From a virus (lineage: Duplodnaviria > Caudoviricetes): a stretch of 64,000 bases of DNA. This document shows, piece by piece, positions 1 through 64,000 of the stretch. Within the stretch, counting starts at the first letter, position 1, and every line of letters begins with the position of its first letter. The DNA is taken from the IMG/VR virus record IMGVR_UViG_3300050121_000298, positions 615-64,614 of that record; one strand, 5' to 3'. The notes under the pieces are model-generated. The model did not search any database. It had not been told where the DNA came from and was given only the letters and a program-made list of their open reading frames with translations. A program made the position numbers and the translations under genes.

Positions 1-1
1 C

Positions 2-1492
2 TTCAATTTGGTTATCGACAATCCTAAAGATCTGGATGGCCTTCCAAAAGATATTATTGAAGCAGCAGCCACAACAGCAAAAGAGATGAATATGGCCGGC
101 AAATGGGTTTTCACTTTACAGAAACCCAGTATGTTGCCATTCCTTCAATTCGCAAAAAACCGCAGCCTGCGCGAAAAACTGTATCGTGGTTATTTCGAGC
201 GTGGCAACAACAACAATGCTTTCGATAACAAGGAATCGATCCTGAACATCACCAACCTCAGAGCTGAGAGGGCAGTATTGCTTGGTTTCAAATCGCATGC
301 CGATTATGTAATCAGCAACAATATGGCCAAGACTCCTGCAAATGTTTATGAATTTCTTGAAAACATCATGGTGCCTGCCCAGAAAGCAGCCATGAAAGAC
401 CGTGATGGCATGCAGAAAATCATTGACCAGGAAGGTGGTAAATTCAAACTGGCCTCCTGGGATTGGTGGTTTTATGCTGAGAAACTGCGAAAAGCAAAAT
501 ATAATCTTGAAGAATCGGAGATCAAACCCTATTTCGCGTTGAGCAATGTAAGAGACGGAATGTTTTATGTTGCAAACAAACTTTACGGCATAAGCTTTAC
601 CAGACTGACCAACGTACCGGTTTATCATCCTGAAGTAGAGGCTTATGAGGTGAAAGAAGCCAATGGTTCACACCTCGGTGTCTTGTTCATGGACTTCCAT
701 CCCCGTCCCGGAAAACGCGTTGGCGCCTGGACCGGTCGTTTCAGAAGTCAGGGCTACGAAGATGGCAAAAAGATCTATCCGCTTGTAACCATCGTTTGCA
801 ACTTTACCAGACCAACTGCTGATGCCCCTGCCCTGTTAACATGGGATGAAGTAACCACCATGTTTCATGAGTTTGGACACAGCTTGCATGGCTTATTTAC
901 AGATGGCAAATATGACCGTATAGCCGGAAATATTCCACGCGACATGATTGAACTGCCATCACAGTTCATGGAAAATTATGCTGCCGAACCCGAAGTGTTG
1001 AAAGTATATGCAAAACATTACAAAACAGGTAAAGTCATGCCACTGGAACTCATGGGCAAGTTAAAAAAGAGCCTGATCTTCAACCAGGGTTTTGAAACCG
1101 TTGAATATATTGCGGCTTCATTCCTTGATCTGGACTGGCACAACATACCAGGACCTCAGAAAGTGGACGTCCTTGATTTTGAAAAACAATCGATGAAAAA
1201 AATCAACCTCATGGATGAAATCCTTCCCCGTTACCGCACAACCTATCATAACCACATGGCCGGCGGTTATTCAGCCGGATACTATGTTTACCTGTGGGCT
1301 GCTGTACTCGATACCGATGCATTTCAGGCATTCAAAGATTCGGGTGATATCTTTAATCCAAAGATCGCAGCCAGCTTCCGTAAGAACATCCTGACCGAGG
1401 GTGGTAATGATGAAGGTATGGTTCAATACAACAAGTTCAGAGGACAAGAGCCTTCAAAAATCCCGTTGCTCAAAAAACGAGGCCTGGACTAA
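2..1492 (+). CDS. dcp: M3 family metallopeptidase (peptidyl-dipeptidase Dcp-like), 5' end outside window
   Basis: HEFGH zinc motif, DMIELPSQFME and GGYSAGYYVYLWA motifs of M3A peptidases; frame is open to the window edge. Confidence 0.9.
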   Translation, partial: FNLVIDNPKDLDGLPKDIIEAAATTAKEMNMAGKWVFTLQKPSMLPFLQFAKNRSLREKLYRGYFERGNNNNAFDNKESILNITNLRAERAVLLGFKSHADYVISNNMAKTPANVYEFLENIMVPAQKAAMKDRDGMQKIIDQEGGKFKLASWDWWFYAEKLRKAKYNLEESEIKPYFALSNVRDGMFYVANKLYGISFTRLTNVPVYHPEVEAYEVKEANGSHLGVLFMDFHPRPGKRVGAWTGRFRSQGYEDGKKIYPLVTIVCNFTRPTADAPALLTWDEVTTMFHEFGHSLHGLFTDGKYDRIAGNIPRDMIELPSQFMENYAAEPEVLKVYAKHYKTGKVMPLELMGKLKKSLIFNQGFETVEYIAASFLDLDWHNIPGPQKVDVLDFEKQSMKKINLMDEILPRYRTTYHNHMAGGYSAGYYVYLWAAVLDTDAFQAFKDSGDIFNPKIAASFRKNILTEGGNDEGMVQYNKFRGQEPSKIPLLKKRGLD

Positions 1493-1507
1493 AAAATAAT
1501 TTATTTT

Positions 1508-1554
1508 AAAAAAAGAGCTGGTGCAGATTTTAAATCTGCACCAGCTCTTTTTTT
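1508..1554. terminator. Rho-independent, probably bidirectional terminator
   Basis: Perfect inverted repeat AAAAAAAGAGCTGGTGCAGATTT-t-AAATCTGCACCAGCTCTTTTTTT just after the dcp stop. Confidence 0.9.
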
Positions 1555-1686
1555 GTATCCCTTTCATTTAATGGTTCTTAAATTTTAGAATACTGGCCCT
1601 GTGATTTGATATTAAATCATCTGAAACAATACTTGACAATTTTTCGGCCATGTTAAAAAATCGGGTAGAATATTTAGAGATAAGCC

Positions 1687-1845
1687 GGGTATAACTTGGG
1701 TATAAGCTGAGTATGAGGTGGGTATAAATTGGGTCTAAAGACCCGAATTATCCCCAAATTATATCCGGATTATTTTCTGATTAATTCCATTTTATTCTTA
1801 AATTATCAAAAAATTATCAAAAAATGGTCAAACCCTGGTCAAAGA
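1687..1845. repeat. Degenerate 11-bp-period repeat array in two opposed halves
   Basis: GGGTATA-like units at 1687, 1698, 1709, 1720, 1731; ATTAT-like units at 1747, 1758, 1769, 1780, 1791, 1802, 1813, drifting to TGGTCAAA at 1824 and 1835. Confidence 0.65.
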
Positions 1846-1904
1846 CAATTTAGAAAAGGATACTTTAAAAATGAGCTAAATAAATCCGTTGATTTTTTGA
1901 AGAC

Positions 1905-1949
1905 AAAAAAAATCAGCCGGTTACAGATTGTAACCGGCTGAAATTATTT
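1905..1949 (-). terminator. Rho-independent terminator downstream of the GH28-like gene
   Basis: Stem TCAGCCGGTTACA-gat-TGTAACCGGCTGA with an A-tract on its left (U-tract on the - strand). Confidence 0.8.
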
Positions 1950-1972
1950 TCGAAATTGGTTGAATTATTAAA

Positions 1973-2323
1973 TTATAGATTCCTCGTTGTTAATTTCTTG
2001 ATTTCCGTATCTTTCAGATCCTTGCAACGGAAAGTAGTGAAGTCGGTGACATCCTTCAATACAAATATCGGAACGCCTGCAGCATGCTGAGCCTTCAGGT
2101 TAATGAAGTCGGCGCCTTTCACATCATTCAAATAGATGGCAGGTCTTACATCATCTTTCATGTAACTCACCTCGACATTATCCATTTCCAGTCCCTTTAC
2201 GTGACGGACAAAGAAGCCGTAACTCGAGATCTCCCCAAACATGTTGGGCTCGGGATAGGTATTCTCTTTTTCAGGAACTTCTAAAGCAGCCTGTTCTTTT
2301 GTGCCGCCACCCTGATAATAAAT
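1973..2323 (-). pseudogene. C-terminal remnant of a GH28/polygalacturonase-like beta-helix protein
   Basis: IYYQGGGT...PEKENTYPEPNMFG..SYGFFVRHVKG..D.RPA is typical of Bacteroidota GH28 C-termini; the N-terminal part is absent and similarity stops abruptly near 2323. Confidence 0.7.
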
Positions 2324-2338
2324 TGGGATGAAAAACAA

Positions 2339-2376
2339 AAAACACCCATGTAATCTAAAGACTACATGGGTGTTTT
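2339..2376 (-). terminator. Hairpin terminator downstream of the tRNA fragment
   Basis: AAAACACCCATGTA-N10-TACATGGGTGTTTT inverted repeat with an A-rich left flank. Confidence 0.7.
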
Positions 2377-2387
2377 ATTTCATTTCA

Positions 2388-2436
2388 GTGACCTCGAAGG
2401 GACTCAAACCCTTGACCTTCAGAACCGGAATCTGAC
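2388..2436 (-). tRNA. 3' half of tRNA-Arg(CCG); non-functional fragment, putative att site
   Basis: - strand GTCAGA-TTCCGGT-TCTGA AGGTC AAGGG-TTTGAGT-CCCTT CGAGGTC AC gives anticodon arm (CCG), variable loop, T arm and 3' acceptor strand; no D arm or 5' acceptor strand upstream. Confidence 0.85.
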
Positions 2437-2493
2437 AATTCATGAAGTATAGTCAGTTTACTTATAGTGTGTTATAAATTGTTTTTTCATCTC

Positions 2494-2514
2494 TGGTATT
2501 ACATTGGTATTACA
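2494..2514 (+). repeat. Direct repeat TGGTATTACA x2, candidate integrase arm-type sites
   Basis: 10-mers at 2494-2503 and 2505-2514, about 60 bp inside the tRNA fragment. Confidence 0.5.
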
Positions 2515-2686
2515 AACACTAAAAACACGTTTTTCTTTGTCTAAAATGAAGCTTCTTTATTCTTTTCTGTGCCTTTTGAGAACATCTACAGATACCCCTT
2601 ATTGTGAATACAAGAGGAAAACCTTAAAGATTTAACAAATATAACGAAAATAAACGACATATTCACATTTTTTTGTAAAATTCTAT

Positions 2687-2736
2687 TATATTTGTAGAAA
2701 TAACTTCACCAAGTAAACATTAAATGTCTACATTTG
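2687..2736 (+). promoter_or_regulatory. Bacteroidota sigma-A type -7 boxes
   Basis: TATATTTG at 2687-2694 and TACATTTG at 2729-2736 match TAnnTTTG, upstream of the 2841 ORF. Confidence 0.55.
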
Positions 2737-2752
2737 TTCAGTTCTTAGGAAA

Positions 2753-2806
2753 TACTACTAAGATTTTTGTACCCTACTACTAAGGTTTTTGTACCCTACT
2801 ACTAAG
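2753..2806 (+). repeat. 22-bp tandem repeat (2.5 copies), iteron/operator-like
   Basis: TACTACTAAGrTTTTTGTACCC at 2753 and 2775, TACTACTAAG at 2797. Confidence 0.8.
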
Positions 2807-2840
2807 AACTAGTAAATAATATTAAAATATACAAAATATC

Positions 2841-3161
2841 ATGAAACAATTTGCATTAACGCCTGATCAAATATCCGAAATGCAGAAACTTTTGGAAACA
2901 GGGTACACCCCTTTAGACATTTCCAGATACTTCGAGATCGGAATTACGTCTGTTCATAATTATAAAAACAGACTAAAGGAAAAAGGAATAGTTCTTCCAA
3001 GCGTGAAAGGAAAGCGCCCTCAAGGATTAGTTCCATTAAAAGATGATGAACTTGTAACAGGCAAAACCATCAAAGTCTACATCAATGGTGTCATGTTTAG
3101 CGTAACAGGAAAACCAAAAAGTGTAATCATAACAGAAGATAACCTAGAAGTTACTTACTAA
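2841..3161 (+). CDS. Helix-turn-helix DNA-binding protein
   Basis: LLETGYTPLDISRYFEIGITSVHNYKNRL fits an HTH pattern; has its own promoter and terminator. Confidence 0.7.
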   Translation: MKQFALTPDQISEMQKLLETGYTPLDISRYFEIGITSVHNYKNRLKEKGIVLPSVKGKRPQGLVPLKDDELVTGKTIKVYINGVMFSVTGKPKSVIITEDNLEVTY

Positions 3162-3186
3162 TATACCCTTTTATTGAATGTTCTTC

Positions 3187-3224
3187 ATGCGGTATGATCT
3201 TTAAGATTGTGCCGCATTCTTTTT
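3187..3224 (+). terminator. Rho-independent terminator
   Basis: ATGCGGTATGATCT-tta-AGATTGTGCCGCAT followed by TCTTTTT. Confidence 0.75.
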
Positions 3225-3309
3225 GCCCTATGTTTTCTTAAATAAAAATCATATGTGTAGAACATATATCATATTTGTATACCTTAGCGTCATCTTAATA
3301 CCCTGAAAG

Positions 3310-3594
3310 ATGATAATAAGTTTACCAAGCGGAAGATGTGCCGAGATGAGTGTTGAACAGTACCTGTCTATGACTCTCGAAGATCTATCTGACATAGAAG
3401 CATATGGTTACGGTGAAGAAATTTACGATCCGTTTCACGCCTCTGTACTCACATTCGGAGAATTAAAAAGCCCAAAGTCCTTTAATGAGCCTGAAGAATC
3501 GGAAGATTCAGAGGAATTATTAGAGGATTTGTTGTCTATAACTGAAGAGGTTAAACGCGCCGATAAAGAATTTATCTGCGAAGACGAGGCTTAA
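3310..3594 (+). CDS. Small highly acidic phage protein
   Basis: ORF at the head of an operon, preceded by a promoter-like box; roughly 26 D/E in 94 aa. Confidence 0.65.
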   Translation: MIISLPSGRCAEMSVEQYLSMTLEDLSDIEAYGYGEEIYDPFHASVLTFGELKSPKSFNEPEESEDSEELLEDLLSITEEVKRADKEFICEDEA

Positions 3595-3653
3595 TCACCT
3601 TCTTATATCCTGATGCTGCCTGGCCGCCAACTGGTAATTACTAAACCCATCTC

Positions 3654-3950
3654 ATGCAAAAAACAAAGATCAAACCCGTCTCCAAGAAAAGGCAGACACT
3701 TAACAGAATGTACACCATTCTGAGAAAGGCTTTCTTCTTGGAACCAAAGAACCAGTATTGTCATGCTCATCTCTCAGGATGCACAGGAAACAGGCAAGAA
3801 TATTTAACGGTGCACCATAAGAAAGGACGAGGAAAATACTTCCTTGATGTTTCGACATGGTTATCAGCATGTTTTAACTGTCATCAATGGATCGAGACGC
3901 ATCCAGAAGAAGCTAAAGAACTTGGACTCAGTGAGTCAAGATTATCATAA
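3654..3950 (+). CDS. HNH/NinG-like endonuclease
   Basis: C..C, TVHHKKGRG and CFNCHQWI zinc/HNH-like motifs. Confidence 0.7.
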   Translation: MQKTKIKPVSKKRQTLNRMYTILRKAFFLEPKNQYCHAHLSGCTGNRQEYLTVHHKKGRGKYFLDVSTWLSACFNCHQWIETHPEEAKELGLSESRLS

Positions 3951-3972
3951 TCACTAACTAACATTAACACTC

Positions 3973-4182
3973 ATGACTGTTTTTAAAGGTTATTACTGTT
4001 TTGGAGCAGCCTCGCAACAAGCGGCTGACTCACAACAAGGACTCTGTATCTGGATGCAAGGGCCTCCTAGCAGAACACGAAAGTATTTTATGAAGCTGTT
4101 ATTCGACGCTTACTGGATATACCGTGAAAAGATCAAAGACACCTCAAAAAAGAAAACCACACCTAATTATGACAAATCGTGA
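3973..4182 (+). CDS. Hypothetical phage protein
   Basis: ATG-started ORF filling the gap between operon genes. Confidence 0.5.
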   Translation: MTVFKGYYCFGAASQQAADSQQGLCIWMQGPPSRTRKYFMKLLFDAYWIYREKIKDTSKKKTTPNYDKS

Positions 4183-5254
4183 AGAAATTATCAATAAAGC
4201 TCTATCTATTATCCTGCCCTTAAAACGCAGTGGAATAGGTTTGGCGATGGGAATCGGGAAGACCTTCATAGGACTTAAACACATGGAGAACCGGTACAAC
4301 AAAGGCAAACGAAAGTTCCTTGTAGTTGCACCTAAACTCTCTATCATCGAGACCTGGAAGAGTGAAGCCGTAAAATTCCACATGGAGTATCTTATCGGAC
4401 ATGTCAACTTTACTACCTATCTGAGTCTGAACAAACAGTCAACAGATTATGATGTAGTTTATCTTGACGAGTGTCACAGCCTTACATATGGTCATGAACT
4501 CTGGTTAGGTATGTTCGGGGGAGAAATACTGGGATTAACAGGTACACCCCCAAAGCGTGATGACACAGAAAAAGGCAAAATGATAAGCATGTTCTGTCCT
4601 ATCGTATATACCTACGTGGTAGACCAGGCAGTTGACAGCAAGATTCTGAATAACTACAAAATCATTGTCCATGCTCTGCCACTGGGTCAACAGAACACAT
4701 ACCTGATCAAAACCAAGACGAGAAACTTCATGACCAGTGAACAGAAATCATACAAGTACTGGACCGACATGGTGGAAGCCGCAGGATCTAAAAAAGAGGA
4801 GATGTTTCAACGTATCAAACGCATGATGCATATGAAAGCCTTTCCTTCTAAGCTGAAATATGCTTTGACTCTTGCAGGGGAAACCACAGACAAAGTACTC
4901 ATCTTTTGTAACACTCAGGAACAAGCCGAACAAGCATGTAAGTTTTCTGTCCATAGTAAGAACCCGGACAGTAAAGCAAACCTTAAGATGTTCGAGTCAG
5001 GTGCTATCAGAAGACTATCTTGCGTACAACAGCTTAATGAAGGAGTAAACATCCCTAACCTGAAAGAGTGTATCGTTTTACATTCTTATGCCAATGAACG
5101 TAACTTCTCTCAGCGATTTGGCAGGATGCTCAGACTAAATCCTGATGACACAGCGACCATACATATTTTAATGTATACAGGTACTGTGGACGAACAATGG
5201 GTAATGAAAGCCTTGGAGGAATTTGACAGTTCTAAAATATCGTACAATGTCTAG
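4169..5254 (+). CDS. Superfamily 2 (DExH) helicase
   Basis: Walker A MGIGKT, DECH, TGT, LNEGVNIP, QRFGRMLR; ATG at 4169 preferred over GTG at 4124. Confidence 0.9.
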   Translation: MTNREEIINKALSIILPLKRSGIGLAMGIGKTFIGLKHMENRYNKGKRKFLVVAPKLSIIETWKSEAVKFHMEYLIGHVNFTTYLSLNKQSTDYDVVYLDECHSLTYGHELWLGMFGGEILGLTGTPPKRDDTEKGKMISMFCPIVYTYVVDQAVDSKILNNYKIIVHALPLGQQNTYLIKTKTRNFMTSEQKSYKYWTDMVEAAGSKKEEMFQRIKRMMHMKAFPSKLKYALTLAGETTDKVLIFCNTQEQAEQACKFSVHSKNPDSKANLKMFESGAIRRLSCVQQLNEGVNIPNLKECIVLHSYANERNFSQRFGRMLRLNPDDTATIHILMYTGTVDEQWVMKALEEFDSSKISYNV

Positions 5255-5624
5255 TGGAACAATAATGCTAAAATTCGAGGGCGACACCCTTGTCCCTGTT
5301 AATAACAAGGATGTCGTTCTCTTTAATCAGCTACGAAAAGCTGTAGGTGATGGGACTATGATCGGGTACTTAGATGAAGCAGACAGTGAAGATCATCGCA
5401 ACTACCTGGCAAAAGTGCATAAATCAATAAGAGTATTGTCTTTTCATACGGGTTTTACTTTTGAGGAGATGAAGAGTGTCATTAAAAAACGTTCTGGTCT
5501 GTATATGACATCTAAATTAGGCATCGAGTATAAAAGTTTTGCTTATTGTACTAAAGAAGAATTAATGTTGGCAATACAAGCTTGTGTGGATCTTTCTATT
5601 GATGTTGATGTTACGATTTACTGA
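5247..5624 (+). CDS. NinB-like recombination protein
   Basis: HTGFTFEEMKSVIK...KSFAYCTKEELMLAI resembles NinB/Orf family; overlaps the helicase stop. Confidence 0.55.
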   Translation: MSSGTIMLKFEGDTLVPVNNKDVVLFNQLRKAVGDGTMIGYLDEADSEDHRNYLAKVHKSIRVLSFHTGFTFEEMKSVIKKRSGLYMTSKLGIEYKSFAYCTKEELMLAIQACVDLSIDVDVTIY

Positions 5625-5911
5625 TCAGCCGGGACAATATAGCCTTCTTGTTTGGCTAATTCCTCAAACTCTTTTAGAAAGATAAGCATTGTTTCATAAT
5701 GAGATACCCAAGGATCAGTGATGGTATCAGTCTCGATTTGTTTGTTAATGAGCTTCATCTTTTCAAGATCAAGTTCACCGTTTTCGAATGAACAATTTGT
5801 GATAAGAAGGTACTCGGCTGTGTCAGCGATTCGAATCTGAAAAGCCGTACAGACTTTCATGGATACGATTGCAGTTGGCACGATGGTTTCAATGCTAGGA
5901 TTTGGTGTCAT
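5618..5911 (-). CDS. Hypothetical phage protein, opposite orientation to its neighbours
   Basis: ATG-started ORF filling the gap; promoter-like TATCTTTA on the - strand near 5950. Confidence 0.6.
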   Translation of the reverse strand: MTPNPSIETIVPTAIVSMKVCTAFQIRIADTAEYLLITNCSFENGELDLEKMKLINKQIETDTITDPWVSHYETMLIFLKEFEELAKQEGYIVPADQ

Positions 5912-5987
5912 CGTTTAGTTTAGCTTATGTCTACAATTAAAGTAGTGCGTAAAGATATAAACTTTCAAACATATTATAGGAATTTTT

Positions 5988-6698
5988 ATGAAAAAGAATA
6001 ATTATGCTGATACAGCCGAAAAACTGCAAGTATTTTTCAAGCAATCTGGTTGGTTTGATGTCTTTAAAACGTTCTTACTTAGTGAAGATTTTGTAAAGAT
6101 CATTGTACAACTCAGTGACAATGTAGACGATGGTTTGCGTTTTACTCCGACACTAAAACAAGTCTTTAATGCATTCATAAAATGTAAATATGACACGTTA
6201 AAAGTAGTGATAATCGGTAAATATCCGTATGAAAGCATTGGGATAGCCGATGGCATGGCATATTCATGTTCAAATACAGGTAAACCTGTACTTGTTTTAC
6301 GCAATATCCTGAATGCTGTATCAAAGACGGTGTATCCCAAAGAAACCAGACAAAAAAATCCAAATCCTGACCTATCACGATGGGCCGAACAGGGAGTCTT
6401 GTTACTCAATTTGAGTCTTACTACAGGTATCGACAAGAGAAATAACCATGAAAAGATATGGCAGCCTTTCACAGCGTTTGTGATAGACACTTTAAGTAAA
6501 AAGAACCCCGATCTGGTCTGGATATTACTCGGTAACACCTGTGAAATTAAAGACCTTATAAGTGGAGACGATCTCACGATTTTGAGTGGCAACTCTTTGG
6601 GAACTCCGATGAACTTTTCGAATTGGGACTGTCACGATATTTTTAATCGAGCCAATGTTCAACTTCTAAAAATAAATAAAGAATCTATTGTTTGGTGA
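5988..6698 (+). CDS. Family-1 uracil-DNA glycosylase homologue with degenerate catalytic motifs
   Basis: VFNAF..C....LKVVIIG, DLSRWAEQGVLLLN.SLT and HEKIWQPFT are UNG-like; GQDPY reads GKYPY and no HPSP motif is present. Confidence 0.8.
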   Translation: MKKNNYADTAEKLQVFFKQSGWFDVFKTFLLSEDFVKIIVQLSDNVDDGLRFTPTLKQVFNAFIKCKYDTLKVVIIGKYPYESIGIADGMAYSCSNTGKPVLVLRNILNAVSKTVYPKETRQKNPNPDLSRWAEQGVLLLNLSLTTGIDKRNNHEKIWQPFTAFVIDTLSKKNPDLVWILLGNTCEIKDLISGDDLTILSGNSLGTPMNFSNWDCHDIFNRANVQLLKINKESIVW

Positions 6699-6702
6699 TA
6701 GT

Positions 6703-6730
6703 GTTCTACACTATCTTTGTAAGCTCTACA
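6703..6730 (+). promoter_or_regulatory. TAnnTTTG promoter flanked by TCTACA motifs
   Basis: GTTCTACA 6703-6710, TATCTTTG 6712-6719, TCTACA 6725-6730. Confidence 0.6.
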
Positions 6731-6740
6731 TTTTAAAACT

Positions 6741-7754
6741 ATGGCTAAACCTGCTAATCTCGGAATTAAACATGTCAGCAGAACTTATGATGAAACACTG
6801 GATTTCATCAAAAAGCGTGCCTCGGGTGAAGAAAGATCGATATTAACTCCATGGGCCAGCATGAACGATGGCTTATTGGATGGTATCCCCTGGAACAGCG
6901 TGACGGTAATTGGAGCGAGACCGGGTACAGGCAAGACACTTATAGCAAGTCTCATCACAAGAAATTCTTTTGCCTTAAATCCTACTCAGGACTTTGTGGT
7001 GTTGGACTTTCAATATGAAATGCTTGCTCGTAACAGTGCCTTAAGGGACCTGGGACGATACTCCGGAAAGAGTATGCGTCAACTTAACTCATGCAGGAGA
7101 GACGGTATCATGACCGCTAAAGATATAGCAGAGGCAGAGGCATTTTTTAACATGAAACGAACACATCCTATATATGTCAAAGAAGAACCATGTACGGTAG
7201 CGCGGATGGCAGAGATCCTTCCAGAGTTCTGTGATGATCCTCGTATTAAAGGAAAACGTGTGATCGTGACTTTGGATCATACCTTACTTGTGAAACAAGA
7301 TTCCAAGACAGAGAACTCGTCCAACGAGACATTGTATCATCTAGGTGCCTTCCTCTCTACTGCGAAGAGACAACTACCTGTTACATTTATCATCCTGTCT
7401 CAACTCAAGCAAGAGGTAGATGGAGTAGAACGTACTCGTATTCCTTTAAACCACTATCCTGTCATGCGAGACATACTCGGTGCCGACTCTATTACGCAGA
7501 ATGCAGATACCGTCATCATCATGAATCGTCCTGCAAAGAATCAGATCTGGAAATACGGGCCCAAAGAATTTAATATTGTCGATGACAAAGTCATGGCAGT
7601 ACATATCGTCAAGGGACGTGACGGAGGAGAGTCAATGTTTTGGCTCAAAGCCGATTTTGAACATATGAATATCTTGGACATGCCTCATTCTGAGATTCCA
7701 TTGCCCACATCATCCGCTGCTCCCGCATATTCGGGTGCAACTTATAAAAAATAA
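6741..7754 (+). CDS. dnaB: DnaB-like replicative helicase (C-terminal RecA-fold domain only)
   Basis: GARPGTGKT Walker A, FQYEM, LDH, IILSQL, DSITQNADTVI, KGRDG. Confidence 0.88.
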   Translation: MAKPANLGIKHVSRTYDETLDFIKKRASGEERSILTPWASMNDGLLDGIPWNSVTVIGARPGTGKTLIASLITRNSFALNPTQDFVVLDFQYEMLARNSALRDLGRYSGKSMRQLNSCRRDGIMTAKDIAEAEAFFNMKRTHPIYVKEEPCTVARMAEILPEFCDDPRIKGKRVIVTLDHTLLVKQDSKTENSSNETLYHLGAFLSTAKRQLPVTFIILSQLKQEVDGVERTRIPLNHYPVMRDILGADSITQNADTVIIMNRPAKNQIWKYGPKEFNIVDDKVMAVHIVKGRDGGESMFWLKADFEHMNILDMPHSEIPLPTSSAAPAYSGATYKK

Positions 7755-7757
7755 ATC

Positions 7758-8312
7758 ATGTCAGAACCTACCAGTTATGTAAAAATTTCAACAGAAGAAC
7801 GTAACCGAAAGATTGCCGAGATCAAGGCTTTCTGGAAGACTACACTAGCTGCTACTCCTTTTAAGGAGGCTGCTCCAATACCTAAACAGATGTACTACAA
7901 CTCATCTGACCCCGACAGTAGGGGAATATACTGTTTTAAGAATGAACTTTCTGCCGGTGATATCCTGATAGAAGTGGTGAATGCTGACTTTGTACCTATC
8001 GAAACAAAACGTTGTATACATATCCTCAAGCAAAACCCTGATTTTCTCACAGAGTATGTCGCTACAGGGAGTTATGACAGTTATGTCGTTCCGCTATCAA
8101 AGTTAACCTTGCTGATCACCGCGAGAGAACCTGAGTCTACACCAGAAGTCAAAGCCAACCTGGCAACACTTTCTGAGAGTCTTCCTGTGAGTAAGATGTT
8201 TGGCGATAATCCGGACTGCAATTTTGCAGACATCACGGCCCGCGACCTGTTTGCTATCCTACACCAAAAACCTGTCTCTAACAAAGACTGGATCAACGAA
8301 ATGGTTAAATAA
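7758..8312 (+). CDS. Hypothetical phage protein
   Basis: Tightly packed operon ORF of 184 aa. Confidence 0.7.
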   Translation: MSEPTSYVKISTEERNRKIAEIKAFWKTTLAATPFKEAAPIPKQMYYNSSDPDSRGIYCFKNELSAGDILIEVVNADFVPIETKRCIHILKQNPDFLTEYVATGSYDSYVVPLSKLTLLITAREPESTPEVKANLATLSESLPVSKMFGDNPDCNFADITARDLFAILHQKPVSNKDWINEMVK

Positions 8313-8318
8313 TAAACT

Positions 8319-9107
8319 ATGAGTGACACACTTGTTGCCCCTGCTCCAGCATTAGCTGTTGCACCCGGTATTATGTTACCGATGGATGCCTTACCCGCTC
8401 TGTCACAAAACCCGAAGACATTGGTACTGTTTTCCAAACCAAAGATTGGGAAGACCACCTTGTTATCAAAACTAGGAGGTTGTCTACTTTTGGATTTAGA
8501 AGACGGTAGTGATTATGTCTCGGCTGTAAAAATCAAAGCCACTACCTATACTGCTATGATGCAGATAGTAAAGAAAATCAACGAGGCCGGTAACCCTTAC
8601 AAGTACCTTGCTGTCGATACCATCACGGCCCTGGAGGAGATAGTCATTCCATATGCCGAATACCTCTATCAACAGACTCCTATGGGAACCAAGTGGTTTA
8701 CAGAAACCAAGCTGAAGTACAAGAGCATCTTAAACCTACCTAATGGGGGCGGATACTTATATTTAAGACTGGCATTTGAAGCTGCTATCAAAGCATTACA
8801 CTCGGCTGCTCCCGTACTGATCCTGATGGGTCACTTAAAAGACACGATACTGGATAAAAACGGTAGCGATTTCACCTCATCAGATTTAGATCTTACAGGT
8901 AAACTTAAACGCATGGTGACTTCTTCGGCAGATGCTATCGGATATATCTACCGTGTTAAGAACAAAAACATGATCACATTCGCTTCTACTGATGAGGTAG
9001 CCTGTGGCGCAAGACCAGCACATTTACGTAATCAAACTTTTCCTATCTCAGAGTTTAATGACGAAACCGGAGTATATACTTCACATTGGGATAAAATCTT
9101 TATTTAA
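8319..9107 (+). CDS. AAA_24/Sak4-like ATPase
   Basis: SKPKIGKTT Walker A variant, LLLDLEDGS, AVDTIT, ILMGH, ADAIGY; upstream of an SSB-like gene. Confidence 0.78.
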   Translation: MSDTLVAPAPALAVAPGIMLPMDALPALSQNPKTLVLFSKPKIGKTTLLSKLGGCLLLDLEDGSDYVSAVKIKATTYTAMMQIVKKINEAGNPYKYLAVDTITALEEIVIPYAEYLYQQTPMGTKWFTETKLKYKSILNLPNGGGYLYLRLAFEAAIKALHSAAPVLILMGHLKDTILDKNGSDFTSSDLDLTGKLKRMVTSSADAIGYIYRVKNKNMITFASTDEVACGARPAHLRNQTFPISEFNDETGVYTSHWDKIFI

Positions 9108-9127
9108 TCACTTCTAAAACAATCATC

Positions 9128-9877
9128 ATGTCATTCAGTGTAGAAAATTACGACGAGAATAAATTTGGTGGACTCTCAGCATTTTTGGATCCAGGTCAGC
9201 ACACAGTACGTCTTCTGGACTTAGTCCTGGAAGAAGCTCCTTATAAAACCAAAGAGGGAGGTCCTGTTTTCTTCTTACGTCTCACCGTAGAAGGAGAGAA
9301 ACAAGATCCCGATTTCAAAGGCTGGCTGATCGATACCGAAAATCCTGATCTCGGTGCTTACGAAGGACAGATCGGAACCCTTAACCACGGTCCTTTCGGC
9401 TTCTCTCAGTATAAGGAGTTTTCATGGGAAGAACAAGTATTTAACTGGGTATGTGACTTCGCTAACCACGTAGGCAAACTGGAACAGATCCGCAAGATCA
9501 AAGAGGAAGACATCTATTCCTTTATTCAGAAGGTTAAACTTGTCTTATGTGATCCTTCTGTATGGTTTTTACTGACTATTGCAGGTCAGGAATATACCAA
9601 CAAGAAAGGTTTCTCTACTTATCGTCTGTTTATCCCCAAGGATCACACCAAGAAATACAGACGTGCCTTTGCTTCTCTGGAACTCTCTTCAGAACTTCTT
9701 GAGAAGAAGTTTTTGTTCTATGATGCCAAGGTACATCTTGTTCCAGAGAGGAACAAAGAAGCAGCCCCTACTGTCAATGAATTCTCTGGTGCCAATGAAG
9801 GACCTACTGAGAACTTTGAGGAAGCAATGGCAACTGTTGAAGTCGCTAATGCTTTACCAGAGACGTTTGATTTCTAA
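9128..9877 (+). CDS. Putative single-stranded DNA-binding protein
   Basis: Position after the Sak4-like ATPase, LDPGQHTVRLLD start, acidic tail ending in aromatic ETFDF. Confidence 0.55.
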   Translation: MSFSVENYDENKFGGLSAFLDPGQHTVRLLDLVLEEAPYKTKEGGPVFFLRLTVEGEKQDPDFKGWLIDTENPDLGAYEGQIGTLNHGPFGFSQYKEFSWEEQVFNWVCDFANHVGKLEQIRKIKEEDIYSFIQKVKLVLCDPSVWFLLTIAGQEYTNKKGFSTYRLFIPKDHTKKYRRAFASLELSSELLEKKFLFYDAKVHLVPERNKEAAPTVNEFSGANEGPTENFEEAMATVEVANALPETFDF

Positions 9878-9885
9878 ATAGTAAT

Positions 9886-9922
9886 AAGACCCGGTATGAG
9901 GCTTACTTATACCGGGTCTTTT
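9886..9922 (+). terminator. Rho-independent terminator
   Basis: AAGACCCGGTATGAG-gctta-CTTATACCGGGTCTT-TT. Confidence 0.8.
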
Positions 9923-9937
9923 AATTTCTTCAGGCTT

Positions 9938-10948
9938 ATGTTTCAGGTCGATAGTTATATTGGAGGGATCAAAGACGTTCCCAGTAATTGGATATTCGAA
10001 TTCTATTTAAAACTCCCGCAACCTCTCATGGGCCATCGCACCATGATACGTAGCGTGTTTAACTCGACGGATAACGATCCCTCGATGTCCATCTATTTCA
10101 GTGATCCACAGAAAAAATACCGGTTCAAAGATTTTTCGACAGGTAAAAGTGGTGACGCAATAGATTTAATGAATTTCCTCTGGAGTGAAAACACTTCAGG
10201 CACTTACGCCAAAATTCTCAAAGATTACCGAGAGTATATACAGAATGGTGGTACAATCAACTATACAGGTTCGGCTATCAAAAACTGGAAACTCAGATCC
10301 TTCAAACTAAGAACCTGGAACACGCTTGATAGAGATTATTGGTCACCTTTTGGAATAGGATCAAAACTCCTCAATCTCTATAACGTGAAGCCTCTGGAGT
10401 CTTATACGATGGAGTCCACACTGGAAGGATCAGACGAGTGTTTCGAGATCTTTGATCAGAACATGTACAGCTTTTTCACTGGTGACAAACCCTATAAGAT
10501 ATATCGTCCACTTTGTAAAGAACACAAGTTTATCAAGATAGCCGGAATACGGTATATTCAAGGCACCGATCAATTATACAGAAATGATACTTTACTTATC
10601 AACTCTGCCATCAAAGACATTATGAGTACCCGATCACTGGGACTCAGGGCTGACTTCGTTGCTCCCGATAGTGAGAATAGTATCTTCTCAAAGACCGTCA
10701 TTGCGGGATATAAGAAGAAGTACAAGAGCATCGCCTGTCTACTGGACAGCGATGAAGCCGGAGTAAGAGCAATGAAGAGATACCAGGAAGAGTTCAACAT
10801 ACCTTTCATCTATCTACCTATGTCCAAAGATATCAGTGATGCTGTAAAGTATCATGGTAAGAATAAAGTACTCTATGACCTATTGCCAAAGTTGACTACG
10901 GCCATAGAGAAATACCAAGAATCACATTTAGAACACAGTGTCGATTGA
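9938..10948 (+). CDS. DNA primase (DnaG/TOPRIM type)
   Basis: DNDPSM, FKDFSTGKSGD, KDIM, DSDEAG, KDISD; ATG 9938 preferred because 9896 lies inside the terminator. Confidence 0.85.
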   Translation: MFQVDSYIGGIKDVPSNWIFEFYLKLPQPLMGHRTMIRSVFNSTDNDPSMSIYFSDPQKKYRFKDFSTGKSGDAIDLMNFLWSENTSGTYAKILKDYREYIQNGGTINYTGSAIKNWKLRSFKLRTWNTLDRDYWSPFGIGSKLLNLYNVKPLESYTMESTLEGSDECFEIFDQNMYSFFTGDKPYKIYRPLCKEHKFIKIAGIRYIQGTDQLYRNDTLLINSAIKDIMSTRSLGLRADFVAPDSENSIFSKTVIAGYKKKYKSIACLLDSDEAGVRAMKRYQEEFNIPFIYLPMSKDISDAVKYHGKNKVLYDLLPKLTTAIEKYQESHLEHSVD

Positions 10949-10976
10949 GTTCTACATTTAACGTATATTTGTAGAC
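10949..10976 (+). promoter_or_regulatory. TAnnTTTG promoter bracketed by inverted TCTACA/TGTAGA motifs
   Basis: GTTCTACA 10949-10956, TATATTTG 10964-10971, TGTAGAC 10970-10976. Confidence 0.6.
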
Positions 10977-10991
10977 CTTAAACAACATTTT

Positions 10992-11405
10992 ATGCTAATC
11001 TTCATTCCAGGGAACGTACCTTCTTCTAAAAACAGTCGTCGTAACTTCGGCCACGTCTCTTTGCCCTCAGAGCTTACAGAGAAATGGCGAGAGAATACCG
11101 CATGTTTTTGGAACAAATTCCGATCACACTTCATAAAAGAGTGCCAAGGTAAACAGTTTCCTCTCATCGTAGGCATTCACTTCGTCCGTAAGTCTAAACA
11201 CAAATGGGATTTTATCAATCCCTGTCAGACGATACAAGATGAAATGATGCACAAAGAATGGATAGATGATGATAATACCTCAATCATGTATCCTGTCCCC
11301 TTAAAGATCGACAATCTACTTTGGTCTTACGATTCCAAAAATCCGGGTGTCTACATCCGTGTCTTAAATAACATTTCAGAAGCATCACTTTCATTCTCTA
11401 AATAA
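10992..11405 (+). CDS. RusA-like Holliday junction resolvase
   Basis: IPGNVPSSKN, WDFINPCQTIQD, WIDDDN and NPGVYIRV match the RusA acidic triad layout. Confidence 0.78.
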   Translation: MLIFIPGNVPSSKNSRRNFGHVSLPSELTEKWRENTACFWNKFRSHFIKECQGKQFPLIVGIHFVRKSKHKWDFINPCQTIQDEMMHKEWIDDDNTSIMYPVPLKIDNLLWSYDSKNPGVYIRVLNNISEASLSFSK

Positions 11406-11411
11406 ACAACC

Positions 11412-12461
11412 ATGTCCATGCCTTTTTGTGATATGTCTGCTTCTCAGAAGTTGATATTAGAAGATCAGTTCTTCGATAAACGTATCGTTCTAAGTCAGAG
11501 CGCACTAAACAAACTACTCTTCTGTCCGCAGAGTTATTACAACTACTATATCCTGCAGCAGAAAGAGACAGAGAGTAGTAAATATGCCGTAGAGGGTAAG
11601 ATGATGCATTGTCTTTTACTTAACCCCGAGGTATTTCATGATGAGTTCGTCATCTCCCCAACAGCATTACCGAGCGAGAAACTTGTTGCAGCCCTGTTTA
11701 CCCTGTTCACCACTTGTCAGATCGACAGTGACGCCACAGGAAACCCTCTTACCTTAACCCTGTCTGACTATCAGGAAGAGTTACTTGTCGCTCTTACCGT
11801 CAATAACTTGTACCAGTCCTATAAGGATAACGCTAAGAAGTTATCGTCAGCCATAACTGATAAATCACAGGCTTACTGGGAATTTCTTGTAAAATCCACC
11901 GACACACGTAAAAGTATCGTATCTTACGATCAGTTTATAGAAGCCCAACATGCCGTAGATAAGATCAAAAATAATGTGTCCATCATGAAACTCATGGGTT
12001 ACATCACTGAACCCGGAGAGATGGTACAACAGATGAACGAACAATCCTTGCAGGCAATACAACAGGAAAGAGACTTTGACATAAAAGGAATATTGGATAA
12101 CTACGTGGTTAACCATATGACCAATACTATCTTAGTCAATGACCTAAAGAAAACCTCTAAGGATATTCTCTCTTTTGAAGAGTCTATCTTAAAATACCGT
12201 TACGACCTACAGGCTGCAATGTACTACACCTTGATCCGGGATACTGTAGCAAAGAACTATCCCGGATACACGATAGAGTTTCGTTTTATCGTAGTGGACA
12301 ACATGTTACAGATCGCACCTGTAAGAATCACGCCTGAGACAATGGATATCTGGCTTAACAACCTGGAAGAGACATTTGCCAAAGCGACATTTCACTTTAA
12401 AGAACGGAGATTTGATCTACCTTATAGCATTGCATCCAACAATAACGAAATAGTATTATGA
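11412..12461 (+). CDS. PD-(D/E)XK exonuclease (RecE/ExoVIII-like)
   Basis: LSQSALNK, GKMMHCLLL, KGILD, VNDLKK, YRYDLQAAMY. Confidence 0.82.
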   Translation: MSMPFCDMSASQKLILEDQFFDKRIVLSQSALNKLLFCPQSYYNYYILQQKETESSKYAVEGKMMHCLLLNPEVFHDEFVISPTALPSEKLVAALFTLFTTCQIDSDATGNPLTLTLSDYQEELLVALTVNNLYQSYKDNAKKLSSAITDKSQAYWEFLVKSTDTRKSIVSYDQFIEAQHAVDKIKNNVSIMKLMGYITEPGEMVQQMNEQSLQAIQQERDFDIKGILDNYVVNHMTNTILVNDLKKTSKDILSFEESILKYRYDLQAAMYYTLIRDTVAKNYPGYTIEFRFIVVDNMLQIAPVRITPETMDIWLNNLEETFAKATFHFKERRFDLPYSIASNNNEIVL

Positions 12462-13015
12462 TAAACAAACCGTATGCGGATTACTTTCAAAAATCCCAAG
12501 TATTTCTGTTTCCGCTGACCGGCATTCCTAAACTGTCCCCTTTTGTTCCTTTGAGTACGCATCTCTCCTGGAGAGGGGTGTATGCTCCAAAGGATCGAAA
12601 GTTAATGGTAGTCTATGACACGCTCAATGACTGTGTTCAGTGGCAAGAGTTTTTAAGTAACTTGTTTAAGAATTTTCACTTCGAACTGGTAGCGTACACT
12701 CCTGATCGTAAGAAAGCAGTAGTCATTCTGGACATGAGAATCCACGAAGACACCTATGTAAAGGTACTTCGAGGGACCTACTCTAAAATTGAGGCACCAG
12801 ATCAAAGTCTTGTCATGACTTTCTTCGGAGTTAGAAGTGGCGAATGGGCATACATCGACACGTTCTTTAAACCACAGAAGTACATGAAGTTATATGCCGA
12901 ACTGTATGGTGTAGAAGAAGAAGCCTTCTCGCGTCATGGAGAGCTTTGTGAGATGCCCAATCCTGAGAAAGAGTGTCTTAAATTAATTACAGAAATAAAT
13001 GTAGATGTTTTGTAA
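12458..13015 (+). CDS. Hypothetical phage protein
   Basis: ATGA overlap with the exonuclease gene; 185 aa. Confidence 0.7.
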   Translation: MINKPYADYFQKSQVFLFPLTGIPKLSPFVPLSTHLSWRGVYAPKDRKLMVVYDTLNDCVQWQEFLSNLFKNFHFELVAYTPDRKKAVVILDMRIHEDTYVKVLRGTYSKIEAPDQSLVMTFFGVRSGEWAYIDTFFKPQKYMKLYAELYGVEEEAFSRHGELCEMPNPEKECLKLITEINVDVL

Positions 13016-13020
13016 TTAAG

Positions 13021-13042
13021 TGTAGAACTTATCTTATATTTG
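13021..13042 (+). promoter_or_regulatory. TAnnTTTG promoter with upstream TGTAGAAC motif
   Basis: TGTAGAAC 13021-13028, TATATTTG 13035-13042. Confidence 0.6.
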
Positions 13043-13060
13043 TAAGATAAACCTATAGTT

Positions 13061-13429
13061 ATGGAAATCACCCCTACATTATTCGCAATACATCGCGAAA
13101 TCAAAGATCAACCTTCATTTGCGCTTATTCCTTTATCACTAAACTGTCCTTTTGTAGAAGTCATCTATGACCCTACCAAAAGGATTCTTTATGTTATAGG
13201 AAAGAACACGAAAGAAGATCCTCAATTTCTTGAAAGACTCGACGACAATGGTACGCCGATGGCTAATACAAAAGACAAAACCGTAGCCAGAATGGAGCGA
13301 AGAATTTTTGCTGCTTACTACGAGTACCGTATCACACAATCTACAGACATCACAGATTTCATCAAGAAGTTTGTGGTAAACCCAACGCATGGCGCTTTGC
13401 TTAAAGTGCTTTCTGATATCATAATCTAA
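13061..13429 (+). CDS. Hypothetical phage protein
   Basis: ORF between a promoter and a terminator. Confidence 0.7.
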   Translation: MEITPTLFAIHREIKDQPSFALIPLSLNCPFVEVIYDPTKRILYVIGKNTKEDPQFLERLDDNGTPMANTKDKTVARMERRIFAAYYEYRITQSTDITDFIKKFVVNPTHGALLKVLSDIII

Positions 13430-13442
13430 ATCTACGTTAATT

Positions 13443-13480
13443 AAAGAGGTGGTGGCCAAAGTACTTCCACCTCTTTTTTT
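13443..13480 (+). terminator. Rho-independent terminator
   Basis: AAAGAGGTGG...CCACCTCTTTTTTT. Confidence 0.75.
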
Positions 13481-13500
13481 ATCCCCTAAAATCACCCTCA

Positions 13501-15453
13501 ATGTCAAAAAGTTATGTTTATGATTACGAGACGATATGCAATTGCTTCGTCGCAGTATTTGAAGAACTAGAGGGTTCTGACAGAAAGGTGTTTATTTTTC
13601 ATCCTATCAGGAATGACTTTGATAAGTACCTTAAATTTCTGGAACAAAACATCAAAATCAAAGACCGTCACTGTGGCTTTAACTCTATAAAGTTTGATGG
13701 CCAGATCACGGAGTTCATCTTACGTAACAAAAAAGAATTCAAAGAACTTCATGTAGATGCGTTAACTAAAAGAGTCTACGACTTCGCGCAAGAGACTATC
13801 CGCAAAACTTCTACACAAGGAGGTTACCCCGAATACAGAGAGGATCAGTTTAAGATCCCGACTACCGACATCTTTGCCTGGAACAACTGGGATTCAAATG
13901 CGAAACGTGCTTCTTTGAAATGGCTTCAGTTTACGATGAACTGGTATAACGTACAAGAAATGCCACATGCACACAGTGTTCCTGTCGAGACAGTAGAGCA
14001 GTTAAAGATGATTGTCGATTATTGTATCAATGATGTAAGGTCTACCAAGAATATTTTTCGCCATCAGGATGCCAAAGGTAACTATGACATGCTTGAACAG
14101 ATGCAACTAAGAGCAGATTTGAGTAAAGAATACAAGATCAATCTTCATTCAGCTCCAGAGCCCAAGATAGGGAAAGAGATGTTTCTACACTTCTTGTCAA
14201 AGAAACTGGGAGTCACTAAGAATTCTTTACGTTATAATCAGACTATCCGTGACAAAGTATACGTGGGAGAGATCATTCTTCCTTACATAAAGTTTCAAAT
14301 ACCCGAGTTTCAACAGATGTTCAACTGGGCAAAAGCACTTATACTGGATATAAAAAGCATTGGCGATGACGAAGAGAAGAAAGGGCCTAAATACACCTTA
14401 TCTATAGGTGATACTAAGAGTGTCTATGGCCTTGGAGGAATTCATGGTTGTATAACGCCTGGAGTATATAAGTCGAGCAAAGGTAAAATCATCAAATCGG
14501 CCGATGTGACTTCTTTCTATCCCAACCTTGCTATCAGAAACAGATGGTCCCCGGCGCATATTGCTAACGAGATCTTCTGTGACTTGTACGAATGGTTCTT
14601 TGAAGAGCGTAAGAAATACCCCAAGGGGTCATCACTTAACTACCTGTTTAAGATCATACTGAATGCCGTGTACGGTTTAAGTAAAAATCGTTATTCGTTT
14701 CTATATGACCCTCAGTTCACATACAGGATCACCATGAACGGACAATTACTTCTAACCATGTTGTATGAGACAGTCTTACTTCGCATTCCCGGAGCAGTGC
14801 CTCTGATGCAGAACACTGACGGATTGGAGTTCTTGATCGACGAAGGTCATGAAGCAGAATTCGACAAGATATGCCGGGAATGGGAAGTAATGACTAAACT
14901 ACAACTTGAAGTAGTCACCTATGACAAGATGATCATTGCAGATGTGAACAGTTATATCGCTGTATATCACAATGGTAAAACTAAATGTAAAGGACGTTTC
15001 GAATTTGAGGATAAAATGCTACACAAAAACTCTTCTCTTCGTATCGTGCCTATGACTATCTACAACTACTTTGTCAACCATACGCCCATAGAAGAGTTCC
15101 TGGCTACGCAAACCAACATCTTTGACTTCTGTGCCGGTGCTAAATTAAAACGTCCATGGAAGCTTATTAAGCAGTTTGTAAAAGACAGTGCCTTTACAGA
15201 GGAACCTCTGAGCCGTATCGTAAGATACTACTACTCTAACAAAGGATGCAAGTTAATCAAACGTCACCCTGATGGAAGAGAGATACAACTAGAAAGCGGA
15301 ACACCTATGCTCACTGTGTATAACATTGCACAGAAGAAAGACTTCAATGACTACGATCTTGACATATCCATATATCTTAAACAGATCATGGATGAGATCG
15401 AGAAGATCGAAATACAACAAACAAAAAAAGTAAACGAGTTAACCCTATTTTAA
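13501..15453 (+). CDS. Family B DNA polymerase with 3'-5' exonuclease domain
   Basis: ExoI YDYET, ExoII FNSIKFD, ExoIII YCINDV; polymerase motifs DVTSFYPN, KIILNAVYG, NTDG, KCKG. Confidence 0.92.
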   Translation: MSKSYVYDYETICNCFVAVFEELEGSDRKVFIFHPIRNDFDKYLKFLEQNIKIKDRHCGFNSIKFDGQITEFILRNKKEFKELHVDALTKRVYDFAQETIRKTSTQGGYPEYREDQFKIPTTDIFAWNNWDSNAKRASLKWLQFTMNWYNVQEMPHAHSVPVETVEQLKMIVDYCINDVRSTKNIFRHQDAKGNYDMLEQMQLRADLSKEYKINLHSAPEPKIGKEMFLHFLSKKLGVTKNSLRYNQTIRDKVYVGEIILPYIKFQIPEFQQMFNWAKALILDIKSIGDDEEKKGPKYTLSIGDTKSVYGLGGIHGCITPGVYKSSKGKIIKSADVTSFYPNLAIRNRWSPAHIANEIFCDLYEWFFEERKKYPKGSSLNYLFKIILNAVYGLSKNRYSFLYDPQFTYRITMNGQLLLTMLYETVLLRIPGAVPLMQNTDGLEFLIDEGHEAEFDKICREWEVMTKLQLEVVTYDKMIIADVNSYIAVYHNGKTKCKGRFEFEDKMLHKNSSLRIVPMTIYNYFVNHTPIEEFLATQTNIFDFCAGAKLKRPWKLIKQFVKDSAFTEEPLSRIVRYYYSNKGCKLIKRHPDGREIQLESGTPMLTVYNIAQKKDFNDYDLDISIYLKQIMDEIEKIEIQQTKKVNELTLF

Positions 15454-15454
15454 A

Positions 15455-17071
15455 ATGAAAAAGACAATAAGCGGCTTCCCTGCATTTAAGTTATTACTCT
15501 CTACAGCCGTCCCAGTTCTAACCAAGACCTACACTCCCATTGCTCATGACGATATCGTAAACAGAGTACGTGAGGAGATCGGAAAAGCAGGTTTTAAGAT
15601 CACCAAAGAAGACTACAAAGCTACCGGCAACGGACAGATAGGTATAGGAATATACCGTATGGAATACAAGTTTGACAAAAGCATAGAGCTGCTAGCCAGT
15701 TTCATGAATTCTTACGACACAAGTTATGCCTTTCGTTTCACGCTTGGAGTAGGAGTCAAAGGTTCTGATAACACCATGTTTCTCTGTGATGACGCAAGCA
15801 AGGTCTATAAGAAATTCCATAAAGGAGACGCCAACGTGTTATCCAATAACCAGATCTCAGAGCAGTTTGCCAATGCAGGTGAGTTTTGGGAACTGGCCCT
15901 ACAGGATAAAGACGTGATGTGTGGACTCCCAATGGATACCGAGAATCAAGATGCTTTCTTTAAGATCATCACCGATATCTATTTTCAAGACAGTCTATTG
16001 ACTGGATATCAAATGGGTATCATCAAAGACGAACTTTCTGAAAAACATGTTCAACCATGGCATACCGGGGTGACTTTAGAGTCTCTGTGGCATTATTATA
16101 ACTGTGTCCTTGTGGCCCTACAGGAATCTCATCCTGCTACTTGGGTGTCTACTCAGAAGACTTTCCACAAGAGAGTCAGTGAAATATTCACCCTTCCATC
16201 TTATGGTACTGGTAAGATCGTCAAAACCGAAAGTGCTATCACCATGGAAATGGAGTCCTCTCCTGCAGGGATCCTTATGGCTACTTTTGCAAAAGACGGG
16301 ATCACGACTGATATCGTGACAATACCTGGAGAACCTTTTATGAAAGTTGCAGAGTTTATAGCCAGTATTGATCCTATCACGGAAGATCCAAAAGTATCTG
16401 TTGTCAAATTCGTTACCACCGATGAAGATATACTTCTTGATTTTGGTAATTGCATCATTCCCGGTAGTTTTGACAGTGATGTTCCAGAAGATATTCTCAC
16501 CGTTAAACATGCTGATCCGGCCTATGGTTATGGGCCACATAAAGGTGTTTCTCTTGCTATTGGATATCCCGGATCAGGAATGGAACCGGGTGCTTTTGAG
16601 AAGATGTTTCCTGAAGAAGTGACTCTCGAAGATGTAGTCACCACATCAGAAGAAGTTCCTATATCTGAAACTCCTACTGAAGAAGTACCCGAACCAATCT
16701 CAGAGACTATCGAAGAAGTATCTCCTATTATAGAAGAGACTGATTTTCTCACAGTATCACATATGACAGATCCTGAAACGGAACCGTCACTGGGTATGAC
16801 AGAAGATGAGTTCTTGCTGATAGCAGATATTCCTATGCTTATACAAGCCAGAGCAGACGGCCTGTTGACGCTAAAAGGAAAGTCACAACTTGCCACGATG
16901 ACCAATGCCAAGTATCATAAGGATGCTGAAGCAGACGAGTTGTTTCTTTCGACAGCCACTCTGGAGACTCTACGAAAAGGTAAAGAAGCAGGTACACTCA
17001 GTCCTACTGGCTTATCGCTTTATGATCTAATGAGTATTTCGCAACCTATGGAACAATCGTTCGATTTCTAA
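15455..17071 (+). CDS. DUF932/DUF945-like protein with long acidic C-terminal extension
   Basis: TYTPIAHDDIV, FMNSYDTS, SLWHYYN..T/V.AL in the N-terminal part; E/P/T-rich tail. Confidence 0.6.
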   Translation: MKKTISGFPAFKLLLSTAVPVLTKTYTPIAHDDIVNRVREEIGKAGFKITKEDYKATGNGQIGIGIYRMEYKFDKSIELLASFMNSYDTSYAFRFTLGVGVKGSDNTMFLCDDASKVYKKFHKGDANVLSNNQISEQFANAGEFWELALQDKDVMCGLPMDTENQDAFFKIITDIYFQDSLLTGYQMGIIKDELSEKHVQPWHTGVTLESLWHYYNCVLVALQESHPATWVSTQKTFHKRVSEIFTLPSYGTGKIVKTESAITMEMESSPAGILMATFAKDGITTDIVTIPGEPFMKVAEFIASIDPITEDPKVSVVKFVTTDEDILLDFGNCIIPGSFDSDVPEDILTVKHADPAYGYGPHKGVSLAIGYPGSGMEPGAFEKMFPEEVTLEDVVTTSEEVPISETPTEEVPEPISETIEEVSPIIEETDFLTVSHMTDPETEPSLGMTEDEFLLIADIPMLIQARADGLLTLKGKSQLATMTNAKYHKDAEADELFLSTATLETLRKGKEAGTLSPTGLSLYDLMSISQPMEQSFDF

Positions 17072-17085
17072 AATCATCTAAAAAG

Positions 17086-17126
17086 AAATAAGCCTGCCTC
17101 TGTGAAAAGAAGCGGGCTTATTTTTT
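17086..17126 (+). terminator. Rho-independent terminator
   Basis: AATAAGCCTGC...GCGGGCTTATTTTTT. Confidence 0.75.
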
Positions 17127-17154
17127 ATCTTTGTCACACTTAATACTATACATT

Positions 17155-17523
17155 ATGGGATGGGATGCTGAATCATCATTAATAGTCGTCTATGGAGTAC
17201 GTTCACGACACATTAAAAATAGAAGAATCAATAAACTGTTTAAGGGTGCCTTTAAGAATATTCAACAAATCGCAGGAACTGCCGATGGTTCCCTTGATAT
17301 TGGATCACTTGACTGTTCTACAACTAGAAAAATGCTCGAACAAGCCACAGATCAAAGTGCATATACTTACGAAGGATGGAATGTAGAGTTCGTAAAAGAA
17401 TTGAACGCCAAAGCTAATTGGAATTTTAAATACCCAAAGAAGGATCTATGGGCTTATCTGAGTGCTAAAGCGTTTCTTGAAATATGCGCACAGGAAAATT
17501 TATCGATAAAATTTACTTGGTAA
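17155..17523 (+). CDS. Hypothetical protein
   Basis: ORF between two terminators; ATG 17155 is in frame with the listed ORF. Confidence 0.55.
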   Translation: MGWDAESSLIVVYGVRSRHIKNRRINKLFKGAFKNIQQIAGTADGSLDIGSLDCSTTRKMLEQATDQSAYTYEGWNVEFVKELNAKANWNFKYPKKDLWAYLSAKAFLEICAQENLSIKFTW

Positions 17524-17526
17524 AGC

Positions 17527-17557
17527 AAAAGAGACTGCCTATGAGACAGTCTCTTTT
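17527..17557. terminator. Bidirectional terminator between convergent modules
   Basis: AAAAGAGACTG-cctatgaga-CAGTCTCTTTT. Confidence 0.8.
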
Positions 17558-17560
17558 CTT

Positions 17561-18094
17561 TTATTTAAACAAGCCCTTGATATATCCTATCGGGTTAAAG
17601 CCTTTGATCTGAATCCATACGAAGACACCAACAGCAACGACAGTAAAGACAATGAAGAATATCCACATGAATCTCTTAGGGTCTTTAGCCACATCGGTCA
17701 CGGTGTTTGTATTTGAATCAGTAGTCCTGGCGGTCTTATTGAATAAAGTAGAATCTGTTTTTGTTATACCTTTAACCTCTGTGTTCTTGGTGATAGTAGT
17801 AGTCTTAACAGATTTTATATTCCCGGCAAAACTATTACCTGCAACCATTGCTTTGGTATTAGGTGCTACCAAGGAGTCCCCCTTTTTCATAGGAGGATAA
17901 TATTGCACTTCAACTACCTGTATAGTGTTATCATTTGTCTTGGTAGTGTCGATACTTGTCTGTACCTGTTTAGTCTGTTCTGTCTTTACAGCCTCTACTA
18001 CATGTGAGGCAGTTGTCACTTTAGTCAATGGTTTACAAGAGAGTAAAACACATGCTAATAGTGATAATAATAACGATAGGATTATTCTTTTCAT
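17561..18094 (-). CDS. Lipoprotein with C-terminal TM helix; putative unimolecular spanin
   Basis: Signal peptide II MKRIILSLLLSLLACVLLSC, T-rich periplasmic region, C-terminal TM FMWIFFIVFTVVAVGVFVWI. Confidence 0.65.
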   Translation of the reverse strand: MKRIILSLLLSLLACVLLSCKPLTKVTTASHVVEAVKTEQTKQVQTSIDTTKTNDNTIQVVEVQYYPPMKKGDSLVAPNTKAMVAGNSFAGNIKSVKTTTITKNTEVKGITKTDSTLFNKTARTTDSNTNTVTDVAKDPKRFMWIFFIVFTVVAVGVFVWIQIKGFNPIGYIKGLFK

Positions 18095-18360
18095 CGTGGT
18101 ATAAATTTCTTAATGTTTTCTACTACTGTATCGGGAGAGAATAAGAATAACGCTCCGATAGTAATACCTATGACAGCATCCGCCCAGGTAGTTGTAGCTT
18201 TTATGAAGATGGACCCGACAGAAGCCAGGATGATAACAAAACCGATAATTGAAGTAATAGGACTGGCTTTGATGTTTTTAAACGTGAACAACATAGTTGT
18301 AGACACGGTTACGACAGCAGGTTTATCTGAAGTGATGTCGTTGTTTTCGTTGGTTTCCAT
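18091..18360 (-). CDS. Putative holin (2 TM helices)
   Basis: Two hydrophobic helices, short, basic C-terminus, adjacent to the spanin candidate. Confidence 0.6.
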   Translation of the reverse strand: METNENNDITSDKPAVVTVSTTMLFTFKNIKASPITSIIGFVIILASVGSIFIKATTTWADAVIGITIGALFLFSPDTVVENIKKFIPR

Positions 18361-18363
18361 ATT

Positions 18364-18675
18364 TTATTTGTTTATTTGTGTCTCGACTTTGGCTATGGCT
18401 ACGTTACATACGTTGACTTCTTTAGAGATCACGTCTAGTTTGTCAAAAAGTTTATCAAAGAGTTTAGTTTGTGCATCTGTCAATTTAGCCTGCGTTTCAG
18501 CATGATCCGTTTTGTATTCTTTGAATCGTAATTCATTGGCTATTATGGTGGCATTTGCTGCGATCAGGTTCGCTTCCAACACATTAACCTTACTATTGAT
18601 CTTTACCCAACCTGTAATAAGCAATGTTATATTACCGGTGAATAACCCTGACAATATCATGCTGAGTGGTTCCAT
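18364..18675 (-). CDS. Membrane-anchored coiled-coil protein of the lysis cluster
   Basis: N-terminal hydrophobic helix plus heptad-like region. Confidence 0.55.
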   Translation of the reverse strand: MEPLSMILSGLFTGNITLLITGWVKINSKVNVLEANLIAANATIIANELRFKEYKTDHAETQAKLTDAQTKLFDKLFDKLDVISKEVNVCNVAIAKVETQINK

Positions 18676-18923
18676 TACTTCTTCCCTCCCTGTGTTCCAA
18701 TCATTTCGGTATTGGCTCTGACCACTTTCATCATCTGAAAGGTATTTTCAGTGTTGATCGAGTCATTACGTTTGAGTACTTCCAGGGTCTTAGAGTTATC
18801 ATTCAGAGTAGTCTTCATATCTGAGATCAGGTTGTATATGCCAAAGATGATAAAGATACCGGTGATGACATATCCAACATAAGAGAGGTAACGGAGACGA
18901 TTAAGCGTCTTGAGTTTGTCCAT
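18675..18923 (-). CDS. Small single-TM protein of the lysis cluster
   Basis: YLSYVGYVITGIFIIFGIYNLI TM helix; 1-bp overlap with the next gene. Confidence 0.55.
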   Translation of the reverse strand: MDKLKTLNRLRYLSYVGYVITGIFIIFGIYNLISDMKTTLNDNSKTLEVLKRNDSINTENTFQMMKVVRANTEMIGTQGGKK

Positions 18924-19135
18924 CTAACAAGAATATAACGGAAGATCTATAAATATAGAACTTTATCCTACTTATAAGATACGTATAATTACTAATGTAA
19001 ACAACTACAAAATGACATAAGACCAGTCTATCAGACTATTTTCAATAATGTCTACAAAAAATAATTCAAAATATCTGTTGTGTCTTGGGTTTTAATTGTA
19101 GACCTTTGTCCTCTTCGCGCATATTTTCTAAGTCC

Positions 19136-19555
19136 ATGAACCTGCACACTACACAACAACTACGATACGACATAATGAGTCGTCCTCTTAAAGTGTTACT
19201 CACTAAACAGGATCTGATTAAAGTGATAGTGGCAGAAGTCGAGACAGAATACGGTTACTCTGTTGATCTCTCAAATCGTAGAAAAGAAAACATACTTCTG
19301 GTACACCTTATCTATTATATAGTACGGTACAAGTTCTCTCAATACAAAATTACCTGTGAAGAATTAAGTCAGGTCTTTAATCGAAGTACATCTAATATCG
19401 TCTTAGCATGTAAGTCTATTCAGAACGCTATTGACACAGAACCTCTCTTTAAAGAAAAAGTCAATAACATCAAACGTCATATTCAGGAGTCCTTGGATAT
19501 GAGAACATCAATTATAAAGACAGAGTTTCTGACATTTCACATACATCTAAACTAA
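19136..19555 (+). CDS. DnaA domain IV-like DNA-binding protein
   Basis: RRKENILLVHLIYY...EELSQVFNRSTSNIVLACKSIQNAIDTEPLFKEKV parallels the DnaA C-terminal HTH (R.....R...MY...IG..F.RDHTTV.HA..KI); start uncertain. Confidence 0.65.
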   Translation: MNLHTTQQLRYDIMSRPLKVLLTKQDLIKVIVAEVETEYGYSVDLSNRRKENILLVHLIYYIVRYKFSQYKITCEELSQVFNRSTSNIVLACKSIQNAIDTEPLFKEKVNNIKRHIQESLDMRTSIIKTEFLTFHIHLN

Positions 19556-19591
19556 TACATCGAGAACTAAAACCTTTAACACCCTCATAAC

Positions 19592-20218
19592 ATGACACAT
19601 CTATTTAATTTCCTTGCCGAGAGAGGGGTCACACCCAACGGTTTATATATTCTACACAGCATACACACCAAGATTGGCTTTTCCGAGTATGTACTACCCT
19701 TAAGAACTGAGACTGACAAACTCTATAATGCAGGGATGATACAACAAAAAGAAAGTGACCCGTTACATCAGAGAGAGTTAACCGAGACAGGCCTGAAACT
19801 TTTACATGATGCCGAGAAGTTCTTCATCAAAGGAAAGGGTAAGTCTACCACTCATCATGACGAATGGACACCTATGATAGAGATGTTCCGAATGACATTT
19901 CCCACGGGAAGTGTAGGAAATACGACCTATAGGACAAATGTGAGGGATTTATACGACAGGTTCGTGTGGTTCTTTGACAATTACAACTATCCCTGGGAAC
20001 TGGTACTGGCTGCGACAAAAGAATATGTCAAGAGCAAAACCGATGTCTACGGGAAACCTAGTTATATGAAGTCTGCCGGTCACTTCATCCGCAAACAGGA
20101 AATCGACAAAACATTAGTCTGTATGCTTGCTGACTACTGCGATAAGATCCTGGAACAAAAACAAAGTAACGGAGAATCAGAAGGTATCTTCAAATTCTTT
20201 CAAGGAGTGGAGTTATAA
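19592..20218 (+). CDS. Winged-HTH-containing phage protein (possible regulator or replication organiser)
   Basis: L..AG.I......ELTETG..LL wHTH-like N-terminus; phage-type C-terminal domain. Confidence 0.55.
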   Translation: MTHLFNFLAERGVTPNGLYILHSIHTKIGFSEYVLPLRTETDKLYNAGMIQQKESDPLHQRELTETGLKLLHDAEKFFIKGKGKSTTHHDEWTPMIEMFRMTFPTGSVGNTTYRTNVRDLYDRFVWFFDNYNYPWELVLAATKEYVKSKTDVYGKPSYMKSAGHFIRKQEIDKTLVCMLADYCDKILEQKQSNGESEGIFKFFQGVEL

Positions 20219-20222
20219 AAAG

Positions 20223-20262
20223 AAAAAACAGCGCAGATGCTTTATGTCTACGCTGTTTTTTT
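20223..20262. terminator. Bidirectional terminator
   Basis: AAAAAACAGCGCAGA...TCTACGCTGTTTTTT between convergent genes. Confidence 0.75.
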
Positions 20263-20287
20263 TACCTATTAGTTTCGAACTACTTCG

Positions 20288-20875
20288 TTACTCTGTGATT
20301 ATTAAGGCACATGCCTTAAAGATATCACGTAAGTTATCGGTGATCTCTTCTTCCACCTCATCCGTCTTGACTACAGCAGCGCTGACAGTCTTGTACCCGG
20401 CTCTGATGTCTTTCAGGGCGATCTTGTGCAGAGTGTATTCTTCTGCAGGTACAGTACATTCTTCATCCAGCCACTTCTGATACGCTTTGATATCATCTTC
20501 ACGTTTCTGAATCTCTTTCTTGAACTTCTCACGAACCTCGGTTCTGACTTTTTTGGCTTCTACAGAGTTAGGATCGAAGTCCATCGTCTCCTGTTCACCA
20601 GCCTTGGTACTTTGTACGTTTGTCTTACCACCTGCCAATAACTTGTAAGCGTCTTTTAAACTCTCTTGATACTTGATGAAACCGTCTTCAAAAGGAATTA
20701 TCTTGTCTGCAACGAAGGCCTCTACATGAGACTTAAGTAGTGTTCTGGTATGGTTGATGGCATAGTTGAGTTTGATACCTTGTGCCTTCTGCACATTTTT
20801 GAGATCATAGTCTAACTGCAAGATCTCTCTACGTGTCAGACGTTCTCTTTTTACTATTACTGCTGGTTTAAGCAT
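20288..20875 (-). CDS. Hypothetical phage protein
   Basis: 195-aa charged helical ORF downstream of the tail fibre gene. Confidence 0.65.
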   Translation of the reverse strand: MLKPAVIVKRERLTRREILQLDYDLKNVQKAQGIKLNYAINHTRTLLKSHVEAFVADKIIPFEDGFIKYQESLKDAYKLLAGGKTNVQSTKAGEQETMDFDPNSVEAKKVRTEVREKFKKEIQKREDDIKAYQKWLDEECTVPAEEYTLHKIALKDIRAGYKTVSAAVVKTDEVEEEITDNLRDIFKACALIITE

Positions 20876-21019
20876 AGATTATAAAAGGTTGGTGTAAATG
20901 TTAGGAGTTTAAATGTTCATCGTATATATAAGGTAGTGAATAGTATTAACATATCCAAATCAAAGTGTAAACTTGTGTTCGGTAACATTACACAAGTTTA
21001 CAGGTTTTGTACCTCATGA

Positions 21020-23710
21020 TTATAATGAATAGTCAAATTGAATAGAAAACGATACCTGATCTCCTGCGGATGTTGATTTATATGTAAAATACATTAGAGC
21101 ATATCCACTTGTTCTTGATACGCTAACAGATGGATTTGGGTTACTGTTATTTATATTTATCAGAGACCCAACCCCTAATAGTACTCCTGTTTGACTAACG
21201 GTTGATACAAATGGCAGGTCAATTGCCAGTGAGGTGTCAGTATTTGCAGATGAAGCAACGACAGTTCCGTCTACTTGACAATGAACAATATTACCCACCC
21301 TTATATACGAGGCACTTTCTATCCAATGTGCAGATGTATTAGCAATATCTATAGCATTTGGAGTATATGATCCGCTTGAAACAACAGGCAGAGTACCTAG
21401 ACTTCCATCTGCCATTAGCGCCTGAGTCGAAGTACCACCTGGTATTTTAAATGAAGTCGCACTTATATTACCATCTACAGTAATATCCCCCATATTAAAG
21501 TTATAAACAAATCTACTAGGTGCATAAAGCCAATCAACGGTAAAACCGTTACTTGCAAGATAAATACCTACTCTAAATATCTTACGATTATCTAAAGCAT
21601 CTCCACCTACAGCATTAAAACCATAAGTAGAAGATGTATCGTTATTAAGTGTGCCAACATCAAGAGAACTTACACCTGGTGCAGCATTAAATGATGTATA
21701 ACCTGTTACTACTCCACCAGTAAGAGGAAGATAACCAGATGCTGTTGCATAATAACTACCGTGTTGACCATCTAATAAGTCAACATTGAGGTTAATTACC
21801 TTAACAGTGCTATTGACTAAAAAGGGAGCGATTAAATATGAATTATCAAATAAAAGACTTTTTACTGTGACGTCCCCTTCAAATTCTGCGGGCCCACTAA
21901 TCCATAGTGAAGCACTTTGAGGTGATACTAATTGATTCTGAATATATGTTCCTGTGTGGACGTGATCGTTTCTACTGACACTCGTTGCCGATCCACTTGT
22001 CCCCAATCCTGTGATAAGGTTAAAAGAGGTTCCAGTAATATTACTGGAGACAGCAAGTGTCCCTGCGATGTTGACAGTAGTTGTATTAAACTTGATAACC
22101 TCGGATGCACCTACCTTGAAGATAAGTTTTCCTTGCGAGATGTCGAAGTTCAGACTCGCCTTATCTCCTAAAGGACCGAAGCCGTAATAAGGAACAGAAG
22201 AATGAGTTGCCATAAATCCTGCACCATAGACTACACCACCGGCATAGATGTTCTTGATAGCACCTATTCCTCCTGCAGTCTTTATAGATCCTTGGTTATA
22301 TAAATCCGACTGAGTAGTATCAGTAATGTATATCGCTGTGGCAGTAGTATTTCCTCTCCCTGTAACTGTAGCCAGAGTATCGGTACTGGCATAAGTAGGA
22401 ATGTTAAGGACATTACCTGATAAGGAAGCCACTCCTGTCCCTACCGTAGTGAGAGAGGTGATCCTGTTAATGTATGCTATATCCCCGAAGTCACCTCTGT
22501 ATGCAGTAGAAGATAATATACCTAACGCAAGACTATCACTGACAATGGCATATACCGTACCACTCCAACGGTATGTTTTATTGGTTGTGGTATCGATATA
22601 AATCTTCCCGGATTCGGGAGAGTAGGCTGCCCCTAAAAGATTATTAAAGGTTGTAGTACTAACCCAAGTACCATCCAGTACGTCATCGACATAAGAAGGT
22701 AACTGTGTGTTTTTTACGAAGCCACTTGCATCAAGTTCAGCTAATCCGTTTACAGCACCCTTTAAACTTATCTCTAGTTTGTTACCCAATGCAGTACCAA
22801 GTCCTATAACATCTGTTATGATATGAGAGTGTATAATAGGTGCATAGATAAGTGAGTGGTCGTGATCTCCGTATGCTGCCAGGTCATGCGTCAAACCGAA
22901 TCCCGGAAAGGACACTTTATTTGTCCATGAAAGAATACTAGCAGAACTGATACCAAAAGCGGGTGAGGCTACAAAGATAGGGTCTGTCTCTTCTGTAAGA
23001 TAACCCGGATCGTTTTCAAACTGACTGAGCAATGTCGGTGTACCGTCTATCTCACTGTAAGTATATTCGGGTTTGGTGACATTTTTAGCCCAGTCATATA
23101 CGTCATTGGCATTACGGGCATCACTGAGTCTACTGTCTATGGTAATTACGTATTCGCTCAGGTCAGGTTCCCATGTATCGGGTCTGTAAGCGAGTGCGGG
23201 GATATCAGAAGCAAGTAGATCACTGACACCAGTGATTAATCCCTTGGAATCGTAGTTAAGTTTGATACCTATTCCCGGATCAATAAGGCCGTTGGCTATT
23301 ACATATTCCGTATCATCAAAAGAGAGATCTTCTCCGTTAACCTTAACAAACCCTATTCCTGACAGGATAACCTGATGTTCTTCTTGAGAGTGATCATAGG
23401 CCGTCTTTCCCCTGTCACCACGGTATGCGGTAGTCTCGGTTTCTCCCAGTATGAGTTTACTGTCGTTGATGGCTTGAATACAAGCCTTTATCTTAGAGAA
23501 AGCGGTGATGACGGTATCTTCTGTTATTACAGGAGAGCATTCCACATCAGATAATCCCTGCAGGGTTCTGTCGAGGACGACGTCGTGATCGATATCAGCG
23601 AGGACACGAAGATTACCCTCAAAGAAATAATATTTTACAAACCCTTCATCTACGGTAGAGGGTTTCTTGGTGAGTAACGGGAGTTGTAATACAGATATAA
23701 GACCAGGCAT
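21020..23710 (-). CDS. Tail fibre/tail spike (receptor-binding) protein
   Basis: G/T/S-rich with fibre motifs TAYRGD.G (x2), ETDPIF, HSHIITDV.GL, LPSYVDDV, NLNVDLLDGQHGSYY, YLPLTGG; C-terminal YIRVGNIVH domain. Confidence 0.8.
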   Translation of the reverse strand: MPGLISVLQLPLLTKKPSTVDEGFVKYYFFEGNLRVLADIDHDVVLDRTLQGLSDVECSPVITEDTVITAFSKIKACIQAINDSKLILGETETTAYRGDRGKTAYDHSQEEHQVILSGIGFVKVNGEDLSFDDTEYVIANGLIDPGIGIKLNYDSKGLITGVSDLLASDIPALAYRPDTWEPDLSEYVITIDSRLSDARNANDVYDWAKNVTKPEYTYSEIDGTPTLLSQFENDPGYLTEETDPIFVASPAFGISSASILSWTNKVSFPGFGLTHDLAAYGDHDHSLIYAPIIHSHIITDVIGLGTALGNKLEISLKGAVNGLAELDASGFVKNTQLPSYVDDVLDGTWVSTTTFNNLLGAAYSPESGKIYIDTTTNKTYRWSGTVYAIVSDSLALGILSSTAYRGDFGDIAYINRITSLTTVGTGVASLSGNVLNIPTYASTDTLATVTGRGNTTATAIYITDTTQSDLYNQGSIKTAGGIGAIKNIYAGGVVYGAGFMATHSSVPYYGFGPLGDKASLNFDISQGKLIFKVGASEVIKFNTTTVNIAGTLAVSSNITGTSFNLITGLGTSGSATSVSRNDHVHTGTYIQNQLVSPQSASLWISGPAEFEGDVTVKSLLFDNSYLIAPFLVNSTVKVINLNVDLLDGQHGSYYATASGYLPLTGGVVTGYTSFNAAPGVSSLDVGTLNNDTSSTYGFNAVGGDALDNRKIFRVGIYLASNGFTVDWLYAPSRFVYNFNMGDITVDGNISATSFKIPGGTSTQALMADGSLGTLPVVSSGSYTPNAIDIANTSAHWIESASYIRVGNIVHCQVDGTVVASSANTDTSLAIDLPFVSTVSQTGVLLGVGSLININNSNPNPSVSVSRTSGYALMYFTYKSTSAGDQVSFSIQFDYSL

Positions 23711-23763
23711 ACGTCTAGGGTGTTAACTATACATTACAATTTAACGAATAATTCCCGTATATC

Positions 23764-24474
23764 CTAAACTTCTCTCTCTCTTAACAGGGTATAGGTAAAT
23801 AAATTACCGGTACTTTGTTTGTAGTACTGACAGATAAGTAGCATCTTAGCCAGATCAGCACCGTACTGATACACCTGACAACCGGCTGACCACTTGTCTA
23901 TGATGTTACTAAAAGGGATATTGCTGTGATGAATGTCTACCCCAAAGTATCCTTCTTCTATCACTCCCTGTTCATCTGCATATTTGTCCAGGTCTTTATC
24001 ACGATAGACTTTTATCTTACCACCCGTCTGTATAAGAGCATAATGTCCCGGCTTGTGATAACCCAACTGATAGGATTTATATTGACCCGGCACCATGACG
24101 GCACATCCCGAAGCATTCATAGGAGACTGAAGATAGAATACTCCGGGAAGAGTAGTGGAGACACTGGTCATGATACGAAGTGTTCCTACTGTCTTATGAT
24201 ACTGATCCAAGGCAAAGAGTGTATTAGGGCCCTTCTGACCATCAACAGAGAGAGGTTTGTTGTCTTTACCTACGTATTGAAAGCTATTCAGTGCCTCTTG
24301 TAAGACCGAGAGGTTATCCTCTGGTAAAACGGGTTGTTTATACACGATGGAGATCGTGTCATTGAACTTATTGGGAACAACACTGGTACTCCTAACACCA
24401 ATTATGTTAGGAGCATTATCATAAAACTGATATCCGTTTTTTATCACGGCATTCTTTAAAGTCTCTGCTGTCAT
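23764..24474 (-). CDS. Putative endolysin (YkuD/L,D-transpeptidase-like fold) with inserted peptidoglycan-binding domain
   Basis: GVDIH...WSAGCQV His/Cys motif; LQEALN...LSVDGQKGPNTLFAL resembles PG_binding_1. Confidence 0.65.
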   Translation of the reverse strand: MTAETLKNAVIKNGYQFYDNAPNIIGVRSTSVVPNKFNDTISIVYKQPVLPEDNLSVLQEALNSFQYVGKDNKPLSVDGQKGPNTLFALDQYHKTVGTLRIMTSVSTTLPGVFYLQSPMNASGCAVMVPGQYKSYQLGYHKPGHYALIQTGGKIKVYRDKDLDKYADEQGVIEEGYFGVDIHHSNIPFSNIIDKWSAGCQVYQYGADLAKMLLICQYYKQSTGNLFTYTLLREREV

Positions 24475-24475
24475 G

Positions 24476-27400
24476 TTATATGTTTTTACTTGCTACGGTT
24501 AGTTTATAACTAGGATGGAAGAAACCGTCTATGTTCTTAAACCCTGTGATGTCATACATGTCTTTATAGAATTTAGGTGTGCCGGCTTCAAAAGAATTTA
24601 CTTTCTTCTGATACACCTCTCTGTTGTATAAGAAGTTAGCAGTAGGGTTGATGTCTGCATCAGGTTCTTGCCAGTCGTAGGCCATCACCAGTCCCATCCC
24701 TACAGCATGTTCTGAAGCATGATATAGTTTAGTGACGTCTGTGACAAGAGAAGACATGTTGGAGAAATTCTTGATATAGTCATCGAAACTCCCGATACCA
24801 GGTATAGGTGTCAAAGAGGTAGTCTCCTGTTGTACACCCCATATCAGTCGTGTAAGATTTCCTTCCATCACACTCATAGGCTGTTCGTCTTTTTTACGTT
24901 GTTTCACCATCCCCAGTAGGAGATACGACAGAGAGACGAAGAGGATATTGGCATAGAAGTCTTTGCTGGCTTGTGCTGCCTTGCGTTGATACATAGGATC
25001 TACTCCTTCGTTGAACTTCTTTGCTGACTTACCAAAACCTCCCAATAGTAAGTTCAAAGCCATCTGTTTCTTACTATAGAACTTGCCTATGTCAAACATT
25101 GCTCTCCAGTATCCCATCGCGGCTTCTTCACCTTCCCAGTTAGGTCTTAGGTTGCCAAAGCGATTCACCATCATAGGTATTAAATATTTACGAAAGAAAT
25201 ACATCATCTTGACGACCATACCACGTTCTTGCATCGTACCGTCTTGCTTCGCAAAGTTCCCTTGTGCCCTACGCATCTCAGAGTATACCTTTCTCTGTAT
25301 GCTTGTCTCATCGTTACGTGAATATTCCACATCTTTCCTGATGAGGAGTCTATTATCTTTACCCATCTCATAGGCATCGAGAGCATTTACATATACCTGA
25401 TTTCCTTTTTCGTCGAGTTGTGGTTTAGTATAACCACCTGTCTCATCTTTATCCATGACCCGATAGTGGTTGGCATCCATGATAGCAAGCCATACCGTCA
25501 TACCTATCTCGGTGTCACCTTTCTCCTGTAGAAGAAACATGAGTTCACTGGCATTGGTCATCTTCTCCAAGGCCCTACGAGTCCTGGAATTGGTGACGCT
25601 ATTGAGATTTTTATGATAGTCACTCTGCATAGGGTTGAATATCCTAAACAGGGTTGTCTCTTTAGAGAGATTTCCTACTTTCCCCCAGTCCGCAATATAT
25701 TTCTGAATAAAACCACCGGCACCATAGAGTTGTTTCTTAGCGAAACGATAGTTAGCACCAGAGTACATAGAACTACTACTAGTAGCAAGATATGCCTGTA
25801 CGTTACCTGAGACAAAGTTCTTAGTCTGTGAGGTGAGGTCAAACCCTAGTCGTCCTACACTGGCCAATTTAAAGAGAGTACCCATGGCCTTTTTCAGCAT
25901 ACGGTTCTCTTTGAGTTCACTCTGTCCTGAGATGAACTTGCTATATTCAAACTTTAAGACATCTTGTACGTCTTTGAGTTCTTTCAGTCTCTTGGCTTGT
26001 TCGGGTCCTTCGTTGACTTTACTCTGCAGTTCGGTCATCATCTGGTTCACCAGGTTGATCATGTGTTTAGTCACAGGTTGTGCCTCAGCCATAGCCTCAT
26101 TGACATATGACTCATATATCCAATGAAATACAGCACCTACACTGTCTCCACCCTGTATATCTTCACCATACTGTTCATTGTTACGTAACCGTATGTGAGA
26201 ACTCCCCATATCACCATATAGGTTGCTTGCCTGATCATATTGACTCTGTACCCTGAGATAAGTGTCTTTAAACTTACCCAGTTCTTTTTTCATACCTTCT
26301 TTAAAACCACCTTCCATGAAGTTCTCTACCATACTCCCCATGATTCCGGGTACCTTGTATCCGTTCTTCTTACCATGGATCACCTGTTGACGATCCAGAT
26401 AGGTCTTGATCATAGAGTTATAGAAATTCTTAGCAGACTCTTCTCGTTGTATCTGTAAATACCTTCTGTTGATAAGATAGTTTCCGTTTTCGTCTTTGTC
26501 GTCTTCATGACCCGGAAGGGTTTCTACATGACCTTTAGCGTTGATGGTGAGATTCTTTGGCATCGGGGTACCGTCAGCGAATTCTTTATAGTCCGGATTA
26601 TGTGCCTCTTGACTAAACTCTCTGGTGTACCATTTATAGTTAGGCACTGTCTCTTTGTGTTCCGCTCTGGCAGGAACCGTGTCATATAAATAGTTTCTGG
26701 CTGTACCCCAGTTCATCAACTTAGTGAGGATAGAGACATATTTGGTTGTGTGATGTCTGTTATACCATACCTCAAACATATTCTGTTCTGTCTGAAAGTT
26801 ACGTTCTGCTGTGATGAAAGCCAGGTCTTCAATCTCCATCGCCTTTGGATCAACAGGATTCACTTTGTCCCTTATCTGTAGGGCCTTGAGTTTTGCTGAG
26901 TGATCTTTGAAGTCTTTTAAGGCGTTTGTCAAAGAGGTGTACTTCTCTCCCATCTCTTGAACATATATCTTATTCAAAACACGAGACTGGAGTCTAAGAA
27001 GTTCAGCACGTAAAGAACCGGCTTTCTTATTTTCTTCACCCGATAACTTTCCACGTACTGCATTCTCTTCGGTACGCAGTTTTACCAGTTCAGCATTGAT
27101 AGTATCAAGTCTGTCGATCTCAGAGTCTAAGATATATCTAGGATCAATACTGCCATCTTCGGTCTTATACGATTTTAAGATGCTTTTCTTCTCGTCCATG
27201 AGTTCCTGATGACGCTGCGAGTTACCATAGATTTCACTTAATGCAGTGAAGATCCTGTTTACCTCATCATGATATGCCTGTGTTGCTTTGGTGACGGTAT
27301 TCCTATCCATCCACTTCTGTAGTTCTTCAGGGTTGTTTACGTGTTCCATCTCCTTCCTCGACTTAGCACGTTCAAAAGCAGAAGTCTTCTCGACAGAGAC

Positions 27401-30400
27401 ATACAGTTTCTCCAGGTTATCCATATATGTCGCATAGTCGGCATTCTGTTCTGCAGCACTCTTACGTAACCGTTGGATATCTACCCTGATCTCAGAGAGA
27501 GCATCAAGATCATCTTCGTCCATTAACTCATCATTGTCCTCACCGAGAGAATGTAATATCCCTTCTCTTTGAAGATAAAGTCCTTCCAGTTCAGCACGGA
27601 CATTATCGGGGATCATCTCCATGTTTTTGTAATAGGCATCTATGAAAGGTAGTGAGGCATGTTCCCGTAGCCACTGAATGTGTTTGGTGACGAAGGCATG
27701 TTTTATCTTGTTCTTATCTACGATGCCTTGTTTCATAGCAGCAGCCTGAGCGATGTCTCCATCGTGAATAGCCTGATAGTATTCTGCCTTTACCTCATTT
27801 ATAGAATCGCGTATAGTCCTTAGTTCTGTCTTGTAACTCTCAAACCTGGCATCAAACTCCGGTGAAGAGGGTTTCACAAAAGAATTATAGTTGACCTTGG
27901 TCTGTACACCTTTGTCATCGGTATAGGTGACAGTACGTACCTCGGTCATAACCTCATTCGCCTGTTCGGTAGTACGTCCTTGTAAAAATTTTCTAAGTAG
28001 AGTCTCCAGATCACTATCCTGCATATCGTTAGTGAAATTGGTATCTGCCTTAAACTGAGAACTCTTTAAGAAACCTACCATAGCACTGATAGCTAGTTCA
28101 CTACTTCCGGCAGATGCCACGAACCCTTTTAGGTTAAGACCCAACATCTCTACCAGTTGCGTTCCCTGTTCGGCACCCATATATAAGACACTGTTAGGAT
28201 TGGTGACACCCAATATGTATTCTTCCAGGGATTTGTCACTCTCATCTATGCGAGAGTCTCTTCGGGCCTTTAGTTTCGCGATCTTCACCTCTTTAAACAA
28301 GATACTGTCACTTAGTCTTTTTGCTTCAGAAGGACCGAGGATTTTAGTAGCCTGTTCTAACACGGCTTTATATCCTTCTCTGTCAAAGATTTTCATCCCC
28401 TTCAGTTTTAATTGATTCATGGCACCGACAGTCTTACCTTCCATCTCGTTCTTGATGTCCCTTTCCAAAGCAGCTATCTGGAGATTTAAAGAACCTGACA
28501 TATCATCCATTGTCTTCTGTATTCCCCCTTTTATGACCGTGCCATCAGCAGTAAGATGTGTCGAGGGAAAAGCCTCACGCACGATTCTGATAGTAGCCTG
28601 TACAGCGAACTTACGATAATCACTCATCATATTGAGTAGTTCGTTGTTTAGATCATCTACCTTCTTGTACACATAAGAGTCTTTGGTGACTGTAGATCCT
28701 GAGTCGGGTTTTATTGCTTCAGCCATCTGTTCTTTCATGAAGTCTATCAGAGTGGTAGCATTAACCATGACCTCTTGAAAGACTAACGTCTGTTTATCTC
28801 GTGTAGGTGAGTTCTCTTTGACCTGATATACCGTCTTCCACAGATTGGTCAATACACCCATCTCTTTATCCATGGACTCCAATACGAGAGAGAGTTTTAC
28901 AGCTGTGGTCATATCCCCTTCAGGGGTATTCACCAGTTTATCATAACTCTCCAGTGTGAGTTTTCGTGTCTCCAACATCTGGAGTTCTTCGGGTGTAGCA
29001 CCTTCATTCTTTCTTGTACTGATCTGTCTGGAGATACCTTCCAAGTCTTTCTTTACAGCCTGTGACAGAAGACCGATAAACTCATCATAGTTATCTTTGT
29101 TCATGTCAAAGGCATAACGTTCAGCATCTTGCTTTATCTTCTCTTTTGCCTTATCGGTGAGAGGCATATATTTCTCAAAGACAGCACGATATTGTTTGTC
29201 TTTCTCTTCTCCGGCAGTCTCATAGGCGTTACTCCTCTGACCATTGGTAGTGTTTAAATATGCATCGTTTTTAGAGTAAAAGTTACCATCAAAAGTAGTG
29301 ACACCATAATCTTGAAATACCGTGTCGGCTTCTATGTCAGCACGATATAGCAAAGCAAGGATTTTCTTAGATGCAATACTCAAACCGTTGGCCGCCAAAA
29401 GATGTTCATAGGCAAGAAGTTGTAAGTTCCATGTATCGAATACACTACGGGTGTTCATGTGGAACTCTTGAAGTGTTCCTTCTGTACTGTTTATAGTAGT
29501 ACCTTCCCTGGATAACTCAGCGTTAATGTTTTTTGCATAGTAAGTTTTCTTCCCATTGACCAGGGTTGAAATCTCTGATTTTATCTTCTTGGTCTTAACA
29601 TCGATGATATGAATCTTTCCGTGACCATCTATAACCATTAAGTCCAGTCTTCCTATGATCATCCTACCACGATCATCCATGTTACTCAAATCTCTATTGG
29701 TCTGTCTGGTCCCGATTGTGTATTCCGGAATGACGATGAAGTCATTAGACATATCACTACCTATGACAGCAAGGAACTTCTGCAATAACTCAAAGTACTT
29801 ATCAGCATCTAAACCGGTGATGGAAAATGCTTTGGTACTAGGGTTTTCAATCTGATATTGCTTCATGAAGTTATCGAAGTACTCTCTTGTGATAATGTCC
29901 GAGTACCTGTCACCTGTCTTATTGGCCAAATCCTGTACACTCTCTACTACGGCATGTATTGCTATTCCAAAGTCTTTGAACATAGAGAAGTCCTTGACAG
30001 AACTAAATTGTGAACTGCCTATCAAAGCCGTTACACTGATAGACTTCTGAGGTGTCTGGCCAGCAGCTTCTAGTTTCGCATTATCGTCGTGAAATTTGAA
30101 TTGCTCTTGTGATCCTTTCTTTAGGATATCCAACGTTGCCAATTGCTCTACGTTTTTCCCTATACGTTTTGTCTCAAAGGCATTATGAATCTGTTTTATC
30201 TCGGCATCTATTTTGGCGATGTCTACTTCTGCACGATCTCTTTTAAAGATAGTACCTCTGGTGGCAAAGAGTTCATCACTGGATACATCAGAGTTAGAGA
30301 GGTTGTATTCTATTTTGTTCGTGATCATGTTGAGAGAGAAGGTGACTCCATGAGTGTTAAGCATCATGGCGATATCACTCATCTTCATAGAGGCCGGCAG

Positions 30401-31297
30401 TTGTTCGATATCGATCACACTACGTCCTTCAGGGTCTATGTGATGAACCAGATCTTTCATCACGTCGGCCATCCAACGAAAGAATTTATTTATCATCTCC
30501 AAGAAACTATCATGAGAACGTCCTTGAAACCCTGTCTCTTTGAGTTCACCATGTAAGGCACGTTGCATCATCTGTGTCACGAACTCTTTGTTGATGTCTA
30601 CTTGGTTATACGACGTCTGCGAACCATACTGATTCTTTACCTGAGTGAAGAAAGCAGGATCTAAAGCTTTACCTTCACGCATCATATTATCAAAGAGTTC
30701 CCTGTTCTCATAATAGAGACTAGAGACAAAAGGATGCAGTATCTCTTCTATTGCTGTATTAGCAGTGACTCTTCCACGTACTAACGTGATCTCACCGTTT
30801 CTCACAAAGGCCCGTATGTTCTTTATGTCGGGTATATGTTGTTCTTGCCTTAGTTCTTTTTCGTCGATGAAATTAAACTTAAGCCCCGGGAAGACCTGTT
30901 GGAAGTTATTAAGTACCGTGGTGATGTAAGCCTCTGTATTTTCATGAGGGAGTGCGGCCTGATAGATATTGCTTTGAGTGAGTTTAGGCAGGATAAAGTT
31001 GACGATGAATTTCCCGGTAGTACCTGTATAGTTACGAACCGACATCTTCACGTCTACGTTGTCTTTCTTCATCCACTCCTTTAAAGCATTGACCTGTCTG
31101 ATATTAGCAGCATATTCTCCTGCTCCTAGTGTGTCCAGATGAAACGCTTGTGCCAGGTGGAAATCTCTATGATCCGGAACATTGTCGTATAAAGAATACT
31201 GACTTGCTTCTTTGAGCATGTCACTCTCTAAACGGTGTTCTACTTCTTCTTGATTCTGAAAGGTTTCACCCTTATAACTCTTTATTGTGCAACTCAT
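24476..31297 (-). CDS. Giant virion cargo (ejection) protein with PD-(D/E)XK nuclease-like and degenerate zincin-like domains
   Basis: 2273 aa directly downstream of vRNAP; IIGRLDLMVIDGHGKIHIIDVKT...LQLLAY nuclease motif; IEEILHPFV zincin-like motif. Confidence 0.7.
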   Translation of the reverse strand: MSCTIKSYKGETFQNQEEVEHRLESDMLKEASQYSLYDNVPDHRDFHLAQAFHLDTLGAGEYAANIRQVNALKEWMKKDNVDVKMSVRNYTGTTGKFIVNFILPKLTQSNIYQAALPHENTEAYITTVLNNFQQVFPGLKFNFIDEKELRQEQHIPDIKNIRAFVRNGEITLVRGRVTANTAIEEILHPFVSSLYYENRELFDNMMREGKALDPAFFTQVKNQYGSQTSYNQVDINKEFVTQMMQRALHGELKETGFQGRSHDSFLEMINKFFRWMADVMKDLVHHIDPEGRSVIDIEQLPASMKMSDIAMMLNTHGVTFSLNMITNKIEYNLSNSDVSSDELFATRGTIFKRDRAEVDIAKIDAEIKQIHNAFETKRIGKNVEQLATLDILKKGSQEQFKFHDDNAKLEAAGQTPQKSISVTALIGSSQFSSVKDFSMFKDFGIAIHAVVESVQDLANKTGDRYSDIITREYFDNFMKQYQIENPSTKAFSITGLDADKYFELLQKFLAVIGSDMSNDFIVIPEYTIGTRQTNRDLSNMDDRGRMIIGRLDLMVIDGHGKIHIIDVKTKKIKSEISTLVNGKKTYYAKNINAELSREGTTINSTEGTLQEFHMNTRSVFDTWNLQLLAYEHLLAANGLSIASKKILALLYRADIEADTVFQDYGVTTFDGNFYSKNDAYLNTTNGQRSNAYETAGEEKDKQYRAVFEKYMPLTDKAKEKIKQDAERYAFDMNKDNYDEFIGLLSQAVKKDLEGISRQISTRKNEGATPEELQMLETRKLTLESYDKLVNTPEGDMTTAVKLSLVLESMDKEMGVLTNLWKTVYQVKENSPTRDKQTLVFQEVMVNATTLIDFMKEQMAEAIKPDSGSTVTKDSYVYKKVDDLNNELLNMMSDYRKFAVQATIRIVREAFPSTHLTADGTVIKGGIQKTMDDMSGSLNLQIAALERDIKNEMEGKTVGAMNQLKLKGMKIFDREGYKAVLEQATKILGPSEAKRLSDSILFKEVKIAKLKARRDSRIDESDKSLEEYILGVTNPNSVLYMGAEQGTQLVEMLGLNLKGFVASAGSSELAISAMVGFLKSSQFKADTNFTNDMQDSDLETLLRKFLQGRTTEQANEVMTEVRTVTYTDDKGVQTKVNYNSFVKPSSPEFDARFESYKTELRTIRDSINEVKAEYYQAIHDGDIAQAAAMKQGIVDKNKIKHAFVTKHIQWLREHASLPFIDAYYKNMEMIPDNVRAELEGLYLQREGILHSLGEDNDELMDEDDLDALSEIRVDIQRLRKSAAEQNADYATYMDNLEKLYVSVEKTSAFERAKSRKEMEHVNNPEELQKWMDRNTVTKATQAYHDEVNRIFTALSEIYGNSQRHQELMDEKKSILKSYKTEDGSIDPRYILDSEIDRLDTINAELVKLRTEENAVRGKLSGEENKKAGSLRAELLRLQSRVLNKIYVQEMGEKYTSLTNALKDFKDHSAKLKALQIRDKVNPVDPKAMEIEDLAFITAERNFQTEQNMFEVWYNRHHTTKYVSILTKLMNWGTARNYLYDTVPARAEHKETVPNYKWYTREFSQEAHNPDYKEFADGTPMPKNLTINAKGHVETLPGHEDDKDENGNYLINRRYLQIQREESAKNFYNSMIKTYLDRQQVIHGKKNGYKVPGIMGSMVENFMEGGFKEGMKKELGKFKDTYLRVQSQYDQASNLYGDMGSSHIRLRNNEQYGEDIQGGDSVGAVFHWIYESYVNEAMAEAQPVTKHMINLVNQMMTELQSKVNEGPEQAKRLKELKDVQDVLKFEYSKFISGQSELKENRMLKKAMGTLFKLASVGRLGFDLTSQTKNFVSGNVQAYLATSSSSMYSGANYRFAKKQLYGAGGFIQKYIADWGKVGNLSKETTLFRIFNPMQSDYHKNLNSVTNSRTRRALEKMTNASELMFLLQEKGDTEIGMTVWLAIMDANHYRVMDKDETGGYTKPQLDEKGNQVYVNALDAYEMGKDNRLLIRKDVEYSRNDETSIQRKVYSEMRRAQGNFAKQDGTMQERGMVVKMMYFFRKYLIPMMVNRFGNLRPNWEGEEAAMGYWRAMFDIGKFYSKKQMALNLLLGGFGKSAKKFNEGVDPMYQRKAAQASKDFYANILFVSLSYLLLGMVKQRKKDEQPMSVMEGNLTRLIWGVQQETTSLTPIPGIGSFDDYIKNFSNMSSLVTDVTKLYHASEHAVGMGLVMAYDWQEPDADINPTANFLYNREVYQKKVNSFEAGTPKFYKDMYDITGFKNIDGFFHPSYKLTVASKNI

Positions 31298-31312
31298 CTA
31301 TAGTGGTTTTTA

Positions 31313-34300
31313 TTATTTGCAAGCTGGTTTTATTTCTTTTGTCTCAACTTTTTCTTCATATTCCGTTTTACCCGGATTAACAGGAACAGTAGGTTCTGTC
31401 TTCTCAAAGACAGGTTTATCTCCGGTGGCATAAGCCATGAACTCTTTAGCCTGCTGCTCAGTGAAAGAGGTAAGAGAGATGTTGGATACAGACAACGGAG
31501 GCATTTCGATATATTTGGCAGCTACAGCAGAACACTCAGTAGTGTTGTGTTCTTCATGAGCCAGTACTTCATCGATACGCATCCATTTAGGATTCTCTCC
31601 TACAGCTAGTTTCTGTAGTATATACACAGTACCACTAAAGGTGGTGATCGTAGCAGGGAAAATATATCGTCCCGTGACTGTAGAGTTCTGTATCTTAAAG
31701 TTTTTAAGTACAGACTGTGCAGAAACAGCACTTATCTCTTTGCTGGTCATATTAAAAGTAATAGACCGGTCATAGGTTTTTACCTTCTTACCGTTGATGA
31801 TCTCATCGGGTTTGGCCACAGTAGTCACGTAGTCAATCTCTTTGATCTCTTTCTTGGACACCTGTACTCTCTTCTCTTTTGGACCTACTTCATTTGTAAA
31901 GGGTTTACCAAAGATGAGTGAAGCCGTCTTGTGATCTTCAGCAGTCTCGATCTTGATACTCTGATATACTTTGTTGTCACGGGCCTGTGGATGAGTTGGT
32001 ACTTCATTAACCAGTTTAAGATACATGTCACGCATGACTTGTTGAAGAGTACTCTTTTCACCTAAGAAGTCTATAAGACCTTCAGGAGACTTAAAGGACG
32101 CCTTCAAGTCCGTGATAGCCTTGTTCTGGTTTAAATATTTGGTGATTGCACCGTTAAATAAGTTGGGATCAATGAACTTCATGAAACTCCCCGGCTTGGA
32201 GTTAAACCCGTTTCTCACAAGTTCGTGCATCGCAAGTTTAAGTGCAATCAGTTTTGTCTTATCATCTGCAGATTTAAGTAACTCCATGTAACCATCAATG
32301 GTTCTTTCTTTTACAGTGTTGTCATATTTGGACTTAGTGTTGATCTGAAGGACCTGATAAGGGATCTTCTCATCATCTTTATTAAACAGACCTATGCTTT
32401 TTACGAAAGAGTTAGCAGGGTACTGTTCTATCAAATATATCATGTCCTGTTTCAGATTGGTGATCTCAGGAGTACTGGTACCACCAAACCAGAACCGTGA
32501 ATTAAACAGTTCTGAAAGGGTACTCCGTAACTTCTCTGCTTCACGTATTGTCGATGCATTCTTTATCTCAGCATTAGAGACTCTTATCTGTTTTTGTAAA
32601 GACTTATATTCAATCTGTTGATCCGATGTTAACTCCGTACCGTTTTTTAAGGTTGTATTTAAGACTTTCAATCTGGCTTTTAGGATACTACCTGCAGCAA
32701 TAGCGTTATTGGTTAAAGTATTTGCCTCTTCGATGGAGATCGTCTTATCATTACTGATCTGATTACGCAGTTTCTGCATGACAAAATTCTGTAGTAAGAT
32801 ATCCGTAAACACCTCATTGTTTGTCAGAGCCTGTGAGAACAGACTCTTTAAGAAGGTAAAACTCTTCTGTCTGGAGAAGTGGATCTTCTCAGACTGGTCA
32901 AGCATATCATGTACGGTATGTTCCAGTACGTTAAATACTGATCCCAGTTGGTTGTCTATAGAAGTAGTGAAGATACTACTACTATTTAAAAACACTGAGT
33001 CATTGTGTCTGAGTTTTTCGAGAGCATCTGCCGTCTTGTCCAGTACTGCATAGTCAGGTTTCATAGACTTAAGCAAGGAGATCATTCTGTTAGCATCAAG
33101 CATACCCTGACTCAGTGTTATCTGTTTCAGATAAGATTGTAGTACTATATACTTCTGAGCATCGGCACTCATCTCTTTACCATTGAAAGACACCTCAAAA
33201 CCTAGATCTTTCAGAGAAAGAGTATTACCCTCTCTACGTGACTTATCCAAAATAGCAGGGGTAGTATATTTTATCGAATATTGTGATCTGTCAAATTCTC
33301 CTGGTTTCTTAGGATCTAAGACTAATCCGGCGATTTCTTTAATCACCTTGTCTTTTAGTGACTTCTGATCTCCTGTACGGAAGTTTATCCTTTTCCTTAT
33401 CGCGTCAGCAAACTGTACAACATATTGTCCTTCTTTCTTACCACCGTTTATCACATCTTGTACGGCATCTCTTAACTCAGGGATGAAGTTAAACATCACT
33501 GACATATCTTCCGGCATACCGATACTCATCATAGACAACATCACTGAGGCATTCACGTCGTTGATCTGTAGTACTGCGGGAATAGGTTCTTTTGCACCAT
33601 CAGCAAACATACCAAGAGAACTCCCTACCATCTGAGAAGGTCTGGAAGCACCGTCTACGATTGCCTGTCCAAGTTTGTTAAACAGATAGGTCTTTCCGTC
33701 TTTGCCGGTTATCTCTATCTGCCATGCAGTGTTTTCAGGTTTGATTAATAATTTATAGGCACTTCCCAGGGCACAGAGTTTGTTTGCAGTAGCGGCAAAA
33801 GAAATACCCATCTTAGAAGAACTATTGGTGTTATTACTTAACACCACTCCGTCAATAGTGTACCTGTCAAATTTCTGTGCCACACTCTCAGGTGACTCTC
33901 CAATGATGTTCTTAGCTATTAAGCCAAAGACACTTGAGTCAGTACGTTCATTTTTATATAACCGGTTGAAGACATCTTCGTTACTAAGCATCCCCAGTCT
34001 TGCGTCAAGGTTCCTATTCTGATGTACGTCAGCAGGAACGACACTTGTCTCATCATAAGCGACTTTACTCGCTACTAAACCTTTCTCTGAGAGATCATCA
34101 ATGATGGCTTTAAACTGAACATAACTCTTAAGATATGGCATCACGAACTGTTTCATCGTGGCGCGTTTCTCTTCTACGGTTTCTTTTAGGTCACGTCTCT
34201 CTTTACTGAGTTGACCCTGACTATTCCAGTCGGCCAAGTCACCTGATTCTTGTTCATCTAACCATTCGTTAGAGTCTCTGAGAGTAAAATAACTATCCGA

Positions 34301-37300
34301 GAGTTTATCTAACTGATCATTTAAAGCAGTGTACTCTGACAACCGAGTGTTTAACTCTTTGAAGTCGTCTAGGCCGTATATCTTCATGATACGGTCTACT
34401 TCGTCAGACTGTAACTCTTCGGGGTGAGTCTTGATCAGGTCCAGTAAGTCTTTGATCACGGGATTTATGTCGCTCTTATTTTTGCTATAATGACTATACA
34501 AATACTCAAGGTATTTCGCAGAAGACTGGTCTGTGATATATTTCGAATAGTCGCCATAGACATGCGCTTCACCAAAGATGTCAGAGTAACTGGCATATTC
34601 ATGAGTATAGATACTGTCAATGTCAAGGTCGGACCCTGCAAGAAGATGCACCAGTTGTGGAACGATGATGGTGTTTCTATAAGAAGAGTCAATCCAGTCT
34701 ACGATTTTGAGTGCGATCATAGAACGTTTGTCCTCAGTAGGGATACGTGTGGCAAAGAGTTTGTTCATCTTGTCCATATAGAGTTCACGTTCTGAGTCAC
34801 TTTTAAACATTGGCATAGGAACGATAGCCTCTACAAAGTATGTCTTTACACTTTCGGTTACCTTCTTTCCTTTTACCATCGTTACTTCATCATGTGTTTC
34901 TACTGACACACCCGGATAACGAGTAGTATATTCTTCACCGGAATAAGCTGCAGGGTTTTTCTTGTACTCATACATCGGTACAACCTCACCGGTATTTTTG
35001 TTAACGATAAGTTTATACCCATAACTGGAAGCATGGATATATTTATTCCCTTTCACGTGTTCGTCAAAGACCGTCTTAGAGTAATGAGCAAAGAACTTAG
35101 CCTGGAACATGGCACGTATGATAGGGTTGTCTACATCAAAGACTGGATTCCCTTCGGTGTCTATCTCGAAGTACTTCATCGTATTACTGTCTGATCCACG
35201 GTCAGCCAAGGATTTACGGATACTATCCACAAACTCTCCTATGATCAGATTATGATTTTCATCACGATAAGTCTGCATCAGGTTGTCATACCGGGCCAGT
35301 GCGCTTTCAGATAAGGTACTCTTAAAGTCTTCAAAGTATTTAGATATCCTGTTGGCACGATTAACGATTGCACCTCTTTGTGCAGATGTAGCATGCTGCG
35401 TACCCAACTGTGAAATAAGCCAGTGGATATCGGCTGTAAGTAACATCTTAGCCTGTACAGAAGACTTAGCCTCTTCGTGTTGTCCCGACGTGACTACCTG
35501 TAGAAATTTATATCTCCCGTCGATAAGTTTCTTACTGCGATTTAGACTAATATATGATTTACCATCAGAACTACCCTGAAATGTAGTATCATTCTCTTGT
35601 GGAACAGTCTTTCTATCGTTGATATTGGTAGTCATGAAGGTCACAGTCTTACTGGCCTCTGTATCCATCAACATGTCTATGTTATGAAACTCCATAGAGT
35701 TCAAGATCATGTGATGCATCTCTCTGCCCTTTACAGGCATCCAGTAGTCGTGTATTACCTTATACAACTCTTTTACTTTGTCTTCTACATCAGCACGTTG
35801 TATGTCGTTAGCCTTAACATCTCTGTTTCTTAACTGTGTGTCTTTAAGAGACTGTCTCAGGTCATATATCTGACTGTACAAGTCATGTAGCATCTTCTGA
35901 AAAGCCTCTACATTCTCTTCTCTTATGGGTCTTCCTGTTACGGGGTCTATCAAAATACTAGAGTCAGAACGCAGATAGGTGTGTTCAGACATCTTCAGGT
36001 AATTTTCTTTAGAGGCTACTACAGTCTTGGCAGAGTTGATGACGATGTTAGAATTCTCTAATTGCCTTATCTCCCCCTCTGTGAGAGAACGATAGTTCAT
36101 AGCCAGTAAGAGTTCACGATCTGCACCAGAGAGTTTACCCAGGTCATCTTCCAAATCTATCCTGTGCATCATACTGGCGATACTCTGTCCGTCAAATACT
36201 TTAACACCCGATGAAGTACCCTTCATAGCATCTACATATTCTTCCTTACTACTATAATGGTTTTGAAGTTCTTGTTCTGTATCATACTGACCCGACAGGA
36301 TATCCGTGGAGTTCATATGAGTAAATAACGTATCCAAAAAAGCAGAAGTCACCATACGATTCATGTGTTCTCCTGCAGCCAGATTCTTCTTATTACGTTT
36401 GAAGTAATCTACTTCATTCTTGATACCCATTGCAGGATCACCGTCAAAGAGTTGATTGACAGTAATACCATTGATGTAGGTATTCATGAATGAGTCATAC
36501 ACGAAGTCTTCAACATTGTCGTAAGCATATTTATAAGCATCATCGACAGATTCTGCATTACGTAACAAGTCCATGACTCTGATACCTTGCTTGATCTGTT
36601 TAAAGTTATTCTCTTTGGAAAAGGTGACTACTTTATTACCGGCAGCATTGGTTTCGTTATGGTTGATGATACCGAAACTATTTAACTGGTCAAGATGTGC
36701 CTGAAAACTAGTCTCCATGTGATCATTCAACATGCCACGAAGTCCCGTCTTAGATACAGCTTCTGCAAATCCTATCTCACTACCGTCTTCGTGATTTGTC
36801 TCACCACGCGCAATAGCCAGCAAGTCCTCACGAACCTGACGAGTATTCTCTGACACGTCTTCATCTTTATAACCTGTCCCAAATACGTTGTTAAGCATCT
36901 GGAAGTTGTAGGCACGTAGACTCTTATCGTCAACGGTGATCTCATCACTTTTCTTTGAGTTATAACCTAGGACAAGAGTGTTACCATGTTCCGTGTTATA
37001 GTTTGCCAGTTTATTTTCTTTGTCTTTCCACTCTTTACGGATACGTTCAAATTCCTGCCATGCAAACTGTATGAGTTGATCTACTGCAGGTTTATGTTTT
37101 TGTGCACCTACCTGTCTCTCATATCTCTTATAGAAAGAGTCAATCAGATAATTTGTCTGAGAACCCTCTTGTTGACTCATGTTACGGGCAAACGTGATAC
37201 TCTCTACATTGGCAGTACGTGCCTCATTGGTATCGGTGTTTTGAATACTCATCGTTCTGGAAGCGATCTTCCTGTTGGCAAACAGTCCCAGGGTTTGAAT

Positions 37301-40300
37301 GTAGAGTTGTTTTGAACCCATGTGTTTGTACTCATCTGCACTCTGACGGGTACCGTCTTTCATCACCAGTAAACCACCATTTACATAAATCTGCATGTTC
37401 TGTACAAACAAACGCATCTGCATCTTCTCTACGTCACGGCCATTCTTAATCTCTTCAGAGGTAGTGGTAGTACTTAGTGCTTTGGCGATAAGAGGATTAT
37501 GAGTATACCAATCCTGTAAGAAGTCGTCATAAAGTGTACTACTCTCCAGGGCTTTTCTAAGGTTTTTGTTGAAGTCCTGTACCATCATGATAAGTGGAGA
37601 GTACTTCGTATAACGATAGATAGGTTTACCTTCTGCATTGATGACCATCGAAGGAGCATCCATTGGGTCAAACTTAACAACGAAACCCATGGCACTCTTC
37701 AGAGAAGATCTCACGATCTCTGCATCCGGATTTAAAGGAGTCTTTTTCTTACCTTCAGCATACGAGAACAAGTCATTCCATTCTACACCTTCTGCCATCT
37801 TATCCAACACGTTATTCAGAGAACTGAAGAATGTCTTTGGAAGATACTGACCATTGGTGATGTTACTGGAATACATGTTCAAATCTTTAAAGATACCGGT
37901 GTCGGTGGATACATTATTCTCAACCCTGTCGATAGCCAGGATAGAGAACTTTATCAGAGAACGAGGTATCTGTAGTCCAATCTTCTGATATTTATCAAAG
38001 AGACTATCTACAAGAGTCTTTAACTCAGAAGGTGCTAATAATGTCGCAACCTCTGTGATCTGTTTACTCTTAGAAGAAGTGGTTATCTTGTTATGATCAG
38101 CTTTAATAGATGAGACTACGGCTTTAAATTCTTTCTTGGCTTTCTCAGAAGCCTTGACTTTGAGTATAGTGGCATTGATCATACTCTCGAAAGTACTCAT
38201 GCGTTGTTTCACATCTCCTGAGACAAGTTTTTCTGTCACTGTAGACCTTACAGCTGACTCTACTTCATCATTCTCTATCTGTCCGGGTGATGCCCAGGTA
38301 TTGATACTGTTTACAGACTGTAGTAATTCAATCTCAGCATTATGAAAAGTACTGATTAACTGTTTTACCAAAATGTTGTTATCGGAGTTGCTTATCACCT
38401 TATCCCCAGTCTCTGTTGTAACAGAGATAGAGTCTTCTATAGTCTTAAAGACAGCCTTTAACATATCAGATATATCGTGATGTCCATCGTCTTCAAACTG
38501 ATCGGCAGCAGATTTTATGATAGAGTTGACTTGTCCGTTCTCAAAACTAAAGATCTCTTCGGGAGTACAGTTGGCTGTGATCTTCAACAATACGTTGAAG
38601 ATGTTTACCCCATCGACCATGTGCGGGACTTTGATACCCAGTTCCGGATCTACCTGTTCGTATTTTATCACAGAGAGAAACCTGCGTACTTCATATCTAA
38701 TTGTGTCTATGACATTGATATTTAAAGAAGTATTATCGTAGTTCTCCCCTAAAGGATTTTCATCGGTATCATTTTCATCAGAAGTATTCTCTACTCCATT
38801 GACTCTGTTGTCTTCTGTGATGGACTCGTCAGTATTAGTCTCACCGGTTTGATCGACATATTTCTTTTCTCGTCTAAGGTGTTTCAGTAACTCCTTAACC
38901 TGTTGAAACAATACTTCATTACTGTTTTTCAAGACAGTCGTGATCTCATCTTTGTTGTTAAGAGTAGTTGTATTTTCTACTACTTTGTTATCGTTTCTTT
39001 TGTTAGAGGTACCGTTATCATAGGTAGCCACGAAGTCTGAACCATTAACACCAAGGATGGCTGCAATATTTGCATAGGCACTGTCATATTTGGCACGTAT
39101 CTTTTCCTGGAGTGCTTTGTCTGTGACCTGGTTCTTATTTATAAGACCATCTATACTAAAGTCACCCTTTGCCAGAGTATCACATATCGAGTCAAATTTC
39201 TCTCTGTCAGTTAACCTGGTGTTGATTCCATTTGTCACAACACCCGTATTACTGGCATGTAACATCTCGTCTACAATCCTATACGTTATATCTGCCTGAT
39301 CCGCTATAGAGAGGTATTGTCTTACCGGAGTCACACCATATTCCTTCTCATATAACTTACCACGTGTTTCCAGTAATTGATATGCACGATCTCTGTTCTG
39401 GACATGTAATGCGTTGTCTTTATAAAAGCCACTGTCTATGCGATCATATAGTCTTGTAGGGTTATTCTTGAAAAGAGCAATAAACTTCTTGATGAGGTTG
39501 TATAGTTTCTTAAATATCCCTTTAGCGTCTTTGTTTTGCATATGGGACCGGAATCCTTCAGCCAGGATCTCTTCAGCCACGAGACTCTTTACCTGGTCAT
39601 GAGATTTGTTTATTTTCCTCCTGCGAGCAAATTCCGTTAAAGCCTTATCTGTAAAGTGTGCAGCATATTTCTTATCCCCGATGATCTTATCGGTGTAGTA
39701 CTTCTGCTGTTCAGTAGAGAGCATGTTTCCAAATACACCGTGAAAGGCTTCATGGAAAATAGTACCACCTGTGGCCAGTGTCTTATTCAGATAGATTACC
39801 TTACCTTCGATGAAACCCAGTACAGTACCGTCTACGTTGATCTTTGATAGTAGACTTGTTACATCTTCTTTAGACAAGTTAAACTGAGGTAGTTTATCTG
39901 CAAGCCAGGCACTCTCAGAAGCAAGTCTTTCTTCTGTATAAGGTTGTGAGTAACTGGTATTAAAGTTATCTTCTTGAAGGGACTCGAAACCACCTATCTC
40001 ATCATCTTCATATACCACTTTGTCAGAAGCAACCTCTTGTAGTCCGTTAACTTGTGCTATCTTGGATACCCCTGCAGATGAGTCAGTGGAAATCTTGCGT
40101 TCAATATAAAGGTTGTTGTTCTCTATGACATTGGTGGTGAAGTCTGATGTATCTAAAGAATCAGCACCTAGTCGTAGTTTGTATTTTCCGGTTTTATTAT
40201 CTGTGGCAGCAACGAGAAGGTTGGGCACATAACTCTTATAAGTAAGTTCCTTTACCACTGCTTCAACTAAAGAAGGATCAGGATGATTTTTCAGGAAGTC

Positions 40301-42523
40301 TGATAGTTTATTTTTGAAGTCATTACCAAATCTCTGAGCAAAATCTGAGGTACTGGCAAAAAATTCTTTGGGATATACTGCGGAGAATTTCTCAATAGCA
40401 TCCGTCTTAGGGTCTTTGTTATATACTTTGATCTGTAGCGCCTTTTGGCCATTACTATCTGTTATAGATATCTGGATATGAAAAGCGTCTGACACTTCCG
40501 ATCCTGTAGTCTTATGAAGCGGAGTAAACCACCATTTATCTTTAAATGTCTGAAGAAGGTTGTCTTGAGAAGTCTGATCCTTACCCTCCACATCGGTGAG
40601 TAAAGTAGTAACAGCATTGGCAAACCGGACATCTCTACTATCGGTATTTACCGTGAGAGGATGAAACTGTATAGTACTACCCGAGTAACGGATCATCACA
40701 TAGTCGCCATTGGGAGGAACCTGAGAGAATTCGAAGGCAGCCTTGCGGGCTAATAGTCCTTTATCACTGTTGTCTTTACTAAAGATGGCCTCAAAGAGTT
40801 GCTGCTGAGTCAGAGGAAGACCGTTGTGCATGACACGTTGGTTGGGGCCTAGAGTATTGAGAACTTCCCATCTACTGGTTGTATTCAGGTTTTCATACTG
40901 TTCTAAACTGGAGACGACATTACCACTTTGTTTCTTCCTTAAAATGAAAGGAACGTTTATCTGTTGACTGGCATTCTCGATCACATCTCCTTTTTTATGA
41001 TCGGCTTCGTCATTTTCATACAAGGATACTACTTTGTATTCCGGAGCTACTTCATCGTGTTTCTGGATATAGTCGTTAAGAAGTATCTCAGGACCTTTGT
41101 CACTTACCCGTGTGGCAACCGTGTTTATGTTGTAGTATTTCAGAAATAGTTCGGTGATATCTGCACTGGGATTGGTAAGGAGTAAGTCATTGACTTTCTT
41201 AGCGAATTCTTTATAGTACCTGTCGGCACTTATCAAAGAGTTAATGTCTGCGTCTGAGAGGAAGTTACTTCCATTACGGGTACGTAACCTAGCCAGGGAC
41301 TTCAGCTTACTTATGTGATCCGGGTTAGAGAAATCAAAGGGAATAGTGTGATTGGTGTTATCTACGATAGTCAGGTTCTCATGAGTGTAGATACTAAACA
41401 GAGCATTTTCTCCTTTTACCTTACCTGCGATAGAGAAGCCATCACCCATCATCTGACGTGATACCCCCAACACTTCGGCATGTGTCTTGGTGTTTCTAAG
41501 TTTATCCTGTTGTTGTTGATTCTCAAAAGTCTCTCTGGTTCTGTTGGTAGGTTCTTTACCCTCACGGACAGCAGCGTTTTTTGCTCTGTTAACACGTTCA
41601 TCGCCAATAGTACCTGATGTTATAGCAAAGATCTGTATCTTGCCGGCCATGTGTTCGGGTGTCAACCCTGCCAATAGACCGGTAGCATCTTTCTTGTCTT
41701 CTCCATGGGCGTCTTCGACACTGGTAGCGACAAACCGCAAACCACTCTTTATGGCAGACTGTGAGAAGATGTGTTCGGGACCGTGAGTCTTATCCACTAG
41801 TGGTAAAGACTTACGGGTTCTTAGTATCTCATCTTTCTTTATGATGTCTCCATCAAGAGTTTCATATTGACCACTATTGTATATTCCCTCTACAGTCTCC
41901 AGGTTTCGGGTTGTGATAAGAAGAGTATCCAGTCCTATCGCAGAATCCCGGAAAGGGACATACGTAGAATATGTAAGTAATTCGTTATTAAGATCGTCAA
42001 TGGTACGAAGGACGAGTTCTATATTATTTGTTGCTCTCTCTGAGACGACCTTCTTAAGTGTCTCTACCAGATCAGTAAGTAATTTGACTTTTGCTTCTTC
42101 AGTAGGATGAGAGAAAGACTTTAGTATCTGTAGATCAGAGAAGATTTCTTTTATATCGTCAGTGAAGATGACCCCTGAAAGAGCATTGATGTGTGCCAGG
42201 ATGTATTCCTGAGTCACCTGTTTCCCGGTACCACTTATCCCCATCAGTTTCGAGAACTGAGTGAGGAATTCTTTAGATTCTAAAGCATCCAGAGACAACA
42301 CCTTATCGGCATTACCTTTCTGAAAACTCTCCGGAAATTGAGAGGATATATTGGAGAATATTTCAGCTACCTTAAGAAGGGCTATAGCTCTTGTTTGTTC
42401 TGTCCCTGTGATTTTAAAGATGACCTTTGCAACGTTATCGTAGTTGTTAAACCTGTTACGGTCATGTTGGTATAACTTATCTATGATGGGTAAGAACTCG
42501 GACGAATTTACACTACAACTCAT
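31313..42523 (-). CDS. Virion-packaged DNA-dependent RNA polymerase (crAss-like two-barrel RNAP polyprotein with zincin domain)
   Basis: 3736 aa; TRIPTEDKRSM...NTIIVP......AGSDLDIDSIY catalytic loop (DxDxD at 34616-34630); KVFDGQS and K.V motifs of the second barrel; HEAFH...EEILAE zincin motif. Confidence 0.9.
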   Translation of the reverse strand: MSCSVNSSEFLPIIDKLYQHDRNRFNNYDNVAKVIFKITGTEQTRAIALLKVAEIFSNISSQFPESFQKGNADKVLSLDALESKEFLTQFSKLMGISGTGKQVTQEYILAHINALSGVIFTDDIKEIFSDLQILKSFSHPTEEAKVKLLTDLVETLKKVVSERATNNIELVLRTIDDLNNELLTYSTYVPFRDSAIGLDTLLITTRNLETVEGIYNSGQYETLDGDIIKKDEILRTRKSLPLVDKTHGPEHIFSQSAIKSGLRFVATSVEDAHGEDKKDATGLLAGLTPEHMAGKIQIFAITSGTIGDERVNRAKNAAVREGKEPTNRTRETFENQQQQDKLRNTKTHAEVLGVSRQMMGDGFSIAGKVKGENALFSIYTHENLTIVDNTNHTIPFDFSNPDHISKLKSLARLRTRNGSNFLSDADINSLISADRYYKEFAKKVNDLLLTNPSADITELFLKYYNINTVATRVSDKGPEILLNDYIQKHDEVAPEYKVVSLYENDEADHKKGDVIENASQQINVPFILRKKQSGNVVSSLEQYENLNTTSRWEVLNTLGPNQRVMHNGLPLTQQQLFEAIFSKDNSDKGLLARKAAFEFSQVPPNGDYVMIRYSGSTIQFHPLTVNTDSRDVRFANAVTTLLTDVEGKDQTSQDNLLQTFKDKWWFTPLHKTTGSEVSDAFHIQISITDSNGQKALQIKVYNKDPKTDAIEKFSAVYPKEFFASTSDFAQRFGNDFKNKLSDFLKNHPDPSLVEAVVKELTYKSYVPNLLVAATDNKTGKYKLRLGADSLDTSDFTTNVIENNNLYIERKISTDSSAGVSKIAQVNGLQEVASDKVVYEDDEIGGFESLQEDNFNTSYSQPYTEERLASESAWLADKLPQFNLSKEDVTSLLSKINVDGTVLGFIEGKVIYLNKTLATGGTIFHEAFHGVFGNMLSTEQQKYYTDKIIGDKKYAAHFTDKALTEFARRRKINKSHDQVKSLVAEEILAEGFRSHMQNKDAKGIFKKLYNLIKKFIALFKNNPTRLYDRIDSGFYKDNALHVQNRDRAYQLLETRGKLYEKEYGVTPVRQYLSIADQADITYRIVDEMLHASNTGVVTNGINTRLTDREKFDSICDTLAKGDFSIDGLINKNQVTDKALQEKIRAKYDSAYANIAAILGVNGSDFVATYDNGTSNKRNDNKVVENTTTLNNKDEITTVLKNSNEVLFQQVKELLKHLRREKKYVDQTGETNTDESITEDNRVNGVENTSDENDTDENPLGENYDNTSLNINVIDTIRYEVRRFLSVIKYEQVDPELGIKVPHMVDGVNIFNVLLKITANCTPEEIFSFENGQVNSIIKSAADQFEDDGHHDISDMLKAVFKTIEDSISVTTETGDKVISNSDNNILVKQLISTFHNAEIELLQSVNSINTWASPGQIENDEVESAVRSTVTEKLVSGDVKQRMSTFESMINATILKVKASEKAKKEFKAVVSSIKADHNKITTSSKSKQITEVATLLAPSELKTLVDSLFDKYQKIGLQIPRSLIKFSILAIDRVENNVSTDTGIFKDLNMYSSNITNGQYLPKTFFSSLNNVLDKMAEGVEWNDLFSYAEGKKKTPLNPDAEIVRSSLKSAMGFVVKFDPMDAPSMVINAEGKPIYRYTKYSPLIMMVQDFNKNLRKALESSTLYDDFLQDWYTHNPLIAKALSTTTTSEEIKNGRDVEKMQMRLFVQNMQIYVNGGLLVMKDGTRQSADEYKHMGSKQLYIQTLGLFANRKIASRTMSIQNTDTNEARTANVESITFARNMSQQEGSQTNYLIDSFYKRYERQVGAQKHKPAVDQLIQFAWQEFERIRKEWKDKENKLANYNTEHGNTLVLGYNSKKSDEITVDDKSLRAYNFQMLNNVFGTGYKDEDVSENTRQVREDLLAIARGETNHEDGSEIGFAEAVSKTGLRGMLNDHMETSFQAHLDQLNSFGIINHNETNAAGNKVVTFSKENNFKQIKQGIRVMDLLRNAESVDDAYKYAYDNVEDFVYDSFMNTYINGITVNQLFDGDPAMGIKNEVDYFKRNKKNLAAGEHMNRMVTSAFLDTLFTHMNSTDILSGQYDTEQELQNHYSSKEEYVDAMKGTSSGVKVFDGQSIASMMHRIDLEDDLGKLSGADRELLLAMNYRSLTEGEIRQLENSNIVINSAKTVVASKENYLKMSEHTYLRSDSSILIDPVTGRPIREENVEAFQKMLHDLYSQIYDLRQSLKDTQLRNRDVKANDIQRADVEDKVKELYKVIHDYWMPVKGREMHHMILNSMEFHNIDMLMDTEASKTVTFMTTNINDRKTVPQENDTTFQGSSDGKSYISLNRSKKLIDGRYKFLQVVTSGQHEEAKSSVQAKMLLTADIHWLISQLGTQHATSAQRGAIVNRANRISKYFEDFKSTLSESALARYDNLMQTYRDENHNLIIGEFVDSIRKSLADRGSDSNTMKYFEIDTEGNPVFDVDNPIIRAMFQAKFFAHYSKTVFDEHVKGNKYIHASSYGYKLIVNKNTGEVVPMYEYKKNPAAYSGEEYTTRYPGVSVETHDEVTMVKGKKVTESVKTYFVEAIVPMPMFKSDSERELYMDKMNKLFATRIPTEDKRSMIALKIVDWIDSSYRNTIIVPQLVHLLAGSDLDIDSIYTHEYASYSDIFGEAHVYGDYSKYITDQSSAKYLEYLYSHYSKNKSDINPVIKDLLDLIKTHPEELQSDEVDRIMKIYGLDDFKELNTRLSEYTALNDQLDKLSDSYFTLRDSNEWLDEQESGDLADWNSQGQLSKERRDLKETVEEKRATMKQFVMPYLKSYVQFKAIIDDLSEKGLVASKVAYDETSVVPADVHQNRNLDARLGMLSNEDVFNRLYKNERTDSSVFGLIAKNIIGESPESVAQKFDRYTIDGVVLSNNTNSSSKMGISFAATANKLCALGSAYKLLIKPENTAWQIEITGKDGKTYLFNKLGQAIVDGASRPSQMVGSSLGMFADGAKEPIPAVLQINDVNASVMLSMMSIGMPEDMSVMFNFIPELRDAVQDVINGGKKEGQYVVQFADAIRKRINFRTGDQKSLKDKVIKEIAGLVLDPKKPGEFDRSQYSIKYTTPAILDKSRREGNTLSLKDLGFEVSFNGKEMSADAQKYIVLQSYLKQITLSQGMLDANRMISLLKSMKPDYAVLDKTADALEKLRHNDSVFLNSSSIFTTSIDNQLGSVFNVLEHTVHDMLDQSEKIHFSRQKSFTFLKSLFSQALTNNEVFTDILLQNFVMQKLRNQISNDKTISIEEANTLTNNAIAAGSILKARLKVLNTTLKNGTELTSDQQIEYKSLQKQIRVSNAEIKNASTIREAEKLRSTLSELFNSRFWFGGTSTPEITNLKQDMIYLIEQYPANSFVKSIGLFNKDDEKIPYQVLQINTKSKYDNTVKERTIDGYMELLKSADDKTKLIALKLAMHELVRNGFNSKPGSFMKFIDPNLFNGAITKYLNQNKAITDLKASFKSPEGLIDFLGEKSTLQQVMRDMYLKLVNEVPTHPQARDNKVYQSIKIETAEDHKTASLIFGKPFTNEVGPKEKRVQVSKKEIKEIDYVTTVAKPDEIINGKKVKTYDRSITFNMTSKEISAVSAQSVLKNFKIQNSTVTGRYIFPATITTFSGTVYILQKLAVGENPKWMRIDEVLAHEEHNTTECSAVAAKYIEMPPLSVSNISLTSFTEQQAKEFMAYATGDKPVFEKTEPTVPVNPGKTEYEEKVETKEIKPACK

Positions 42524-42537
42524 AAGTGAAATATTGG

Positions 42538-45500
42538 TTACTTTTTGCAGGTGAACGCTGCCTGTAACAATGAAGCTATGTCAGCATTCATGTCATCAGA
42601 TAAGTCGTCCTCTGTTATTAAGTTACCAAAATTTTCTGACTTTTCCTGCATAGTCTCTGTGTTTTTTATAAGATTCCCAAAATGTTCTACTATTTGGGTA
42701 CTTGTAAGGTCAAAGGTTTCAGGTTCTATAGTCATTGTAGGTTCTTTGGGTTGATTCTCTATTTCCATGGTCACATTCTCTGGTTGAGAAAATAGATCAG
42801 GTTGTTCACCGTTTATCTCGGCAAGGAAATTCTTTAATACTTTCTTGTAACTTGCTGTCTTAGTGTATTGCTCTAGTGTATCGACTTTGGTTTTTGTGTT
42901 TTTATTAATATTGTAATCTATCTGAGCAAACCGTACTCTCATACGAAACTCACTATACAGGTTTAAGGGAATACCTTTATCTTTAAACATCTTGAGTGCC
43001 GACTGAGTAAAATCCACGTTATCATTAAAGGCTTGTGCAATGTCATCAGCACGTTTTTTATCCTTATTAGTCAGTATCTCTGTTCCATTTTCATCTCTGA
43101 CAGTATATACCCCGTTCTCAGAGGTGACCTTAAACAAAGTGGCAGGTTTCTCCTCTGTAACAACCTCTGGTACTACTTCATGTTCGATGGGTTCTCCCTG
43201 TAACAGGTCATGTAAGTCTTGGACATTCATAGTCTTTACAGAATCCGGAGTCCACAATTTCACTTCATCAGATATCTCAGGACTCAATGTCTGTAAGTTA
43301 TTGGTCATCCAGTTGGCAAACGTATCGAAGATCATACTGAAATTATCAGTAGTGCTTTCTCTTTGAGCCATTAAGGAAATAGCCAGTGCCATTACTTCCA
43401 TCTTCAGATTAGGAGATCTGTCATGTGACCATCTATCAACATATTGTTGTATGATACTTCCTTCCGGATCATTCTTGATATCTTCATAGATGCTGTTAAA
43501 CAATACCTCATTGTTATTAAGTAGTTCTTTGACAAAGACATGTGGAAAAACACGTAAGAGAGTCATTCCGGGAATCAAGGTGCCTTTTTTAATGATGATT
43601 TTACCCTCTTTATCAAAGGTGGCTATCATCTTTGTCTCGTGTTTTACCAACTCTTCTTCTTCCCTTGTCGTGTCTTTGGTTTTAAGAGTACTAAATACCT
43701 CACGTCTATCTGACATGATCTTATCAAACTCTTCTGGTTCAAGGGTCTTTATCGTCATCCCGGGAAGAAGTACACCAAGGACATCCGTGATCGCTTTTTG
43801 GTCACGATCACGAGTCTCTTGGGATTTGCCATAGGTATCTAGCAGCCTTTTGGCTTGGGCATCGGCTTGGGCTTGTTCTTCTTTTGTTTTCTCATCTTGC
43901 GATAGATTAGTATTAAGAGGATTTTGTTCGGGTGTGTTCTTTAAAGTTTCGAGTTTATTCTTGTAGTCGTCATTGATATCGTCATATACCTTCTGAATCT
44001 TGTTCAGTTCTGTCTTAAAGTCTTCAGATATCTTCTCCTTTACCATGTCTGTGAAGGTGAGAGAATTTTCAAGGGTTTTATCCCCGGCAGGAATTATGAC
44101 AGGTTCATATCTGTTAGTAGTCTTGTTTAGTACAACTTGCCATGTGTACCCTTTCCATAGGGTAGGGTTTTGAGTGGCATCTATAATAGCCTTTCTGTTA
44201 CGAGAGTCTAGTGCATGTTGCGCGTCCAGTTCTGCTTTTTTTGCTGCAAACTCTTCTGACTTACGCCATTGTAGGACGTTAAGGGGTTGTACGGTAGTCC
44301 CAAGTGTATCTTGTTGGACTTCATCAGCAGTCTTACCCTGTAAAATACTGGCTTTTGTAATAGAAGTAGCATCAAAGGCATCAAAGGGTTCTTGAGGTAC
44401 TTCTACGGGAATTACTTTTGTAGGTTCTACTACCGGTTCGGTGACTTTGGGTTCCTTACCTAGTTCCTTATCTGTTAACGCCGTAATTTTTTCCTCTAAT
44501 GAAGTAACCAGAGTAAGAGCATAATTGTGCATCTCCACTCCTTCAGTGTTACTTGTGAGTAAAGCATGCAGTTTTACAAATTCAGTAGAAGTAGTGATAA
44601 AGTTATAGACTCTGGCCCTGGCTTCATCTACCTTCTGAAGTATGTCATTATGGAAATCACTTTTCTCTTCTTCAGTGAGTTTCTCGTCGTTTAACTCATT
44701 CACACTTTGTAACATGAGTCTCAGATACAGTTCATCACTAAATGATCGTAAGATGTTTCCTGTCATTTGACCCAGTGAAGAACTGAGACTGGCCCTGAAA
44801 TATCCATCGGCCATTCTCATATGAACCTTGAGGAAGTAGTCCGGATTAGAAAGCATCTCTACCGTATTCAAATGTTTCTTTGAGTCGTTACTTAAACGCA
44901 TGTAGTCTACCACTTTACCGAAGTTCTCAGCAGAGATACTTCCAGGGATAGTCGTAGTCAGTCCGGCTTGTTTATTTTTCAGGTTAAGGATCTTGGTAAA
45001 TAAATTAGCTACATCTTTATGATGCAAACCTTTTTCCAGTTCTGCATCGGTGATAGTCTTATTCGCTATTTTCTTTTTATCTGCCTTACCTACGTATACC
45101 CAGTCAGGTTGTCTCTCTTCACCTTTGGTGTTCTGCTCCATGACACCGGCATTCGTGTTATGCCACAGACTAATCCAGGTCTGAAGTGCTTCACGTTCTT
45201 GTTCTTTTCCTTTACGTTGTTCTATTAGTTGTTTCTTTGTCTCAGGGTCAGTAGTGTTATTGATCATAGTAGTCAGGTTACTGATTTCACTTTGTGCCTG
45301 ACCTCTTTCAGCTTCAGTAACATGGACGTCAGTGAGTACCCGCATCGCATAATCACTACTTGCACCTAACTCTTTGACAGATACTATTTCTCCCATCAGT
45401 TTCTTAGCACGTTCCCCAGTCATGTTCCCTTTGATATGACTCATAGCCATGATGTCAATAGCATCATACAAGGTCTGTTGTGCTATCTTACTACGCATGA

Positions 45501-47802
45501 AGTCAGTACTGTCTTTAGGAAAGATATAGGGGTCTATGGTAGGACCGTATTTTCGTACCAATGCTTGATGTGTGTCTGAATAAGTCTCTACGTCCTCGGC
45601 TATTTTTTTGGTGAAGTTCTTTACTGTCTTATAGTCTGTCTTGGTGACATCTATTCCGGTAGCTTCTTTAAACTGGTCGTTGGTGAAGGTCTCTCCGGTT
45701 TGTTCTACGATGTTTTTAAAGGCATCAATAGAGTTAGATCGCATGGCATCTCTTACTGATTCAAGAAAACTATCTTCTTTAGCATTATTGAATTGGTACG
45801 GATTACCTTGCTTTGCAGCTTCGGTCATGTCAACAGAGTTCTGTACCTGAGCGTTCATGTTACGGATATGTTCTGAAACGATACCACGTGCGTTGACAGC
45901 GAAGTTATTCTTTCGATCAATCATACTGGTAAACTCTTCTTTGTCATGTCTCTCTGCTTCCTGAGTCCCGGAAATAGTAGTGTTTACTTTTCCCATGATG
46001 TGTCCGAAGATGTGAGAAGGACCTGCTACCAGTCCACCTGTGAACGCTCCCATCAGGAATGTCTCCAGACCCATTTTACTATTCTGTTCTCCTGTAGCTT
46101 TAGCCATAGAGTCAGCTAGGTTAGCCGGTGCATTGAAATAGACTTTCTTATAGTAGTCTTCGGCACCAGACTGTACTATGTTCTGAAGTAACTCTTGTAC
46201 ACCTTCTGTAAACTCGAACTTAGTGGCTGTCTTAAACATCGACTTCCCCACTTCTTGCAAGGCTACTTTCTTACCGAACTTGTCAGCGATCTGACCCGCT
46301 ATACCTGGTACTCCCCAAAAACCTTTTGCGAAGTGACCTGTTGTCATACCGGCACGCTGTACAATATGTTCAAGACTCTCGGCTGCTTCATCCATGACCA
46401 TCTCACGGACAATTTTATTGGTAGGGACGAACTTGCTAAACATGTTACCAAACTGTATCTTATTCATGGTGAGTAACATGCCCACGTTAACATTAAAATC
46501 CAATGAAGAGGCTTTCATAGAAGCCTCTCTTATCTTAGCCATATCTTCTACATCAGCAGCTCGTCCATTCTGATCTTCAAAGTCTTTAACTAAAGCACTA
46601 TGCGTTTCACCATAGGCAGTCACTCCTTCAAAGGCAGCTTCCGAGACAGCAAGTGTCATCTCCTGAAGGCCGCGACGGAATCCACCAAAGCCTATGTTTG
46701 CAATCTGCATGGCACTTGCGCCAGCCTCCCCTGCTCTGGCCATCTCTCTCCCGGATTGAAGTAAGTCTCCGGCGACAGGGATCTGTTCTGCTCCCGCTAA
46801 TATTTTATTCCAAAGACCTTCAGCTTTACTTATCTCTGAGAGATTAAGACCTATAGCACGCTGTGTGTCCGCCACTGTCTTTCTGGCGAAGTCATTGAGT
46901 CTACTTAACTTGGAAGCATCTTTCGCCATATCTGCAGCATTCACTCCCGTTTTAGCAGCTTGGTCTGCGGCAACCTGTTCTACAGTCTTTGCAGCATCCT
47001 CAGTGGCTACCTTACCCGCAGTCTCAGCAGCAGTCTCTACGCCACTCTTTGCTACTTGTTCGGCAGCAATCTCTGCAGCAGTCTTTGTGCCTACTTTTGC
47101 GGCCACACTAGCGCCTTTCGATAGGGCAGAGACACCTTCACCTATGCCCAGGGTGACTACTGTCTCTAGTGCCATCTCAGCCATCGTACCCAAAGAGAAA
47201 CCGGCATTGGCAACGAAGTCTTTGGCGAAACGTTTGTTAAAGAAGGCGTCGTCTTGTTCCTTTGTCTGAAAGACGTTGGTTTTATTTGCGTTGTCAAGAT
47301 CACTATAGTATTGTTTCATCCTGTCATCTTCCTCCATGTTGATGCCATAGGCACCCATAGTGGCGATGGATCGTAAGAGTCTCCCAGTAGAGTAAGCTCC
47401 TTGCATGAAAGAGTTGGTGAACTTATACCCAAAGTCTTGAAAGGTCTTGTCTATGACTCTTCCCCAGGTGTCTGCTTTAGCAAACCTATCATTGTTACCT
47501 GGATCATTCGGGTCGAACCCTTCAGGAGTGTAGTTTTTCTGACTGGTGTATGAAGCTATGTTATCGGCATTAAAAGGTTTCTTGCCAGAACTGGCTGCAT
47601 CTACTTGACTTAGACTTTTTTGTGTGTCTTCTCTGAAAGCAGTGAAGGCATCAGCTAAAGGATCTGCCTGATAGGATGAATGTTTTACCGGAGGTATATC
47701 CGGAGGAGTCTGAGAACTATCAGAAGACGATGGAGTATCCGGTATTGACGAATTATCCGAAGGAGTATTAAATAAATCTGAGAAACCTAAGTCATCAGCC
47801 AT
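42538..47802 (-). CDS. Large virion cargo protein with hydrophobic helices (putative DNA-delivery channel)
   Basis: 1754 aa upstream of vRNAP; G/A-rich hydrophobic segments (GFSLGTMAEMALETVVTLGIG, FLMGAFTGGLVAG), EGVQELLQ motif. Confidence 0.65.
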   Translation of the reverse strand: MADDLGFSDLFNTPSDNSSIPDTPSSSDSSQTPPDIPPVKHSSYQADPLADAFTAFREDTQKSLSQVDAASSGKKPFNADNIASYTSQKNYTPEGFDPNDPGNNDRFAKADTWGRVIDKTFQDFGYKFTNSFMQGAYSTGRLLRSIATMGAYGINMEEDDRMKQYYSDLDNANKTNVFQTKEQDDAFFNKRFAKDFVANAGFSLGTMAEMALETVVTLGIGEGVSALSKGASVAAKVGTKTAAEIAAEQVAKSGVETAAETAGKVATEDAAKTVEQVAADQAAKTGVNAADMAKDASKLSRLNDFARKTVADTQRAIGLNLSEISKAEGLWNKILAGAEQIPVAGDLLQSGREMARAGEAGASAMQIANIGFGGFRRGLQEMTLAVSEAAFEGVTAYGETHSALVKDFEDQNGRAADVEDMAKIREASMKASSLDFNVNVGMLLTMNKIQFGNMFSKFVPTNKIVREMVMDEAAESLEHIVQRAGMTTGHFAKGFWGVPGIAGQIADKFGKKVALQEVGKSMFKTATKFEFTEGVQELLQNIVQSGAEDYYKKVYFNAPANLADSMAKATGEQNSKMGLETFLMGAFTGGLVAGPSHIFGHIMGKVNTTISGTQEAERHDKEEFTSMIDRKNNFAVNARGIVSEHIRNMNAQVQNSVDMTEAAKQGNPYQFNNAKEDSFLESVRDAMRSNSIDAFKNIVEQTGETFTNDQFKEATGIDVTKTDYKTVKNFTKKIAEDVETYSDTHQALVRKYGPTIDPYIFPKDSTDFMRSKIAQQTLYDAIDIMAMSHIKGNMTGERAKKLMGEIVSVKELGASSDYAMRVLTDVHVTEAERGQAQSEISNLTTMINNTTDPETKKQLIEQRKGKEQEREALQTWISLWHNTNAGVMEQNTKGEERQPDWVYVGKADKKKIANKTITDAELEKGLHHKDVANLFTKILNLKNKQAGLTTTIPGSISAENFGKVVDYMRLSNDSKKHLNTVEMLSNPDYFLKVHMRMADGYFRASLSSSLGQMTGNILRSFSDELYLRLMLQSVNELNDEKLTEEEKSDFHNDILQKVDEARARVYNFITTSTEFVKLHALLTSNTEGVEMHNYALTLVTSLEEKITALTDKELGKEPKVTEPVVEPTKVIPVEVPQEPFDAFDATSITKASILQGKTADEVQQDTLGTTVQPLNVLQWRKSEEFAAKKAELDAQHALDSRNRKAIIDATQNPTLWKGYTWQVVLNKTTNRYEPVIIPAGDKTLENSLTFTDMVKEKISEDFKTELNKIQKVYDDINDDYKNKLETLKNTPEQNPLNTNLSQDEKTKEEQAQADAQAKRLLDTYGKSQETRDRDQKAITDVLGVLLPGMTIKTLEPEEFDKIMSDRREVFSTLKTKDTTREEEELVKHETKMIATFDKEGKIIIKKGTLIPGMTLLRVFPHVFVKELLNNNEVLFNSIYEDIKNDPEGSIIQQYVDRWSHDRSPNLKMEVMALAISLMAQRESTTDNFSMIFDTFANWMTNNLQTLSPEISDEVKLWTPDSVKTMNVQDLHDLLQGEPIEHEVVPEVVTEEKPATLFKVTSENGVYTVRDENGTEILTNKDKKRADDIAQAFNDNVDFTQSALKMFKDKGIPLNLYSEFRMRVRFAQIDYNINKNTKTKVDTLEQYTKTASYKKVLKNFLAEINGEQPDLFSQPENVTMEIENQPKEPTMTIEPETFDLTSTQIVEHFGNLIKNTETMQEKSENFGNLITEDDLSDDMNADIASLLQAAFTCKK

Positions 47803-47828
47803 AAAACAAGTATTTTAGTAGGATTATC

Positions 47829-50447
47829 TTATTGATTATTAGCAACTCTATCGTGTAGTGCCGTTAATTTTTGTTCAAGTTCACGTAAGGTATCTCTGTT
47901 AATATTGGTAATCGCAAATGACTCTTCCCCCGGAACATCTTTTCCGTTTTTATTTCTATAGGTATAGTTTATGGTCATTCCAGATCCTCCTATACTTCTT
48001 GATATAGAACCACGAAGTCCCATTGCATCATTCCATTCTTTAGGAAAAGAGACATCGGCATTAGGATTATGTACAAAAGGTTCCAACATGTTTAGACTGT
48101 GAGGAGCAAAGGTGTTTTTCTGAATAATACCTTTCATGTCAGGTGCTATAGTCTGCATCTTATCATAAGGCATCGTCACTGTTACCACCTGTTGTGATAA
48201 CTTTTTATTTACAGAGAGTTTTCCAAAAGACTTACTTCGGGGATCCATCTTGAAAGTTGCTGTTATAGAGTTTGTAGTAGGGTTAAAACTCATTGTAGCG
48301 TTGTTACCATATAATTCAGCAAGAGCTTCGGGGTTAAGGTCCTGATAACTGAGAACATTACTCTTACCATCTACGGTCATAGTGGTGTGATTATTACCAT
48401 TTAGCATTTCTCTCATCTGACTACCCGAGATGTTACTTTTAGAAACAACATCACCTGATTGTGACGTCTGATCCTGATAGGTCTGAGAAGATAAGATATT
48501 CATCTGTTTCTTTTGATCAGTAGAGAGTTCTGATGTTAAAGAATAAGTCTTCTTACCATCTATAGTCCCTGCGTATGACACCTGATCAGATTTAATGATA
48601 CCACTCTCCAAGGCACTTCCGATAACACGTTGCTGATCAGAAAAAGCTGCATAGTTCTCATTCATGGCACCTTTTATGGCAGCTATTTTGTTGTAGTAGT
48701 CCTTTGACATAGGACCAGAGACACCACCGGGTAGTCTCTTCTGCATATCGTTATAGTGGTGAAGCATGGCTAAAGAAATACCATATAGGGTCATAGAGGC
48801 CATCTCTTTACTCTGAGGTATTTCTGACTTATTACCACTATTGATGTTCTTGTTTAACTCTTCCAATAAGGTCATGTCATTTGCCGTATATTTTACGGTC
48901 TCTCCATTGGCATGACTGTTGAGTTTGTTAATCAAAGAATTATAATGACCAGCTGTATTAGGAAATACTGCGTTAGCGATACCTCCTGGATTAATAATCT
49001 TACCCGAAGAGTCTTTAGTCTGAGACTCCCAGGTATTAGATACTACATCACTACGAGAACTTTTCTGAAGATTCTCCGTCACATCATTAGCATACAACCG
49101 CTGTGTAGGTGTATTGATACCTGTAACCGTATTTGAGGGTCCTTTATCTTTACCTTCTACACGAAGCGTTTCGAGATCATACTGATGCTTTGTGAAGTCA
49201 CGTTTGTCATCAATAGCAGCCTGTTGATTCATCTTTCTGGACTCTATGCCGGCAGAGATATTGAGACGTTGTATCTGATATTGGTTCTCTATTTTCTTTA
49301 ATCCATACTCATCGTCTTTGATATCGGTACTGGCTGTGTCCATGGCACGATTTGTCCCCCATGCAGAGGCTGTACTTTTCTTAACCTGTTCAAAAAGTCT
49401 GGAAGGAATATTTAGTCCAAACACTTGTGAAGGAGTGTTTATATTTGTGACAGTCTGAGTCTTTAACTTGGCTAGATAGTCACCATACAGACCTAACTGT
49501 GTAGTATAGGCGTCATGCGCCTGTTGTATAGATACTTTATCTTTCGGTATTCCATTATGATAATTTTTCATAAGGGCAGCATCGGCAGTAGTGAGACTGG
49601 TGATTTCTTTCTGCGTATTGGCTACTTCGTTTAATGTCTCGTCGATGGTACTTTTCTTTTCATTATCACCTAGACTAGTTATAGCCTGATCACGAGAGAG
49701 CCCTGTTTCCATAACACCTCTGATCATCTTTTCAGACCTCACATCTGCCATGACCTGAAATTGCTTATCAAAACGAGTACCCATAGCATTAGCAGCCCAA
49801 CTACTAAATGCAGGGACAGCCAGTTTACCATTAGTTTGTTTTAAGATATACATTCCATTACTGGAAGAATTCTCAATCTTAAGACCATCGGCATTAGCTG
49901 CTTTATCCAGATAGGCATGTACATCTTCAAAGGGAACAAATTCATGAGGACTTACTCTTAAGATAGACCTGTCACCACGTTTTGCATCCCGCATCTGTGC
50001 CCTACCCATCTGAATATACTCCTGTGAGACAGGACTAGCCAAGGCACGTTTGTCGGCATCAGGACTGGAAGCATAACTGTCATATTCCTGTTGTGCCTGG
50101 TCATGTGCTTTGGTCACCTGCATGTCACGCATCATCTCTTTGTCTTGTAACAGAGGATTGAACATATCGTGAGCATATTGTACGTTCTCAGACCGGGAGA
50201 GATCCATAGTGCTTAAAGACTTCAAGTCACCGTTGATCTTGTTAAAGGCACCCTTTCTGAATTCAGCATTGCCGGTGTTCTCGATACGGGAATTGAGAAG
50301 CGAACTATTCAGAGAGTTCATGGCTTCAAAACCACGATCATACTGATTCTGTCTATTACTTAAAGCCTTAGATAGAAAAGAGTAATCAGGAGAGAACTCT
50401 GGTTGATTGGGGAAATTATCTGTGATGCCTGGTTGATATGTTGCCAT
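47829..50447 (-). CDS. Virion cargo/structural protein
   Basis: 872 aa in the cargo cluster; MATY.PG...F.PDYSFL..AL..RQ.QYD start. Confidence 0.65.
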   Translation of the reverse strand: MATYQPGITDNFPNQPEFSPDYSFLSKALSNRQNQYDRGFEAMNSLNSSLLNSRIENTGNAEFRKGAFNKINGDLKSLSTMDLSRSENVQYAHDMFNPLLQDKEMMRDMQVTKAHDQAQQEYDSYASSPDADKRALASPVSQEYIQMGRAQMRDAKRGDRSILRVSPHEFVPFEDVHAYLDKAANADGLKIENSSSNGMYILKQTNGKLAVPAFSSWAANAMGTRFDKQFQVMADVRSEKMIRGVMETGLSRDQAITSLGDNEKKSTIDETLNEVANTQKEITSLTTADAALMKNYHNGIPKDKVSIQQAHDAYTTQLGLYGDYLAKLKTQTVTNINTPSQVFGLNIPSRLFEQVKKSTASAWGTNRAMDTASTDIKDDEYGLKKIENQYQIQRLNISAGIESRKMNQQAAIDDKRDFTKHQYDLETLRVEGKDKGPSNTVTGINTPTQRLYANDVTENLQKSSRSDVVSNTWESQTKDSSGKIINPGGIANAVFPNTAGHYNSLINKLNSHANGETVKYTANDMTLLEELNKNINSGNKSEIPQSKEMASMTLYGISLAMLHHYNDMQKRLPGGVSGPMSKDYYNKIAAIKGAMNENYAAFSDQQRVIGSALESGIIKSDQVSYAGTIDGKKTYSLTSELSTDQKKQMNILSSQTYQDQTSQSGDVVSKSNISGSQMREMLNGNNHTTMTVDGKSNVLSYQDLNPEALAELYGNNATMSFNPTTNSITATFKMDPRSKSFGKLSVNKKLSQQVVTVTMPYDKMQTIAPDMKGIIQKNTFAPHSLNMLEPFVHNPNADVSFPKEWNDAMGLRGSISRSIGGSGMTINYTYRNKNGKDVPGEESFAITNINRDTLRELEQKLTALHDRVANNQ

Positions 50448-50449
50448 GA

Positions 50450-53206
50450 TTAGTCTCCATTATTTATTAGTCCTCTTGCGAACATCGCTCTCATTGTCTC
50501 TGGATCTTGCATATCCTTGGTAACACCTTGATTTTTTAGCACTCCCAAACCAAAGTTTATCAGTCCTTTACTTATATCATCTGTAGTAGCTCCTTGTTCT
50601 CTCCACATCTTTGTCAAAATAGGATTCATGTTTTTGATATAAGCATAAGGATCTCCTCCTTGTGAACCAGACGATTCATATGAATTTCCCATGATTTTAC
50701 CTTTACCAGTAAATCCAATCTCGCCAGTCATCCTGTCTACATTGATCTGAGGGGTAACAGACTCTAACCAATCGGTCTTCATCTTGTTGTTTACACCATC
50801 CATCCAGTTCTTTAGGTTACGATTTTTAAGTGTCTCCTGTGCATTATCGGTCTGTTGGTTAAGTACGGCCATCTCATCATCGTATCGTTTACGCAACTCC
50901 ACATTACGAGAAGTACCCTGTTCAGAGAGTTGTGCATTAGTTCCATTTACCTGATTGACGATGCCTACATTGGCATTTTCTACACTGGCAATGTCGTTAC
51001 TTACCTGAGAAGCCGTCTGTCCTGCCACTGCGGAGAGAGTACCACGTGCGGCCTGGCCATCATAACCATTCATTACGGCATCAGTCTCTTTGTTGTATTG
51101 TTCTTGCTGTGCAGCTATTCGCCTTGAAGGGTCAAGTAATGAATAATCTTCTTGTGTGATAGGAAGTTGATAAAGAGAAGGTTCGTACTTGTGAACTCTG
51201 TCGGTAAGACCTACAGCAGTCTTGGCCACATCTTGTGCCCACCATCCACCACCATGAATATTATCATTCTGCACCGGTGCAACACTCTTTGGTTCTACTA
51301 CAGTTTTATCTACGGTAGGAGTTACAGTGTCCTTTATAGGAACTACCGGTACATCACCTGGTTTATTAAAACTAGGTGCTGCATAAGTGTACTGTCCAAA
51401 CTTGCCATCATGAGCGTATGCCGAATGAACATCCCCTGTAAAATACTTTTTACCGGTTACTGCTTGAGCCCTGGCATCTATTTTATCCTGAAACCAATTA
51501 GTAGCATTACCGGATGTTGAAGGATTTTTTATGTCTTTTATAAAGGCATTGATACCTATACCGGAAGCAGATTTATATTCTTTATTGATCCAGTCCCCAT
51601 GACGACGGGCAAAGTCTCCAAAATTAAGAGTGTTCTTGTCAGAGGTATAATAACCAGTTCCATTCTGATGTTGATCTCCAAAGGTCTTAAAGTCAGAAGT
51701 GGTATTCATATCAGTATACCCTGCTTCTTTTTGTTTCCTAAGATACTCCTGACTATCAGGATTTCCCGTTTGAGTAAACGGTCCACCACCAGCAAATTCT
51801 TGTATATCACCTCCTAATTCTTTTTGTCCCACGACTATATATTTATTATAGTCTTCATTATCTACAGGTTGGGTAGTAGAAGGAGTAACAGTAGTATTCT
51901 GCGCATTTACAGTGACAGGACGTGATTGAGTATTTTGTTGACCAGATACGGATTGTTTCTGTTGTACTGGTGCACTTGTACCATATTTTTCGGTATCATT
52001 AATCCAAGAAGTATGAAAAGTACCATTAGGATCACCATCTCTCATGGTTTTAATATTCTTTGGATCTAATTGACTTTTCTTACCTGTAGAATCACTAACC
52101 AATATTTGACCTGTGTTATCATAGTTTGTAGATAACACTAAATATTTCTGATCAGCATATGTCAGTTTATCTTTTGGTTTTAAAGTCATATCAGAAATCC
52201 TAATAGGTTGTTCCGAAGGATTATATGTAGTATAATTTACTGCTTCCTTACCTGGAGCTGCCTGATCTCCAACTAAACCATAACCTGATCTGGCTGGAAT
52301 GTATGCCCTTTCTTCTTTCCTTGATACACTTTTATTGTTTAACAAACTATTCCATTCATCTACAGTAAAACTATTATGGTCAGAGGTTTCGATAATACTT
52401 TTGTTTCCATTTATCAAACCTAGTTTGTTTATTCTTGAAATAGTTACAGGTTTTCCGTTAGCGTAGATAACTGTTCCAACTGAAGGAAATGGAGACTTTC
52501 CTTGAGAACTTCCTACTTGTGTAGGACTCTGTGGAGTACCTGTTTGATTTATCTTACCTGTAGGAGGATCATTGGGATTGCCACCTTCTCCAAATTTAAT
52601 GAGTCCTCCGAGTGCAGCCTGTTCCATGTCATCAGGAGAGGCCGACTGTGCAATGGCAGGAGTACCATTAGGATATCCCTTCATGCTTTCTTGATAGTCA
52701 GCCAGTTCGGCAAGTTTCTTCGTGTTGTTATCGAGCATCAACTGAGCCGTGCGTTTTGCTATCGGGTCAGCATTAGGGTCTTTTAATATCTCTATGTGTG
52801 AGTTGATGTCATATTGTTTTGCGAGTTCTGCTGGAGTGAGTCCTTTTTTAGAGGTTCCTTTACCGAAATGTTCTAGTACCGCTTTGTCTGTGATCAAAAG
52901 GTTATTAGGTCCTTTCTCTTTATCAGAGAAAATAAAAGATCCTTTTGGAGCTGCAAGTGGAGTACCACCTTGAGCGTGTTTCTCTCCACCGATAGAGAAG
53001 TGATCCATATAGCCGTCATTGTTGTAGTCGCCTATGATAGACTCCCCTTTCTCTGCTTCTATGGTAGCCTGATCACGGGGGACTGCACTAATGCTTTGTC
53101 CCACGTTTCCAGTGTCTTGAGTATCTGGTCTAGTACTCTTGTTATATAAAGAGTAGCCGTTCTGACTACCAAAAGAGGGTGCTGCTTTTTTAATACGTAC
53201 CTTCAT
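50450..53206 (-). CDS. Virion cargo protein with xxGG motifs
   Basis: IEAEKGE, GEKHAQGGTPL and FIFSD motifs seen in crAss-like cargo proteins; repeated [FL]xxGG-type motifs. Confidence 0.7.
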   Translation of the reverse strand: MKVRIKKAAPSFGSQNGYSLYNKSTRPDTQDTGNVGQSISAVPRDQATIEAEKGESIIGDYNNDGYMDHFSIGGEKHAQGGTPLAAPKGSFIFSDKEKGPNNLLITDKAVLEHFGKGTSKKGLTPAELAKQYDINSHIEILKDPNADPIAKRTAQLMLDNNTKKLAELADYQESMKGYPNGTPAIAQSASPDDMEQAALGGLIKFGEGGNPNDPPTGKINQTGTPQSPTQVGSSQGKSPFPSVGTVIYANGKPVTISRINKLGLINGNKSIIETSDHNSFTVDEWNSLLNNKSVSRKEERAYIPARSGYGLVGDQAAPGKEAVNYTTYNPSEQPIRISDMTLKPKDKLTYADQKYLVLSTNYDNTGQILVSDSTGKKSQLDPKNIKTMRDGDPNGTFHTSWINDTEKYGTSAPVQQKQSVSGQQNTQSRPVTVNAQNTTVTPSTTQPVDNEDYNKYIVVGQKELGGDIQEFAGGGPFTQTGNPDSQEYLRKQKEAGYTDMNTTSDFKTFGDQHQNGTGYYTSDKNTLNFGDFARRHGDWINKEYKSASGIGINAFIKDIKNPSTSGNATNWFQDKIDARAQAVTGKKYFTGDVHSAYAHDGKFGQYTYAAPSFNKPGDVPVVPIKDTVTPTVDKTVVEPKSVAPVQNDNIHGGGWWAQDVAKTAVGLTDRVHKYEPSLYQLPITQEDYSLLDPSRRIAAQQEQYNKETDAVMNGYDGQAARGTLSAVAGQTASQVSNDIASVENANVGIVNQVNGTNAQLSEQGTSRNVELRKRYDDEMAVLNQQTDNAQETLKNRNLKNWMDGVNNKMKTDWLESVTPQINVDRMTGEIGFTGKGKIMGNSYESSGSQGGDPYAYIKNMNPILTKMWREQGATTDDISKGLINFGLGVLKNQGVTKDMQDPETMRAMFARGLINNGD

Positions 53207-53287
53207 AACTTTCTAAAGGTTAAATGTTACAAGTCTATAGTTATAGAGTTTCCCCTACTTAAATTTACAAAATTTATTTGATATTAC

Positions 53288-53911
53288 CTACAGATAATCA
53301 ACTTCTCCACCTGCTTGGAGAAACTGTTTGAGTTCTCCATCATTCATCTCATACTCGCCACCGTCTTTATATTGGAAGTTGTTACCTGAATTCTGTGCAT
53401 ACGTCATCTTACCCGGTTGGAAGTTTTGTCCCTGACCACGGTTGGTAGTATAGTCACCATACGGGTTTTCATTGATAGGATACTGATCATAGGTAACATC
53501 GGTGTTACCGTTACGTTGCATCATGTCGTTGTAGGCCTGTTCGTTATTATGATCCCCTTTGATCTTACCCAATATTCCTATTCCACCAATGATCTCATTT
53601 GCCATTAAGGTACCATCTTGTGGTAGTCCTGATGATTTCTCTATAGAAGGAGATAACTTTGGATCCACTGGAAGACCTATTGCCTTTGCAGCGATACGGT
53701 TTAGATCAGTTACTGGTTTTGCATAAGGATTGTTGAGATTGTTGACCGGCATCTTCAAACCTTGTTTCACCGTCATCGGTTGCAGTCTCTTTTCCAGATA
53801 AGGATCAAAAGTAGAAGGTTGACCAAACTGATACGGTTTCTTCTCAGAGTGATCCAGTAGACCATCTGTTAAATACCATGGTAGTTGACTATCATCAAAA
53901 AAATTATTCAT
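53288..53911 (-). CDS. Small virion protein
   Basis: Follows the muzzle gene with 1-bp overlap; ends YKDGGEYEM...LQAGGEVDYL. Confidence 0.65.
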   Translation of the reverse strand: MNNFFDDSQLPWYLTDGLLDHSEKKPYQFGQPSTFDPYLEKRLQPMTVKQGLKMPVNNLNNPYAKPVTDLNRIAAKAIGLPVDPKLSPSIEKSSGLPQDGTLMANEIIGGIGILGKIKGDHNNEQAYNDMMQRNGNTDVTYDQYPINENPYGDYTTNRGQGQNFQPGKMTYAQNSGNNFQYKDGGEYEMNDGELKQFLQAGGEVDYL

Positions 53912-56900
53912 TATCTAGGACTTTGTAATTGTTTCGTAACAAACATTTTCAGTAACATCTTAACGTTGTTACTGACTGTCTTCCTGAGCCATACAAAGTT
54001 CGTATAGTGACGGAACTTCTTACGCTGCGAGACAGGTTTCTTATAGTTGATGAATCTAGGGTTGATCGTCTTAGTGTATCCGTTCTCATCTGTGTTCCAC
54101 ATCGGGAAAGTATTGGGGACGAACTCACCATAGTTCTCAGAGATGTCATCGAACTGATTGAAGCGATACTTTTCCTCTTCTAAAGAATACAGGATGTCTG
54201 TCCCGTTGACGTCAGAGGATTTAGTCAGCATCTTACCTGGTAAATTTTTAGGCTTACAGGATAGTCTGAGAACACCTGAGTTCTGTATAGTGTTATAGAT
54301 GATACTCCTATCAAAATTATAGTCAGGCACGATCATCTTATCGCGACCTTCGTTTTTGTAGATGAAGTTCTCAAGCATGTATTCCACACTTCTCAGTGTG
54401 TTGATGTCTAGTCCTGTCCCTGAAGGTATCTCTACCTCGAAAGGATAGTCTTTACCATAGAAGTTACAGAACAAGTCTGTACGGACATTGTGTCTCCACA
54501 GTTTGTTGTCTTTGATCGTGATGAAGTGTGCAGGTGAATGCATCACCAGTCCCGGAACCCAGTCATGATATGCCAGCCACATAGAACTCTTTGCATCGTA
54601 ACTTACGGTCCAACTACAGTCTTGGAAATAAACAGGATCTCCCAGTTCTACTTTCAGGTTATCATGATGAACCGTGATAGGTTTAGGATGAAAAGTGGTG
54701 ATGATAGGATCTTGTGGAACATAGGTGATAATAGGATCCTGTGGTGTAACCACGACAATGGGATCTTGCGGGATATAAATAGTTACAGGATCACCTTGAT
54801 CTATAGTAACAATAGGAGCATCACTTTGGACACGTGAACAGGAAGGAGCAGTACAGTCAGCATTTACCGACTGCGTATATCCTGTAGGACAGGTGTATTC
54901 TGTAACCCCTATCTCTGTCTGGCCACGGGTAGTAAACAACACTGTGAGATCTGCATAAGAAGTAGCTGCAGCAATCTCCAAGGCTGTGTTGTCATATATC
55001 TCGGCTGCAAAACAAGCCACAAGTCCCTCATTGTAACCCTCTACTTTTAACAGGTGTGACCCTGCAGAGAGTAGTACCGGATAGATGTGAAGCATCTTAA
55101 AGGTGATCGTGGTATCAGAAGAGGAGTGATTGGCTTGCATAGCCAGAGAATCAGAGCTAAACAGTAAACTACCATCCAAGGTGACACGAAATCTATTATC
55201 TGCTGCCAGAGCTATATATACCGTTTTCTCTTCGGCCAAACAGATAGAGGTAGTAAAACCTATCCATGTTAGGTCAGGGGCATCTACACCCCATATTGAG
55301 AGACGATTAACAGGTCCATTATCTTCTCCACTTTTCCAAAAGAGATTCGTAGGATTGATCATCACATAATCACCAGTTCCGTTTGACAGATACGTGTTAT
55401 AGATAGCAGTACCGTAAGTTCCGTAAGCGGAAAATTTAACAGCCATCACAGTAGTTTTGGTGGCCTCGGACGTAGGATCAGAATACATTGTCTTTACACA
55501 CATGTCATCCTTCAACTCGTAACCTGAATTACATGAGAGTACATTAAAGGGATTTGGGTAAGTAATCTCTTCTATTGGAGGTACTTCTATGGTAGTAATA
55601 ACATCAGCAACCGGGGTAACAACCTTCTTATTGGGACGAGTTACTTTGGTAATGATATCTGCAGGTTGTATGATAGTGTCAGGATCAGACGTCTTGATAT
55701 AGAACCCGATCTCAGGGTCATAGAGAACACCAGGTTTAACCTTGAAGTCACGTTTGGAGAAATATACAATATCATATGTAGGATCGTATACCGTCTGACA
55801 ACCAACACCCATGACAGGATTATCGGGATATTTGTAGTCCGGGAACTGAGTAAGTAACCTACTGGGTAGATACTTCTCAAACCAGTACTTCATACCCTGT
55901 TCACTGATGTCTTTGAAACCACCTTGAAACTGAAATATCTTCTTATTCTCCTGAGAGATGTAGAATAGACCCATAGGAGTATTGACGGCACTAAACTTAC
56001 TCTGACAACTGCCTACATGAAATTCTTCTTCGGCATTAGAGAGTGACTGCAGGGACTGTTGAAAGAGTCCACCGTCACCGATAGTGATCTTGGTACCTGC
56101 ATCTGTCTTTAAGGTATCATTGCCTATGAAAGACATAGGGTCTTCTTTCTCAAATAAGATGATAGCGCCACCACTGGGTAAGGACTTCATAGAAGTAACT
56201 ATCCCTTTGAAGTCAAAGTAGTTATTAGCCAGGTAAATCTTCCAGTTGTCTTTACGCAGTCCGGCCACCTGTCTAAGTGAGTACACGGCACGTGTAGGAA
56301 AATACGACTGAAACGACTTAGGGTCGGCAGGGTCGAAATATTTAGGAAGTGGTGTGGCGAAAGAGATGTAGTTACTAAAGAGTTTACTGATACTCAGACT
56401 CTCGTCATATTTACAGTAGTTTCCTCTGGTGATTAGGTCACTGCGAAACATCATAGAGATGTCTCTGTTGTTATCTGCATAGTGTTTCTGATACTGTTCC
56501 AGACCCTGCTCACGGAAAGCCAGGTTCATGTCACTCTCGACAAAGAAATCCCGTACCCCGTTACAGGTAAGGTAGAAGTAAGCATTCTTGACAAAGAAGA
56601 GTCCCGAGTTGCTACCCCTGTCAAAGTGATGCATGTTGGCAGGACTGTTGATAGAGATAGGACTCTTAAGAGAGAACTTTAGTTTTATACTCAGATCTCC
56701 CATGTCGAACTTGTCTAAGTCCGCCCAGTATCTAGGGTATGGACCGTTGATATAGTTCTTGTAGTTGAACTCTGTGTCGTCTACCTCTCCCGAAAGCCAT
56801 GTGTTAAAGAACATATAAGGGTTCTTCTCGGTATAACGGTTGATGTAAACGTCACCACCAAAGAGAGTTCCAGTAGAATATAGTTTCGTGTCGGGGTTGG

Positions 56901-59643
56901 TAGGAAATACCTTTGGAGAAACCGGTATCTGAATGATGTTATCCAGTTGTCCATACTGATTTGCATATGCCAGTTTCAAAGCGCCATAGTAGGCGCTGGT
57001 CTGAGTGATGACTTCGTTGTGAGTAGGTTCAGCATAGTTGCCCATGTCAGCCAGTCTCACACGAGAGTTGTCTTGCGTGTCGGGTTCTACGATGTCACCA
57101 TCTACGTGAAGAGCAACATATTCCCCTCTGAAAAGGTTGTTGACCCGGTAGTCACCGTCAAAATCCTGTAGGAAAGAGTTGATGTATTTCCCTGTCTTCA
57201 CTGTCCTGCGGGTATTGTCTTGTGTTACGGGAGAGAAGTATTTATAGAAACCATGAGCATTGTACTGCAGGGCATATTGCCTAAGAGGCCCGAAAGAATA
57301 GATCGTGTCCAGAGTAGTACTTAATCCCAATGCTCCGTAGTAGACAGCACCAGCAGCAGCCATAGCGATACCGGCTAAAGTAGTCATAGGTGTTTGAACG
57401 ATAGCATTTATAGTATCACCTATAGCTGAGGCTGTTCCCGCTTCTCTCGAAGAAGATGAAGTCTTATCAGCTCCCGCAAAAATGATACTCGCTTTAGCTG
57501 TGTATGAACCTGTTGTAGTAGTCTTCCCAATGGCCGAAATGATCGCTACTCCTGTTCCGATAACACAAGCAAACACGAAACTAGTGTCTGTGATAACACG
57601 GTGCTTCGGATGCTTGTATGGGAACTCGAACTTACCTACTACCTCACCTATTTCTTCTGTATAAAGTTTCACACTACAAGCAGAGAGATATGGCTTCTTA
57701 AAGGTCGTATCAGGAGAGTGAAAAGAGTAGTAGTCTTTCTTATACATCTCAGGTGCTTCGTCTTCATTACCGTTACCGTCACCACCCCTGGATAAAGTAT
57801 TTCTCAGGAGTTTATTTGGTCTAAGGTCATTAAAGGGGAAGTTCTGATAAAGTCCTTTACGTCCTGTTTTCGTAGTAGTTAAAGAGTCAGAACCTGTTGT
57901 GACAAGATTAGATACTTCTTGTGCGGTCCGCTCGGTAGGATTTTCTGTGCCAGTATTCTTTGTTGCAGCACTCTGTAAGCTGGCATCAAGTTCTTTGGTG
58001 AAGTCATAAGGATCTGCGATAGAACCGTCTTCGTTATGGTCTATAATGTCATATTCCCAAAGGTTGTTAAACATACCCTTTGCGATGATAGACTTGTTTC
58101 CCTCACGTGAACCACGTAGTATCTCATAGCCTATGATATCTTTTCGAGGGTCACCGTTCTGATCAAGAGGGTGAGTGATACCTGAGAATTCTACACCCAA
58201 TATAATGATGTTATTACCACCCTGATCGTGAATATGTGTCATGGCGTTATCCGGAAATTTATGATGACGGATATTTTTACCACAGTTCTCTCCCCATATC
58301 AGAGGTTCATCATCCGGGTATCTCTCACTCGATTCCCAATAGGACATATTCCCTCTTGCGATAATCGTACCTCCGTCATCTAAAAGTCCGTTGGCCGAGA
58401 CTCTAGTAGCGGTGTTGTAAGACTGCCACTGTTTGTTTTCATCAGGCAACACGTCTTTTCCGTATACATGAGAGAGATCGCTCCCTACAGCCTTTCTACC
58501 TGTTATATGAAATGAGGCACTTACCTGCGCCGTATTGTGAATCCACTTTATAGAGAATGCGTATACTTCATCGCGCATATAGGAAGGATTATTTCCTCCA
58601 TTGACATAGTAGTCTTGAGGGTAACTCACGGCCACCCATTTTGCCGTGATCTTATTGGCTTGTGGCTGGTAGTTAAAGTCGGGATGAGAGGTGACACCGG
58701 TACGGATAAGATACCCGTTGATGTTATAGATACCGTCACTCTTAGGATATACACTCGAAGCCACAAAGATCTGTTCCAGTGGAACGGTGATCCATGCCTG
58801 ATCGATATAACCTATGTTTACTTTTGTCTGTCTGGTAGAATAGAAACCTATCCTTCTAGCAACGGTCTGGTTGTTGATGACAGAGATGATGACAAGTTCA
58901 AACTCCTGATAGGTACTATCTATCTGATAGATGTCGATATCCAACGCTCCACCACCATTTTGCTCTGACCATAGAGGTTGAACATTGCTCAGGTTATAGT
59001 AGTCCGTGGCACGGATGCCATCGACACTATATGCCATAATAGCCTGATAACTACCGTTAAGTAGTTGACCTGTGCCTTTAGACTTGCTAACAAAGCATAC
59101 TGGAGTCACCACGTTACCTTGAAGTTTGATCTTCTCTGTGTCGAGGGTATTGGTATATTCGGGGACAAAACACGAGGGATCAGAAGAGAGATTCTTACCG
59201 GTTGTCATATAGGGGATCTCGTCAAGGTTTAAGAACCTGTCGGGATTGTTTCCATCTTGCCAGTAGACAGAATAAGAACCGTCCTGATTTCTTCTTGAGA
59301 CACCGGTGATTAAATATTTTGCGGAGAAGTTTAGTCCTTTATCGTTTATAACTTTCTGATAGGTATCCAGTTTCTCACTGAATATTCCTATCTCACTGCC
59401 CGTCTCATTACAAGAGAATACGATCCACTCGTTGTTGATCTTCTGCACTACTCCCATGACGGTATAATCCAGTGTGGCGATCAGGGTGTTGGCCTGTTCA
59501 TTACCCAGATCACCATAGTCTCCGTTATGACTTCTGTTGATTGCATTACGGGCATGTGTCCAGCATCCTTCGGATATCCCATAAGAGTCTATATCTTTCA
59601 CCATGCCCTTAGTGAACATGTTTACATTATCTTGTTTAGTCAT
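53911..59643 (-). CDS. Tail stabilisation (muzzle) protein
   Basis: 1910 aa beta-rich; F.KGM.KD, YWQDG.NP.R.LN, YMRDEVYAF, YWES.E.YP, IRHHKFP, FGGDVYI, WTVSY; position after ring proteins as in crAss-like tails. Confidence 0.82.
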   Translation of the reverse strand: MTKQDNVNMFTKGMVKDIDSYGISEGCWTHARNAINRSHNGDYGDLGNEQANTLIATLDYTVMGVVQKINNEWIVFSCNETGSEIGIFSEKLDTYQKVINDKGLNFSAKYLITGVSRRNQDGSYSVYWQDGNNPDRFLNLDEIPYMTTGKNLSSDPSCFVPEYTNTLDTEKIKLQGNVVTPVCFVSKSKGTGQLLNGSYQAIMAYSVDGIRATDYYNLSNVQPLWSEQNGGGALDIDIYQIDSTYQEFELVIISVINNQTVARRIGFYSTRQTKVNIGYIDQAWITVPLEQIFVASSVYPKSDGIYNINGYLIRTGVTSHPDFNYQPQANKITAKWVAVSYPQDYYVNGGNNPSYMRDEVYAFSIKWIHNTAQVSASFHITGRKAVGSDLSHVYGKDVLPDENKQWQSYNTATRVSANGLLDDGGTIIARGNMSYWESSERYPDDEPLIWGENCGKNIRHHKFPDNAMTHIHDQGGNNIIILGVEFSGITHPLDQNGDPRKDIIGYEILRGSREGNKSIIAKGMFNNLWEYDIIDHNEDGSIADPYDFTKELDASLQSAATKNTGTENPTERTAQEVSNLVTTGSDSLTTTKTGRKGLYQNFPFNDLRPNKLLRNTLSRGGDGNGNEDEAPEMYKKDYYSFHSPDTTFKKPYLSACSVKLYTEEIGEVVGKFEFPYKHPKHRVITDTSFVFACVIGTGVAIISAIGKTTTTGSYTAKASIIFAGADKTSSSSREAGTASAIGDTINAIVQTPMTTLAGIAMAAAGAVYYGALGLSTTLDTIYSFGPLRQYALQYNAHGFYKYFSPVTQDNTRRTVKTGKYINSFLQDFDGDYRVNNLFRGEYVALHVDGDIVEPDTQDNSRVRLADMGNYAEPTHNEVITQTSAYYGALKLAYANQYGQLDNIIQIPVSPKVFPTNPDTKLYSTGTLFGGDVYINRYTEKNPYMFFNTWLSGEVDDTEFNYKNYINGPYPRYWADLDKFDMGDLSIKLKFSLKSPISINSPANMHHFDRGSNSGLFFVKNAYFYLTCNGVRDFFVESDMNLAFREQGLEQYQKHYADNNRDISMMFRSDLITRGNYCKYDESLSISKLFSNYISFATPLPKYFDPADPKSFQSYFPTRAVYSLRQVAGLRKDNWKIYLANNYFDFKGIVTSMKSLPSGGAIILFEKEDPMSFIGNDTLKTDAGTKITIGDGGLFQQSLQSLSNAEEEFHVGSCQSKFSAVNTPMGLFYISQENKKIFQFQGGFKDISEQGMKYWFEKYLPSRLLTQFPDYKYPDNPVMGVGCQTVYDPTYDIVYFSKRDFKVKPGVLYDPEIGFYIKTSDPDTIIQPADIITKVTRPNKKVVTPVADVITTIEVPPIEEITYPNPFNVLSCNSGYELKDDMCVKTMYSDPTSEATKTTVMAVKFSAYGTYGTAIYNTYLSNGTGDYVMINPTNLFWKSGEDNGPVNRLSIWGVDAPDLTWIGFTTSICLAEEKTVYIALAADNRFRVTLDGSLLFSSDSLAMQANHSSSDTTITFKMLHIYPVLLSAGSHLLKVEGYNEGLVACFAAEIYDNTALEIAAATSYADLTVLFTTRGQTEIGVTEYTCPTGYTQSVNADCTAPSCSRVQSDAPIVTIDQGDPVTIYIPQDPIVVVTPQDPIITYVPQDPIITTFHPKPITVHHDNLKVELGDPVYFQDCSWTVSYDAKSSMWLAYHDWVPGLVMHSPAHFITIKDNKLWRHNVRTDLFCNFYGKDYPFEVEIPSGTGLDINTLRSVEYMLENFIYKNEGRDKMIVPDYNFDRSIIYNTIQNSGVLRLSCKPKNLPGKMLTKSSDVNGTDILYSLEEEKYRFNQFDDISENYGEFVPNTFPMWNTDENGYTKTINPRFINYKKPVSQRKKFRHYTNFVWLRKTVSNNVKMLLKMFVTKQLQSPR

Positions 59644-60749
59644 TAGATAAACATGTTATAGTATCGGTGGTACATTGCTTTACGGTTCATCTCCTGTTTC
59701 TTCTGAAATTCCTTGAAGTCAGGTGTTCTGACAAAAGATAAGGCTGCTGTCTTGGCAGTATCAAGTTTAACCGCAATGAGTTGCATCTTGCGTTCCAGAT
59801 TGGGTTCGCCATTCAGGAACATGTTCTCAAAGATGGTGTCCTTGAATTGGTATTCATAGTAGTCGTTGACAAATTCATGATCCAGTACCAAAAGTCGTCC
59901 TCTCTCGTCTTCCATCAGAGAGACATATTCCATGTAGACTGTCCCGTCTTGGAAGTTAGCATGAAGAAAATTGTCTTTGATACTGACCGAATACTTACCA
60001 TTGACATTCAAGTTGGGACAATCGGGTAACACCTTTACGTGTCTGACAAAATTCAAAGGGACAAGTCTCTTATACCTATGTTGCTTCCGGGAGTCCGTGT
60101 ATCTTACCTCGGGATGATTAGGCGTATCAAGACTCAAATGGACAGCATTACTACCCAGTCCATCTTGTACATTACCAATGATCGTCATCTGAACATCAGA
60201 GATAGGTACCAAACCGTCATAGGTGAAGTGTATCTCGTTATCGTTAGGAGTAGTGAAGTCTGTAGTGAGAAGAGTACCACTTGAAGTCCTGAGTTGTATC
60301 ACCACATTGGTTGTCTTTAGGGTGTGTTTAACTACATTCAGTCCAGGAGAAATAGTGATTACAAGGTTTTGTTGACGCATGGTATTTTGACCCATCATGC
60401 CATAGACCAACTTGATCCCCTGTGCCACGACATTAGCCATCAGACTTCCAAAATCTTCTCTGGTATCGGTTGTCTTCACATCAGAGATATCGGTAGAACT
60501 TTTGTCGGTACATAAAACAGCAAATGAGACAGATGAGAAGTCATAAGGAAGTTTTCCTATTCCGCGATCTATCTCCACCAGTACCGTCTTACGGGGATTG
60601 ACCTTGACACCCAGTTGTCTATTGATGAACAGTGCTCTTTTGATAAGTTGCTGCGCTTCTATCTGATTCTCGACGTCTATGCCTGGCAGGTCTATCTTGA
60701 CACTATCGAGTAGTTCATCGAAGGTTCTATATTTAAGTTCTTTCTTCAT
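59643..60749 (-). CDS. Tail tubular (ring) protein
   Basis: YRTFDELL.SV..D, LPYDF, I..NF.DG.VY.EY.....DE.G.LLV.DH; adjacent to the muzzle gene. Confidence 0.7.
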   Translation of the reverse strand: MKKELKYRTFDELLDSVKIDLPGIDVENQIEAQQLIKRALFINRQLGVKVNPRKTVLVEIDRGIGKLPYDFSSVSFAVLCTDKSSTDISDVKTTDTREDFGSLMANVVAQGIKLVYGMMGQNTMRQQNLVITISPGLNVVKHTLKTTNVVIQLRTSSGTLLTTDFTTPNDNEIHFTYDGLVPISDVQMTIIGNVQDGLGSNAVHLSLDTPNHPEVRYTDSRKQHRYKRLVPLNFVRHVKVLPDCPNLNVNGKYSVSIKDNFLHANFQDGTVYMEYVSLMEDERGRLLVLDHEFVNDYYEYQFKDTIFENMFLNGEPNLERKMQLIAVKLDTAKTAALSFVRTPDFKEFQKKQEMNRKAMYHRYYNMFI

Positions 60750-60751
60750 GA

Positions 60752-61423
60752 TTATCTGAGTATGTTACGTTTATCTTCTTGTGTGTCTGTTGGGATACTG
60801 ACAAGAGGACTCATCTCATTGCGCACTTGTGTCTCGATCTCTCCTAAAAGATAATCGGGAATATTACTGGCGATGTCTAGTTTACTGAGACAGTCGTCCG
60901 TAGAGTCATCGTTAAAGTTGGTGATATCCTCATTAAAGGCAGCATCTATTCGTACCAGTTCCCATTCTATATTAGGGAAATAGAAATAACCATCTTCCCA
61001 CCAGTAGTACTTGTTCGTGTTATACTTAAAAGTCGATTGCTTGATCATCTTCTCGTAAGTACCACGTGTGATAGGGATTATCTGTGTGACGCCGTCTATT
61101 GAAGTAATACTACGTACCAAGGGACCCCAGTAGCCGGTCATCATCGTCGGGAGAATGAGAACGTTTCTTCTGATCGTGTGACCACTTGTCAGAAACGAAC
61201 AGTTCGCCTGTACCTTGTCGATCTCTTCCAGTTCTACTTTATGCAAGACCTGAAAGACGCTGTTCATCTTCATGATCTTGTTAGAGGAGTCCTGTCTGCG
61301 TATGATCCAGGCTGCGTGTTTCTTTACAATGGAGTAGATGTACCTACTTGTGAGAAAGGCGTCTTGCTTTGACCCTTTGAATGTGTTGCGTATACGGGAT
61401 ACGATTTCGCCTATCTTTGCCAT
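60752..61423 (-). CDS. Tail ring/adaptor structural protein
   Basis: IGEIVSRIRN..K....D, YYW.EDGYFYFPN, IP.D..ED; lies between IHF-like and tubular genes. Confidence 0.65.
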   Translation of the reverse strand: MAKIGEIVSRIRNTFKGSKQDAFLTSRYIYSIVKKHAAWIIRRQDSSNKIMKMNSVFQVLHKVELEEIDKVQANCSFLTSGHTIRRNVLILPTMMTGYWGPLVRSITSIDGVTQIIPITRGTYEKMIKQSTFKYNTNKYYWWEDGYFYFPNIEWELVRIDAAFNEDITNFNDDSTDDCLSKLDIASNIPDYLLGEIETQVRNEMSPLVSIPTDTQEDKRNILR

Positions 61424-61424
61424 C

Positions 61425-62000
61425 TTAGTCTAAATCAAATTCGTTATAGTTCTCTATGTTTATTTCTTTTTGATGATCAATTTGTACGAAGTTCTTACGG
61501 AACAAAGTGGACACATTCTGAATCTTGTCTAACTCTATGTATTTCTTCCACTGAGAAGGATATGTCTTAGCTACGGTACGTTTAAAGATCCTTGTGGCAG
61601 TGAGACCCCAAAGGTCACTATTGGCAAACTGATTCTTGAGTAATTTATTGACATAAAATATCTTGGCTACCCTGCCATCTGTCTCCCAGTTCTTATGTAT
61701 GATAGCACTTTCAAGTGTCTGTGACTTCTTAAAATCCAGGTTCTTATCTTCTTTGCATAATGTAGAACAGATGAAAATGTTTCCCAGTTGTACCGGGAGT
61801 TCTATGCCATCACGGTTGCCGATCACGGTATTCCAACATGTCTCGTTAAAGGTAAGAACGACTTTACGTAGTTCATCATCAGATAATACCCCTACATTTA
61901 TCCTACTACGTAACCCTGCATAATACTCTTTATTCAGTGTCGCAGTAACCACTTGTCTGTATCTTGGGGCCTTTAGATTTGGTTTTTTGGTTGTCGTCAT
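61425..62000 (-). CDS. IHF/HU-like DNA-binding protein (crAss-like)
   Basis: V..FNE..W..VI.NRDGIELP.QLG.I.I matches the IHF/HU core; ATG at 62000 preferred. Confidence 0.65.
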   Translation of the reverse strand: MTTTKKPNLKAPRYRQVVTATLNKEYYAGLRSRINVGVLSDDELRKVVLTFNETCWNTVIGNRDGIELPVQLGNIFICSTLCKEDKNLDFKKSQTLESAIIHKNWETDGRVAKIFYVNKLLKNQFANSDLWGLTATRIFKRTVAKTYPSQWKKYIELDKIQNVSTLFRKNFVQIDHQKEINIENYNEFDLD

Positions 62001-62004
62001 AAAG

Positions 62005-62025
62005 TGTAGTCTACAATAGAATTTA
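62005..62025 (-). promoter_or_regulatory. Putative promoter of the virion operon with palindromic operator
   Basis: TGTAG-T-CTACA palindrome 62005-62015; TAAATTCT on the - strand at 62018-62025. Confidence 0.5.
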
Positions 62026-62112
62026 CTAAAAAATCCCGACACTACCTATAAATAATTGTACATCACTGCTTTTTAAACACAAAAAACTGCGAATCTCATC
62101 GAGGGCATTCGT

Positions 62113-62367
62113 GAGAATGATAATTACCTAGAGTTTTCTGTAAAAGATACCGGCATAGGTATTTCAGAAAACAAACAACAGGTTATATTTGAACGATTCA
62201 TGCAGACTAATGTTTCTCAAACCAGGCAATTTGAAGGTTTAGGATTAGGCCTCTCCATCGCGAAAGCTTATGCGGAAATGCTTGGAGGCAAGATTTGGGT
62301 AGAAAGCGAACTTGGAAAAGGTTCAACATTCTATTTTACCATTCCGTATAATGCTAAACCGGAATAA
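62113..62367 (+). pseudogene. Histidine kinase HATPase_c fragment
   Basis: My translation: LEFSVKDTGIGISENKQQVIFERFMQ...EGLGLGLSIAKAYAEMLGGKIWVESELGKGSTFYFTIP; no start codon or HisKA domain; stop before any receiver domain. Confidence 0.85.
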
Positions 62368-62478
62368 AAAACAATCAGTAAAAATATTATTTTCAGTGAT
62401 GAAGAAGAGCATCAACTGATAAAATAAATCACTACTATTGACAAGCATTTAATGAAATAGAACTAAAAGTATAATATT

Positions 62479-62905
62479 ATGGAAAACCTGGAAAAAATTA
62501 ATTTGGACCGATGAATTATCAATTGGTAATACAGACATTGACACTGTGCATAAAAGCCTGGTTGATATTTACAACGATTTGATTGAATACGTTGAATCAA
62601 AAAGAAATCGTATAGAGTTTGCAATGATTCTATCAAAAATGACAGATTATAGTTTGGTTCACTTTAAAAAAGAAGAAGAATACATGCAAAAATTCTCTTA
62701 TCCTGAATTAACTAAACATAGAAGACTTCATAAAGACTATATTTATAAAGTTGCGATGTATAATGCTGATTTATTAGGGATTAATCCACCTGAAATAAAA
62801 GAGGTAATTAATTTTATAGGTAATTGGTGGGTCGATCATATATTAAAAATTGATAAAAAATACGAAGATTACAAGAAAGAAATTCATTCTGATGTGAAGT
62901 ACTGA
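62479..62905 (+). pseudogene. Bacteriohemerythrin with apparent frameshift near the 5' end
   Basis: WTDELSIGNTDIDTVHK, HFKKEE, HRRLH, WWVDHILKIDKKY; ATG 62479 is out of frame by one base (AATTTGGACC), either mutation or sequencing error. Confidence 0.75.
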
Positions 62906-63103
62906 AAATATTGGATATGTTTTCGGGTTCTGCGTCAATTTAAGTAATGTTTAACTGGACTTATTGTATCACTTAACTTTTGGGTATACAAAAGAGAACA
63001 GGTTTGTAACAATGAAAAATACCGGATTAAGTTGCATCCTAATAATCAGTGTTGTTTTACGTGTGGTGAGGATTGCAAACGGACTTTTTACATCCATTAT
63101 GAG

Positions 63104-63157
63104 GGTTCATCCAAAATAAATGTGCGGTTCATCCAAAAAAGGAGGGTGTTCATACAA
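63104..63157 (+). repeat. Three GTTCATmCAA direct repeats with 21-22 bp spacing (LytTR-type site-like)
   Basis: GTTCAT at 63105, 63127 and 63148. Confidence 0.5.
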
Positions 63158-63300
63158 TAAGTCGAATTTTACTTGCTTTTTTAATATAGGTAGTTGACCT
63201 TTACGATGTATCTTTATGAAGTGTCACATTCCTATAATATGGCTGAGGATATTTTTTAAACCGGAAAAACCTAACAGCCACCAATTTAAGAAGTTTATAT

Positions 63301-63505
63301 CAATGTCGTTTAGTTAAGAAAATTTCATAATCGTTTGTAATTCATCGAGTAATTTCGCTTAGGGATTTTATGTCGAGGAACACTTCGCCCCGGACGGATA
63401 ATTTCCCTTGTTTTTTGCACAATCTGGTCAAAGGCTTCGAGTGCCTTATCAAATTGCTTTCTGATCATTACTGCCATCAGAATTTCCTGGGTCATTGAAA
63501 GTGCA
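63301..63505 (-). mobile_element. IS4-family element right-end remnant
   Basis: Transposase-like C-terminus ...EIIRPGRSVPRHKIPKRNYSMNYKRL (63325-63505) followed by terminal IR-like CAATGTCGTTTAGTTAAG (63301-63318); the rest is missing. Confidence 0.7.
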
Positions 63506-64000
63506 TTAAGTACTCTTTCTTTTTTGCCCATCGTGGGCATTGCTTTCTAATTTGGATACCTTATCTGAGAGTTCGTTTATCTTATCCGTCAGCAGTGCTA
63601 TGATATCTTTTCTGGTTTCTATTTCCGATTCTGCATGTTCGAGTGCTTTCTCTGTCGCCTTAAGTGTATTATTAAGAGCTGAACAATTTGGACATAGCCC
63701 TAGTGGTTTATTTTCATTATGATGTATCTGTTCGGGGATAGAATTACCCCTAATCATTTCACCACTTCCGGTAATAAGCCAATCATAATTTATGTGTTTG
63801 CATTTTGCAAATATAAGTGGATAATCAATGGAATTTCTTTTCTTCCAAGATGAAAGTGTACTGTTATCAATACCTAAAAAGAGAGATAATTTCGTATCTG
63901 TTGATATATTAAGTGCTAATTTTACACGATTTAAAATAAAATTTGCATTATGTGAACTTATTATTTGCATATTTGCATTATGTAAACTTATTATTTGCAT
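63506..64000 (-). CDS. Phage CI-repressor-like HTH protein with C-terminal coiled coil; start at or near the window edge
   Basis: ILNRVK.ALNISTDTKLS.FLGI..STLSSWKKRNSIDY...INYDWLITGSGEM. Confidence 0.8.
   Translation of the reverse strand: MQIISLHNANMQIISSHNANFILNRVKLALNISTDTKLSLFLGIDNSTLSSWKKRNSIDYPLIFAKCKHINYDWLITGSGEMIRGNSIPEQIHHNENKPLGLCPNCSALNNTLKATEKALEHAESEIETRKDIIALLTDKINELSDKVSKLESNAHDGQKRKST
63941..64000. repeat. 30-bp tandem duplication at the repressor 5' end
   Basis: ATTTGCATTATGTrAACTTATTATTTGCAT at 63941-63970 and 63971-64000, one mismatch. Confidence 0.85.

Follow-up and report, generated by a model that had tools for sequence, protein, structure and literature searches.

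The locus analysed here raises the question of whether a crAss-like phage can lie integrated in a bacterial chromosome, and in what condition. A preliminary description of this DNA held that characterised crAss-like members propagate without integration. The account given in the 2023 review PMC10136315 agrees, while the incomplete epsilon-crAss-like prophages of Parabacteroides described in a 2024 report (PMC11054128) soften that view, as far as its description of them goes. The window, that is the whole 64,000-nt stretch analysed, covers positions 615 to 64,614 of record IMGVR_UViG_3300050121_000298, which IMG/VR classes as 'provirus' (64,614 bp; CheckV completeness 51%). The ends of the record are cut exactly at both outer gene starts.

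Results

The crAss-like element occupies window 2388-62103 (about 59.7 kb) and has Bacteroidales DNA on either side (Table 1). Boundaries of 2388 and 62100 had been proposed; those found are 2388 and 62079-62103. The replication genes (PolB, primase, DnaB) are on the + strand and face the ring, muzzle and RNA-polymerase genes on the − strand, just as described before. No close copy of the element was found in IMG/VR.

Table 1. Coordinates of the features of the window, with the basis of each assignment.
Feature	Position	Strand	Basis
M3 peptidase (Dcp-type), host flank	1..1492	+	Pfam Peptidase_M3, 398.7 bits; gene start is the record's first base
121-aa ORF, probably C-terminal fragment of GH28-type enzyme	1973..2338	-	Atlas lead only
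Hairpin and T-run, terminator-like	2340..2378	-	read from sequence; directly 3' of tRNA fragment
tRNA-Arg(CCG) 3' 50 nt, anticodon stem to 3' end, putative att core	2388..2437	-	identity to L134 tRNA
Phage arm, non-coding	2438..2840		sequence; tandem repeats
106-aa small helix-turn-helix (HTH)-like protein	2841..3161	+	weak HTH Pfam matches; homologue in G005
Replication/recombination module	3310..17523	+	PHROGs; colinear with G002 110896 down to 97379
SNF2-type helicase	4124-5254	+	PHROGs
UDG-like	5988-6698	+	Pfam UDG
DnaB-like helicase	6741-7754	+	PHROGs
Sak4-like	8319-9107	+	PHROGs
Primase	9896-10948	+	PHROGs; Pfam Toprim_2 match within module
RusA-like	10992-11405	+	PHROGs
Exonuclease	11412-12461	+	PHROGs
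PolB	13501-15453	+	phrog_1252, 428 bits
Small genes between both modules, no assigned function	17561..20875		no family matches
896-aa fibre-like and 236-aa endolysin-like proteins	21020..24474	-	PHROGs
2273-aa giant protein with PD-(D/E)XK nuclease domain, cargo by position	24476..31297	-	Pfam PDDEXK_1
3736-aa virion-type RNA polymerase, DxDxD and HExxH motifs	31313..42523	-	alignment A3; tblastn
Four structural or cargo proteins (1754, 872, 918, 207 aa)	42538..53911	-	same-order homologues in G001, G002
Muzzle protein, 1910 aa	53911..59643	-	Pfam crAss_MUZ
Ring proteins, 368 aa (Ring_1-like) and 223 aa (Ring_2)	59643..61423	-	Pfam
205-aa conserved protein, first gene of retained virion block	61425..62042	-	37-48% identity to relatives
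Right junction zone, phage intergenic DNA joined mid histidine-kinase gene	62079..62103		Logan contigs
Histidine kinase C-terminal piece, host flank	62104..62367	+	Pfam HATPase_c
Hemerythrin-domain protein, host flank	62546..62905	+	Pfam Hemerythrin, 36.8 bits
Host-clade short interspersed repeat	63103..63215		copies in G016, G017
CI-type repressor-like gene, record's cut end	63506..64000	-	Pfam Phage_CI_repr, 34 bits; phrog_4, phrog_8

Two crAss-specific Pfam families were matched above their cut-off of 27 bits, namely crAss_MUZ (PF25731, 80.7 bits) by the muzzle protein and CrAss_Ring_2 (PF25702, 51.4 bits); CrAss_Ring_1 (PF24228) fell just short of the same cut-off at 25.0 bits. The ring and muzzle genes named in the preliminary description are thus borne out, the first ring protein narrowly below threshold. 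The muzzle shares 45-53% identity with 16 IMG/VR loci, and a search of 185,579 species genomes turned up no relative of the ring protein. The proposed DxDxD RNA polymerase also stood. In the 3736-aa protein, D2632, D2634 and D2636 are invariant, as are H924-H928, and all 24 phage records matched by its catalytic region (residues 1801-3736, tblastn) are of crAss type, five of them annotated as RNAP catalytic subunit or RNAP. The protein had no match to PDB or solved structures by sequence or profile.

Other proteins of the virion module gave less specific matches. The 2273-aa protein matches PDDEXK_1 at 25.1 bits (cut-off 22) and is 31-37% identical to its homologues in G001 and G002. The earlier call of giant cargo genes gained nothing beyond size and position. 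The 896-aa fibre-like protein matches phrog_38707 and phrog_1446, and the 236-aa protein phrog_3000 and phrog_33083 (endolysin). Family searches returned nothing for the 1754-, 872-, 918- and 207-aa proteins. Likewise, the 205-aa protein had no match in Pfam or PHROGs, and its description as IHF-like was not upheld. Between the two modules, the only stretch with counterparts in G001 and G002 is 19592-20218.

TerL, portal and major capsid genes matching crAss-type phages are carried by the relatives G002 and G005. In the best-hit lists, TerL and major capsid protein of the relatives match phages of the crAss001 group, cr*_1, FpV, IAS, Azobacteroides and crAssE-Sib, at 23-27% identity. Taken together, the crAss-specific Pfam families, the RNA-polymerase matches and these TerL and capsid matches show that the element is crAss-like in a broad sense, and distantly so. 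The lineage qualifies as crAss-like, while the window copy itself has no TerL, portal or major capsid gene.

Which chromosome received the element was considered from the flanks. On the left, the Dcp-type peptidase, for which the Pfam match supports the original assignment, shows 80-81% amino acid identity to Bacteroidales/Bacteroidetes MAGs (81% to MAG G017). The GH28 gene reported beside it was not recovered as such: the 121-aa ORF matches no Pfam family, and a 'GH28 protein (Fragment)' among its nearest Atlas clusters (0.97) gives no more than a lead. On the right, the kinase piece (HATPase_c profile positions 65-109 of 111, 45.1 bits) and the hemerythrin gene were both found as described, and the IS4 element was not, there being no DDE_Tnp_1 match in the record and no informative Atlas match. 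This flank shares an interspersed repeat and kinase paralogues, the latter numerous, with MAGs G016 and G017; of the 49 places listed in these two, about 20 fall to the repeat (75-82% identity over 50-100 nt). Both flanks indicate one host clade, and the host is probably an uncultured peat Bacteroidales bacterium. The claim of integration in a Bacteroidota chromosome agrees with Bacteroidales DNA physically joined at both ends in contigs. The CI-type repressor-like gene at the cut right end lies outside the element boundaries and might possibly belong to the phage.

At the left end, window 2387-2437 is identical in 51 of 51 nt to positions 1498-1548 of L134, a contig of the related MAG G017 which carries an intact tRNA-Arg(CCG) gene at 1474-1547. 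The match corresponds to tRNA positions 25-74 (+1) and confirms the tRNA-Arg 3' fragment noticed at the left edge. The fragment scores 24.6 bits against the Rfam tRNA model, below the gathering score, and ARAGORN found no tRNA gene over the record. In G017 the gene is phage-free, and its surrounding genes are not syntenic with the window flanks. The terminator-like hairpin is found at the same place in L125 and at the intact tRNA gene of G017; the hairpin after the fragment in L125 is homologous to the terminator of the G017 gene (84.7% over 98 nt, fragment included). We consider it likely that 2388..2437 represents the host tRNA gene's displaced original 3' end and the att core.

Alignments of two independent metagenome contigs, L124 (95% nucleotide identity) and L125 (91%), to the window start exactly at 2388 and run rightwards, and the left flanks differ among all three contigs, that of L124 being 12 nt only. 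Contig comparison and tRNA identity together identify a genuine att-type junction at the left end. The adjoining phage arm, with a mean column identity of about 94% to L124 and L125, contains two tandem repeats, one at 2494-2514 with an 11-nt unit (TGGTATTACA, present twice) and one of about 22 nt at about 2753-2806. The 11-nt repeat varies between the three contigs, both copies being altered together within each.

The right end was examined with Logan contigs. A contig of the phage variant extends to 62078, other contigs match from 62104 onwards only, and those starting at 62104 continue upstream as an uninterrupted kinase frame. Contigs from three peat metagenome runs cross the junction (X2, 58676-62152, with 0 differences; X3, 61501-62152; X4, 60900-62152), reaching 49 letters beyond it, and break at 62152. 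These runs have different release years and may come from one campaign or include the source sample. With Logan depth given as one mean value per contig, phage contigs stood at 44.2-49.5 vs 41.1-47.9 for flank contigs in X2, at 12.1-17.5 vs 11.4 and 5.9 in X3, and at 3.4-8.2 vs 8.1 in X4. The coverage check that had been proposed for this end thus gave crossing contigs in three runs and matching depth on either side of the junction. The junction on the right is real: phage DNA joins the interior of a histidine-kinase gene by an illegitimate event. Within the interspersed repeat, at 63113-63160, depth peaked and loose ends were seen.

Comparison with free relatives revealed what the element does not contain. 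The relatives G002, G003, G004 and G014 measure 120-124 kb and are 95-99% complete by CheckV. Two parts of G002 are colinear with the window, one running downwards from 110896 across the replication genes and the other extending from 36720 to 75988, and a contiguous stretch of about 45.8 kb (G002 110897-119946 and 1-36719) is absent from the window. In G002 the portal (phrog_6547) and major head protein (phrog_11589) genes are in this missing arc, and in the relatives it carries the genes for terminase, portal and major capsid as well as early genes; their counterpart of the 205-aa gene is preceded upstream by an exonuclease gene and the head genes. Searches of the record with PHROGs and Pfam found no terminase, portal, capsid or integrase gene. 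The 'crAss-like phage genome' announced earlier is crAss-like in the broad sense but amounts to only about half of a genome of roughly 105-120 kb. The window copy is predicted to be incapable of site-specific excision or of head building.

The retained genes are uninterrupted, all 40 proteins that match G001 or G002 mapping to one frame (three of the 40 were flagged, by a crude ORF check only). No frameshifts or stops were found in the remaining genes against G001 or G002, and every giant ORF is open. An old remnant would not be expected to keep such ORFs fully intact. By its large deletion relative to the free relatives and its single-copy depth the element is a defective (cryptic) prophage, but one with no gene decay.

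An integrase was sought in the record and its lineage. The record has no match to PF00589 or PF00239, and tblastn with the G005 integrase gave a best E value of 0.9; there is no second copy of the att core in the window and no intact tRNA in the record. In G005, a tyrosine integrase gene (Phage_integrase 52.2 bits, SAM_5 43.5 bits) is the immediate upstream neighbour of a gene for a 118-aa protein, the counterpart of the window gene at 2841-3161. The same adjacency was observed at all eight more distant metagenome loci (L126-L133, L126 being identical to G005); the close relative G004 has neither gene. Among the 15 IMG/VR relatives searched one carries an integrase, and none of the four that are at least 90% complete. 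Where both genes occur in relatives they overlap or are 4-25 bp apart, so that attP cannot sit there at the position of the window's junction. The window's lineage must therefore have a different arrangement. The integrase step proposed below is drawn from relatives just 36-41% identical to the window in this neighbouring HTH-like gene.

Discussion

The Campbell model covers the classical prophages that tyrosine integrases insert at tRNA genes, along with the cryptic derivatives that arise from them by deletion. The reading we consider probable is that window 2388-62103 is a defective remnant whose source was a temperate phage with distant crAss kinship, and that it formed by tRNA integration and then one large deletion. 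Since integrase and second att are absent from the element, we infer the mechanism as follows. A tyrosine integrase would have inserted a phage of roughly 105-120 kb into the host gene for tRNA-Arg(CCG), within its 3' half, in a Campbell-type event. The 50 nt that originally formed the 3' end of the tRNA would have been displaced by this and would now mark the left end, together with the terminator. Later, a single large illegitimate event, for which we favour deletion over rearrangement, would have removed about 46 kb or more. One of its end points would lie in the intergenic spacer that precedes the 205-aa virion gene, the other midway through the histidine-kinase gene. The exonuclease, major capsid, portal, terminase, early and integrase genes, the intact tRNA end and some host DNA would have been lost; still in place are the replication module and, with it, the block of genes for tail, muzzle, cargo, RNA polymerase and lysis. 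The deletion may well be recent. Of the alternatives 'temperate or endogenised' offered in the preliminary description, endogenised fits such a remnant, and temperate or inducible fails at least for the window copy.

It is also conceivable, if unlikely, that nothing was lost, and that an inversion or translocation involving the kinase gene moved the half with head, early and integrase genes elsewhere in the chromosome. The junction inside the kinase gene, the absence of the other half of that gene from the record and the intactness of all retained genes would agree with this, and the record is a cut-out of a longer contig, so that the chromosome may carry the missing half of the phage at another place. 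However, no reciprocal junction was seen, and the X2 contigs with the upstream part of the kinase continue into the same C-terminal part, as an uninterrupted allele or paralogue would.

Another possibility, which we regard as improbable, is that a head-less element is under selection, its crAss-derived replication, tail, cargo and RNA-polymerase block being used by the host or dependent on a helper phage. The absence of frame breaks from about 45 kb of very long ORFs, a pN/pS of 0.22 in the replication genes (against L124, over 8 genes), a deletion end point that spares the entire 58-62-bp-type spacer before the first virion gene, and the same junction in three runs of different release years would all suit it. 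If it were true, the deletion would have been trimmed so as to keep the virion operon promoter. There is a correspondingly slim chance that such a block still replicates and expresses tail, muzzle, cargo and RNA polymerase, as a helper-dependent crAss parasite or a host injection/killing device. Yet purifying selection between two copies says nothing on selection after truncation, intact frames are equally well explained by a recent deletion, the element is without means of excision or packaging, and no second head-less copy was found in IMG/VR, the species genomes or the metagenome search.

A complete, inducible temperate crAss-like prophage is hardly tenable, for although the left end has an att-type tRNA fragment and integrase-bearing relatives exist, terminase, portal, capsid and integrase genes and a second att are lacking, CheckV gives 51%, and depth inside equals that outside. 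Equally far-fetched is a chimera assembled from bacterial DNA and a free phage. The record's metagenomic origin, the partial genes at either junction and the contig ends at 62152 might suggest one, but separate assemblies of three runs cross the right junction with few or no differences and at the depth of both sides, and the left boundary, which is also where a tRNA gene ends, recurs to the nucleotide in two further metagenome contigs.

The remnant left by integration and deletion can be set beside known systems. With cryptic tRNA prophages it has in common the displaced 3' tRNA fragment and terminator at one end, arm-side direct repeats, and a large internal-to-flank deletion leaving a non-excisable remnant. 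Unlike classical tRNA prophages, it has no integrase and no second att, and its retained genes show no decay. With the extended crAss-like assemblage (Bacteroides phages crAss001 and crAss002; uncultured cr55_1, cr10_1 and cr116_1; the epsilon group, crAssE-Sib; Flavobacterium FpV/FPSV; Cellulophaga phi4:1 and phi17:2; Leptolyngbya phage Lbo-JY46) it shares the ring and muzzle Pfam families, the giant DxDxD RNA polymerase beside giant proteins, a replication module facing a virion module, and a Bacteroidota host. It differs from that assemblage in that all shared markers reach only 21-27% identity over longer matches, that its PolB is nearest to non-crAss phages (31-34%), and that its lineage comes from peat and soil and has some members with integrase.

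A group supposed not to integrate can thus do so, the window copy itself being defective. As with the epsilon-crAss-like prophages, to the extent that PMC11054128 describes them, the sequence is incomplete and lies in a Bacteroidales chromosome. The authors of that report found no integrase in the free epsilon-group phage genomes which it covers, and the window element has none either. Unlike those prophages as described there, the present element belongs to another lineage and habitat, and its att-type tRNA boundary, its missing arc and, at read level, its junction are defined here.

The left junction at tRNA-Arg(CCG)

At the left end, ARAGORN reported no tRNA and Rfam gave a tRNA match below threshold. 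All 51 nt of window 2387-2437 agree with positions 25-74 (+1) of an intact tRNA-Arg(CCG) gene in G017, a related Bacteroidales MAG; the Dcp of this MAG and the M3 peptidase Dcp of the left flank are 81% identical. A hairpin with a T-run follows directly after the tRNA fragment. When metagenomes were scanned with the first phage gene, two near relatives emerged, L124 (95% nucleotide identity over 6.4 kb) and L125 (91%). It can be seen that their alignment with the window starts exactly at base 2388 and runs to the right, and that the left-hand sequences of all three differ. The left flank of L125 is a different, fragment-rich region with a piece of a Type ISP restriction enzyme and a piece of a resolvase; the hairpin of L125 and the terminator of the G017 tRNA gene are homologous. 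Judged from these comparisons, the left end looks like the displaced 3' end of a tRNA gene after Campbell-type integration. The complete tRNA, the 46-nt core and a conserved stretch of the arm each had 0 exact matches in IMG/VR, in searches that may not have included the record itself, and flank synteny around Dcp, sought in 80 Bacteroidota loci, gave matches to Dcp itself and unrelated kinase paralogues only.

Beside the att core lies an 11-nt tandem repeat (columns 115-135 of the left-arm alignment), which reads TGGTATTACA, TGCTATTACA or TGTTATCACA across the three related contigs. In the window, L124 and L125 the two copies are altered together in every case. As a candidate arm-type site, the repeat could bind the recombinase or the HTH protein.

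The right junction and read coverage

On the right, homology to phage stops within 62079-62103, in the upstream spacer of the 205-aa gene; the reading frame that follows from 62104 encodes the final portion of a histidine-kinase ATPase domain. Twenty sequencing runs contain part of 60000-64000, among them five peat metagenomes with 0.64-0.94 of its sampled words. In three of these (X2, X3 and X4) Logan contigs extend 49 letters beyond the junction and show 0, 5 and 1 differences respectively, and within each run the flank contigs have the same depth as the phage contigs. The right junction, for which the preliminary description had called for crossing sequence and a comparison of depth inside and outside, is thus borne out.

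Further contigs match from 62104 only, and upstream of that point they carry an unbroken kinase frame. This second kinase/hemerythrin version in X2-X4 has a similar depth in X2; the upstream part of its kinase is intact, and further on it is a 91% variant. It is either a paralogue or the phage-free allele of a strain that co-occurs. The runs X6-X20 are partial matches (share 0.20-0.40). In X6, the one examined, a 90-99% phage variant occurs at a depth of about 8-15, the kinase and hemerythrin region at 60-90; the contig of the phage variant stops at 62078, before the junction.

The right flank also contains a short interspersed repeat, which causes peaks in read depth and interrupts contigs. 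Since it occurs in many copies in G017 and a second related Bacteroidales MAG, G016, both flanks point to one Bacteroidales clade. The IS4 element previously placed in this flank was not recovered: PF01609 has no match in the record, and the Atlas returned nothing for the 71-aa ORF.

Gene content of the record

The source record is a single sequence of 64,614 bp, of which the window covers bases 615-64614. IMG/VR classes it as a provirus, and no terminal repeats or circularity were found in it. Both of its ends coincide with ATG start codons, on the left that of the first gene, on the right that of a minus-strand gene; therefore the record was excised from a longer contig at gene borders.

Features of the window and of related loci
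Feature	Location	Strand	Content
11-nt tandem repeat	window 2494-2514		beside att core
Replication side	window 2841-17523	+	small HTH-like protein, SNF2-type helicase, UDG-like, DnaB-like helicase, Sak4-like, primase, RusA-like resolvase, exonuclease, family-B DNA polymerase
Virion side	window 20288-62042	-	from right: 205-aa conserved protein, CrAss_Ring_2, Ring_1-like, muzzle
Rest of virion side, same direction		-	207, 918, 872 and 1754 aa proteins, 3736 aa, 2273 aa, endolysin-like, fibre-like
2273-aa protein gene	window 24476-31297		PDDEXK_1 at residues 441-571
HExxH motif	window 39740-39754		RNAP residues 924-928
207-aa protein gene	window 53288-53911		
Second kinase/hemerythrin version	window 62104-62650		runs X2-X4
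Interspersed repeat	window 63103-63215		
Integrase-HTH cassette	L114 9275-10826 (G005 97274-98825)		tyrosine integrase + small HTH protein
Integrase-HTH cassette	L127 8815-10351		tyrosine integrase + small HTH protein
Integrase-HTH cassette	L129 839-2456		tyrosine integrase + small HTH protein
Integrase-HTH cassette	L130 8818-10357		tyrosine integrase + small HTH protein
Cassette-less counterpart	L121 (G004 82019-82784)		relative 70-96% identical
tmRNA-end match	L127 8648-8665		spacer upstream of integrase

In the minus-strand block, CrAss_Ring_2 was matched at 51.4 bits, the Ring_1-like protein at 25.0 bits, slightly below the cut-off, and the muzzle protein (crAss_MUZ) at 80.7 bits. The 3736-aa protein carries DxDxD and HExxH motifs, both invariant against two phage relatives from IMG/VR (G001 and G002), and its catalytic region matches crAss-type phages only (24 of 24 records, including annotated RNAP catalytic subunits). 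For the ring, muzzle and RNAP proteins, neither sequence nor profile searches of the PDB gave a meaningful match, and a fold model for the 205-aa protein, based on an alignment of six sequences, reached a mean pLDDT of 34.8, too low for use. Family profile searches of the window found no terminase, portal, capsid or integrase family.

Three minor features were seen on the virion side. The zincin-type HExxH motif lies far upstream of the DxDxD loop, with no Pfam family over it. The 2273-aa protein contains a PD-(D/E)XK nuclease domain (25.1 bits). The 207-aa protein aligns with the first ~100 residues only of 1003-1510 aa proteins in relatives; no frame break was seen in its gene. It is a much shorter form of a variable, probably fibre-like protein.

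Relatives and the missing arc

With the muzzle protein as query, 16 IMG/VR loci were recovered, 45-53% identical to it; four of the matching records are 120-124 kb long and 95-99% complete. One contiguous arc of G002 is colinear with the window. The remainder of G002 (110897-119946 plus 1-36719, about 45.8 kb) has no counterpart there; it carries the portal and major head protein genes, and an exonuclease gene directly upstream of the homologue of the 205-aa gene. TerL and MCP of the relatives are 23-27% identical to those of the crAss001 group, cr*_1, FpV/FPSV, IAS, Azobacteroides, crAssE-Sib, phi4:1/phi17:2 and Lbo-JY46, on which no literature was found, and the nearest matches of PolB are non-crAss phages. 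Taken together, the muzzle and colinearity with the relatives, their TerL and MCP matches and the non-crAss PolB suggest that the lineage is a deep branch of an extended crAss-like assemblage. Among 185,579 species genomes, 227 pattern matches for ring-protein relatives were obtained and 0 were confirmed. In another relative, G003, the start of the PolB gene stands at both ends of the 123,730-bp record (L017, L021), which IMG/VR labels linear, and this points to overlapping ends in an assembly that is circular or permuted.

The element is a real, chromosomally integrated, defective crAss-related prophage remnant at tRNA-Arg(CCG). The preliminary description had proposed a crAss-like phage genome integrated in a Bacteroidota chromosome. 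Integration and crAss relationship hold, by the tRNA-derived left end, the crossing contigs on the right and the ring, muzzle and RNAP proteins; a whole genome does not, given the missing arc, the absent terminase, portal, capsid and integrase, and a CheckV completeness of 51%. Every G001 or G002 protein with a match maps to a single frame in the window, and pN/pS against L124 is 0.22 (eight genes). Therefore either the other half was lost recently, or selection maintains the retained block, or the missing genes are located at another place in the chromosome.

An integrase-HTH cassette in relatives

No integrase was found in the record. In G005, a further IMG/VR relative, the homologue of window gene 2841-3161 is immediately preceded by the gene of a 391-aa tyrosine integrase; in G004, a close relative of G005, both genes are absent. 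The integrase was present in only one of the 15 IMG/VR relatives searched, and the pair was found within phage context in all eight of the more distant metagenome loci, from about four distinct phages. The cassette occupies one fixed place in some members of the lineage and is missing from a 70-96% identical relative, so the lysogeny genes are gained or lost as one unit.

The integrase and HTH genes of the cassette-bearing relatives either overlap or leave a gap of only 4-25 bp. The attP of these phages thus cannot sit between them, and the arrangement of integrase and att in the window's lineage must be different. Seven relative loci were scanned with Rfam for att cores of tRNA type next to the integrases. 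Apart from hairpins, the scan gave one very weak match, in L127, with the 3' terminus of the tmRNA model (11.3 bits, E 2); this is a lead for the attP of that phage and not evidence.

Probable past lysogeny in a crAss-like branch

Few phages of Bacteroidota are as well known as the crAss-like phages. In a 2023 review they are described as unable to lysogenise (PMC10136315). For Parabacteroides, a 2024 report gives two incomplete epsilon-crAss-like prophage sequences, and its authors found no integrase in the free epsilon-group phage genomes (PMC11054128); 12 crAss-like prophages from pig gut are listed in a 2025 survey (PMC12454387). No crAss-like prophage with a mapped tRNA att site came up in the literature searched; the supplements of PMC11054128 and PMC12454387 may hold prophage coordinates. 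The present remnant adds evidence for integration in an environmental (peat/soil) branch of these phages, based on a nucleotide-resolved tRNA-Arg(CCG) junction and on a two-gene cassette that comes and goes at one fixed place, and it links an uncultured phage lineage to an uncultured Bacteroidales host. Because the copy is defective, it is a trace of past lysogeny and not a live temperate phage; the integrase-bearing G005 and L127-L133 are better objects for lysogeny tests in this group.

What the first reader, a model, noticed from the sequence alone, without database searches (positions are those of the whole stretch)
17561..62100. Head-less virion module: tail, ejection cargo, vRNAP and lysis genes but no terminase, portal or capsid
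Seen: the - strand virion operon begins at the IHF-like gene with its own promoter-like box, and about 100 bp further right the DNA is a decayed histidine kinase. No ORF shows terminase, portal or major capsid features, yet about 44 kb of virion genes, including an 11-kb ORF, has no visible stop or frameshift. Established: in crAss-like phages the terminase-portal-capsid block normally lies upstream of the IHF/tail genes. Inference: (a) a satellite-like element borrowing heads from a helper while supplying its own tail, cargo and RNAP; (b) a domesticated protein-delivery or tailocin-like device; or (c) a recent deletion or rearrangement, which is the simplest explanation.
Basis: partly seen in the sequence, partly recalled or inferred. 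Interest (0 to 1): 0.85.

Follow-up and report, generated by a model that had tools for sequence, protein, structure and literature searches.

The report
Half a crAss-like prophage, heads missing
This is one contiguous half (about 60 kb) of a large crAss-like temperate phage sitting in a bacterial chromosome from peat, and the head genes are missing because the whole other half of the phage genome is missing, so it is most likely a broken prophage and not a purpose-built head-less machine.

Summary
The record (an IMG/VR 'provirus', 64.6 kb, CheckV 51% complete) carries crAss-type ring 2, ring 1, muzzle, cargo-sized ORFs, a virion RNA polymerase homologue and an endolysin-like gene. It has no TerL, portal or MCP.

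More than the head block is absent. Mapped on two complete relatives (119 and 136 kb), the window holds one contiguous arc: the replication module plus the distal virion operon. The other 56-68 kb is missing, including the integrase (present in one relative), early genes, TerL, portal, MCP and 10-34 kb of genes between MCP and ring 2.

The left end looks like an attL: a tRNA-like remnant plus a hairpin, next to host genes. The right end is a non-homologous junction with the 3' third of a histidine kinase gene. Contigs of four runs from four studies bridge it.

Best reading: a defective prophage, through deletion or replacement. 'IHF-like' is not supported.

One oddity remains. A second metagenome contig breaks at the same nucleotide, at the edge of a conserved promoter-like motif, with a different host-like flank. 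A natural head-less element, or a head block beyond the record, is therefore not excluded.

The parts
2..1492 (+). Host gene: M3 peptidase (Dcp-like); its ATG is the first base of the record, 614 bases left of the window
   Evidence: PF01432 398.7 bits; record start read
1973..2374 (-). Short frame resembling the C-terminal piece of a GH28-type glycoside hydrolase (lead only)
   Evidence: No Pfam family. Atlas feature hits 0.97-0.98 to 'GH28 (Fragment)' clusters, Bacteroidota commonest
2330..2383 (-). Hairpin followed by a T run, terminator-like, just 3' of the tRNA-like remnant
   Evidence: Stem visible in the alignments; sequence read
2389..2449 (-). tRNA-like remnant at the left phage/host boundary (attL-like)
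   Evidence: RF00005 24.6 bits, E 0.0062, below the gathering score of 29. ARAGORN at a relaxed threshold calls tRNA-Arg(ccg) at c2388-2455. ARAGORN at its default calls nothing
2668..2690 (+). Second copy of the promoter-like motif, facing inward, about 150 nt upstream of the first replication-module gene
2841..17523 (+). Replication module: HTH protein, SNF2-type helicase, UDG, DnaB-like helicase, AAA_24, primase, PD-(D/E)XK nuclease, DNA polymerase (13501-15453)
   Evidence: Pfam and PHROG hits; syntenic with G002 and G004
20288..24474 (-). Distal end of the virion operon: endolysin-like 236 aa (23764-24474), 896-aa protein with a peptidase / minor-tail-like domain, 195-aa coiled-coil protein
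24476..31297 (-). 2273-aa ORF with a PD-(D/E)XK domain, in the position of the phi14:2 RNAP-associated protein (by gene order only)
   Evidence: PF12705 25.1 bits; gene order in phi14:2
31313..42523 (-). 3736-aa virion RNA polymerase homologue
   Evidence: Motif AGSDLDIDS at residue 2632. GSD[FL]D[IV]D is invariant in the 120 aligned rows that cover it. phi14:2 g066 ('Catalytic RNA polymerase subunit') carries TGSDFDIDK at 1361. It hits G004 at E 3e-36 and G002 at 58349-59350, overlapping the place the window protein hits (57911-58624). No direct PDB, Pfam or PHROG match
42538..53911 (-). ORFs of 1754, 872, 918 and 207 aa: tail or cargo proteins by position
   Evidence: No families; homologues in the same order in G002 and G004
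53911..59643 (-). Muzzle protein, 1910 aa
   Evidence: PF25731 80.7 bits; phrog_37948 and phrog_15100; tblastn to phage structural proteins
59643..61423 (-). Ring 1-like (368 aa, weak) and ring 2 (223 aa) tail barrel proteins
   Evidence: 159 ring 2 homologues
61425..61997 (-).
   Evidence: Homologue directly upstream of ring 2 in 84 of 84 related loci; no IHF/HU likeness
62012..62033 (-). Conserved promoter-like motif TTTTTTAGTAAATTCTATTGTA. Its outer edge is where likeness to L108 stops
62034..62076 (.). About 43 nt of unassigned DNA between the phage edge and the kinase fragment. If the kinase part starts only at 62104, it is about 70 nt
62077..62367 (+). 3' fragment of a histidine kinase gene, with no start codon and no HisKA domain
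   Evidence: PF02518 profile positions 32-109 of 111. Other contigs in the same runs continue leftward as kinase coding sequence (loose ends at 62104)
62546..64000 (.). Right flank, 32% G+C: hemerythrin-like gene (+), 71-aa ORF (-), CI-repressor-like gene (-). No likeness to any related phage locus

Best explanation
The window holds a defective prophage. It is one contiguous arc of about 59.6 kb (roughly 2450-62033) of a temperate crAss-like phage whose full genome would be about 120-136 kb, lying in a bacterial chromosome (probably Bacteroidota; inferred).

Inferred history: the phage entered by integrase-mediated recombination at a tRNA gene, with its attP between the integrase gene and the first gene of the replication module. 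That left the tRNA-like remnant and the host genes at the left end. The other arc was later lost from this place: integrase, early genes, TerL, portal, MCP, and the genes between MCP and the 190-aa gene. A deletion or replacement did this. Its phage-side end lies at the edge of the promoter-like motif (62033/62034) and its host-side end lies inside a histidine kinase gene.

What remains is two convergent transcription units with intact reading frames. It has no packaging enzyme, portal or capsid, none of the genes that relatives carry upstream of the 190-aa gene, and no integrase. On its own it can neither excise nor build particles.

Shown: the gene content, the synteny, the absence of head genes from the record, and that the right junction is real. 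Inferred: the order of events, the att site, and that the loss was a deletion.
For: - The record is an IMG/VR 'provirus' with CheckV completeness 51%.
- The window's genes map as one arc on complete relatives. In G002 (119,389 b) they cover 32.5-95.5 kb. In G004 (136,320 b, terminal repeats) they run from 117.6 kb across the record's ends to 49.2 kb. The missing arcs are about 56 and 68 kb.
- PF23898 matched over its cut-off in 5 of 5 relatives, 10-34 kb upstream of ring 2. TerL and portal were found in both G002 and G004.
- None of 116 other ORFs of the G004 missing arc matches the record below E 1e-3.
- 84 of 84 related loci have the 190-aa gene before ring 2. 76 of 84 have the ~440-aa gene on the same strand just before it. 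The 5 of the other 8 that I examined also have same-strand genes there.
- G004 has a tyrosine integrase (60.6 bits) about 0.5 kb from the homologue of the window's first phage gene. The window has none.
- A tRNA-like remnant and a hairpin sit at the left boundary. Neither flank resembles any related phage locus.
- The kinase is cut at HATPase_c position 32.
- The junction is not an assembly artefact. In 4 of 4 runs laid (four studies, peat metagenomes), one contig runs from the phage side to 62152 with 0-5 differences. That is 119 bases past the junction.
- Weak support only: contig depth on the phage side is close to the depth of the flank (57 v 75, 46 v 47-48, 12-14 v 11, 6.6 v 8.1). The tool warns against reading depth this way.
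- Precedent: incomplete crAss-like (epsilon) prophages in Parabacteroides chromosomes (PMC11054128, passages).
Against: - L108, a 3.8-kb contig of another metagenome, is 97.25% identical to the window over 61743-62033. It then diverges at the same nucleotide into different AT-rich DNA with a cupin gene, a kinase-like gene and a HIRAN-domain gene.
- Homologues of that kinase-like protein lie on contigs of 1.3-4.1 Mb, so the L108 flank looks bacterial. Two unrelated flanks at one phage coordinate are not expected from random deletions.
- All large ORFs are intact, including those of 11.2, 6.8, 5.7 and 5.3 kb. The polymerase motif is also intact.
- The few differences seen lean synonymous: 4 of 5 in one run's junction contig, and 5 synonymous against 2 non-synonymous codons between L108 and the window. 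This fits a recent loss as well as selection.
- The promoter-like motif occurs exactly twice in the window, near both ends of the arc and facing inward (expected 0.04; 2 of 500 shuffles reach the score).
- The tRNA match is below Rfam's gathering score. No repeat longer than 10 nt links the two ends. The left junction was not checked with reads.
- I could not see the parent contig. An identical 3736-aa protein is on record on a 115,358-base contig, so DNA beyond the record exists and was not examined.
Confidence: 0.55

Rival explanations
1. The prophage is not deleted but interrupted or rearranged. Foreign AT-rich DNA (an island, a mobile element or a variable accessory cassette) sits just upstream of the promoter of the 190-aa gene. 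The rest of the phage, including the heads, lies beyond the right end of the record or elsewhere on the replicon.
For: - The same boundary carries two different flanks, both AT-rich (window 32%, L108 28-35% G+C) against 39-45% in the phage part. The adjacent genes are divergent in both.
- The window's flank ends with a CI-repressor-like gene.
- The record's ends are gene ends, so its right end may be a caller's boundary and not the end of phage DNA.
- The identical polymerase protein is on record on a 115,358-base contig.
- CheckV 51% fits a half genome.
Against: - 0 of the 84 related loci show a sign of an insert at this place: 76 carry the ~440-aa gene, and the 5 others I examined have same-strand genes and no drop in G+C.
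- The flank starts with a truncated host-type kinase gene, and intact versions of that gene occur in the same samples.
- No relative of the CI-like gene was found in IMG/VR.
- By my recollection of how such callers work, a provirus caller would be expected to include hallmark head genes if they lay close by.
Confidence: 0.22
2. A natural head-less element kept by selection: either a helper-dependent satellite that supplies its own replication, tail barrel, muzzle, cargo and RNA polymerase and borrows heads, or a domesticated device. Its right end is fixed at the promoter of the 190-aa gene.
For: - The boundary recurs in a second context with a bacterial-looking flank.
- About 42 kb of frames are intact.
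- The differences seen lean synonymous.
- The promoter-like motif lies near both ends of the arc.
- A variant about 92% identical to part of the muzzle gene coexists at lower depth in 3 of the 4 runs. It could be a helper, or merely a relative.
Against: - There is no integrase, no att-type repeat and no recognised transposase among the ORFs scanned.
- The two flanks are 3' pieces of two different genes, so this is not a simple insertion.
- L108 shows only 291 bases of phage, so it is unknown whether it is head-less.
- Two sequences define only one breakpoint if one of them is ancestral.
- Everything relatives encode upstream of the 190-aa gene is absent. In annotated relatives that stretch includes tail fibres.
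- Short-tailed phage tails are built on the portal of a filled head (recalled for P22).
- crAss001 cargo is stored in capsid and tail, and ejection is thought to be driven by head pressure (PMC10172136, passages).
- Known tailocins are of the contractile and flexible-tail types (search listing and abstracts).
Confidence: 0.1
3. An assembly chimera that joins a phage contig to bacterial DNA.
For: The source is a metagenome, and unitigs break at 62152 in a conserved kinase stretch where several variants meet.
Against: - Contigs of 4 of 4 runs from four studies cross the junction without a branch, for 119 bases.
- Contigs identical to the window exist on both sides at similar depth.
- Only the right junction was tested in this way.
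Confidence: 0.03

Closest known systems
crAss-like phages in the wide sense: Cellulophaga phage phi14:2 (Crassvirales), crAss001, and the marine and freshwater relatives Cellulophaga phi17:2 and phi4:1, Flavobacterium Fpv1 and the FPSV phages, Leptolyngbya Lbo-JY46
   Same: - Ring 2, ring 1 and muzzle families.
- A giant virion RNA polymerase with the DxDxD motif.
- The order ring, muzzle, large ORFs, polymerase, converging with a replication module.
- The best phage hits of the muzzle are these phages, at 23-27% identity.
   Different: - No TerL, portal or MCP in the record.
- The element is integrated next to host genes.
- The closest cultured relatives are not placed in Crassvirales in their records' taxonomy lines.
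- The nearest uncultured relatives share only 45-54% identity in ring 2.
Incomplete epsilon crAss-like prophages in Parabacteroides distasonis and P. merdae chromosomes (PMC11054128; passages seen)
   Same: crAss-like sequence fixed in a Bacteroidota chromosome and described as incomplete.
   Different: - A different lineage and habitat (gut there, peat here).
- I saw no account of which part is missing there.
Cryptic (defective) prophages in general (recalled, e.g. those of E. coli K-12)
   Same: Loss of part of the genome by deletion, truncated neighbouring genes, no integrase, and some intact genes kept.
   Different: About 60 kb with no broken frame is unusually well kept, and the break point recurs in a second contig.
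Tailocins (R- and F-type phage tail-like bacteriocins)
   Same: Tail and lysis genes without head genes in a chromosome.
   Different: - Tailocins derive from contractile or flexible long tails (abstracts). I recall none of short-tail type.
- Here a full replication module and capsid-stored cargo genes are kept.
- The genes that relatives carry upstream of the 190-aa gene, which by annotation in cultured relatives include fibres, are gone.
Phage satellites (P4, PICI, capsid-forming PICI, PLE; recalled)
   Same: A chromosomal element that lacks part of the virion genes and could depend on a helper.
   Different: Satellites are small (by my recollection roughly 5-20 kb), carry an integrase and att sites, and excise. 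This element is about 60 kb and shows neither.

Membership tests
crAss-like phage (virion module as defined by the crAss001 atlas) | Tail barrel ring proteins R1 and R2 | tested here: met
   PF25702 at 51.4 bits (cut-off 27). PF24228 at only 25.0 bits (cut-off 27), but in the conserved position.
crAss-like phage (virion module as defined by the crAss001 atlas) | Muzzle protein | tested here: met
   PF25731 at 80.7 bits on residues 6-228; virion structural PHROGs.
crAss-like phage (virion module as defined by the crAss001 atlas) | Virion-packaged giant RNA polymerase with a DxDxD centre | tested here: met
   The motif is invariant in the family and shared with phi14:2 g066. Likeness is transitive through G002 and G004. 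A profile of residues 2000-3000 gave no direct hit to g066. Packaging was not tested.
crAss-like phage (virion module as defined by the crAss001 atlas) | Crass-type major capsid protein, portal and TerL | tested here: not met
   Absent from the record. MCP is present in 5 of 5 relatives; TerL and portal are present in the 2 of 2 relatives searched.
Prophage integrated at a tRNA gene | tRNA gene or fragment at the phage/host boundary | tested here: inconclusive
   RF00005 at 24.6 bits, E 0.0062, below the gathering score of 29. ARAGORN calls it only at a relaxed threshold.
Prophage integrated at a tRNA gene | Integrase gene and direct att repeats at both ends | tested here: not met
   No PF00589 match at E<=1. 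The longest shared word between the two ends is 10 nt. The relative G004 has an integrase at the matching place.
Tailocin | A self-sufficient tail assembly set with fibres, no head genes and no replication genes | tested here: not met
   The replication module is present. The genes upstream of the 190-aa gene are absent. No sheath or tube families were seen among the Pfam and PHROG hits.
Phage satellite | Own integrase and excision, defined ends, helper-dependent packaging | tested here: inconclusive
   No integrase or att repeat. One end recurs in a second context. Packaging is not testable with these tools.

The most novel reading that the evidence does not exclude
The arc is a natural, selected unit: a roughly 60-kb head-less crAss-like element bounded by inward-facing copies of one promoter-like motif. 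It would exist in at least two chromosomal contexts with the same right end and be kept intact because it is used. One use would be as a satellite that replicates itself and supplies tail barrel, muzzle, ejected cargo and RNA polymerase while taking heads (and fibres) from a related helper phage seen in the same samples. Another would be as a reservoir that rescues superinfecting relatives by recombination.
Probability: 0.08. Interest if true: 0.85.

Novelty: new member of a known kind. Interest (0 to 1): 0.38.

Why it matters
crAss-like phages are mostly treated as non-integrating. This is a chromosomal copy in a peat bacterium with an att-like tRNA remnant, and a complete relative carries an integrase at the matching spot. 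Together they add evidence that environmental members of this group can be temperate.

The case also shows that 'virion genes without heads' in a provirus record should first be mapped on complete relatives. Here half the genome is gone, not a cassette.

The recurrent break at a conserved promoter-like motif is a concrete, cheap thing to follow up. If many copies end there, the ordinary reading fails and a new kind of helper-dependent element becomes likely.

Tried and rejected
SEARCHES THAT FOUND NOTHING OR LITTLE
- PHROGs and Pfam gave nothing for most large ORFs.
- PDB sequence searches of the 3736-, 2273- and 1754-aa ORFs gave 0 hits.
- A profile of polymerase residues 2000-3000 did not hit phi14:2 g066 or Fpv1 gp33. 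I relied on the motif and on transitive tblastn instead.
- Single-protein scans of IMG/VR with ring 2, the 190-aa protein and the CI-like protein found no close relative.
- Exact-pattern scans of IMG/VR for both motif copies found nothing.
- The first metagenome scan, with the record's right end, found nothing.
- Pfam on 10 genes that G004 has between MCP and the 190-aa gene gave only sub-threshold hits. What exactly is missing there (fibres, hubs, further rings) is therefore known only by analogy with annotated phages.
- tblastn of the two L108 flank proteins against phages gave 1 and 2 weak records, which does not decide between phage and host.

IDEAS TESTED AND DROPPED
- The idea that the two motif copies are terminal inverted repeats of a transposon-like element. 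The same motif sits upstream of the 190-aa gene inside complete relatives: 37 of 50 distinct loci by a strict pattern, and others visibly similar. No target duplication was seen by eye.
- A tRNA-like piece in the G004 spacer next to its integrase. ARAGORN at a relaxed threshold called an odd 'tRNA-SeC', but Rfam found nothing at E<=1. I do not count it.
- The sigma-70-type promoter scan near the junction is close to chance.

LIMITS OF WHAT WAS SEEN
- The host taxon could not be set. It rests on an Atlas lead and, for L108's flank only, on a homologue named from a Prolixibacteraceae MAG.
- The name HipA for PF07804, the family on record for some homologues of L108's kinase-like protein, is recalled.
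- dN/dS on the polymerase and the muzzle could not be done. The nearest other sequences are 42% identical (polymerase region) and 72% identical (ring 2), and only proteins, not their contigs, could be fetched.
- Read laying lists only part of its tables (273 pieces and 47 loose ends were not shown). The absence of a listed alternative junction at 62033 is therefore no finding.
- Not seen: the left junction in reads, the parent contig, and any RNA data.

Full report
WHAT THE RECORD IS. The window is bases 615-64614 of a single 64,614-base record that IMG/VR classes as a provirus, with a CheckV completeness of 51%. The record begins exactly at the ATG of a bacterial M3 peptidase gene and ends exactly at the start codon of a minus-strand gene, so it was cut at gene ends from something longer. 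It has no terminal repeats and no tRNA at ARAGORN's default setting.

GENE CONTENT. On the minus strand an unbroken train of ORFs runs from 62042 to 20288. In order it holds:
- a conserved 190-aa protein;
- ring 2 (PF25702, 51.4 bits);
- a ring 1-like protein (PF24228, 25.0 bits, just under the cut-off);
- the muzzle (PF25731, 80.7 bits);
- ORFs of 207, 918, 872, 1754, 3736 and 2273 aa;
- an endolysin-like gene, an 896-aa protein and a 195-aa protein.

The 3736-aa ORF has no direct database match, and a profile of its residues 2000-3000 did not hit phi14:2 g066. It does carry AGSDLDIDS at residue 2632, within a motif GSD[FL]D[IV]D that is invariant in the 120 aligned rows covering it. The phi14:2 protein annotated as the catalytic RNA polymerase subunit has TGSDFDIDK at residue 1361. 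That protein hits relatives G004 (E 3e-36) and G002 at the place where the window's protein also hits. I accept it as the virion RNA polymerase homologue. That phi14:2 gp66 was shown to be an RNA polymerase is recalled (Drobysheva et al. 2021, not read here).

On the plus strand, 2841-17523 is a replication module: helicases, UDG, AAA_24, primase, nuclease and a DNA polymerase with phrog_1252 at 1e-127. Its first 2.7 kb (17561-20287) is not part of the contiguous operon.

HEAD GENES ARE ABSENT FROM THE RECORD. PF23898 gives nothing at E<=10. Fpv1 TerL, portal and MCP give nothing below E 0.27. The ORFs of the relevant arc of a complete relative give nothing either. PF03237 also gave nothing, but that test is weak because Pfam finds no family in the Fpv1 TerL.

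WHAT IS MISSING IS HALF A GENOME. Ring 2 has 159 homologues. With their alignment I fetched 80 IMG/VR loci and 4 loci from GTDB genomes. Contigs of relatives reach 95-136 kb, and two of the five I examined have terminal repeats. All five carry the crAss capsid family, 10-34 kb upstream of ring 2.

I fetched G002 and G004 whole. The window's proteins map to them in one block: the 190-aa gene, then the virion operon, then the replication module read in the opposite direction, ending at the homologue of the window's first phage genes. The rest of those genomes, 56 kb in G002 and 68 kb in G004, has no counterpart in the record. That rest contains TerL, portal and MCP.

In 84 of 84 loci the 190-aa gene precedes ring 2. 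In 76 of 84 a ~440-aa gene precedes it on the same strand. The 5 others I examined also have same-strand genes there. In annotated cultured relatives the stretch between the capsid gene and the rings holds tail fibres and structural proteins. Pfam did not name the corresponding genes of G004.

THE TWO ENDS. Left end: reading the minus strand, a tRNA-like remnant (2389-2449; RF00005 24.6 bits, E 0.0062, below gathering; ARAGORN only at a relaxed threshold) is followed by a hairpin with a T run. Then come a GH28-like fragment (Atlas lead only) and the peptidase gene. In G004 a tyrosine integrase lies about 0.5 kb from the homologue of the window's first phage gene. Four other relatives and the window have none. 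This fits an attP next to the integrase and integration into a tRNA gene, with the integrase at the far, now absent, end. It is an inference.

Right end: 36 nt upstream of the ATG of the 190-aa gene the phage sequence stops. About 43 nt later comes the last third of a histidine kinase gene (HATPase_c positions 32-109 of 111), then a hemerythrin-like gene and a CI-repressor-like gene. This flank is 32% G+C. Neither flank resembles any related locus. No repeat longer than 10 nt links the ends.

THE JUNCTION IS REAL. Twenty runs of 17 studies hold part of 60.1-64.0 kb, and five hold at least half of its sampled words. In the four I laid (peat metagenomes, four studies), one contig each runs from the phage side to 62152 with 0, 0, 5 and 1 differences. 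All stop there, where several kinase variants meet. Other contigs in three of the runs continue leftward from 62104 as kinase coding sequence, so intact versions of the gene exist in the same communities. No second contig at 90% identity or more covers 61683-62016 in any of the four runs (depth table). Depth on the two sides is similar, which I count only as a weak hint.

THE ODDITY. A 27-base pattern from the start of the 190-aa gene found one metagenome contig, L108. It is 97.25% identical to the window over 291 bases (61743-62033). It then differs completely, from the same T run onward. Its upstream 3.5 kb is 28-35% G+C and carries divergent genes for a cupin, a kinase-like protein and a HIRAN-domain protein. 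Homologues of the kinase-like protein (52-62% identical) lie on contigs of up to 4.1 Mb, and one is named from a Prolixibacteraceae MAG. Neither L108 nor the window has the ~440-aa gene.

The shared edge is the start of a motif, TTTTTT(A)GTAAATT(C/A)T..TGTA. By a strict pattern it lies 15-33 nt upstream of the ATG of this gene in 37 of 50 distinct related loci, and in visibly similar form in most others. I read it as a promoter-like element inside the virion operon; this is untested. A second copy lies at 2668-2690, facing inward (two matches, 0.04 expected; 2 of 500 shuffles). G004 has no such second copy.

Differences between L108 and the window are 5 synonymous codons against 2 non-synonymous codons. 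The five differences in one run's junction contig are 4 synonymous and 1 not, and they are clustered in 154 nt. The numbers are too small, and the clustering suggests recombination.

WEIGHING.
- Defective prophage (0.55): explains the arc, the cut kinase, the missing integrase and the att-like left end.
- Interrupted prophage with the rest beyond the record (0.22): explains the two AT-rich flanks at one site. It has no parallel in the 84 relatives and needs a phage-borne or island-borne kinase fragment.
- Natural head-less element (0.10): best explains the recurrent end and the intact frames. It has no integrase or att repeats, has flanks from two different genes, and faces what is known of crassvirus virions. 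Cargo lies in capsid and tail and is thought to be driven out by head pressure, and fibres dock on hubs at R1/R2 (PMC10172136, passages).
- Chimera (0.03): contradicted.
- The remaining 0.10 is unassigned.

COMPARISON AND NOVELTY. The muzzle's best hits among phage records are Leptolyngbya Lbo-JY46, Cellulophaga phi17:2 and phi4:1, and Flavobacterium phages, at 23-27% identity. Their records do not place them in Crassvirales. Incomplete crAss-like prophages have been reported in Parabacteroides (PMC11054128, passages). A search for Crassvirales with prophage and integrase listed 71 papers, of which I read passages of that one only. Tailocin papers (listing and abstracts) describe contractile and flexible types. 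I found none of short-tail origin among the ten listed, which is not proof that none is in print.

I file this as a new member of a known kind, a defective prophage of a crAss-like lineage, with one unexplained feature worth a cheap follow-up.

TOOLS THAT WERE CLOSED. The listing of cluster members, the search of earlier findings, relatives for a virus record, the look-up of encoding contigs, and the paper supplements. The supplement of PMC11054128 may show which parts its prophages lack.

Noticed in passing
window 62012-62033 (-) and 2668-2690 (+); loci L005-L084 about 15-33 nt upstream of the 190-aa gene: A conserved motif, TTTTTT(A)GTAAATT(C/A)T..TGTA, lies in front of the 190-aa gene across distant relatives, in the middle of the virion operon. 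It looks like an internal promoter of this phage group. The window has a second, inward-facing copy before the replication module.
   Followed up: partly
L108 1-3542: A second context for a 97% identical copy of the 190-aa gene start: AT-rich DNA with cupin, kinase-like (PF07804 on record for some homologues) and HIRAN genes. It diverges from the window at the same nucleotide.
   Followed up: partly
G004 (L101) 49704-50819: A tyrosine integrase in a complete 136-kb crAss-like genome with terminal repeats, next to the start of the replication module. 1 of 5 relatives tested has one.
   Followed up: partly
window 58276-58750: In 3 of the 4 runs laid, a second contig about 92% identical covers a patch of the muzzle gene at a quarter to a seventh of the depth. 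A related phage or prophage coexists in the same samples.
   Followed up: no
window 62017-63352: The kinase/hemerythrin stretch has 2-3 times the contig depth of its surroundings. Variants about 91% identical occur at nearly equal depth, and several contexts break at 63113-63164. A paralogous or sister-strain locus with an intact kinase exists.
   Followed up: no
proteins P0126-P0218: Homologues of the giant polymerase in relatives carry different extra Pfam domains on record (PF00075, PF08719, PF13532, PF18760, PF25176). The ejected protein seems to be a platform for variable enzyme fusions.
   Followed up: no
L084-L087: GTDB genome bins labelled Rickettsiales, Micavibrio, Bacilli and Patescibacteria contain contigs of this phage group. 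One is a 120,283-base contig, the size of a whole phage genome. These are probably binning errors and not hosts.
   Followed up: no
window 63930-64000: A short tandem repeat (unit about 22-30 nt, ATTTGCATTATGT.AACTTATT) lies just upstream of the CI-like gene at the very end of the record. The run contigs differ from the window in the last three bases.
   Followed up: no
L004 (contig of 61,065 bases): The closest IMG/VR relative by ring 2 (54%) is also about half a genome, but there the contig simply ends 2.4 kb upstream of ring 2, with the usual ~400-aa gene present.
   Followed up: partly
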